Shown piece by piece: positions 1-47,265 of a stretch of 47,265 nt of DNA. Every line of letters begins with the position of its first letter. Positions within the stretch are counted from its first letter, which is position 1. Below the pieces are notes generated by a model. That model saw nothing but the letters and a program-made list of their open reading frames with translations. It was not told the DNA's origin and did no database searches. The DNA comes from Octopus bimaculoides. Lineage: Eukaryota. Location of the stretch: NCBI RefSeq assembly GCF_001194135.2, contig NC_068996.1, forward strand, positions 30,675,749 through 30,723,013, written 5' to 3'. A program made the translations under genes and the position numbers.

Positions 1-173
1 ATCTTGAGAGAAAAGCTGAACATAAGAAGCATCAGTAGTGGTGTGCAAGAGAGACGATTGCGCTGGTTTGGACATGTGGTGAGAATGAATGAGGATAGCT
101 GCGTGAAAAAGTGCCACTCCCTAACAGTTGAGGGAACCCGTGGAAGAGGTAGACCCAGGAAGACCTGGGCTGA
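1..173 (+). mobile_element. 3' coding fragment of an RTE-clade LINE, cut by the window start
   Basis: Translates as ...RRLRWFGHVVRMNEDSCVKKCHSLTVEGTRGRGRPRKTW, the post-RT C-terminal motif of RTE LINEs. The DNA closely matches the copy at about 46375-46547 in this window. Confidence 0.8.
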
Positions 174-342
174 AATTAAACCAGCCATATCAGGCCCAAA
201 TATTCTACATGTTTTATGTCCAAACTTGTCAAATTCGGCCTCTCACACCTATCATACAATGAGATAATGTATGATTAATTCAAGCCAATTTGAATAAATA
301 AACATTAAGCTTGACAGAATAATCTGAATGCTAAAGGGTTAT
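174..342. mobile_element. Possible right end of a non-autonomous DNA element (piggyBac-like terminus)
   Basis: Sequence changes abruptly after the LINE fragment and ends in ...GAATGCTAAAGGG|TTAT, resembling an AGGG|TTAA piggyBac-type end. No left end was found. Confidence 0.3.
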
Positions 343-794
343 CAATATACAGATAGATTTAATGTACACGTTAATTTTAAGACCTCCAATTCACTAAAGT
401 CTAGCATATACGAGTGCAAGTGCATCATCATCGAAGGATGTAACACTGCAACGTTTATGAACAAATGAAAATTTAATCTACATCAGCTAGTTCACTAAGA
501 GCACTCACCTAAGTAGCACCAACAGGCTAAGGCATACTTGTCAAGCAGTTAATACAATGAAAAGGAAACACAGAAACAGGTAAAATATATTGCAGAGTCC
601 TAGCAACTGAGATGAAGAAAGGATTAATACCAGTGACTAGAACTGAAAAAGGTAAAACAAATATATATGTCTATTTACAATAAAATTAAAACAAACACAA
701 TTCTTTTTCAATAGAAGTATTAGTTCCAGTGAAAAGAAAATGAGGCAAAATAATACAATATGACAGTGCAATCATGGATGCGCATACATGCACT

Positions 795-825
795 CACACA
801 CGCACGCACACACGCACACACGCAC

Positions 826-868
<43 letters not shown>
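795..868. repeat. (CA)n/(CACG)n microsatellite
   Basis: Directly visible. Confidence 0.97.
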
Positions 869-871
<3 letters not shown>

Positions 872-1399
872 GATGCATTAAGGACATAACTGCAGTTTGG
901 ATGCAATAGCTGGGATACATTGATGTATCTGAGTTCAAAGTTGCTAAATAACCAAAGGAAAAATTTGGATGATATGGATACAGACTTTAAGGAAATGGTC
1001 TTTGTGGTAGAAGATATGCTCAGTTATGAGAAACAAGTACATCAAACTGGTTTGAGATAATGATGTTGAAATTGAAGAAATACTCGAGCAAAAGAAAAAA
1101 TTATTCATGTAGCACAGAAAAATCACATTGAAAATACAGTTTGTTGCTGCAAAATTTAACTTGTACTGTAAGTTTAGATTGATAAAGATAGCAGATGGAT
1201 AGGAAAAGCTGTTAACATAGAGGCAGTGGCAGATAGAGAGGATGTTGACTTGTATTACTGATGAAGTAGATATATGGACCCCAGCATATCTGTGGTTGTT
1301 AAATTCATCTGAAATGAATGCTTCACAGATATTTTTAGGAAACCACTCTCAAATAAGGGCATTAATTGTTCACTTTCTAAACCAACCATCATTTAAAAA

Positions 1400-1800
1400 A
1401 TGATATTCTAACTCTGGAAGAAGTGCAGAAGTTGATCAATCAGATCCTGGCATTGATGGAATTATCTGAGCTGGATATCACCTGTACTTCTAAATAAGAT
1501 ATTAAGCTGGTTGGTACAATTAGTCAATTAATGAATTACACTTGGAAGGTTATCTGTCTGTCAGCATTGCTCTTATCCTTATATAGCTATATGTTGTTGC
1601 TATATGAGGATAAGGATAAGAAAAAGGAATGTGGAAACTATCATGGTATTTCTCTTCTTTTATCTATTGGGAAGATATTTTCAATGGTTCTTCTGAATAA
1701 TTTCCTGTGTCAGTCTGTCATAGTGGGAAGCCAATGTGGTTTTGAGCAAGAAGTTAGATATGATGAATGTAAAACAGTCAAACGTCTTCAAGTGCACAAC
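1400..1800 (+). mobile_element. Highly decayed RTE-like LINE reverse-transcriptase fragment
   Basis: ORF 1531-1806 contains KKECGNYHGISLLLSIGKIFSMVLLN...SQCGF, matching the RTE-type motif 'CGNYRGISLLS.AGK..A..LLNR...ESQCGF'. Confidence 0.5.
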
Positions 1801-1859
1801 TTGTAATCAAGTCTACCAGGATTAACAAATCATATTAGCATGTTGCATAGCAATACATC

Positions 1860-2331
1860 TGTAGTGGCACAAGCAGTCAGTGCCAAGTTGGATGAGATCT
1901 CGCGGCAGCCAATGCCATCTCCAAGACTGGAGCGAGACCTCACCTGCATCCATTTGCCATGCACGAGCTCACAACGAAGCTTGCAATGGCAAACTATATA
2001 AAGGAAGAAACCACAAGGTGCGATCTCTTTCCTGCTGCAACTGTTTGAAGAGCACACTTCACTGGCTGGGCCTCTAGGCTAGTCCACTTGTTGCATCTCC
2101 TGAGACAATGGGCCCCCGCATCGGAGAACGACGAATTCACACCGCATGAGATGGCTGCAAAGAGCAACGTACCACACCTTTGTATATATTGTAAATAAAA
2201 CTAATGGAGAACCTGCATTTTGTCTAATACTTCTTTATTCGACTGCTGGAGCCTTAGCAACATGAAGAATAAGAAATTAATGGGAGAAAGGCGATATTCA
2301 ACCGATATCCAGAACCTTGCCTCTCATTATA
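1860..2331 (+). repeat. Putative 5' LTR of the Gypsy element
   Basis: Starts TGTAG and ends ...TTATA (TACA with a C>T change), 2 nt before a PBS. Internal TATATAAA at 1995-2002 and AATAAA at about 2194. No second LTR is available to confirm the boundaries. Confidence 0.6.
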
Positions 2332-2333
2332 AA

Positions 2334-2345
2334 TGGTGACCTGAC
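2334..2345 (+). promoter_or_regulatory. Primer-binding site, tRNA-Trp-like (degenerate)
   Basis: TGGTGACCTGACG, compared with the recalled tRNA-Trp complement TGGTGACCCCGACG. It lies immediately after the LTR end. Confidence 0.5.
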
Positions 2346-2804
2346 GAGTGAAGGAACTTTGGCAGCTGTAAGAAGCTACAGCACCAGAAGACTCCACTTC
2401 CAGCCATTTGTTCCATCTAGCACCACATTTGAATTGCCTCATGTGAAAACAGGACTTTACCAGTCGCGCGTTACTTTTCTGGCAATTTTTTTTTTCAACT
2501 GACACGAAGAGACGAGAAAAAACAAACAAAAACACACACAAGCCGAGAAAAAAAGCAAACCTTGTTGGTACAGCACACATACATTCACAGTGTTTTTGGC
2601 ATTTTGTTTTGTTTTATTTCAGCACACAAAAGAAAAAAACAGGTTTGGTGATGAAATTTTTTTTTTGTTTATTTGTGCATACAGTACACAATTCCATAAA
2701 TTTTGATCGGGAAATTTTTTTTTCTCGCACATACACTACACATCCAACAATACTTTTGTCATTTATTTTTGGTCCTTTTTTTGTTCTTTCTCCTCTGACA
2801 GAAA

Positions 2805-3500
2805 ATGAGTTTACCTAATCTTCTGTCTTTCACTTGTGACATCACGCTTTGGTTCACACAGTTGGAGGCGTACTTTGCGGCACATGCTGTGCCTTCCCAG
2901 CAGCAGCAGCTAAATCTCCTTTGTAGCATTCCTGCACCACTTGCTACTTCCACCAGGGATCTCATCACAGATCCTCATCCGGATGCGACATACAAGGTGG
3001 TAAAATCCGAGGTTCTCCGACGGAACACTAAATCCACGGAGTCTAAGTTTAAGCAACTAATGCAGGATGAGGAGCTAGGAGACATGATGCCGTCTCAGTT
3101 TTTACATCTCCACGACAACTTGCTCTTATGGAAGCTTTTCTCCTGGCTACCTCCCAATGTGCAAATCATTTTAGTCACAGCAGTTGATACCAACACCATG
3201 GATCAACTAGCTACCATGGCTGATAAAATTTTGGAGTTCACTATCCAGCCAGCACCTCGCCATGTCTGCTCTTGCTCAGAGGTTTCTTCCGCTGCATCTT
3301 CCTCATCACGTGATGAGATTGTGGAGAAACTTGACTCCTTAACATGCCGAATGGATGTGCTTTGGCGAGGGCACTCCAACTCTTCTTGCCGTCGCACTTG
3401 GAGTCAGCCTCATTCACGCTTGACTGATTCTGTTTCCTCTTGTCCCAGTCTTTGTTGATACCATGCCAGGTGTCAGCATAAGGCCCGCAAATGCATTCAG
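2805..3500 (+). pseudogene. Gypsy Gag-like ORF (disrupted)
   Basis: LWFTQLEAYF...Y...K..VLRR...EELGDMMPSQFL...LPPNVQIIL...MDQLATMADKILE is the typical Gypsy Gag N-terminal pattern. It is followed by LC*YHARCQHKARKCIQPC, a CWYH..CxxxC knuckle with TGG>TGA. Confidence 0.8.
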
Positions 3501-3589
3501 CCTTGTTCTTTCCGATCATCAGAAAACGTTCAGCGGAGGTTTTGAGCACGTCAAACACTTCCGACCAATTCTCATCAAATCGGGCATTT

Positions 3590-4402
3590 TTTGTAAAGGA
3601 TCATGTGCCTGGAAAAGCATTTATGGTTCTAGTTGCTCTATTTGGCCTTTGCATCTCGCTACAGACAAGCCAAAGCGTTCAGAGATCACCTTGCATGCGG
3701 TCAATTGGTCTCCCATTGCGACTTACGGTCAAGTTTCCTTACATATTGACATTAATCTTCACTGGGATTTTAGGTGGATTTTTGTCATAGCTGATCTCCC
3801 ACATCCTATTCTGGGTGCGGACAATTTTAATCTATTGGTAGATGTCAGGTGACAGAGACTCGTCGACGGTTCTACGTCTTTGTCTACACATGCAAAGTCA
3901 CTACCAATGCTGTTCTCAGTCCTTCATTTTTTGCTGCCACTGCTGGTGATGCATTTCATTCACTCTTAGTTTCTTTCCTAGAGCTGGTGAATCAGCGATT
4001 CCAAACGGTAAAACCTACTCACTCGACCCTCCACTATATTTCCACCACTGGGCCACCTGTCTTTTCACACCTGCGGTGACTTGCTCCTGACTGTCTTAAG
4101 AAGGTTAGGTCTGAGTTTGAGCAAATGCTCCAGCTTGGCCTTATTCATCCCTCCACCAGCCCCTGGGCATCTCCCCTTCATTTGGCATGAAAAGGGGATT
4201 CTGATTTTCGCCCAGTGGGGGATTACAGACATTTGAATGTGGTCACTGTTCCCGATCGCTACCCTATAAGAAATCTCCAGGACTTCTCTAATTTGCATGG
4301 TTGTACCATTTTTTCTATGGTCGACCTCGTTCGTGCCTATCACCAAATACCAGTCAATCCTAAGGACGTACCAAAAACTGCCATCACTACTCCTTTTGGC
4401 AG
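3590..4402 (+). pseudogene. Gypsy pol fragment: protease lacking its DTG motif and N-terminal half of RT
   Basis: CSIWP...LHAVNWSPIATYG...FRWIFVIADLPHPILGAD (protease C-terminal part). Then [26 protein letters not shown]...[16 protein letters not shown]...KTAITTPFG (RT). Contains stops and frameshifts. Confidence 0.87.
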
Positions 4403-4604
4403 CTATGTTACATTACATATATATTTCCTCCTACTTATGTATCAAGTACATTATTTTTGTTTCCATAATCTGTGTTTATACATTACACTGATGCTATTAT
4501 CACATGTTGTATCAAAAGCATGTGTTGTTATATGATTTGTGATATATTTCAGTACAATGTATTGTAGAGTACTTTTTACAAACAAAAACAAGAGTATCAG
4601 CTAT

Positions 4605-5465
4605 GAATCTACAATATAAAGAATATTTTCACTCTCTCTAACAAGAAGTAGATTAAGAAGTTACTGGAGAAAGCTGAAGATGTAGTTAAATGCGTGTGCT
4701 AAAAAGTTTCTTCTTTGATTCTGAAAGCATCCATCTCTGATAGAATAGGATATAACTGAATGAAGGACCTAATATCCTTTGAATTCAACCTTTCAGACAT
4801 TGTATACAACATAAAGTTCTGTAAGTACACTAGCACCACCCAAGGAAAATTTATATTTACTTATAAAACAATAGGCCATTATGAAGTAGAAAATGGTACC
4901 TACAATCAACTTCTGGTTATACCCATAATAATTCAAAGACTAATTAATAAAATACAATAAAGAGGCAAAAAATATGGCTCATAAATAAAATAAGACAATA
5001 AATTACACTGTTTAAATAAATGTGAGACGTTTGTCATACTTATGGACAACACGGGAAATTTTTAACTCTAATCCCAAATGTAGATTGATCAACCTTACTG
5101 AATTAATTAACAAGAAAATTTCAAGTAATATTAGTAATAAAAAGATAATCAACTTCCACCTATAGAACAATTGCAAAACAGTTATTAGTTGGTTTAATAA
5201 TATTAATAAAAGAGACTCAAAATTTATCCAATCTATATAGGTGAATTTGACCCTCTAGCTTTAATTTTTTCACCAGTGTCCTGCCTAAGATCTGCTAAGA
5301 TATATATCATAGGACGTAATGAAATAGAGATTATACATACAAAGCAAACTTCACCTTTTATAATAAAGATTTTACTTGGGTCAGAAAGCCAGGTTCAAAG
5401 GTTCTATCAAGGTATGGGGTTGTACAATAGTACAGAGATATGCACTCTTGTTGCACTATACATTC
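4605..5465 (+). mobile_element. Decayed Penelope-like element (PLE) RT fragment
   Basis: Patchy translations KLLEKAEDVVK, DLISFEFNLSDIVYNIKF, KTVISWFNNINK, KFIQ..IGEFDP and MGLYNSTEICTLVALYI. These resemble, in order, recalled PLE RT motifs (K.E..IKRMRWKA; VI.WF; FDI.EFYPS; MGSYDGAE.CELVGLY). Confidence 0.55.
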
Positions 5466-5510
5466 AAAGTCCACTTAATAGTGGGTTAGCAATAGTTCAG
5501 TATGCCAATG

Positions 5511-6085
5511 TACATACTTTAGGTACTTTAAGACAGATTAATACATTCAATAATGTCTGAAAAAAACAACAAAAAAACTATTATAACTAATTTAAACTTA
5601 GTTTTTGTAGATACTGCAATTATTTTAACAATAAACTTATACAAAAATCTAACCCCAAATTTGCTTATAATAGTATGTTTGTGATACCCACCAATAGTTT
5701 TTAAAAACCTTATTTACTATATCATTAGAAAGATCTCTAATTTTTCATCAAACCTCACCATTCCAAACTGAGACACCAGAACATTGTTTAGTTCACACCC
5801 TTTTTGTTGAACACTAAGTTGTGTATTGTGAATAATTTCCTAGTTTTAATTGATAATCATTTCTTTATTAATCATTGATTCAAGAAAACTATTTTATGTA
5901 GAGAGCTAGAGAGAAACTGAAAGAAGTGTACAATTTCTTGTACACTTCTTTCAGTTTCTACATACTTTAGGTACTTTAAGACAGATTAATACATTCAATA
6001 ATGTCTGAAAAAATTAAAAAAAAAAAACTATTATAACTAATTTAAACTTAGTTTTTGTAGATACTGCAATTATTTTAACAATAAA
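5511..6085. repeat. Direct repeat of about 125 bp (5511-5635 and 5959-6085)
   Basis: TACATACTTTAGGTACTTTAAGACAG...TTTTAACAATAAA occurs twice. The copies differ only around the internal A-run. Confidence 0.95.
5912..5959. repeat. Perfect hairpin, 22-bp stem with 4-nt loop
   Basis: AGAAACTGAAAGAAGTGTACAA-TTTC-TTGTACACTTCTTTCAGTTTCT; the arms are exact reverse complements. Confidence 0.95.
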
Positions 6086-6517
6086 GAAGGAAGAGAAAGA
6101 CTTTTATTCTTTTGCTGGTTTCAACCTCTATTTCTCAAACTGCTCATTACAGGACAACAGAAATTATTAACAAACACGCACACACATGCTTTAATGCAGT
6201 CTCTGTTTACTGTGTTCCATTCAAAAGTTATTGGTCAAACTGAGACTATAGCAGAACACAAATGCCTAAGATACTACAAAAATAGAATAGAACCATGTGG
6301 CTGTGCAAGGCCATGTCACACTGCTCCCAAACAGTCAAATAAATAGTTACATTTAATAAATAAATAGATAGATAGAAATAAATAAAATTATGCTAATATA
6401 TACACAGACAGTAAATGAAAATGTTTTTGAAGTTTTATTTATTTGTATTTATTAACATAAATTTGCATAAATAATAGTCATCTATATACACATATGTATA
6501 CATGAATATGTATATGC

Positions 6518-6635
<118 letters not shown>

Positions 6636-9068
6636 TATACATACATACATATATATATATATATAAGGATATACATATACATATTTGTTCAAACAGAAGG
6701 TTATATATACACATACATATATATATATAAACAGATTGGAAGCTGATAGTTATTGCACATTTGAAATGAGCCCGGTGGCATATTTATCAGTTCATATTAA
6801 AAAAAAAAATACAAAGAAACATGATATATGGCCAGAATTTTACAAAGATATATTTAAAGTATATACATACATGAATACATACATTAACACAGAAATACAT
6901 TTTATATATATATATCCTATTTCTATCAGAACTAGATTTATCAAACATACCAGCATGAGTACATCCTAAATCAGCTATATTTAAATTAGACACTAGATTT
7001 TATTATTAACAAGTGGTGAATGTGATCACATATATGTATATATAACAGTACATGCACACACACACACATATGCGTAATATATATAGACATACACACATAT
7101 AAAATCATTGTATATATATGTGTGTGTGTGTGTGTGTGTACATACATACACACACACACAAAGATATAAACATGCTATGTAGTTGGAGGTTAGATCAGGG
7201 CAAAAAGCTTATATAACACAAGTACATGTCATTGAGCCATTGACATCAGATAGACCATACTCTCTAAATATCCATCTGAATTCAGAACTAGACCCATTGG
7301 CATTATTTTATGGGGGTTCAGTGTAATTTGTGCTGGCAATATCAGAAGGAAGGAATTTGTATTGTATGTTACCTTCATTATGCAGTTTGTTCCTGTACCA
7401 CTTCAATTTTAAGCTCTGGTATTGGGCAGACTGATGTATATAAAAGAAATGTTGCGGAGTCAGTTAAAGCATGACAAAGATTTATGGTGGTGGTACTGGC
7501 GTTTATGGCTAATGATGTTATGAGATTATTGTTGCTACATAAATTCAGATTTAGCCCCACTCAATCAAACTGATATCAAAGTGGACTCCATCAGAGTATA
7601 ATATTTGTATGAGCAGACTCATAGGGTGTGGTATGTCCCCATTCAAGTAAGCCTTACTTTGTCAGATAAACTCTTGTAACATACAAGTGGTTGGTTTTGA
7701 ATGATATAGGATAATGAGTCACTGGTCCATCATTTTAGATTCTTTTATCTTTTTGAGGACTGTTTGTATTATACAGCAGTAGGTTTAAGATCTGGTGGTC
7801 ACTACAGTGAAGGCGTTCATGGTAAGCTCTGTCAAAGCGCATTTGCATGTTTATCTGCACTTATCATTGATAACATGCATCCAAGAGCAGTGTTTAATGG
7901 GGCTAATGAAGTTATTAGTGGTCATTTGGTTAGTGCAGCCCCAGGTTTAGCCCTAGTCAAAGAGAAAGACTTCAATATGGACTTGGTTGTAATGTGATAG
8001 TTGTTTGAGTACAGCTCATGATTATTAATGTTGTGGTCTAGCTCCAGGGAAGTTTGCACTGAGCAAATCTATAATGAAAAAAAGGAAGCATTCTAGTAAT
8101 TTCTTTTCTGTGGTGTACCTCAGACTACATCACTCAGTATGTCATTTACTTTTTAATATGGCAGAGTACATTATGAAAGATATTTTACTACTATTTCTAG
8201 TAAGTCAAGTGATACAAACCATAACTCCAACAGATCATTGTTAGTATTGAGTTTAGTCCAAGTCAAATAATTGGGTATTTAATCCACAGATTCAATGCTC
8301 TATATGTTTTGTGGTGTTTTAGGTCATCCCAGGTTAAACAAGTAATCATGCAATGCAGTTGGTTTGACTATCTAGTGTAACATGATCCACAGAACAAACA
8401 CTGAGAAATCCTATGTCCTTTGTTGTCTTGCTAAGAAAAATGTAAAGTCCAGCATGTTGTTGTTATGTTGCCATCAATATATCCCAATTAAAATAATACT
8501 CATAACATATTGGAAACTGGTTTCAAACATCTATGGACGTGAAGCACAGATACAGCATCTTGGAAATTTTATATATTTTTCATATATATATTCCTGAGAT
8601 CAATCCTGATTGCATAGAATGATCAACATAGACTAAATCAGAGCTTGGCAATGTTTTGTTGCGGTTAATGAGTTTATAGCTGATGTGATGTTACCCAATG
8701 TCGAGTAGTCAAACACATATCCCATGAAAATAGTTTAGCTTGAATGATTATAGAAATGTGGCCCACTACTCGTTTGCTACTTGTAGTTTGACTTTCTGTT
8801 GCTGCATGTTATTTTGTTGACACTTTATTTCATCTGTATAATTTTTGAAAGCATTCTTTCACATATTAAATAAGTTGGTCTTTTTATTGACATTTGGTCA
8901 TAGATTCATTCTGTTTCCTCTTTAATTCTGGTTAAGTTGTTATGTTCTTGTTTTGACAAGAACAGTCAGGGCATCTTTGTGAATTTCTTCTATCTTGCAT
9001 GTTGATGCAAGATTTTGGGATAATCTTTGAAATGATTCTTCTTCTATCAACAAAACACTCGATTTGAC

Positions 9069-9140
9069 TTAATTCACTGTAAAAGAACTATCTGGCCATA
9101 CAGACATCTTTCATACTAATCTGGTGTCCAGTCCATCTCA
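9069..9140 (-). mobile_element. Ancient RTE LINE C-terminal fragment (probably part of a larger decayed region, about 7.6-10.1 kb)
   Basis: The minus strand reads RWTGHQISMKDVCMAR*FFYSEL, matching the RTE pattern RWAGH..RM.D.R.PKQ.FYGEL. The extent of the element was not determined. Confidence 0.5.
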
Positions 9141-10934
9141 TTTGATACTTTTGCACAAGTAATGGATGTTTAATTTTTTTTTATCTTTCTAAAGTAATCT
9201 CCTTTGACATCATGGTAGGGTATATAATGTCACTACAGGGTATTTTGTATCCATTAATGTGACCAGGATTGAACAATGGATAACCATATTGTTGCTGGTG
9301 TATAATGTACAGTGAATACTGTTCAGACTCACTCATGTCATACAGTTAGTTGGTTCAACACCTAGGATTTGTTTGCAAATTGAGTATTCCAGGGATATTC
9401 CAGGTGGTGTTCTATAGTGATATCCTATAGTGTTGTGAAGTCCTATATGTGTTCTAGTAAAGACGATAGACACCCATGACATGTACATAGCTGTCTTGAA
9501 TCTCTTGTGCAATGTACTCGACAGATTTAGAAGTTCATAACTATGGCCTTCTTCATGTTGATGATAGTGCTATGCTCAGTATATTATTGTTCACATTGTA
9601 TAGGCCATGTTCAGCTCTGCTCAAAAAATAAAAGTAGGTAGATAGTTTGAATGTTTAGTAATGTGAGTTACAGATTCAGCACTTGATATATATATTGCAA
9701 ACCTTGACCTCATTGAGGACTGTACTGTGTCTAGCTTATTTTTTCTGTGTAATAGCATGTGTTGCTCTTTCCATTCCATAATGTCAACCATGCTCAAACT
9801 CACAAGCCCAAGCCATCTAAGTAGCTTGTTCAAGCAGAGTGCATTTCAGGGTATTCTGTCATGTGTCTTGCTGTGGAGTTTATAGAAGCTGGTTTATAGT
9901 GATGTTTTATAATATAGGTAGCTGTATTTCAGTTGTCCATAGTTGGGATACTCCATGTTCTTCTTTTCTTGAGGACCATATTAAGTCTAGTTTGTTCGAT
10001 CCCTGTAGTTGTTGATGTGATATTACACACCTTCTAGGTCCTTGGTTTAGTAGATAAACCTATGCCATACAGGTAATCAGTTTTGAAAATCTGGGAGTGT
10101 GACCCATAAAACCAAGTTTCCAGGCTAGTCAATATCAGGACTGTATGCACCCAATATATTACTGTTGTGTATATATACCCACTACTTTGCACTCAATTTC
10201 TACAATGAAACAGTATTTTCTTTACCAGGATCCAATGTTCAAAGTTTGCTTTTTTAAGAGTCCAGAGTATGAAAATACCATACAAGGGATCATATGTGAA
10301 ACAAAAATCTGAGAGAAAAAGGGGTTTGCAAATGATTTAAAAAAAAACTACATTAAATGAAAAAAAAATTCTTTGCAGGATCCAAACTATAAGAAGCAGA
10401 ATTGTTTCCAATCTGCTAGTAACCTGTTCATGCATAAATTTAATTTTCAATGTACAATTAATTATAATTAATTAACAAGAAAAGTAAACAATATGAATGG
10501 AAAAGTCATAAACGGATGATTATACAATAGTTCAGATTCATAAAAAGATTATAAAGTGTTTCACATTGAAATACATAATTGGTATTGTATAATTTTCAGG
10601 CTGTCCTGTTTTGGGAATCTTAGCACAAATAATGAGATCAAGATAATTTGAGAAAAATAAAGGATTTCTTTATGGTCTTTCCTATGATTCTTTATCAGTG
10701 CTTTATTGTGCCTCTTTTGTACAAATCTTAAAGGTTCTGTTTTGATTATTAAAAAAAAAAAAGATCTGTGGATTTAATTGAAGTGTGCCTTTTAAAGATC
10801 TAACTTTTTAAAAAATGGTAATAGATTGATATAGTCTTTGAGGTATTAGTTACTATTGTAGTTCTTATACATATATCAAAAATAAAAAGAAAATACTACT
10901 CAGTATGTGTACATATATGTAAGAATGTATGTGT

Positions 10935-10967
10935 GTATGTATGTATGTATGTATGTATGTATGTATG
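10935..10967. repeat. (TATG)n microsatellite
   Basis: Directly visible. Confidence 0.9.
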
Positions 10968-13900
10968 AGTGCATGCATAAAAGAAATCTTTCCACAAAAA
11001 GCAAGCAAAAGTTTTACTCTCTATGTAACTGTAACAACCTAATACCTAATATCATGAATTTTACAAAATCTTGGTCACAGTTGATTTGGTTTTGGTCTGG
11101 ATATATCACTGACTTTTTTAAAAGCAGTCAAAAGAAAGGGAAGGACCAAAAACAAAGGTCAAATAACTGTCAAAACTTCAAAGGTGAACAGTTACACTTG
11201 GTTTATTTGATAAAATTTCTCTAAATGCTTTTTTGAAGTTTAATATTAAAAAAATTCTACTGTTAGCATTTACATTTTGTTCATTCCCTAAATTCTGAAG
11301 TGAAAGGGTACAGGCAATTTTTGGTTATAATCAATCCATTTCTTTTGAGGGGTCAGGATATTATATGTACTTGTGTGTGTGTGTATGTGTGTGTGTGTGT
11401 GTAGATATGTTTTTCTTTTCCATTTAGACATCAAAAGTTAAAATCAAAACCAAAAATCAGAGATCTGATTAAAAAAAAAATTTTGTTCAGTTTTTGCATG
11501 GATTGTATGTTTTTTTTCCCTTCGATTAATAAATTTGTTCTGAATCAGAAAAATAAGTGTGAAACTGAGATTAAATTTGATGGTCACACTTTATACAAAA
11601 TTTATTTCTTTTCCTTTATTCCCAAAATTACATTTCTAGTTAATCTGTTACTCTACTCCAAAACAAATCAGAACTTTTTGTTATATAAGGAATATTTGGC
11701 TACAACACTTCTAGTTTGGCTACTCAGAAGTTGCAGAACAGAACAAGAATCAAAACCAAAATCAAAAATCAAATTTGATAGCTGAAGCCAATTACAAGAT
11801 TGTTTGTCATTCAGTCTTATTTTGATCTAATACATCCAGTCTGTCTGTAGTTTCAGTTTTGGTCATAAAACAATTAAGAAGAAGGAAGGGATGTCAGAAA
11901 CAAATAATCAATGTTTGGCCTTTTGAGGTCAAAATAAGGGTAACTTTTGGTCTATCACTTCTGGTCTAATTTGAAAGTTCATATATAATTGATTCATTTT
12001 CATTTCCACTACAATCTCCCCATGAATGACCACACATTTTGTCCAAATGTGACTTGAAGTCCATACATAATTCCTATTTTATTTTTATTACATCTTAACC
12101 CAAAATAGTTTCTAGTTCCATTTCTGTCCAAAGTCCAAAGTGAAAAACACTTCAAATGAAATTTATAAGTCACATATCATATTCCTGATATCATTTGCCA
12201 CTATGTTACAGCTGGTTATTTTTGATTTGCGATGAGATCGAACAGTAGTCAAAAGATTTTGGGGGGTTTTTCCACCACAAAATCATTGTTTATTCTTTCT
12301 GGTTTAAGTGCGGTTTTAATTTTCAATTTTAATTTTAATTGCAGTAAGGATGAGAAAGATGTGGATATGTAAAAAAAAATCAAAGACAGGAAAAAATTAA
12401 CTCCAGTTGCAGTTGAATTCAAAAGTCACAGCTCATACAGGATACAATTGTTTTTGTAATACTTCATTATTTTAGGTCACTTAGAAGTTTAAAGCTCAAA
12501 GCTGATAAATTATTCATTTTTTTAACCACATTCCCACAAAATGACAATAACTTCCTTAATTCTGGCCAACTGTCATGCAAAATTCCTAAAAATAATTTGA
12601 GGTTGAATTCAAAGAAGAAAATTTAAAAAAATAAGGTGTTAACAACAGAGCAGCCTTTTTGATATAGAACCTATATACCAATGGGAAGGCATATTGCTAT
12701 ACTAAACTTGCTTGAGGCACAGACCCCATGACAAAGTTCTCCTGAGAAGTTTCAAATCTCAAGTAAATCCAAGTTGAAGCAATTCTGCCTCTTCAAATAA
12801 ATTACAACATTGAATTTCTTTAGGACAACAACAATAACAAAAACAAAAGTCAAATTCAAAGATCAAAGTGCATGCATAATTTTCTTTGATGTTATATACC
12901 TCAAAAATTGTAGAGAATATCTAGTGCATCTCTTTGAGTTATAGTTCTTACATGATTCTTTATTTCTCTTTCCAATTTACTTTCTTCCAAAATGATGGTT
13001 AATTATATGTCCATCACTTCTGTTCTATACTTGAGTTCACAGATGAGCAAATTTTAAAATTGTTTTTCATCAAAAATTACAGTAACTTCCAGCCAATTAA
13101 AGCTGCAATAGCTAAAATTGAAGATCGAGCTGATATGTGATTCCCATTTTTCCAGTCATATTTCCAGTCATTCCATAGTTTTCTTTTGGTCAGAATAGGT
13201 GAAATGAAGGGGAGAAAGGTAGAAGTTGATAAAAATTTAGAAGTTTTAAAATTGAAAAGTTTTAAGCAAATCAATTATCATAGGTCATAAGTAGTTATTT
13301 TTGTCACCATTCCTTAATACTTGTTACGTTTAGTATCTACCATTCAATCTGTGGTTCATTTTTGGTTATGAGAGAACCTGTTTTTTTTTTTTTTGATAGT
13401 ATTAATAAACAAAGATGAAGTTCATACATAATTTTTCTTTTGCTTTCTAAATTTACAAATCAAAGCTGATTAATCACTTCTGGTTAATAGTGTTTCTATT
13501 TTTATTTTTTATCCATTGAAAGATAGAGATTGAAGTTAGAATGAAAAAAAGCAAAAGCCAAAGGCAAAGGAAAAAGCTGAGTGAAAATTAGAAGTGTGAA
13601 CGCAAGTTGGAAGTTAAATGATGTTAATTAATAGTCCCCTTTAATTACAGAGTGGGCAGAGATTGATGCTAGTAGTCAGAAAACTAAGGTCGAAAGTTAA
13701 ACAGATAATTTGGAATTAAGTTTGAAAACCAAAATGTCATGCATGGTCACATCTAGTCTAGTTTTGGTTTCACAGAAAGATGAATAATAAGGCAATTTAA
13801 ATTTGGTGTTAGTATTAAGGTTAGACTTAAGGTTAAGTGTTAAGATAGAGGTTTTTGTTAAGTTAAGTTAGAGCAGGGTTTATAGCCAGCTTAAGTTTCA

Positions 13901-14037
13901 GATTCATAACTGTTGTTAGAAGTTAGTCATTTACATGCTTGTAGGAAAGTCAATTTCATTTTTTGCCTTGGTTTTTCTGAGTCAGTGATCAAGGTTGAGA
14001 GTTCAAATCACTGTCAATCTTGTATTAATGTGTGGTT

Positions 14038-16137
14038 TTATTGTTGACGTGAGCGGCGCACTTTGTCTTCCTGTTGTCGGGAATGTCGATGGCGGTTTTG
14101 GCGGCGCTGATAGTTTGCATCATTGCTGCCTCCACTAGGGGCAATGCTAGAGCCACCACCACTGTGGTCACTATTATGATGAAGGCGACGTTGATGCTGA
14201 TGATGCTGTTGTTTGTGAGGACGATGTTGCTGCACGTGCTTATCATATTTAACATTGTTAACATCAGCAGCATCAACAACTACTGTAGGACCAGCATCAG
14301 TTGTCATAGTTCTATCAGCATCAGCAGCAGCATCAACATCAACACGAGATCGTGGAGGGAGTGGTGGTGGTGTTGGTGAAGCTGATGAAGATGCTGGTTG
14401 TTCTTGTGGTGTTGCAGGTGCCGCTTCCACCATGTAACTGCCATGTCTTTTACCATTGCTGTTATCATTGGGATGATACTGGTAGTCAGTATGACTGCGA
14501 TGACGCTCTTTGTCCTCCTCATCATTTTCTTCATTGTAATAATCATAATAATCGTCATAATTATTGTCAGCATGTGCTTCTGCGTCATCATAGTCATAAA
14601 ATTCCCCATATTCTGCATCATCATGTTCTCCACCACCTGGCAATGGGGGTACTGCCTGGTCAGTATGACCTATCCGACCATGCCGAGCAGCATGCATGAG
14701 TAGTGCATAAACCTCTCGATGTCCACTTTTCAGTGCAACACGCAGGGGTGTCCGACCATAGCGGTCAGCACGTGATGGATCAGCTCCATGTGCAAGCAAA
14801 GTACGTACCACACCAGCATGTCCCTCTTGTGAGGCTACACACAAAGCTGTTGCTCCCTGGCTGCAAGCACGGTCTACAGCAGCACCACGTCTCAATAGCG
14901 CGCGTGCCACACCTGCGTGGCCACGCCAAGCGGCTGATTGCAGTGGTGTGCGTTGCTCATTGTCAGCGGCATCTAAATCTGCACCACCCACATCTGCAAG
15001 CAGGCGTACCATGTCAACATGACCTTGCCAGGCAGCCACATGTAATGCAGTTCGTCCTTCTGGGTCAACACCTTCCACGTCAGCGCCATTGGCCAGCAAA
15101 AAGGCAGCCATGCGCACACGGTTCTCCAGTGCTAATACATACAATGTTGAGCGGCCATCGGCATCATGGTAATTTGGATCAGCCAAACATCCAGTTCCCA
15201 GAATTGAGCCCAATGGTCCGCCACCGCCACCACCAACACTGTAGCTAATGGGTCCACCACATAACCGCTGTTTTCTCTTGATGGGAAGAGGTACAGCAAC
15301 AGATGTAGTGTTGGCAACGGTGGGGATGGGAGCAGATGCTGCAATAGCAGTGGAAGGAGTAGAGGTGACAGCAGCACTGAAAGCAGAACTAGTAGCAGCA
15401 ATAAATGCAGAAGGTGTAGAGTCTGCTGCAAAATTGGCAACAGAAGAAGGTATGGCAGAAGCAGAGTTCCGATGTCGAATTCGGGTTGGAGAGCGGTGAC
15501 GTGGAGGCAGTGGTGGTGGTGAGGGTGAAAAGTTACGGCAGGTATCAGTTTCTTCATCTGCTCCTGGTACTTGTGTTGGTGGTGGTGGTGTCGAATGTGA
15601 ATGCTGTGAAGGTGACTGTAATTCAGAATCTGGGTCCAGTTGCAAATGTGTCTGTGCATGTAGTTGCGAGTGTGAGGGTGACTGTGTGGGTGAGTGTGAT
15701 GGAGAGTGAAGCAACAGTGTCTCTGGTGAATGGAGTGCTCGAGAGTGAGGCTGTGGTTGAGGGTTGTAGCCACGGCGCCGGCGCCTGCGGACGCCTAGCT
15801 GTGGTGGCAATGGAGGGGATGAAGAAAATGGTTCACCATCCCCACCTTCTCCTACACCCCCACTTCCCCCACCAACCAAAATGAGACCACAGCCTCGTTC
15901 GGGAGGATAAGGGTGTCCAAGCAGCAAAAGGCTGGCTACAGCTTCGTGGCCTTCCAGGCAGCTGACTCGTAGTGCTGTCTTGCCATCATGTGAACGCTGA
16001 TCCACACTAGCACCATGTCGTAGCAGACCCTCCACTACAGAGAGATTTCCCTCCTGGGCTGCTAGTATGAGGGCATGGCGACCGTCATTGTCTGTCTCGT
16101 TCACTTTTGCACCGTGTTCAATCAGTATGTCACAGAC
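14038..16137 (-). CDS. ANKRD50: ANKRD50 last coding exon (699 aa plus TAA): 7 ankyrin repeats, a 244-aa insert and a low-complexity tail
   Basis: Acceptor TTTGCAG|GTC at 16138/16137. [30 protein letters not shown] continues the ankyrin repeat left open by the previous exon (AAYEGHRK|). Also contains [30 protein letters not shown]. Stop TAA at 14040-14038. Confidence 0.92.
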
Positions 16138-17082
16138 CTGCAAACAGATAGAGATATAGATAAATATATGTAGATGTATTTATATGAAATACACTCACAC
16201 ATACACTCACATGCACATATGTATGTATGAAACACAGATCAAATATATGAAACAAAAACACTTTGAACAAGCCTTCTTCCTCTTCACAAGCATACATAGA
16301 CATTGGTCTAGCCTCAACCCTATTCACTACCAAGTAACATAGAAACATTCTTTGTCATAAATCTTCAACACTCAGTCTCTAATACTTCAATAATGTCCAC
16401 ATTACACTCTGTATTCTAACTTTATTCTGAAATATACATGCATGCTGTAAAATCCATTCATTCCATTTTATCTCTTTTACCTGAAGTTCATCAACAATAA
16501 AGTCTGTTTATGATCAACTTCTGATTCTTCTACACTGAAGCCTCTATCACTCTCCAAACAACTATCAGCTATTTGATCATCTCAGTTTCTGTACATCATA
16601 CATCTTATATAAAGTCATCATCTTAAATTACGTTTTGTATACTACTCCTCTAGGCTCTTATACTTATCCCACACTGATTCTGCAAAAGATAAAGTCCTAA
16701 TCATCCCGCTGCCACCTATCTATCTACACCAGTTCACAGCCATGACGGATACACTGACACTAAATATGCATGATCTTTTTCTTACCTAGAAACCTATCCC
16801 TAACCAGCCGTCATTGACTCTGTACCTACTGGATTAAGTGATCTGCCACCAAGACAAATCACAATACAGTCTCCTAAATATAAAATATACTTACTATTCA
16901 ATATTCAAGTACTTCAAATGAAATAAATGGTGGGAGTTCTGACAAATGTAAGTTACAATAGCACCACCAACAGAAACAGCAACAATGACTCAAACAATCG
17001 AATCAAAACTGACAATGGCACCTCCAACACAAATAGTAGATGTTAAAATAGAAAAATGAAAAGAATGAGTCAAGTCTCTCAC

Positions 17083-18918
17083 CTTTCTATGTCCTTCGTA
17101 TGCAGCCATGTGTAAAGGAGTCCACCCAGCATTATCCTTATGCATTTCATCCAGCCCTCGCTCCAGTAGAAGTCCCACAACATCTGCATCACCTTGGGCA
17201 GCAGCCACGCTCAGCACAGTGCGTCCTTCCCCGTCAATGGCATCAACTGCAGCATTCCAGTAAAGCAACTGACGAACAACACCTGCATGGCCAGCTGCTG
17301 CAGCTGCTAGCAGTGGTGTACGTCCAGCAGTGTCGGCAGCATCAACGTCTGCATCCCATTCTAAAAGCAACTCACATGCTTCTTCACGACCTTCATGAGC
17401 GGCTACCAACAGAGGAGTGGCACCGTCAAGGTCTCTGTGGTCAACAAACGCACCCCGGGCAAGCAGCAATGCTACAACTGCATCATGGTTTTGATGCTGG
17501 TATTGCTGCTGCTGTTGCTCTTCTTGTGCCATGCCATTGCTGATGGCAGCAGAGGAGACGTTCTGGGGTGGGTAACTTTGATCATGTCCTTGCTGTTGGC
17601 TGAATGCACTTGCTCGTCCTTCCTTTTGTCTCTCTAGTTTGCTTATATCATCCACTATTTCTCCCTCTGTGCCAAGATCATTGTCATTGACGGTGGGGTA
17701 TTTCTTTTTCCCCCTTGTTCCTGCCTCTAAACAACCCCTTGTACCATCATCATTGTCTTCATCATCATCCCGAATATTTACATTTCCAAGCTGAGTATCA
17801 TATTCACACTCATCAGCATCCTGATTGACTGTTCCAGGAGAAACGAATGCAACAAAACCTGTGCCACAAAGTGAAGCAGCCACAGAGAGGGCAGTTCGGC
17901 CATCAGCATCTTCATGGTCTACAGATGCACCAACATCAAGGAGATGTTCTACAATGGAAGCATGTCCCATGTATGCAGCAGCAATGAGAGCAGTTCGTCC
18001 CTCGCTGTCGCAGCGGTTCACATCAGCATGATGTGCAAGGAGACAACGGACAGCAGATTCTCGGCCACCCCATGCAGCAGCACGTAATGCTGTTCTTCCA
18101 CCAGCATCACAACGGTCAACCTGGGCACCAGCAGCTAATAAAGCTTCAACAACACCAGTGTGGCCACCCCAGGCAGCAGAACGGAGAGGTGTCCAGCCAT
18201 CATTATCAGCTGCATCAGTGAGCTCTGGAGCTTGAGGTGACCCGAGAAGCACTTCTACCACTGCCAGATGTCCCTGACGGGCAGCTATATTTAGTGCAGT
18301 CTGGCCGTAAGCATCTGAAATGCAAGGATTGGCTCCTAGGGCAAGTAGTTCAACAGTAGCTTTAGCATCTCCACGTGCCGAGCATTCATGCAACATGGCA
18401 GAAAGGTCTGCAGCTTCATTTTCTGCATCAGTTGTCCCTATGCTTTCCATCGCTTCACCACTGCTGCGAAGTTGGCGAAGTCTCTCCAGAGTTGCATTCA
18501 GCCGATGCTCATATATGAAATCTTCTTCAGCATCATTATTTGCAAGGGAGATGTGTTCATCTTCTACTTTTGCTTCGTCTTCTATATCACAAGGTACGTT
18601 GACATTGGTGGCAGTGGTGGGACTAATATTGGTGCAGGTGAGGTTGTTTTTGCTATCACTGACACCACTAAAACCATCATCATCAACATCATCATTATCA
18701 TCATTGTTGTTGTTGTCACGATTACGAATGGATGATATAGTCGGGGTTGCTAAGGTGGGTGATTGGGAAGTTGGTGCCACTGTGCTAGGTATTTCATCAA
18801 GGACAACACTGTGAGGAGAGCTTTCATTTTGGCTGTGAGGTGACATGCTTACATTACTGGAGCGATGGTGCTTGTGATCATTGTTGTTGGTGGAGTTGTT
18901 TGATACAGCTTTTTCATA
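17083..18918 (-). CDS. ANKRD50: ANKRD50 middle coding exon (612 aa): linker and about 9-10 ankyrin repeats
   Basis: Acceptor TTTTCTTTTCTTTTTCAG|TAT at 18919/18918 and donor AAG|GTGAG at 17083/17082. Contains [79 protein letters not shown]. Confidence 0.92.
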
Positions 18919-18983
18919 CTGAAAAAGAAAAGAAAATATTACAGGAGGGTGCACACAATATACCATTGTTCTCTCTTTCTCTC

Positions 18984-18989
18984 TCTCTC

Positions 18990-19023
<34 letters not shown>

Positions 19024-19230
19024 TGTATGTATGTATGTATGTATGTATGTATGTATGTATTATGTATGTATGTATGTATGTATGTATGTATGTATGTATG
19101 TATGTATGTATGTATGTATGTATGTATGTATGTATGTATGTACGTATGTATGTATGTATGTATGTACGTATGTATGTACGTATGTATGTATGTACGTACA
19201 TACGTATGTATGTACGTACATACGTATGTA
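18984..19230. repeat. (TATG)n/(TACG) tetranucleotide microsatellite just upstream of the 18918 acceptor
   Basis: Directly visible. Confidence 0.97.
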
Positions 19231-19631
19231 TATATCTTTATATATATATATATATTAAATATAATAAATGTGAATGTCAGTGTGTCACACTTTTTCAACT
19301 TTATTCCTAGAGGCCGTAGCCCAACATATCATACCATTTTGTGAGTAAATTAAAAACATTCCAGGCTGAATCCGCACCCACAATCCTGAAATTTTGAATT
19401 CCCAAGTTTTCAATACTGTGATTGTTTTTGGCAATTATTTTATGTGATTTTTTTGTGACAAATTTTTGTAGAATAACAATTTTGATAGCTTGGAAATAAA
19501 TTTTTTGTATGTGATTTTTTGCGATGAATATGATCATCAATGAGATATGACTTTGGGTGAAGCAATTGTAACAAATTCTCCAAAACAAGTCAGAGATCTG
19601 TTTGCAGATCTTCCCATTTAGAGTCAGTAGC

Positions 19632-19865
19632 CTTTAATTGTTTCATATATATTCTTTTACTTGTTTACTGTGGCCATGCTGGAGCACTACCTTTAGTCAA
19701 AGAAATCAACCCCAGGACTTATTCTTTGTAAGCTTAGTACTTATACTATTGGACTCTATTGCCAAACTGCTAAGTTACGGGGACGTAAACACACCAACAT
19801 TGGTTGTCAAGCAATGGTGGGGGAACAAACACAGACACACAAACATATACATACATGTGTATGTG
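19632..19865 (-). mobile_element. SINE-family fragment
   Basis: Reverse complement of 42030-42225; also similar to 22878-23100. Three copies are present in the window. Confidence 0.7.
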
Positions 19866-20202
19866 TCTGTGTAAATAGTGTTTGTAATGTATTTCATATT
19901 GTTATTAAATAACCACACAATCATGTAGTGTATTTTCAGCTATTCTTTCTTATTTGCTCTTTCTCCTCGCACTTGCCCCACCCTTACCTGTTTCCCGTTT
20001 CCCCTCACCTACCTCTCCTCCACCTGATTCCTCCAATGCACCATTCTCCAAGCCTCTAAACAATCTACTTCCCTAGCCATCATCATACACCACATCAAGA
20101 CCCAGTCCTTACACTGGCCTATAGTTTGTGACAAAAACCCTCTCCAACGTAAATATTTGTATTTGTAAATTCTGTTGCTGGGAATCGCTTACAATACTTT
20201 GC

Positions 20203-20434
20203 TTAACCGATCAAGTCCCACTGTCCTATAAATAGGATACTAAATGAAAACATTCAATAAGCTATATCACATTGTCTCAGTGTCCTATTTATAGGACACC
20301 AAGTTTTTCCATTTCTACTTGAGGTAAAGGAATTTTAATAATTATTTTTTTTCATTTTAATGTATTTTCAATCATCTGTAAAAATTTAAAAGTAATATTC
20401 AAAGATTTAAGTACTCTGGAATTTAATGGGTTAA
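20203..20434. mobile_element. Putative TTAA-flanked (piggyBac-like) MITE
   Basis: TTAA at both ends. Degenerate terminal inverted repeats (TTAACCGATCAAGTCCCA.. vs reverse complement TTAACCCATTAAATTCCA..). Internal inverted pair TGTCCTATAAATAGGATA (20222-20239) / TGTCCTATTTATAGGACA (20281-20298). Confidence 0.5.
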
Positions 20435-22089
20435 CTGATTCTCTAATGTAACCATCTCTGGCAGACATAAATTATATAGGATCTTTGCTCCTAATATATA
20501 ATCATTACAATTTCTCCTCATCTTAGCTAAAATTAGGGTAGAGATTTTGCATTTCAGATCTTAATGCAGAGAAGTTTAAAAATGGAATGATTAAATGTGG
20601 AGAGCTAACTGTATTAGAGGAGGAATAGTGGGGTTATGGGGTGGGGTATCAAGACAGGGAATGGTGGGAGGAGATAGATAGTTCAAGAAGAGTGAGGGGT
20701 TAATACAACCCAATGTTAATTGCATCCATAGGGCCATATATTGTGATGAACTAAATCTACCAACATTATTATGGATTGCTGAGCTCCCAGAAATAGCTGT
20801 CAGACTTATAACACCTTTCTTCCACCCCCTTTAATTTTCTCTGTCGTTTGTACTATATCGTTTATACTTTGTGTAAGTTGGACCTATTAATATTTATCTG
20901 TAAGTTGGACCTATTAATAATTATCTATGTATTTATTCTTGAAAATTCATCATCTGAAAGTCTCCACCTTTTGTTTCCTCTTGTTTTGCATGTATACATA
21001 TATACATATTTTGTATTTAATACCCAAACTAATATATTTAATATAGTTGGTGTATCAAATTTGTTTATCCGCATAACTGCCTCTATACCTACTCAAATCG
21101 ATCCCTCTTATAGCCTTTCTTTACTTTGTGGAATGATCCCCTGTAAAGATACTGGAGTCAGTCTAAGTTTGAATCGTTTGAGCACTACTAAGTGTCTTCT
21201 ATATGGAGAATCTTTGGATCTCATCTGTGAACTATATATATATATATATATATATAGTCAATAAGGCATATATCAGAAAAGAAGCACACTCTAAAGAATA
21301 GAGTAGTAATTATTATATATATATATAATTAATTAATTATTTGTAGGGTTCATTAGAATCAAGGTATTTTAATATTAAGAACACTAAGCAAGGGATGAGA
21401 TCTGCACATCTGTGTATATACCATATATAAACATGCTTGCATATACCCATGCATATATGGACATATTCATACACTTACCTATACTTGTATATGAACACAT
21501 CAATATACACAAACATATAGATATACATGTACGTGAAATTATATACCCATCCACACCAGCATGCTGTTTCACGATCCAATGTAAGATCCAGATCGAACAT
21601 GAAGAAGGTTCCGGGTGAAGTGTTTACACAAAGAAAGAGCACAGATGAGTTAAAGATTCACTACAGCTCTTTCAGACGTATTTTTTTTTATTGATGAATA
21701 ATTTGATTACATCATGAAAAAACCGTTTTCTTCAGGTGAATTAAAATATTAAAATGTGGATTCGGCATCAATAAAGAAAGTGAAAACACACTGAGGTTTA
21801 GCCAGATTTCATAGGCCTATGGTTGATAAAGCAATCAATGGACAGTGCCACATTAAATAATTTCTTTAAATAGATGGTCAGAGATAAGAGATAAGAGGAA
21901 GACAGAGAGAAAGAAATAGGGAGGAGAAGGAAGAGAGGCTAGATTAAGGATTATCAGTATAGTGTAGTCAAGAAAAATGTCCTGATGTAGAAAGAGAAAC
22001 TATTGCTGACTTATAGACCATCAAACAGGAACATTTATGATAACACGTACTTATATACACTCATACGATTCAAAGCGTCCAGAAGATTC

Positions 22090-22651
22090 AGCAGGGCTTT
22101 GGTGATGATGCCATGGGCAAAATTCAGATAAAGGAACCGTACAACTGTTTCAAACATGGCTGTACTTCATTGGAGAGTAAGGCTCATCCAGACAGGCCAT
22201 CCACAAACCCAAACGAGGAAGTGGTTGAGAAGGTTCAGCAAATAGCCATGGAAGACTGTCACATAACAATCCAAGAAATTGCTCATGAAGTGAGAATAAG
22301 CATGCAGTTAGTGTGTCCCATTTTATTGGAGAATTTGTGTATGCAGAAGGTGCTGGACTGCAAAACCATGATCTAGACTTCATGAAGACTATCATCATTG
22401 ATGATGAGACATGGATTTATGGTCTCTGGTCAATGTGTTCAGTCATCTTGCATGTAAACAAAAATCTGGTGAGCATGCACTACACATCCGTGCTCTAGGT
22501 GTAAACAGTTGGGAACAGTTCGGAACTGGCACAAACATTTCCATGTATGTGCAGGAAGGGTAGCATCACCTTCCACCCAAAGGACTTTACCTCACGGCAT
22601 TAGTTTTGGCAGGTAAAAATAAAGTCAAATACTTTTTGAATGTACCTCATA
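22090..22651 (+). mobile_element. Internally deleted mariner transposase remnant
   Basis: QQGFGDDAMG...RPST...EDCHITIQEIA (HTH region), DFMKTIIIDDETWIYG (first catalytic Asp region), and a TIR-like end ...TACTTTTTGAATGTACCTCATA. Confidence 0.7.
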
Positions 22652-22877
22652 TATATGTACCCTTGTTCTGACATCATGTAATGATTGCAAATGTAAATCA
22701 CCATCATACAAGCATTGTTGTTTGCTTTCATACTTTTGTGGAAAACATGCCTGGTCATGGGAAAAGGTGAGGGTTGGTGACAGGGAGGGCATCTGGTTTT
22801 AGAAAAATTTACTTCAACAAATTCAATCTGACCCATGAAAGCATTAGAAAGTAGACATTAAATGATGATGATGATAT

Positions 22878-23100
22878 CTTTTATTCTTTTACTTGTTTCA
22901 GTCATTTGACTGGGACCTTGATGGGGCACCACCTTGAAGGGCTTTAGTTGAATGAATTGGCATCAGTATGTATCTGATACATATGCTATCAGTCTCTTGC
23001 TGAACCACTAGGTTTCAGAGACATAAACAAACCAATATCGATTGTCAAGCAACTGTGGAGGACAAACACAAACAAAAACACACACATGGGTATGTGTATA
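22878..23100 (-). mobile_element. SINE-family fragment
   Basis: CTTTTACTTGTTTCAGTCATTTGACTG... is the same family as 19632-19865 and 42030-42225. Confidence 0.65.
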
Positions 23101-23109
23101 AATATATAT

Positions 23110-23169
23110 NNNNNNNNNNNNNNNNNNNNNNNNNNNNNNNNNNNNNNNNNNNNNNNNNNNNNNNNNNNN
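23110..23169. other. Assembly gap (N-run); further gaps at 24751-25436, 43002-43392 and 44314-44641
   Basis: Runs of n, mostly flanked by (AT)n-rich sequence. Confidence 1.
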
Positions 23170-23790
23170 TATCGTTGTCGTCATCACCATCGTTTAACGT
23201 TTACTTTTCATGCTGGCATAGGTCGGATGGTTTGACTGAGAACTGACAAGACAGGAGGCTGCATTAAGCTCCAATCTGATTTGGCAAGGTTTCTACAGCT
23301 AGATGCCCTTCCTAATGCCAACCACTCTGAGAGTGTAGTGGATGCTTTTATGTGCCACCAGCACAAAAGCCAGTTAGGTGACACTGGTATTGGCTATGCT
23401 CAAATGGTGCTTTTCACATCCCACCATCACAGGTGCCAGTTAGGCGGCACTGGCATCAGCCACACTCAATGGTGCATTTTACGTGTCACTGGCACGGGTG
23501 CCAGTCAGGCAGCACTGGTGTTGGCCATGCTCATATGGTGCATTTTATGTGCCAACGGCATGGGTGCCAGTCAGGCAGCAAAGTTGTCAGCCACGACTAC
23601 GATTTCACTTGGTTTAACAGGTCTTCACAAGCATGGCATATTGCCCAACGATTGAAGAGTGCTTTTTCAAATGGGCCAGTTATGCGACACTGGCATCGGC
23701 CATGATTACAGTCGCATTTGACTTTCTGGGTCTGCTCAAGCATGGCATATCTCCAAAGGTCTTGGTCACTTGTCATTGCCTCACAATTCT
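23170..23790 (-). mobile_element. RTE LINE 3' UTR and tail fragment
   Basis: Begins with the reverse complement of the (ACG)n(ATG)n tail ...CGTTAAACGACGACGATG seen at about 47205-47232. It carries the same GTGCCAGT/GGCAC tandem subrepeats. Confidence 0.75.
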
Positions 23791-23841
23791 ATACACATAC
23801 ACACACACATATATACATACATATATATATAATAATAATAA

Positions 23842-24300
23842 TAATAATATAAATAATATATAAATATATGCATATATCCATACATATATGTACATACCTA
23901 CATCTATATGTATACATACATGCATATATGACTACAGGACATCACAAAAAAACGTTAAACACAATGAGAAACGAAAATAGAAGACAAACTCTTTTTCGAA
24001 CAACGAAAAAAACAGAGAAACAAGACATGCAACATAAAGAATATTTCCCTTGCCTTCGAAACGCGGAGTAGATGGACAGGGACAACTGATGAAAGGAAAT
24101 ATTCTTTATGTTGCATGTCTCGTTTCTCTGTTTTTTTCGTTGTTCGAAAAAAAGTTTGTTTTCTGTTTTCGTTTCTCATTGTGTTTAACATTTTTTGTGA
24201 TGTTCTGTACCCATATATGCATGTATGTATACATATAGATGTAGGTATGTACATATATGTACGGATATATGCATATATTTATATATTATTTATATTATTA
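23842..24300. repeat. Fold-back inverted repeat: arms of about 207 bp (23842-24048, 24095-24300) and a 46-bp spacer
   Basis: The arms are reverse complements with scattered mismatches (roughly 90% identical by eye). Confidence 0.9.
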
Positions 24301-24363
24301 TATGATCGAATGCCACGCATCCGTTTCCAAGTAAGTTTTTATCTATCTATCTATATATATATA

Positions 24364-24563
24364 TATTTATCTTCAGTACAGATATTTTTACAATCGAACA
24401 GAATCTCGTGCTAGTTGTCTTCAACCAGTGAACACGTGCACGTGATTCTATCCATTATAAAGATTAAAAGTCTTAGTTTTGGCACGGTTCACTGGTTGAA
24501 GACAACTAGCACGAGATTCTGTTCGATTGTAAAAATATCGGCAATCTGTACTGAAGATAAATA
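24364..24563. repeat. Second fold-back inverted repeat with a perfect 53-bp stem
   Basis: 24381-24433 is the exact reverse complement of 24487-24539. Pairing extends outward across a 7-bp indel. Confidence 0.95.
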
Positions 24564-25489
24564 GATACTTTTATTTTGGAAGTATTGATTTTGAAACTAT
24601 AGTCTGCAGATAATCGAGGTATGTACAATTTTCACTGGTCTAGCCCACCTGTTTTTGCTCTGCTGAATCCGTATTTGAGAATTTTTTAAGTGAGCTTCTT
24701 CTAGCATATTGACAGACTGGTCACTGGTCAATCTTATATACACAAGTACTNNNNNNNNNNNNNNNNNNNNNNNNNNNNNNNNNNNNNNNNNNNNNNNNNN
24801 NNNNNNNNNNNNNNNNNNNNNNNNNNNNNNNNNNNNNNNNNNNNNNNNNNNNNNNNNNNNNNNNNNNNNNNNNNNNNNNNNNNNNNNNNNNNNNNNNNNN
24901 NNNNNNNNNNNNNNNNNNNNNNNNNNNNNNNNNNNNNNNNNNNNNNNNNNNNNNNNNNNNNNNNNNNNNNNNNNNNNNNNNNNNNNNNNNNNNNNNNNNN
25001 NNNNNNNNNNNNNNNNNNNNNNNNNNNNNNNNNNNNNNNNNNNNNNNNNNNNNNNNNNNNNNNNNNNNNNNNNNNNNNNNNNNNNNNNNNNNNNNNNNNN
25101 NNNNNNNNNNNNNNNNNNNNNNNNNNNNNNNNNNNNNNNNNNNNNNNNNNNNNNNNNNNNNNNNNNNNNNNNNNNNNNNNNNNNNNNNNNNNNNNNNNNN
25201 NNNNNNNNNNNNNNNNNNNNNNNNNNNNNNNNNNNNNNNNNNNNNNNNNNNNNNNNNNNNNNNNNNNNNNNNNNNNNNNNNNNNNNNNNNNNNNNNNNNN
25301 NNNNNNNNNNNNNNNNNNNNNNNNNNNNNNNNNNNNNNNNNNNNNNNNNNNNNNNNNNNNNNNNNNNNNNNNNNNNNNNNNNNNNNNNNNNNNNNNNNNN
25401 NNNNNNNNNNNNNNNNNNNNNNNNNNNNNNNNNNNNATATATACATAAATACATACACACACACACACACACACACAAACATACATATA

Positions 25490-25625
25490 TGATGGATTTC
25501 TACTAAATCCACTCACAAGGCTGGACATATAGTAGAAGACACTTGCCTAAGGTGCCATGCAGTGAGGCTGAACTCAAAACCAAGTGGTTGGAAAGTTAAC
25601 TTCTTACCACATAGCCACACCTGTG
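25490..25625 (-). mobile_element. tRNA-derived SINE head, inverted
   Basis: Reverse complement reads GTGTGGCTATGTGGTAAG...GAGTTCAGCCTCACTGCATGGCACCTTAGGCAAGTGTCTTCTACTAT...CCTTGTGAGTGGATTT, the same family as 41833-41965. Confidence 0.7.
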
Positions 25626-25744
25626 CCTATATGTATATATAGTTTTTGTTTTATCATTTTTAAAAATTTTGTAAACCAAAAAATAGTTAGCTTTGAAAAC
25701 AATGTAAAAGTAGTAGGAATCTAATATACAACTTAGAAGCAAAT

Positions 25745-25960
25745 ATTGATTTCAAATTTTGGCACAAGGCCAAACAATTTTGGGGTGGGAATAAATCAAT
25801 TACATCAACCCCAGTGTACAAGTGGTACTTATTTAATCGACCTCAAAAGATGAAAGGCAATGTTGACCTTAGCAAAATTTGAACTCAGAATGTAAAGACA
25901 GGTGAAATGTCACTAAGCATTTTAGTTAGTGTGCTAATGATTCTGCCAGCTGACTGCCTT
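25745..25960 (-). mobile_element. tRNA-derived SINE with a Nin-domain-like core
   Basis: The minus strand has A-box-like TGGCAGAATCATTAG and B-box-like GAGTTCAAATT, then TTGCCTTTCATCTTTTGAGGTCGATTAAATAAGTACCA..CTGGGG, which resembles the recalled Nin core. Confidence 0.55.
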
Positions 25961-26150
25961 GTTATAAGCAAATATTATAAACAATTTACAACAAACTGAA
26001 AAGGACAAGAAGAAGAAGAAGAGAAAGAAAACAAAATGGTATTGAATGTGAAACAACAACAGATCTTCAATTTATAAGTTCAAAAAGAGGAATGTTACAC
26101 ATAAAAGGACTGCCTCATACATAAATATGGAAATGAAGATTTTTGCTTAC

Positions 26151-29100
26151 CTTTCCAGGAATTTTTCCATTTTCTTGATGATCTCCAGCATAGTGTACAG
26201 GTCTATTGGATAATTTCTGAAAACTACCTGCATCAATTCTGATATCGGATCTTCCTTTGGTAGAGGTGATATCGTTGATGACTTCATCAATAACAGCTGC
26301 ACATGTGGCATCATCATCCATGTAATGACTGTCATTGAAAGGTGTATCACTATCAAGGTAATGAGTCCTGTGTTCAATGTCAACAGTCCTATCAGTACAA
26401 GTGTTTTTGTTGTCATCGCTATGATAGTGAGTCTCGACTGCAAAGTGAGTTGCAACATGATTGCAGGAGCAGTGGTCAAAGTCACTGTCAGATGTGTTGT
26501 CAGGGGTAGATTTTGAGGCTGTTGCTCCTGCATCTACAAGAAGATGCAGCAATCTCTGGTCTGCTGGAATTCCTATTCGTAAACAGCTTTCCAGGTTGAT
26601 ACCTGATGCAAGCAGCCAGAGCACAAGATGCTCATGATGAGTCATATGACCCTGCAATGAATGTGGTTGCTGTTGTAATTGTTGGGTGTAATGTTGGTGT
26701 TGATGTTGATATTGTTGCTTGAGATGTAGAAGGCGGTGTTGTTTTGATGTTGGTTTTGGTTTGGCTTCTGCAATAGTAGTTGTCATAGGACTTGCACTGG
26801 TAAGGATTCCTTTATGGACGGATGGGGAAATAATATCATGACAAGGTGGGGGTGGGGCAAGAACAGTATCGGCTGTATTAGCAGAGGTTGAGCCCTGTGC
26901 AGCTAGCATGCTGGTAGTTTGATTCAGCAGGAATGGGAGAGAGGTTGTTGCAGTGGCTGTAACAGTGTTGGTGGTGGTGACCATTGGAGAACGTGTAACA
27001 CCACTGGTGGAAACATTTACTGTTGTTGTTGTTGATGTTGTTGCCATTCCCAAAGGAGGAAACTTGGCTTGAACAAGATGCCAGCCAAGTTCCTGCACCT
27101 CGGCTGCAGTAAGCCAACCACGATTATGACCACAACTCCGGACAGATTGATGGTATTGTCCTACATCTGGCTTTTTCCAACATCTGCTACCATTAATATT
27201 TTTAACTAACTGGCCATTGTTTGGCACCAGAGATGGACATTTACTAGGAATCATGAGTGATGTTGAAGCCATCATGGCCAGAGCAAGTGCTCCATGACCT
27301 TCACCAGCTGAACACAGAAACCTTGGTGTGCAATGTTTCACATCAAGAAGCCATTCAGCAAAGCTGTGATGGAAAAAGATGCATGCTGGTGAACTTTCAT
27401 ATAACTGTGCTGAGGAGAGATGCTGATTAGGTTTATTACTTTGACATAAAGGGACGTGATGGTGTTGGTCAGGGTGGTATTGCTTTTGGTGATTTTGATG
27501 ATATTGTTGCTGTTGTAATTCATGGTAGTGGTGTTGTCGTCGATGTGGAGCAGCCATCACTGTTGATGTTAGCCTTCTACTTTCTCCTCTTCTATTACTT
27601 TCTCCTAATCTTCCCATACCTCTTCCAGTTCCTCTGCCATTTAATTCTCCCACTCCAACCTCTTCTCCCCGTGTCGATACAACCACCTCCCCCAATCTAC
27701 CTTCTCTATCTCCTCTTACTACAGCTGCTCTCCAATCTCCTCTTATTACTGACCCTGACAAAGAGCCAAGACTAGATGATACTTGACCATCACTATTGAA
27801 AGTCAGATTTAGATTGAGTGCTGACCATGATGACCATGGTGAAGACCAGAAACTCGATGATGAAGGCAATTTGTTGAAATGCTGACAACAATGACAATGC
27901 TGATGGCTCTTGCGATGATTATGATGACAAGGATGATAACTGTAAGGATTGTGACAATAATGATGACTAGGAGATGCTGTCGGCACAGAAGTAGCAGGTC
28001 TTGTAGTAGTAGTGGTAGTGCTGAAGCAAGGTGCAACGTTAGAACAAACACATGAAGAACAAGAACGATGAGAACAAAAATTGCAGAAGGGATGGCAGGA
28101 GGTAGTAGAATAACTAGAGTAAGAGGGAATAGTTACAGCATCAGTGGTGGTAGACTTTGGCATATGACTTGCCATTTGAGCAAGAGGAAGTTTGGTGTCA
28201 CCATGCCCAGATTCCTTCAAACTTGGCTCCTCATCTTCAAGGCTGTCTATACCTCTTAGATGGGTATGGACGGTATTGGGCTGTATGTGATCATGCCCAT
28301 TCTCTCCTTGGACACCAACACTTCTGAGCTTAACAAAGCTAGGTTCTGTATGGCTATGCTTCACATTTTCCAGATTGCCAATCTCTGCTGGCTGAGTGAT
28401 TCTAGGTTCCTTGCGGTCACGCCCAACATCCTCCAAACTGCCAAGTCTCCTTAACTGGGCAGCACGAGATTTTAAGAGTCCACGCCCACATTCTGCCAAA
28501 CCAGCTCGGCCTACCATTCTGGTGGGCCAAGACTCTAGGCCACGATGCCCATTTTCTTCTTGACTGCCAGTGGATCCTCGCACCTGTTGATGTATGACTT
28601 CTTGCAGAACATCTACACTACCCTCTTCTCCCACACGAATACCAACAAGCAGACGAGACAATGAAGCAAGCCGACGCTCAAAGTCATGGCGAGTGAGATG
28701 GGCATCACGTACAACAGCACACAAATAGAGCTGGTCAATGGTGAGAGGCCGGGCTGCAGCAGCAGCAGCTGCAAGTACAGCATCAAGCAGAGGGCGTGCT
28801 TCGGCAAAGCGACGTGGAGCATGGGCAAAGCGACGCTGGCAGAGCCACAGGTAGAGGCCATTAAGCGTAGGTGGAATGTGTCGTACTTCAGCCAAACTCA
28901 CTGACCCATCAGCAACTCCATCAAGCACTGTCTCTAGGTACAGCATGCAGCCGTTGCTCTTGATGTGCAGTTGGTTGAGTGTGTGTGCCGCCTGCCGGCT
29001 GAGATGGCGCCGTAAAGCTGGCTCAGCATCTAACCGGCACAGGATGTATCGCTGAACATCACGCACTACATGTGAGCGGCGGAGATCGTCGAGTGCAATA

Positions 29101-32100
29101 CGACGTAGACCAGAACCAGCAAAGAGTTTAGTCACAGGTTTGCAATGTTCACGTGCTGAGCAAAGAAGGAATAACCAATCAGGAAACAGTGATCGTGTGG
29201 CAGCTAGTAGCTCAGCAATTGTACTAATAGTTTGGTTGGGTGTAGGTGTTGTTGTTGAAGGAGAAGCCTGAGTTCCAGGCATTGTAGGTGTGGATGAAGT
29301 AGCTGTGTTTTCTGTAGTTTGTTGTTTTGAGATTGGCTTTTGAACCCCAGGCACAGTATATGTTGCTGCTGTTTTAGTTGTTGTTTGTGATGATGAGATT
29401 TGAGTACCAGGGGCAACAGGTGGAGAGGCTGTTCTTTTTGTTTTTCTTGTCTTTTCTGGTGTTACTGATGTTGGGTTTTGAATCCTGGTCACTGATGGAG
29501 ATGATGCTGTTTTTGCTGTAGAAGTTCGAATTCTAGAAGCAGAAGGAGAAGCTGTTTTTGATTTTGTTTGTGTTTCTGATGTTGACATTCGATTCCCGCT
29601 ATTTTTTGATGTTTTTCCTGGTGTTGAAGTTGTGCTTTGAATCCTGGATAAAACAGATGTTGTTTTGCCTTTTGATTCTGAGGTTGATGTTCGAATCCCA
29701 GATAAGTAGTGTTGACGTTGTTGTCGCCGAGAAGGGCTACCCCTTGTTCCTGTTTCTGTTTCTTTGTTGTTGTCATTCTGATGACAATAATTCACTGCTT
29801 GACCTGAACTTGGCCTTTGTAAATGGCGTTGCTGCTGTTGTTTTTGTTGCTTTTCTTGTTGGTGGTAAGGGCTTGTCTCTGATTTTTCTTCATCTTGGTT
29901 CACCAACTGACTCATGTTGGATTTATGAAGATGATGGTGCTGCTGTTGCTTTTCCCCATCTCCATCTCTATAACAATAATAATAATAGTCTTCATCATCA
30001 TCATCATCATCATCATTATCATCATCATGACAATAATAACTATCGTCTTCATCATTTTCTGCCATCAGTAAATGTTTTGCTTTGAACTTACCTGTCTTCA
30101 GTTTTTTCATGTCTTCATCTTCTGCTTTCTTCTGTTCCTCATTATGATAATAACAATAATAATCATCATTTTCATCAAAATCTTCATCATCTTTTGCATT
30201 TAGCAAATGCTTAGGTTTCTCCTTGTTCACAGCCAGACTTTTCTTTTTCTTTTCATCTTCTATCATCTTTTTCTCTTCTTCATCATGATATTTATAGTTA
30301 GAATAATCATCAACTTCATCATCATAATCATACTTTGCATTTGGCAAATGCTTCACTTTGTCTTGGCCCAATTTTAGATTTTGCTTTTTCTTATTTTCTT
30401 GATCTTCTGTTTTCTTTATTTCTTCTTTTTTCTTACTATCATAATAATAATAATCATCATCATCATCATCATAACCATCTTTTGCAATTGGCAAATGCTT
30501 TACTTTGTCCTGGTAAATCTTCAGCATTTGCTTTTTTTTCTTAACTTCTAATTCCTCCAGCTTTTTTATTTTATCCTTCTTATTTTCATCATCCAAATAA
30601 TAATAATTGTCATCATCGTTATAATCATCTTTTGCATTTGCCAAACATTTCACTTTGTCCCGGTCAATTTGCAACTTCAGCTTTCTTTTCTTTTCTTCTT
30701 TCTCTATCTTCTTATCCTCTTCTGCTCTCTTCATCCTAACATCATCCTCATCATCATCATCATCATCATCATCATCAATATCGTCATCATAATAATAATC
30801 ACAATAATCGTTATAATAATCATTATACTCATCCACATTTAGCAAATGTTTTGATTTATCCTCCACAACCTTCTGCTTTTTGTCATCTTCTTTAGTCTTC
30901 TTTCCATTATCATCCTCTTCCTCATCATCATCACCGTCATCATCATCATCATCATAACCACCACTATAATTCCCATAATCATTCCATGTCTTTCCCTTCT
31001 GTTTCTTTTTCTTATCGTCTACTTCTGTCTTCTTCCCATCATCATACAAATAATCATTATTATAATCATGATCACCTTTACAATCATCATAGTAATCTTG
31101 TACTTTTGTCAAGCATTTCGCCTTATTTGCTAACATAATCAGCTTCTTATTAATTTCGTCTTCTTCTTCTTCCTCTGTCTTTTTCCTATCTTTTTTCTTA
31201 CGAACATAATAATAATCTTCACCCTTATGATCATCATAATCTTTCTCTAAATTCTGTAAATATTTTGCTTTATGATCTACCATTTTCAGTCTCTTCTTTT
31301 TCATCTTTTCTGTCCTATTCTTAGAGTCATTATCAACAACATCATCATCATAATGACCATCATGATCATCATCATGATCACGATCATCATCATCACCACT
31401 ATCACCACCATCATCATCACCATCTTCTCCAAAATTTTCACTTTTATAAACATCATAATCATTTTCTACATTCTTCAAACATTTCACTTTATGCTCATCC
31501 TTTCTCAAGTTTTTCATTTCCTCCTCTCTCTCGGTTTTGTCTTTTTTCCAACTTCCATCATAATAATAATTCTCACCTTTATAATCATCATAGTCATTCT
31601 CTATGTTCTGCAAACATTTTGTTTTATGATCCACCATCTTTAATTTCTCCTTCTTTTTCTCTTCTAATTTCTTTTTATCATTATAAACATCAAAACCTTC
31701 AACCTTACAATCAGCGTAATTATCCTCTAATTTTACTAAATGTTTCACTTTATTATCCACTAGTGCTAGCTTCTTTTTGTTCTCTTCTGTCTTCTTTCTA
31801 CCATCAACATAATAACTATCCTCACCCTTATAAGCACCATAGTCATTCTCTAAATTCTGAAATTGTTTCACTTTATCTTCTACCATCTTTACATCATTAT
31901 TAATGTTTTCATCTTTTGCAACTACTATCTTCTCCTTTTCAAGATCATTACCACCACCACCACCAACAACAACAACATCACCATAATAATTATTTTCACC
32001 ATTACCATGATGACAATTGCCACAGTAATGATGATGACTATAAGAACAATGGTGATGATGATGATAGTGATGATTAGGGTCATCACAAGAATGTTTTCCC

Positions 32101-34430
32101 CCTTCCACTACAACACCAATGTTGTTATTTTGATGATGGCAATTTCCATGTTTGTGATGGGGATAATGATGATGAGAATGATAATGCTGATGAGGAGGAC
32201 AACGACGACGATGATGATGATGATTATAATTGCTATGGTGTTGACAACAGCTGTTATTATTCTGCCCCAGCGGCTGTTGATGGTGATGATGTAACTGTTG
32301 TTGACCTTGCAAACTGTTATCTCTAACGTGATCCCTGTCATCATCAACAACACTAACACTAGCATCATCGGGAGGTGCTAACCAACCAGGACGCAAGAAA
32401 GATTCATCAAGTGCATCAACAACTAAAAGGAGGCTATGTGGTGGTGGTGATACAACTGTGGAAAGTGGTAACAGCACAAGACGGCGGAATGCCTCAACAG
32501 CATCACTCTCAATCATTTCTGCTTGAAGGTAGGCAGCAGTTGGCAATATGCTGTGGTCCCTGTCACTGTTCCTGGAATTGTTGTTAGAATGAACTGTCAG
32601 ACAAGTTCCACTACAGCAGTTATGACAAGTTTTACTACTACTGCATTTTTTCTTAATGTTTTCCCTCCTTGGGCTTAGTACTGTATTGTTTTCCATCTTT
32701 TTATTCTGATCTTCCTTGTTTAACTCCGTTTTCTCTTCCAATGCTGTCATCACTATATTGTCAGAATTATGGGGAGACACCTTAGATGTCATAATAGGAT
32801 TAAGAACATCCTCATCATTTTGGTGATATTGGTTCTCATTGTTGTCATCTTCAAGCACTTGTTCCTCAACTTTTTTTTTCTTTTCCTGCTCTTTCTCCTT
32901 CACTTGCAGTTTTTCCTTCTTTTCATTCACTTCTTTCTTTACTTGTACTTTGTCCTTCTTTATCTTTTTCTTCTCCTGTTCGGTCTCTTTCTTCAACTGT
33001 TGCTTGTCTCTTTTTATCTTTTTCTTATCTTCCTGTTCTAGTTCTTTCTTCAAATGCAACTTATCCCTCTTTTCCATTTCTTTCTTTTTCTCTTCTTGTA
33101 CCTTGATTTTCTTTCCAGGTGCCTCTTTTGTTGCCAATGCTAACACCTCATGTGATGAATCTTGTGTTGCTGACATCAAAACATCTTTTGTCTGAGCTTG
33201 ATCCACACCAGTGTTAACCATTCCTTTCACAGTCTTACTATTACCTAACTTCTCACTCTTGACATTACTCTCACTCTTGCCTGTCATCCAATGGCTGTTG
33301 TTTTGGCCATGTCCATTCTTCCGTGTCACACACAACCCTAGAGCAGCAAAATCATTGGCTCTAGATGTTTCTTCAAAACCTACTCCAGTATTAACCTCTA
33401 CCCCAGCAGCTTGATCATCATAATCATGTCTATTCTCCAAAACAAAATAATCTCTTGTTCCAAATAACAACTCATCATCATCATCTTCTACTTCTTTTTT
33501 GTCTGCCCCTTGTTGTTGTTGTTGTTCATTTTCTCCCACCCCGTATTGTGCCATTGGGGCTGTCATTTCCATTTGTTTATTTTTATTTCTTGTTGCTATG
33601 GTGACTGATTCTTCATTTCCATCATCATCATCTCTATCTTCATCTCTGTGACAACAGTGATTGGCAACATTTTGATCAACATGTTTTTCTACTTTTTCCT
33701 CTTCACCATTGTCATCATCATCCTTCATATTATGATTGCAGTAATAATATTCATCATCATGATTACCATCATTGTTACTGTCATCACCACCATTGTCATC
33801 ACCATTGTCATTTTTGTTGCTATAGCAACAAAATCCACAACCAGTACTATAACAATTATAACTACTACAACCACCACCATCACCACAACAACAACTACTA
33901 CATCCACTGGCACAACATGTTACCTTGTCATCAATTTCTGTCATGGCATGTTCAAGAAACTCAGCATAGCCCTCAATCAGGTTAGATCTCCTGATCTGCT
34001 CGACAACATTCAATACAAAGCCTGAGAGCGACAGTGTGCGTGCATCATGTGCTTGGCAGAAGTGATAAGCAAGAACACGCCTGTTTAAGGCATGCTGCCT
34101 TTTCATTTTGCCCTCCTCTGGTGGGGCCACAGACCCTGTCACTAGGGGAGATGATGCAGCTGCAGGGCCTGCTAAGGTGGTGCGGACCGTTGTTGGTGGC
34201 ACTGGTGGGGACAGTGCAGAAGTAGCGGCAGTAGTATTGACAAGAGGTTCATGCCACACATTCAGTGGAAGGGGTGAGGAAACAGTAGAAGGCTGTGGTA
34301 GTACTGGTGTGGACAGTGATGCTCCTGGTAGTGGTGGTGGTGAATCCTGCAGTGAATTCAGGTTGGTCATATCATCATCAACATCATCACCATCACCAAC
34401 ACCATCATCATCATTATCATCATCATCATT

Positions 34431-34466
<36 letters not shown>

Positions 34467-36317
34467 ATCATTGTTGTTGTTGGTCGTGGTGGTAGTGTTG
34501 TTATAACAACGCCAGCGCCGACAGCAGCAGCAACGTGAAGGCACACATGACCTGTGAGGGCGAGAATGAGCATGAGCATGAGTGTGAGACTGAGATTGCA
34601 TGTGAGGCTTGGGTTGAGTGTGAGTTTGAGTTTGAGCATGATAAGGGTGACTGTGGGGTTGAGTTTGTGTGTGAGGTTGAGTGTGAATTGCGTTATTTAT
34701 GGTGTTGGATTCAGTAGAAGTAACAGTGGTTACTTTCACTGAGGACTTGGAGTCATCTGCTGGTGATGTGGTGTTCATAATAACACCGTCATTATTCCTT
34801 CCTGATGTAGCATTTATACTGAGTTCATCATTGTTGTTTGTTGAATTAGTGGTGTTCACAGTGAGATTATTGTTCTTTGGTGAAGTTGTAGCACTCATGC
34901 TGACCTCATCATCATTGTTGTTTGCTGCTGTGGTGTTCATGCAAAGATTAATGTTTTTGGGATATGATGTAGTTTTCATGCTTAGGTCATCATTGTTGTT
35001 TGGTGATGTTGTGACGTTCATGCTAATGTCATCATTATTTTTTGGTGATGTTGTGAGCTTCATGCTGTGATCATAGTTGTTGTTTGTTGATGTGGTGTTC
35101 ATGCTGAGCTCATCATCACCACCTATTGTTGTCTTTGCAGCCGCATCAGCTGAGACACAGACAAAGGTAGGGACACAACTGGGATTGAAACGTCCTCCTC
35201 CTCCTCCACTACTTCCATCTCTTCTTCCTTCTTTCCCTTCTCCTCGCTGTTGTTGTCGCCATCCTGGCCCTTCTTCTGTTCCTTTTCCACCAACTCCACT
35301 GCTACCATCAGTGGCTAAATTTGAAACTGTGATGCGGTGGCCATCTCTGTCTTTGTCAATTCCACAACTGACATCACCATAGCCACCACTAATACCACCA
35401 CTGCTATCACCTGGATTTGAAACTGGGATCCCAGTGCCTGTTTCTTTATTTCTACTAGGTCCAGTTCCGCTATCACCATCAGGGGAGCTGAATCCAACAC
35501 CTGATCGAATCCCAGGACTACGGATAACACCTCCACCAGCAACTGTGATACGGCTATCCTTATTTCTTGTGGATCCAGTACCACTGTCTTCATCATTAGA
35601 GCCAAATCCAGGACGACAAATGACATTACCAACACCTCCAACAACGGGACCTGAATTTGAAACTGTGACCTGAGTATCTCTATCTTTACATCTACTGTTT
35701 CCAATACCACTATCACCATCATTGGAACCAAACCTAGCACTGGAGCCACCCCCAACAGCAACATTAACAACACCTGGTCTGGCCCCAGAAACACAAGCAA
35801 CACTACTACTTAAAGGTGGATTTAAAACTGCAACCCGTCCATGCCTGTCTCTATCTCTGTCTCGAGTGGATCCAATACCACTATCACCATCATTAGAGCC
35901 AAATCCAACACCAGGTCTGATCCCAGAACCATAAACAACACCACCAATACCAACATTGCTTACAGTAGAGTTTGAAACCATGACCCAGCCATCTCGGTCT
36001 CTGCCACTATCACTGTTCGATCCTGTAGCTGCTGTGGCACCACCAGCTGGCCACACCAGTTCACAGAGCAGTGCAGACTTTCCACACCCAGCTCCCCCAG
36101 TAACTAATACACCACCTCCTGGGGCAGCTGCCGCTGCTGTTGTCAGGGCATGTTCTCCTCCTGGATGGTGCACAGATTCAATTTCATTGTTACTATGGGC
36201 AACTACAACAGATGAAGAAGATATTGCCCCTTCATGGCGTTCAAGTGAGCTGAGGATCTTTGCATAGGCCCATTCACGCCCATAGAAACGCTTACCTTGG
36301 AGAAGGCAATGAGACAT
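26151..36317 (-). CDS. ANKRD50: ANKRD50 first coding exon (3,389 aa): P-loop NTPase-like domain fragmented by giant low-complexity inserts
   Basis: Real ATG at 36317 in an A-rich context, stop-free for 10,167 nt, donor AAG|GTAAGC at 26151/26150. Walker A GGAGCGKS at 36098-36075 and Walker B LLVVDALDE with Asp at 32417. Confidence 0.88.
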
Positions 36318-36591
36318 ATTTGTTGTATATGTGTGTACAAATATATATATATAAAGTGAAGAAGTGAGAAAGTGGGAGGGGATATGTGTAAGAGTGTGTG
36401 TGTGTTGTTAGAGCGATACATATATCTTGTGTTGGTATGTATAAGTGCATGAAAAAAAACAGTTGGTCAGTGTGCAGAGTTAATTTTAGAGTGGATCATG
36501 TCTCACTTCAAGAGTTTTACAGTCTGGTAAAGAGTGTTTGTTGAGCATAAAAAAAGAGTTAAAACTCAGATATTGTTTTGAAAGTTCACAC
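36318..36591 (-). other. Inferred 5' UTR part of the giant exon
   Basis: Strong acceptor (T-rich pyrimidine tract ending TTTTGTTTTCAG|G) at 36592/36591. The nearest in-frame upstream ATG (36548) is closed by a stop before 36317. Confidence 0.55.
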
Positions 36592-36803
36592 CTGAAAACA
36601 AAAGAAAAAAAAGTTGATCTTAAAGATGAGAAACTAGAGATCAGATCTCAAAGATTAGAATGGGTCATGTTACTACAAAAGAAAAATAAATTACACATCT
36701 AGAAAAAGGAAAAGATTGGTCCTTAAGAAAGATAAACTTGAGTGTGTTTCAAAGAATTACATTTTAATTATTTCAATTCACATACTTAAAAGAAAGAGAG
36801 GGG

Positions 36804-36805
<2 letters not shown>

Positions 36806-36845
<40 letters not shown>
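36806..36845. repeat. (GA)n microsatellite
   Basis: Directly visible. Confidence 0.92.
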
Positions 36846-36864
36846 AAGTATGGAAAAGGCTCAC

Positions 36865-36972
36865 CTGTAAAAAGTGGGGAAAGTAACTATGATTAGAGTA
36901 GGTTGTGAGAAAGCTCACATTTCGCCTTGAACACGAAATTGGTCATACCTCGTTCCAAATGGGTTTCACACC
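36865..36972 (-). other. Putative 108-nt non-coding upstream exon of ANKRD50
   Basis: Acceptor (T)nACAG|G at 36973/36972 and consensus donor CAG|GTGAGC at 36865/36864. This gives a 273-nt intron to the 36591 acceptor. Confidence 0.5.
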
Positions 36973-37123
36973 CTGTAAAAAAAATAATATAAGAAAAATA
37001 AATAAACCAAAAACTGGGTAACCATTAGTCAATATAATAAATGGAAAAATATATGACAAATACAAGATCCTACATAAAATAATCTTAAACTAATATGGAG
37101 CTATATTTTTTAAAATGTGTGTA

Positions 37124-38322
37124 CGAGGTTTGTTCATTAAAGATTTCCCCTGCCCAACTTCCAGTTATTGCAGGAAACAGAACTTGCACAGGTATAATCA
37201 TACATGTCTCTACATGTCACATTGTAAATTGCAGCTTTCCACTAGTATTCGGTTGTCTTTTATGGCTGCTAAAGTGGACTAAGGTGTTAGAATGGAGGCA
37301 GTTGAAAGTACATCTGTGATGAGGTTCTTATACTTGGTAGGTTGTACACCAAAAGAGACTTTCGGCGAGATGAAAAAAGTTTACAGTGATGATGCATCAT
37401 CATACGACATAGTCAAGTACTGGAATCGCCAGTTCAAATGTGGTCAGACATCAGTGGAAACTGCTCCCTTTCCTGGATTACCACATTCTGCTATTGATGA
37501 CGATACCATCCATAAAGTGGAAGTTGCCATTTTGGAGGATCACCGCATAACTATTCAGTAATTAACTTCAAGAGGTGAAGATAAGTGTAGGGTCTATGGA
37601 AAAGTCATTCATGACCATTTGCACATGTGGAAGTTGTCTGCACGGTAGATTCCCTGAATGCTCACACTTTTTCAGAAGGAGGAACGAGTGAATTGCTCCC
37701 AGGCTCTTTTGGCAATGTGTCAAGAAAACGAGGAAGACTTTTTTGGCAGGCTTATCACACAGGATGTCCAACTCTCAGTAGGCAAGGTGGTGCTCACAGT
37801 CTTTTGAGACCAGTACGGAGTAGTGATGATGGATTTTCTGACAAAGAGCACCACAATTAACGGGGAATATTATGCTTCTCTGCTGCAGAAATTGTGGAAC
37901 ACATCAAAACAGAGAGGTGTGGCATACTGACCAAAGGAGTCCACTTCTAAGACAACACCCCAGTTCACAATGCACATGTTGCCCAGATGAAAGCACACTC
38001 TTGTGGTCATGAAATCCTTCCTCATTCCTCTTACTCCCCTGACCTTGCACCATTTGACTTCCACCTCTTTCCAATCATATAGTCTTTTTTAAGGGGAAGC
38101 ACTTTTCAAATGATGATGAACTTATTTCTCAGGTAAAGTCTTGGCTCCAGAAGTAACTTACCAACTTCTACAGACGAGGTCTTCACAACTGCATAAAACA
38201 ATGGAAGAAGTGTGTCATCATTGGTAGTGGCTATGTAGAGAAGGACTAATAATTATGCCAAGTTTCATTTATCCCAGTCATTGGGAGGTGGGTCTGGGGA
38301 AACCTTTAATGAACACCCCTCG
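37124..38322 (+). mobile_element. Mariner transposon, near full length, with a defective transposase
   Basis: 26-bp TIRs (CGAGGTTTGTTCATTAAAGATTTCCC vs reverse complement CGAGGGGTGTTCATTAAAGGTTTCCC, 23/26 match), flanked by TA on both sides. Transposase starts at ATG 37292, with GKVVLTVF and SYSPDLAPFDFHLFP motifs, stops, and an internal deletion near 37770. Confidence 0.92.
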
Positions 38323-38335
38323 TATATACATATAT

Positions 38336-39290
38336 ATCATTATCATCATTATTTAACATCCATTTTCCATATTGGTATGGGTTGAATGGTTTGACAGGAG
38401 CTGGCCAGCTGAAAGGCTGTTCAGGCTCCATGTCTATTTTGGCATGGTTTTTACAGATGGATGCACTTCCTAATGCCAACCACTTTACAGAGTGTACAGG
38501 GTGCTTTTACACAGCACTGGTACAGGTGCTTTTTATATGGCACCAGCATTAATGAGCCCACAAGATCAGGGATGCTCAGCTGGAGAGGATTGCAAGGGAT
38601 GAGCCAGTATGCAAAAGTAACCATGCTTTTACTTAGTTTGACATGTCCTTTGCAGCACAACAAATTGCCAGGAGTCTCAGTCCACCTCATCCCCTCTGTG
38701 AGTTCCAACACCTGTAGATCCTTTCTCACCAATTCGTCCCATGTCTTCCTGGGTCTACCTTTTCCACATGTTCCCTCTACAATTAGAGATCAGCACCTTT
38801 TGATGTAACTGTCTTCCTTCATACACATTACATGACCATACCAGTGCAGTCTGCTCTCTTGCATACTACATCTGATGCCACGTATGCCCAGTTTTTCTCT
38901 CAAATCACTTACACTCAGTCATGTATGCACACTGACATTACTCATCCAGTGAAGTATACTGGTTTCATTTCTTTCAAGCCTTTACACATCCTCAGTAGTC
39001 ACAGGCCATGTCTTACTGCCATGTAGCATAGCTGTTTGTACACAGGTATCATACAATCTGCCTTTTACTCTGAGGGAGAGGCCTTTCGTTACAACAGAGG
39101 TAGTAGCTCTCTGGACATTGCCCAGCCTATTCTTATTCTAGCAGCTATGCTTTCGGAACAACCACCTCTACTAACTTGGTTACCTAAGTAATGGAAACTG
39201 TTTACTACTTCTAGAGACCCCACCTGGCATATGAGGGAGTCTATTTTTGTACATGCCTGGTGTTTAATGTACCTGTGCATCTGCCACATA
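38336..39290 (-). mobile_element. 5'-truncated RTE LINE copy
   Basis: Tail (ATC)n...TTTAAC at 38336. The minus strand reads LEVVNSFHYLGNQV...ESIAARIRIGWAMSRELLPLL, homologous to 46050-46200. Confidence 0.85.
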
Positions 39291-39389
39291 TAAAGATTTC
39301 AGGACAATGTATTAGAGAATATCATGATGTTGTGGGAGTGAAATGTGAATGGCTGGATGATTGTACACATGCACTTAATGATCATGAAA

Positions 39390-40325
39390 TGAAAAAGGCA
39401 TGAAACGTTACTAAATGTGGGCAATGCACGGGAGAAAGAGAGCCTGCTTATTTTGGACCCAACAGAGGTACTAGCTATCCTAGTTAGCTGCAGTATGATG
39501 GATAAAGCAATTGGGGAAATGATAACAGAGAAAACCCCTGGTTCATCAAGAATTACTGCTGAAATGCTTAAAATATTTGGTGGAGTGGGATATGACCTAA
39601 TCACCTGCATAGTTAATCAGGTTGTACAGGAAGGTGTTATACTGGTGTAGTAGAGGAAGATTAACGGAGAAAGTGGACTTGGTGTGTAGCAGATGCACAG
39701 GAACAATGAACACTAAGAACATACAGGAAATAAAATTTTTCAAATGCCCAAGAGAATCCTTAGAGGTAGCTTATAGTTTCAGTTATGTAGGTGACCTACT
39801 TAGCAGTGGAGAAGGTTGTTCTGGAAGTATAGCTGCTTGAATATGAATAGGATAGAGAAAGTTCAGAGAGCTATTACCTTTGTTGGCAATAAATGGTCTC
39901 TCCTTCAGAGTGAAAAGCAGATTAAATGATGCCTGTGTATGGACAGCAATGCTACATAGTTGTGAAACTTATGATGAGAATGCAGAGGACATGTGAAAAC
40001 TAGAAAGCATGTTATAATGGATGTGCAATGTCTGCGTGCATGTGTGACAAAGTATAAATGTGTTGAGAGAAAAATTTGGCATGAAGAGGCGTCAAGTGTG
40101 ATGTGAAGGAGAGAAGAATGTACTGTTATGGTCCTGTGACAACTGTTTAAAGAAGTGCCAATCACTAAAAGTTGAAGGAGCCTATAGAAGAGGAAAACAC
40201 AAGAAATGTAAAATGAAGCAGTGAAAACTGACTTCAAGATGTCAAGCCTCTTGGAGAAGATGACATGGGAATTGAAATGAATGGTGATGTGCTGTTCTTG
40301 AGAAAACATATACATCTCAGCAAAA
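39390..40325 (+). mobile_element. Internally deleted, decayed RTE LINE copy, head-to-head with the previous copy
   Basis: EKESLLILDPTE...GSSRITAEMLKIFGGVGYDLITCIVNQVVQEGV joins directly to RGRLTEKVDLVCSRCTG..., so the RT core is deleted relative to 44665-47232. Confidence 0.75.
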
Positions 40326-40829
40326 ATGAGGTCTAGTCAAGCCTCCTCCCACAACTCATCTAACACCCATTCCTTCATCGACCTTCTGCAGTGGGGGTGT
40401 AAATGATGCCATTTATCTCACGCTGCTCTTCACATTGTATCCCAACTATTGTCATTTGTCACCTTCTCCCCCTTGATCCACATCTGTTTCCTTTCCTAAC
40501 TTCCCCCTCCAATTGATATTTACTGCATCCAACCCAATCCGTCACTCTAGTGCCCTGACCTACCCCCACACTTTTCTTTTCCTCTATCCATAATCTCTGT
40601 CATATTCACATTGTACCTTAAACCTTATATGTCTGTGTTTCTCTTTCTAGATGGGGATGCCATGTATTCACCTCCACAGCAAGGCATTTGCTTCTGTCTC
40701 TCTACCATACTCCTATATCTCTGAATACTATACCTAGCTCAGTTGTGGGGTTGTGTCTTCTGGGTACTTGGTGACTTCACCAGTGCTAGTGGTGCAAAAA
40801 AAAAAAAAAAACTTTATTTATCAAAAAAT

Positions 40830-41400
40830 GCTATGAGGATAAAAATAAACCTTCTTTTCTATAATGTTATTTAATAAAACCACCTTCAGCTTCAACAGCT
40901 GCTTCTATATGAGATCTAAATCATCTCCATGCTCGAATCAAGTGGTCCTGGTTCATTTTGGACATTATTCTCACTATGGCAGCTTTCAAAGAATCTTTGG
41001 TGTTATGGGCATGTTCATTGACCTCTCTTTCAACAACACTCTACATGTAATAGTCCAATGGATTGAGATCTTGGGAATTAGGAGGCAAAATATTAGGGGT
41101 TATGTGATCATGAAAATTTTCAGCCATCTATTCTTGTGTTACTAGAGCCATATGTGATAGTGCAAAGTCTTACTGAAACACATATGGCCTTCTTTTGCAA
41201 ATGCTGTCTATCCAGGGCTTAACAATTATTTCCAGTAGGTGGCAGAGTTAACTCTAAGGCCTTGTGGAAAGAAATAAGGAGGCATCACATGTCCTTCATT
41301 GCTGACAACCCCTAAAACCATGACAGTTGCAGGAAATTTTGTATGCATACCACTTGGAACTTCAGAAAGGCCTTGCACATAACCATCTGTCATTTTTTTC
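40830..41400 (-). mobile_element. Tc1/mariner superfamily DD37D (maT-type) transposase remnant
   Basis: The minus strand reads TKFPATVMVLGVVSNEG...RPYVFQ*DFALSH...PPNSQDLNPLDYY. There are 37 residues between the second and third catalytic Asp (counted by hand). Confidence 0.75.
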
Positions 41401-41735
41401 TGTCAGTGAGAGAAATGAAGTTTACTGTCAGCAACTGTGAGACAATGTCCCACACCCTACAACTCACACTAGCTCTAATTCTATTCTCTTACAACACCAC
41501 TATCTCTCTCTGTGGATTACTACTAAACAATGAAGAGGACACAAACACAAGCTTTACTTTGCATGTTTATGGATCTATTATAACCTGCCCATCGTGGTAA
41601 GGTATTGTAACGTAACGGTAAATAAATATTTTCTTAAAACTTCATGCATTGTTCATCTTTCCCATCCTACAACATGCTGCAATTATAACAACAAATCTTA
41701 CCCGTTACAATTGGTAACTACACAGATTGTTATCG

Positions 41736-41737
<2 letters not shown>

Positions 41738-41783
<46 letters not shown>
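41738..41783. repeat. (CA)n microsatellite
   Basis: Directly visible. Confidence 0.97.
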
Positions 41784-41794
<11 letters not shown>

Positions 41795-41832
41795 CATACA
41801 TACATATATGTACATACATAGGAGTACAGACG

Positions 41833-42225
41833 TAGGAGTGGCTGTGTGGTTTCGGGTTCAGTCCCACTGCATGGCACCTGGGGCAAGTGTCTTCTACTAT
41901 AGCCTCGGGCCGACCAAAGCCTTGTGAGTGGATTTGGTAGACGGAAACTGAAAGAAGCCCATTGTATATATGAATATATATATGTATGTGTGTGTGTGTG
42001 TGTATGTTTGTGTGTATGTTTGTGTGTCTGTGTTTGTCCCCCCCCTCCAACATCACTTGACAACTGACGCTGGTGTGTTTACATCCCTGTAACTTAGCAG
42101 TTCGGCAAAAGGGCGCGATAGAATAAGTACTAGGCTTACAAAGAATAAGTCCTGGGGTCGATTTGCTTGACTAAAGGCGGTGCTCCAGCATGGCCACAGT
42201 CAAATGACTGAAACAAGTAAAAGAG
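41833..42225 (+). mobile_element. Composite SINE: tRNA-like head, (TG)/(TATG) spacer and second module
   Basis: GGAGTGGCTGTGTGG..CGGGTTCAGTCCCACTGC (A/B-box-like). Both modules recur elsewhere in the window. Confidence 0.75.
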
Positions 42226-42234
42226 TAATACTTA

Positions 42235-43525
42235 CATATGCATATATATGCATATATAGGTACAGGATGTCACAAAACGTAAACAACATGAAATACGAAA
42301 ACAACATGAATGATGAAATACGAAGGCAAACTTGGGTATGTAAACAATGAGAGAAGCAAATGGAAAGCAAGATAAGTAACATAAAGAACGACCCTTCATC
42401 AGTTGTTGGCTGTTCATCTATTCCACATTTCGAGCAAGTAACGACAATGTGAGGCTTCGAAAAACAGTTGCTCCAGTGAACCAAAATAAAATTTGGAATT
42501 TGTAGAGGGTCAAAGTTGGTAACAAAAACAGGACAGTGGAGACATACAACAAACCAAACATATCAGATTAGGTAAGGTAGCAAACGCTGGAGGAATATTC
42601 TTTGACAAGAGAAAAGATACAAGAGGAGACAGATAAGAATGACTCTGGTCTGTATGACAGACTGAAGGAAAAGATGATCATGTGAGGAAAAGAAAGATGG
42701 ACGATGGTTATATGTGAGTACTGAGAGAGAGTAAAGGAGGAAATGAGAGAGACAGAGATAGAAAACAGTGAAGGGGAGAAAAAAGAATTAGAGAATGGAT
42801 GAGAGAAAAAAACCAAAGGGGGAGAAGGGAAAAAAAGGATTAGAGAAAGGAAGAGAAAGAAAATGAAAGGGGGAGAGAACAGTACAGGGTAGAGTTGTAT
42901 CAAAATTATGAAGATAAACTTAATTGGAAAGGGATGCATGGCGTTCAATCATATAATATAAATAACATATATATATGCATATATATATATGCATATATAT
43001 ANNNNNNNNNNNNNNNNNNNNNNNNNNNNNNNNNNNNNNNNNNNNNNNNNNNNNNNNNNNNNNNNNNNNNNNNNNNNNNNNNNNNNNNNNNNNNNNNNNN
43101 NNNNNNNNNNNNNNNNNNNNNNNNNNNNNNNNNNNNNNNNNNNNNNNNNNNNNNNNNNNNNNNNNNNNNNNNNNNNNNNNNNNNNNNNNNNNNNNNNNNN
43201 NNNNNNNNNNNNNNNNNNNNNNNNNNNNNNNNNNNNNNNNNNNNNNNNNNNNNNNNNNNNNNNNNNNNNNNNNNNNNNNNNNNNNNNNNNNNNNNNNNNN
43301 NNNNNNNNNNNNNNNNNNNNNNNNNNNNNNNNNNNNNNNNNNNNNNNNNNNNNNNNNNNNNNNNNNNNNNNNNNNNNNNNNNNNNNNNNNNNTAGCGTAA
43401 ACAAGTTTGCCTTCATATTTCTTGTTGTTTTTCTATTTCATAATTCATGTTGTTTACGTTTTGTGACATCCTGTACCCATATATGCATATATATACATAT
43501 ATATGTAAGTATGCACATATATGTT

Positions 43526-43569
<44 letters not shown>

Positions 43570-44279
43570 ATTTATATTATTATATGATTGAACGCCATGC
43601 ATCCCTTTCCAAGTAAGTTTCTCTTAATAATTTTGATGTGACTCTACCCTGTACTGTTCTTTCTCTCCGCCTTTCGTTTCCTCTCACTTCCTTTCTCTAA
43701 TTCTTTTTTCTCCACTTCACCATTTTCTATCTGTCTGTCTGTCTGTCTCTCTCTCTCCCTCTTCCACCTTTACTCTCTCTTGTTGCTCACACATGACCAT
43801 CGTCCATCTAGCTTTTCCTCATGTGATCGTCTTTCTTTTCCTTCATTCTGTCACACAGACCAGACGCATTCTTATCTGTCTCCGCTCCTACCTTTTCTCT
43901 TGTCACAGAATATTCCTCCAGCGTTCATTACCTTACCTCGTTTGGTCTAACGGCCCTCCATGTTTGTGTTCATTTGGTTTGTTGTATGTCTCCACTGTCC
44001 TGTTTTTGTTAACAACATTGACCCTCCTAAAATTCCAAATTTTATTTTGGTTCGTGGGAGCAACTGTTTTTCGAAGCCTCATATTGTCATTAATTGCTCG
44101 AAATATGGAGCAGATGAACAGCTGACAATTTATGAGGAGCTGTTTTTTATGTTACTTGTCTTTTTATGTTACTTCTATTTGTTTCTCTCGTTCGCATACC
44201 TAAGTTTGCCTTCATATTTCTTGTTTTCATATTTCGTAATTCATGTTGTTTACATTCTGTGACGCCCTGTACCCCTATA

Positions 44280-44290
<11 letters not shown>
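42235..44290. repeat. Two inverted copies of an unclassified repeat of about 730 bp (42235-42985 and 43575-44290), plus a partial copy at 43395-43500
   Basis: The copies align as reverse complements throughout (for example TATATGATTGAACGCCATGCATCCCTTTCC and its complement) with many substitutions. The terminus recurs at 24300-24340. Confidence 0.85.
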
Positions 44291-44313
<23 letters not shown>

Positions 44314-44664
44314 NNNNNNNNNNNNNNNNNNNNNNNNNNNNNNNNNNNNNNNNNNNNNNNNNNNNNNNNNNNNNNNNNNNNNNNNNNNNNNNNNNNNNNN
44401 NNNNNNNNNNNNNNNNNNNNNNNNNNNNNNNNNNNNNNNNNNNNNNNNNNNNNNNNNNNNNNNNNNNNNNNNNNNNNNNNNNNNNNNNNNNNNNNNNNNN
44501 NNNNNNNNNNNNNNNNNNNNNNNNNNNNNNNNNNNNNNNNNNNNNNNNNNNNNNNNNNNNNNNNNNNNNNNNNNNNNNNNNNNNNNNNNNNNNNNNNNNN
44601 NNNNNNNNNNNNNNNNNNNNNNNNNNNNNNNNNNNNNNNNNTATATATATATAGGCTTGGAAGG

Positions 44665-47229
44665 ACTGGGAGAACGGTGGTAGCAGGGAATTGTATCGGA
44701 CTGCCAGAAGGGAAGCTAGACGACAAGCTTATTTAGCCAGAGGGGAAGCAGATAAGAAAAAGTTTGCCAATCTTCTGCGCCGTGAGGACCAAAGACTTGA
44801 GGTATTTCGTGTTGCAAGACAGTCTCTGAGAGAGAATCGTGATGTCGTGGGTGAGAAATGTTTTCGCATGGATGATGGTATGCTTGCACTAAACGTGGCT
44901 GCAAAGAAAGAGGTTTGGAGATGCCACTATGAAAGGCTGCTCAATAAAGAGAATGAATGGGAAAAAGAGAGTCTTCCGAATGTCGACCCAACAGAGGGAC
45001 CAGCTATCCGAGTTGACAGTACCATGGTAGATAAAACAATTAAGAGTATGAAGACAGGGAAGGCCCCTGACCCTTCAGGAATCACTGCAGAGATGCTAAA
45101 AATATCTGGTAGTGTCGGCCATAGCCTAGTCACCCGTATTGTTAACCAGGTGATACACAAAGGAGTCATATGCAATGACTGATGTAGCAGTACCTTTACC
45201 ACAAAGGTAAAGGTGACGCTTTAGATACAAATAATTACAGAGGTATCAAGCTTTTACATCAGGTAATGAAAGTCATGGAGAGGGTCATAGCCCAACTACT
45301 TAGAGAGCGAGTCAGTTTAGATGAGATGCAGTTTGGGTTCGTGCCAGGAAAAAGCACCACTGATGCTATATTTCTGGTAAGACAGCTTCAGGAGAAATAC
45401 CTAGCCAAGGATAAACCTCTGTACCTGGCTTTCGTTGACAGAGAAAGCCTTTGACAGGGTCCCCTGATCAATCATCTGGTGGTCAACGAGGAAACTTGGG
45501 ATAGAAGAATGGTTAGTTAGAGCTGTGCGAGCCATGTACAGAGACACTGTCAGTAAGGTGAGGGTTGACAATGAGTACAGTGAAGAATTCCAGGTAGAGG
45601 TAGGGGTCCACCAAGGTTCTGTCCTCAGCCCCCTCCTATTTATCATAGTCCTCCAGGTGATAACAGGAATTCAAGACAGGATGCCCCTGGGAGCTCCTCT
45701 ATGCTGATGACCTTGCACTAATTGCTGAGTCAATATCAGAACTGGAGGAGAAGTTTCAGGAGTGGAAGCAAGGACTAGAACCGAAGGGCCTTAGAGTCAA
45801 CCTCGCTAAAACCAAAGTCCTAATAAGCAGGAAGGTAGACAAAACATAAACCCCTTCAGGTAGATGGCCTTGTTCGATCTGTAGAAAAGGCGTAGGTAGA
45901 AACTCTATAAGATGTACCCAGTGTAAGCTATGAACACATAAGAGGGTGCAACAATATCAAAGGAAGGTTAACTAGGAAGTTAGTTTTTGTATGTAGCAGA
46001 TGTTCAGGAGCTATAAACATTGTAAATGTGCAGAAAACAACTGCGACATTCCAGGGAGAAAAACTAGACGTAGTTGATAGCTTCTGCTATCTAGGTGACC
46101 AAGTTAGAAGTGGGGGAGAGTGCACTGAAAGTGTAGCTGCTAGAATAAGAATAGCCTGGGCAAAGTTCAGAGAGCTCTTACCTCTGCTGGTGACAAAGGG
46201 TCTCCCTCTCAGAGTAAAAGGCAGACTGTATGACGCATGTGTACGAACAGCCATGCTTCATGGCAGTGAAACATGGGCTGTGACTGCTGAAGACATGCGT
46301 AGGCTTGTAAGGAATGAAGCCAGTATCCTCCGATGGATGTGTAATGTCAGTGTGCATACTCGATAGAGTGTAACTACCTTGAGAGAAAAGTGGAACCTAA
46401 GAAGCATCAGTTGTGGTGTGCAAGAGAGATGATTGTGCTAGTATGGTCATGTGGCGAGAATAGATGAGGATAGCTGTGTGAAAAAGTGCCACACCCTAGC
46501 AGTTGAGGGAACCTGGGGAAGAGGTAGGCCCAGGAAGACCTGGGCTGAGGTGGTGAGGCACGACCTTTGAACATTGGGCCTCACTGAGGCGATGACTACT
46601 GACTGAGACCTTTGGAAATATGCTGTGCGTGAGAAAACCCGGCAAGCCAAGTGAGACCTAAATCCAAGGTCTCTGCCAGGGGTGTAGCCAGCCCACTTAT
46701 GCGTACCTTCCTTCATTGGACACTAAACTCCACTTGCGAAGACCTGTTGAGGCAAGTGTAATCGAAATCGAACTAAATTCGATGACTAGCATCCATACCA
46801 ACGTCGTCTCCTTCATTGGACACTAAACTCGGCTTACAAAGAACTGTTGGGGCAAGCGAAAGCGAAATCGTGATGGTACCTGTGCCCAGCGTCACCTTTC
46901 TGGCACTTGTGCCAGTGGCACGTGTAAAGGCATTCGAGCGAGATCATTGCCAGTGCTGTTGGACTGGCTCCTGTGCAGGTGACACGTAAAATACATCATT
47001 TCGAGCATGGCTGTTGCCAGTACCACCTGACTGGCCTTTGTGCCGGTGGCACGCAAAAGCACCCAGTACACTCTCGGAGTGGTTGGCATTAGGAAGGGCA
47101 TCCAGCTGTAGAAACTCTGCCAAATCAGATTAGAGCCTGGTGTAGCCATCTGGTTCACCAGTCCTCAGTCAAATCGTCCAACCCATGCTAGTATGGAAAG
47201 CAGACGTTAAACGACGACGATGATGATGA

Positions 47230-47232
<3 letters not shown>
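44665..47232 (+). mobile_element. RTE-clade LINE, 5' end lost in the gap; RT disrupted by stops and frameshifts; intact 3' UTR and microsatellite tail
   Basis: GKAPDPSGITAEMLK, NYRGIKLL, QFGFVPGKSTTDAIF, GVHQGSVLSPLLF, LLYADDL, AMLHGSETW and GRGRPRKTW. The 3' UTR has a duplication of about 100 bp (46700-46880) and ends CGTTAA(ACG)n(ATG)n. Confidence 0.93.

Positions 47233-47265
<33 letters not shown>

Follow-up and report, generated by a model that had tools for sequence, protein, structure and literature searches.

An ANKRD50-type gene whose conserved core is interrupted by giant in-frame low-complexity inserts

Gene structure of the locus

The window, i.e. the whole 47,265-nt stretch of DNA analysed, carries on its minus strand an ANKRD50-type gene with three coding exons (Table 1), and an Rfam search of the window gave no match. 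Joining the three exons yields a CDS of 14,103 nt that encodes exactly 4,700 aa. All introns of the model have GT/AG sites and are in phase 0: intron 1 has the donor AAG|GTAAGC at 26151 and the acceptor TTTTTCAG| before 18918, and intron 2 the donor AAG|GTGAGA at 17083 and the acceptor GTTTGCAG| before 16137. The minus-strand open reading frames underlying the exons comprise 3,400 codons at 26115-36317, with the others located at 16990-18966 and 14038-16143. The start ATG of exon 1 is homologous to Met1 of the ANKRD50 family, and the predicted junction of exons 1 and 2 lies in a non-conserved linker. At 10.2 kb, exon 1 is of unusual length for an internal coding exon.

Table 1. Features of the ANKRD50-type gene (window coordinates; residue numbers of P0038 refer to a predicted insert-free structure)
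Feature	Coordinates	Strand	Description
ANKRD50-type gene	14038-36317	-	3 coding exons: 36317-26151, 18918-17083, 16137-14038
Coding exon 1	26151..36317	-	3,389 codons; STAND NTPase, lid and winged-helix blocks A-G, inserts 1-6, first linker part
Core block A	36042..36317	-	aa 1-92; N-terminal helix and Walker A GGAGCGKS
Extra insert	36132-36233	-	34 aa (aa 29-62), within block A
Insert 1	34083..36041	-	about 650 aa; loop after P-loop helix, P0038 residues 56-62
Core block B	33942..34082	-	aa 746-792; strand beta2 and next helix (RRVLAYHFCQAHD...EGYAEFLE)
Insert 2	32538..33941	-	about 468 aa; Cys-rich, D/N/G-rich, long K/E-rich charged tract
Core block C	32391..32537	-	aa 1261-1309; includes Walker B LLLVVDALDE
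Insert 3	29226..32390	-	about 1,050 aa; low-confidence loop after Walker B, P0038 residues 164-173
Core block D	28641..29225	-	aa 2365-2559; sensor-1 strand, AAA lid, first half of winged helix
Insert 4	27381..28640	-	420 aa; S/G/H/R-rich, Cys/His tracts; winged-helix wing hairpin, P0038 residues 358-366
Core blocks E, F, G with inserts 5, 6	26523..27380	-	placed by profile match, motif positions and predicted structure
Insert 5	roughly 27114-27272	-	about 47-53 aa; near P0038 residues 405-412
Insert 6	26631-27059	-	143 aa; T/S/Q/P-rich; around P0038 residues 424-431
Intron 1	18919..26150	-	both gaps, interspersed-repeat copies, (TATG)61 microsatellite at 18990-19235
Coding exon 2	17083..18918	-	612 codons; second linker part, ankyrin block 1, insert 8, start of ankyrin block 2
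Linker, second part	18484-18918	-	in exon 2
Ankyrin block 1	17866-18483	-	in exon 2
Insert 8	17488-17865	-	about 123 aa; helix-helix turn of ankyrin repeat
Coding exon 3	14038..16137	-	699 codons and stop; remainder of ankyrin block 2, insert 9, ankyrin block 3, tail
Insert 9	15184-15921	-	about 246 aa; P/S/G-rich; inter-repeat loop
Exon 3 tail	14038-14460	-	D/Y/H/Q/R-rich, non-homologous, lacking the family PDZ-binding end

The conserved core is that of ANKRD50

When the inserts were removed, the remaining core of 1,225 aa aligned in one HSP to P0038, a protein from a Logan transcript-like contig (53.6% identity, 1,186 bits); a second alignment to the same protein gave 57.5% identity over 1,206 aligned columns. 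The closest relative reached is about 54-57% identical. Against 11 full-length ANKRD50 proteins the core likewise gave one HSP each, at 44-54% identity. A profile built from these 11 proteins matched the model in collinear pieces, with hmm columns 1-58 corresponding to aa 1-92, 40-114 to 716-792, 116-163 to 1261-1309, 165-366 to 2350-2559, 369-418 to 2976-3025, 399-485 to 3192-3283, 504-697 to 3535-3740, 701-910 to 3864-4073 and 914-1220 to 4320-4657.

The hallmarks of the NTPase module are all present. The Walker A motif GGAGCGKS (aa 74-81) aligns to GGPGCGKT of P0038, the Walker B motif LLLVVDALDE (aa 1296-1305) to LIILVDSIDE, and the segment with the sensor-1 arginine, LFLLCSAREH, to LLLVCSSRKQ. 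The Pfam domain AAA_lid_TANC1 (PF25520) was detected at aa 2410-2494 (E = 2.1e-14; bit score 53.9, cut-off 29.1) and HTH_TANC1 (PF25521) with E = 1.4e-18 (bit score 67.6, cut-off 27), the latter in two stretches because insert 4 interrupts the wing. The ankyrin array was recovered from exons 2 and 3 by Ank_2, Ank and Ank_4 (E 1e-36 to 1e-57), HMM columns 504-1220 being collinear, and by eye it agrees with that of P0038 repeat for repeat.

For naming the gene we compared it with proteins named ANKRD50 or ANKRD50-like. The best matches carry these names; among all named matches the exceptions are a single 'uncharacterized protein ankrd50l' and a single 'ankyrin repeat protein' of JGI. The TANC1-type domains, the ankyrin array, the names of the best matches and the identity of the core to ordinary ANKRD50 together bear out the identification made in the sequence-only reading. 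Judged from its sequence, the gene is probably an intact, protein-coding ANKRD50 orthologue with a STAND P-loop NTPase, a lid, a winged helix and about 19 ankyrin repeats. The references from vertebrates and arthropods (P0049 of Galemys, P0045 and P0050 of Anguilla, P0039 and P0043 of ticks) and P0038 share with the model the order of N-terminal helix, P-loop NTPase, TANC1-type lid, TANC1-type winged helix, helical linker and about 19 ankyrin repeats, and are 45-57% identical to it over about 1,200 aligned residues. However, they are only 1,260-1,590 aa long, in keeping with the earlier figure of about 1,400 aa, and about 3,500 insert residues of the 4,700-aa model are absent from all of them.

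Position and composition of the inserts

It had been claimed that the conserved blocks remain in order with inserts between them, and both the order and the insert coordinates were reproduced within a few codons by profile and motif positions. About 3,400 of the 4,700 residues had been assigned to inserts; our count of non-core residues is 3,541. The nine inserts originally listed are all present, but two smaller ones, of 34 and 36 aa, had been missed.

When mapped onto a structure predicted for the core without inserts, the inserts are found within or bordering the segments that join secondary-structure elements of the STAND ATPase, and in ankyrin turns. The domains could thus still fold, in agreement with the proposal that the inserts occupy tolerant positions of the fold. 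Less in keeping with this, insert 2 lies in a confidently modelled helical connector (P0038 residues 112-130) and not in a plain loop; in a global alignment insert 5 opens after P0038 residue 412, where a helix begins.

Each insert has a composition of its own, and no similarity between one insert and another was found, which is consistent with the independent expansion that had been suggested for them. They hold tandem units and period-3 arrays, and show a codon family bias. Insert 1 consists of G/S/D/R-rich units of about 40-57 aa, N/T-rich units of about 14 aa, and H/Q/T-rich, poly-N/D and P-rich tracts. In insert 3 a His/Cys-rich tract is followed by 11 degenerate units of 42-89 aa (mostly 45-50 aa) with the motif K-x-K-[H/C/Y]-L...DYDD, then by Asp/Tyr runs and an S/T/P-rich tail; AF2 predicts for it isolated helices joined by disordered linkers, at a pLDDT of 50. 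The GC content of inserts 2 and 3 is 0.34-0.37 and appears to be drifting to the genomic background.

The reading frame is open throughout. No in-frame stop occurs in the inserts and tail, whereas 234 would be expected from base composition; in 500 shuffles of insert 3 alone the minimum was 59 stops, and the other five frames contain 2-203 stops per insert. GC1 exceeds GC3 in the inserts, as it does in the core. Between repeat copies, pN/pS was 0.48, 0.57 and 0.47 in frame compared to 0.82-2.2 in shifted frames, which constitutes modest evidence since these tests were anchored on protein motifs and involved few units. The open frame, the composition, the pN/pS values near 0.5 and the low-confidence AF2 model suggest that the inserts are translated and disordered. 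The inflation may also be lineage-specific, as the sequence-only reading proposed.

Homologues of the inserts were sought in several protein searches. An exhaustive HMMER search of 1.84 billion representative proteins, whose query joined insert 3 to block C and a portion of block D, returned core matches only and no homologue of insert 3. A word-indexed search with aa 2540-3610 gave no insert matches, and one with aa 1-1260 gave none among its 8,000 candidates, where low-complexity words had crowded out even core homologues. Within this scope inserts 1-6 had no homologue. The exact look-up of the 3,400-aa exon-1 product found no match.

Intron 1 and the origin of the inserts

Besides many repeats, the window has four N gaps. 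Exon 1 is gap-free, and the gaps at 23110-23169 and 24751-25436, which repeat copies abut, both lie within intron 1; the length of these two gaps therefore cannot alter the frame. The only HMM columns left uncovered between exons 1 and 2 are 485-504, in a linker that is variable across the ANKRD50 family, and a six-frame HMM search found no ANKRD50-like exon or coding remnant in the readable intron. On the basis of HMM collinearity and this search, a hidden exon or a missing ankyrin repeat in the gapped intron was rejected for the readable DNA. The 686-N gap may hold a small exon.

A transposon origin of the inserts was considered and rejected, as repeats in common with the window flanks are confined to intron 1; nor was any similarity of the inserts to the repeat copies or transposons of the window found. 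That the inserts might stand where ancestral introns lay, as the truncated ends of P0001 suggested, was also considered and discarded. The P0001 contig L002, which is labelled '2x', has a copy that lacks introns and shows apparent frameshifts and gives this idea no support, and the introns of contig L003 fall within the P-loop and at EGHRE|V, away from the insert sites.

The C-terminal tail and recycling function

ANKRD50 is associated with SNX27-retromer and WASH and acts in endosome-to-plasma-membrane recycling (PMC4231307); the SNX27-retromer role cited in the sequence-only reading is thus in the literature. The protein has also been described as PDZbm-containing (PMC6754446). The family's C-terminal PDZ-binding tail was not found in the model, which ends in ...RRSRQQ and lacks the conserved elements of P0038 (FTQQIQQ, KRNGIVTNPNY and the terminal KKETPL). 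FTQQIQ, NGIVTNPNY and ETPL-stop are absent from every frame of the window, and an HMM search of the window flanks revealed no downstream exon for the conserved tail. It could reside on an exon outside the window, or could have been lost. With the tail missing, the SNX27-binding mechanism is less safely carried over to this protein: the gene model may be wrong at its 3' end, or the contact with SNX27 may differ. By homology, the core is probably still a nucleotide-dependent scaffold that serves endosome-to-surface recycling.

Discussion

Given the observed gene structure, the collinearity of the core, the positions of the inserts, their open frame and the absence of insert homologues from the searches, we consider it likely that the locus is an intact ANKRD50 whose core is interrupted by about eleven low-complexity hydrophilic inserts, which would have grown locally and been kept open by translation, with core function presumably preserved. 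The inserts are probably mostly non-globular and would loop out of the core. The growth of each may have been local and independent, by triplet slippage, to which the runs of NAT and AAR/GAR codons point, and in a second mode by tandem duplication of 40-150-nt units, with a later drift of the insert sequence toward the AT-rich base composition of the genome. The frame would have stayed open because the inserts are translated through, so that a stop or frameshift would remove essential downstream domains. The inserts themselves may be at most weakly constrained, perhaps providing multivalent low-affinity contacts.

An exon as atypical as the 10.2-kb exon 1, with 13 GTRAG and 10 pyrimidine-tract/YAG sites that are usable in principle, raises the question of whether some or all of the inserts are spliced out as unannotated introns or 'exitrons', in which case the main protein would be nearer to 1,300-2,000 aa and the 4,700-aa product minor or non-existent. 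We regard this as quite unlikely. The frame is open over about 3,500 codons despite the number of stops expected, whereas the real introns of the locus have about 15-30 stops per kb whichever frame is read; no consensus donor/acceptor pairs were found at the insert borders, the density of such sites in exon 1 is not above that of the intron, and the inserts display codon-position periodicity with pN below pS. It is very improbable that an artefact of assembly, or a gene copy that is decaying or duplicated, is present here instead of the functional ANKRD50: the N gaps, the many repeats and the missing tail could be read in this way, but within the gene only the intron has gaps, the 14.1-kb CDS is undamaged, retains every catalytic motif and is 57% identical to orthologues, and a misassembly would not keep one frame over 10 kb.

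The inserts could also be functional modules under positive or purifying selection instead of tolerated filler, such as His/Cys metal-binding regions, charged single-helix spacers and S/T/P modification sites, which would make the protein a giant multivalent or condensate scaffold. The distinct chemistry of each insert, the periodic long helices predicted in insert 3 and the retention of its 11-unit K-x-K-H/C-L...DYDD motif despite near-saturated synonymous sites (pS 0.68, pN/pS 0.48) speak for it. However, protein database searches found no homologues of inserts 1-6 elsewhere, inserts 2 and 3 drift to background GC, the structure confidence is low, and the measured constraint is weak and partly imposed by the anchoring of the units, so that we hold this alternative to be rather unlikely. 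A more far-reaching version, in which the inserts are translated, conserved in one animal lineage (possibly the cephalopods) and functional, the STAND ATPase having become a 4,700-residue multivalent scaffold whose nucleotide-binding-domain loops display His/Cys-rich, charged-helix and mucin-like modules, and the gene one case of an undescribed proteome-wide inflation of coding repeats, appears unlikely too.

Returning to the reading of locally grown inserts in an intact ANKRD50, the architecture proved less unprecedented than had been assumed when no description of it was known, as other family members have inserts of 130-302 aa at the same sites. Hydrophilic inserts occur at the model's sites in the ANKRD50-like members P0081, P0083, P0094, P0112, P0140, P0062, P0061 and P0074, measuring 129-302 aa between blocks B and C, 177 aa in the winged-helix wing (P0074) and 160-164 aa between blocks E and G. 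They are 2-10 times shorter than those of the model, are unrelated in sequence and occupy one or two sites per protein, and large inserts following the P-loop helix or Walker B are absent from all of these members. The shared positions imply that these sites are recurrent insertion hot spots. The gene is therefore an extreme variant of a known one, its architecture not being categorically new, and it does not point to a molecular system of a new kind.

Inserts of low complexity within conserved domains have been described for the AT-rich genomes of Plasmodium, other Apicomplexa and Dictyostelium, and are usually read as slippage-driven and weakly selected (PMC7534687, PMC4770516, PMC3188802). 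The protist inserts resemble the present ones in their Asn/Asp/Lys-rich tracts, in a codon bias that follows the AT-rich genome and in their location within conserved proteins or domains; however, they form a proteome-wide trend, whereas here an animal gene is concerned and its inserts are far more heterogeneous (Cys/His-rich, S/T/P-rich, 45-50-aa units).

The predicted insert-free N-terminal 476 residues match MalT, NLRP3/7/9, NOD2, Apaf-1/CED-4/Dark, Avs and ORC/Cdc6 in fold (Foldseek E 8e-7 to 1e-3), a likeness to solved STAND/AAA+ ATPases at the fold level only, with 10-15% identity. To our knowledge no solved STAND/AAA+ ATPase has inserts of kilobase scale separating Walker A, Walker B and sensor 1, where inserts of about 650, 470 and 1,050 residues fall in the model. 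If translated, the inserts would represent an extreme natural test of non-globular load in the loops of a STAND NBD, lid and winged helix. The map of recurrent insertion-tolerant sites in the ANKRD50/TANC family is useful for tagging and engineering. The locus also raises the question of a general inflation of coding sequences in the host lineage; this would bear on the origin of new disordered regions and on genome annotation, where giant exons of this sort are readily broken up by false introns. The model and the homologue on a JGI contig have one intron position in common, EGHR[K/E]|V.

A conserved ANKRD50 core is interrupted by giant in-frame inserts

The window is AT-rich (G+C about 39%) and contains four runs of N. 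On its minus strand three long ORFs were found, and reading of the DNA at the ORF ends revealed splice signals at which all four sites are of phase 0. The joined exons (36317-26151, 18918-17083 and 16137-14038) yield a CDS of 14,103 nt that encodes 4,700 residues, the same protein length as proposed in a sequence-only reading of this DNA.

Features of the predicted octopus ANKRD50 gene and location of its inserts relative to P0038, the best insert-free ANKRD50 homologue
Feature	Window position	Strand	P0038 residues	Description
3,400-codon ORF	26115-36317	minus		ORF reading
Further long ORF	16990-18966	minus		ORF reading
Further long ORF	14038-16143	minus		ORF reading
Donor AAG/GTAAGC	26151 (last exon base)	minus		canonical, phase 0
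Acceptor TTTTTCAG	before 18918	minus		canonical, phase 0
Donor AAG/GTGAGA	17083	minus		canonical, phase 0
Acceptor GTTTGCAG	before 16137	minus		canonical, phase 0
Extra insert, 34 aa	36132-36233 (aa 29-62)	minus	28/29	in short helix 28-31, immediately preceding strand beta1 (NTPase)
Insert 1			56-62	loop following the P-loop helix
Insert 2			112-130	helical connector
Insert 3			164-173	low-confidence loop following Walker B
Insert 4			358-366	wing hairpin, winged helix
Insert 5			~405-412	inter-helix loop; alignment opens at 412, helix start
Insert 6			424-431	inter-helix loop
Insert 8			730-735	helix-helix turn, ankyrin repeat already atypical in the family
Insert 9			943	inter-repeat loop
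Extra insert, 36 aa	14587-14694 (aa 4482-4517)	minus		after the last ankyrin repeat

By Pfam, exon 1 encodes an AAA+ lid and a winged helix, both of TANC1 type, and exons 2 and 3 encode ankyrin repeats. The NTPase has kept its Walker A (GGAGCGKS) and Walker B (LLLVVDALDE) motifs and its sensor arginine intact. The full-length database matches are 1,259-1,587 aa long, and the named ones, from ticks, fishes and mole, are annotated as ANKRD50 or ANKRD50-like; the matches also include the insert-free N-terminal fragments P0008 and P0012. According to BLAST and HMM searches, the family segments follow each other in order at aa 1-92, 716-792, 1261-1309, 2350-2559, 2976-3025, 3192-3283, 3535-3740, 3864-4073 and 4320-4657. 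When concatenated, the core blocks (1,225 aa) matched P0038 in a single HSP (53.6% identity, 1,186 bits) and ten other full-length proteins at 44-53% identity, and a global alignment to P0038 in which gap extension was cheap aligned 1,206 columns, of which 57.5% are identical. The TANC1-type domains, the ankyrin array, the collinear core and the named matches support the identity of the protein as ANKRD50. Of the 4,700 residues, about 3,540 lie outside the core, and the observation of a conserved core cut by giant in-frame inserts was confirmed. The motif positions agreed within a few codons with the insert coordinates of the sequence-only reading; all nine inserts that it listed were recovered, but its list was incomplete, as the inserts of 34 and 36 aa had been missed.

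The inserts are probably translated

The non-core stretches contain no in-frame stops, against 234 predicted by base composition, and 500 shuffles of insert 3 alone gave a mean of 90 stops (minimum 59). In the other five frames there are 2-203 stops per insert, and the introns and flanks carry approximately 15-30 stops per kb in every frame. Moreover, G+C varies with codon position in the inserts as it does in the core (GC1 0.49-0.63 vs GC3 0.25-0.36). In the coding frame, diverged repeat copies within the inserts differ less at non-synonymous than at synonymous sites: pN/pS was 0.48 among the 11 repeat units of insert 3, and two unit types of insert 1 gave 0.57 and 0.47, compared with 0.82-2.2 in shifted frames. 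This test is modest, as the units are few and anchored on a protein motif. No consensus donor/acceptor pairs were found at the insert borders, and donor/acceptor-type sites in exon 1 are no denser than in the intron. The simplest reading would be that the inserts are read through by ribosomes, with the downstream lid, winged-helix and ankyrin domains enforcing the open frame through them. Such a frame argues for translation of the inserts and not for a function of their sequence; we infer both their translation and their disorder.

Location of the inserts in the fold

Residues 1-476 of P0038 were modelled with AlphaFold2 from a 14-sequence alignment (pLDDT 79), and a Foldseek search with this model retrieved STAND/AAA+ ATPases, among them MalT, NLRPs, NOD2, Apaf-1/CED-4, Avs and ORC/Cdc6. 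Insert sites were defined as large alignment gaps mapped onto the secondary structure of P0038, whereas inserts 8 and 9, outside the modelled residues, were placed by means of the canonical ankyrin motif. The mapping supports the proposal that the inserts loop out of the fold at tolerant positions, although insert 2 fits it least, falling in a confidently modelled helical segment.

Composition and growth of the inserts

Each insert has its own composition: insert 1 is rich in G/S/N/T/D, insert 2 in K/E/D/N with an additional Cys-rich tract, insert 3 in D/K/E/Y/N/H, insert 4 in S/G/H/R, insert 6 in T/S/Q/P and insert 9 in P/S/G. Every insert is hydrophilic: the Kyte-Doolittle means range from -0.5 to -1.7, against about -0.7 to +0.9 in the core blocks. 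No similarity was found between inserts, or between inserts and the repeat copies in the window flanks. Tandem Repeats Finder detected period-3 arrays and degenerate units of 42, 81 and 150 nt within the inserts; those of 150 nt lie in insert 3 at 30302-30670 (2.5 copies, 75% matches) and those of 81 and 42 nt in insert 1 at 34825-35116, being the DNA-level trace of protein repeats. The NAT and AAR/GAR families make up half of the insert 3 codons, and the G+C of inserts 2 and 3 (0.34-0.37) has drifted to the genomic level. Taken together, the distinct compositions, the lack of mutual similarity, the tandem units, the codon bias and the G+C drift fit a scenario in which the inserts would have grown by local slippage and small tandem duplications and then diverged; the tandem units suggest that inserts 1 and 3 grew by unequal crossing-over besides triplet slippage. 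The interpretation given by the sequence-only reading is supported in part, namely for the identity, the insert sites and the independent expansion of the inserts; the lineage specificity that it assigns to them is putative.

The 11 units of insert 3 carry a K-x-K-[H/C/Y]-L...DYDD motif spaced by 42-89 aa (mostly 45-50 aa). AlphaFold2, run without an alignment, predicted isolated helices of 25-40 residues with disordered Asp/Tyr linkers between them in this region (pLDDT 50). HMMER, run exhaustively against 1.84 billion representatives, revealed no homologues of insert 3, all 133 matches covering the flanking core blocks only. In the word-indexed database there were none for inserts 4-6 and the linker across intron 1 (insert 7), and none for inserts 1 and 2 among the matches listed, where low-complexity words dominated the candidates.

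Comparison with other family members

Among the 175 retrieved family proteins, the spacing between blocks is normally about zero. Nevertheless, inserts of 129-302 aa occur between blocks B and C in P0062, P0081, P0083, P0094, P0112 and P0140, inserts of 63-85 aa after Walker B in mole and eel family members, a 177-aa insert in the wing of P0074, and 160-164-aa inserts between blocks E and G in P0061 and P0062. Because other lineages carry inserts at the same sites, these are recurrent hot spots in this STAND family; the literature searched held no description of shared insertion hot spots in ANKRD50-like proteins. The inserts of the eight numbered proteins are hydrophilic and located at exactly the same sites. 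The octopus gene is the extreme case: these sites carry about 640, 470, 1,040, 415 and 200 aa in one and the same protein. In the exhaustive search of the 1.84 billion representatives no match had block D beyond residue ~990 from the N-terminus, and so the searched library held no comparably inflated relative; the closest relative among the proteins retrieved is only ~54-57% identical. No literature was found linking ANKRD50 with octopus or describing such protein inflation in cephalopods. Octopus ANKRD50 is no new kind of system. Both the gene family and the phenomenon, inserts of low complexity inside conserved domains, are known, and the octopus protein is a striking, extreme variant of them.

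The statement that vertebrate ANKRD50 acts with SNX27-retromer is borne out by the literature (PMC4231307; PMC9038204). ANKRD50 has also been described as a PDZ-binding-motif protein (PMC6754446). P0038 ends in KKETPL, whereas the octopus model ends in ...RRSRQQ, and its tail (14038-14460, minus strand, aa 4561-4700) is non-homologous and D/Y/H/Q/R-rich. The conserved family tail motifs, including the terminal PDZ-binding KKETPL, are absent from every frame of the window. Either a further 3' exon is located outside the window, or the PDZ-binding contact has been lost in the octopus orthologue.

Assembly gaps, flanks and gene structure

Two of the N runs (23110-23169 and 24751-25436) lie within intron 1 (18919-26150). 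As they are intronic and the frame is fixed by the phase-0 donor and acceptor, their unknown length does not affect the reading frame. A profile of 11 full-length ANKRD50 proteins matches the model collinearly, leaving uncovered between exons 1 and 2 only columns 485-504, a linker that is variable across the family, and visual comparison pairs the opening ankyrin repeats of P0038 one for one with those of exon 2. When both introns and both flanks were searched in six frames with the HMM, no ANKRD50-like remnant appeared. Hence, neither the frame nor the conserved segments are affected by the gaps, and the readable DNA hides no ANKRD50-like exon; a short linker exon could conceivably lie within the 686-N gap. 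The exon 1/2 junction falls in non-conserved sequence and its position is only predicted. Interspersed-repeat copies at 23170-23504 and 25441-25582 touch the right edge of both gaps, the usual reason for an assembly to break; further copies, 70-82% identical, lie in the upstream flank at ~46900-47234 and ~41847-42017. A (TATG)61 microsatellite (18990-19235, 246 bp, 92% matches), located 71 nt upstream of the exon-2 acceptor, with an (AG)n tract after it, may influence branch-point or acceptor use of exon 2.

The flanks contain only retroelement debris (2805-4535, 4-267, 44691-45182 and 46028-46366), where the Pfam matches are a gag-like ORF with DUF7041 and an RVT_1 fragment; further flank ORFs resemble reverse-transcriptase fragments by eye. 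The 47-kb window yielded neither a second host gene nor any Rfam family.

Gene structure varies among insert-free ANKRD50 homologues: the one on the ENA contig L002 (9747-13161) is intronless with apparent frameshift errors, and the one on the JGI contig L003 (9723-12400) has a short intron within the P-loop. The latter shares the intron position EGHR[K/E]/V with the exon 2/3 junction of the octopus gene.
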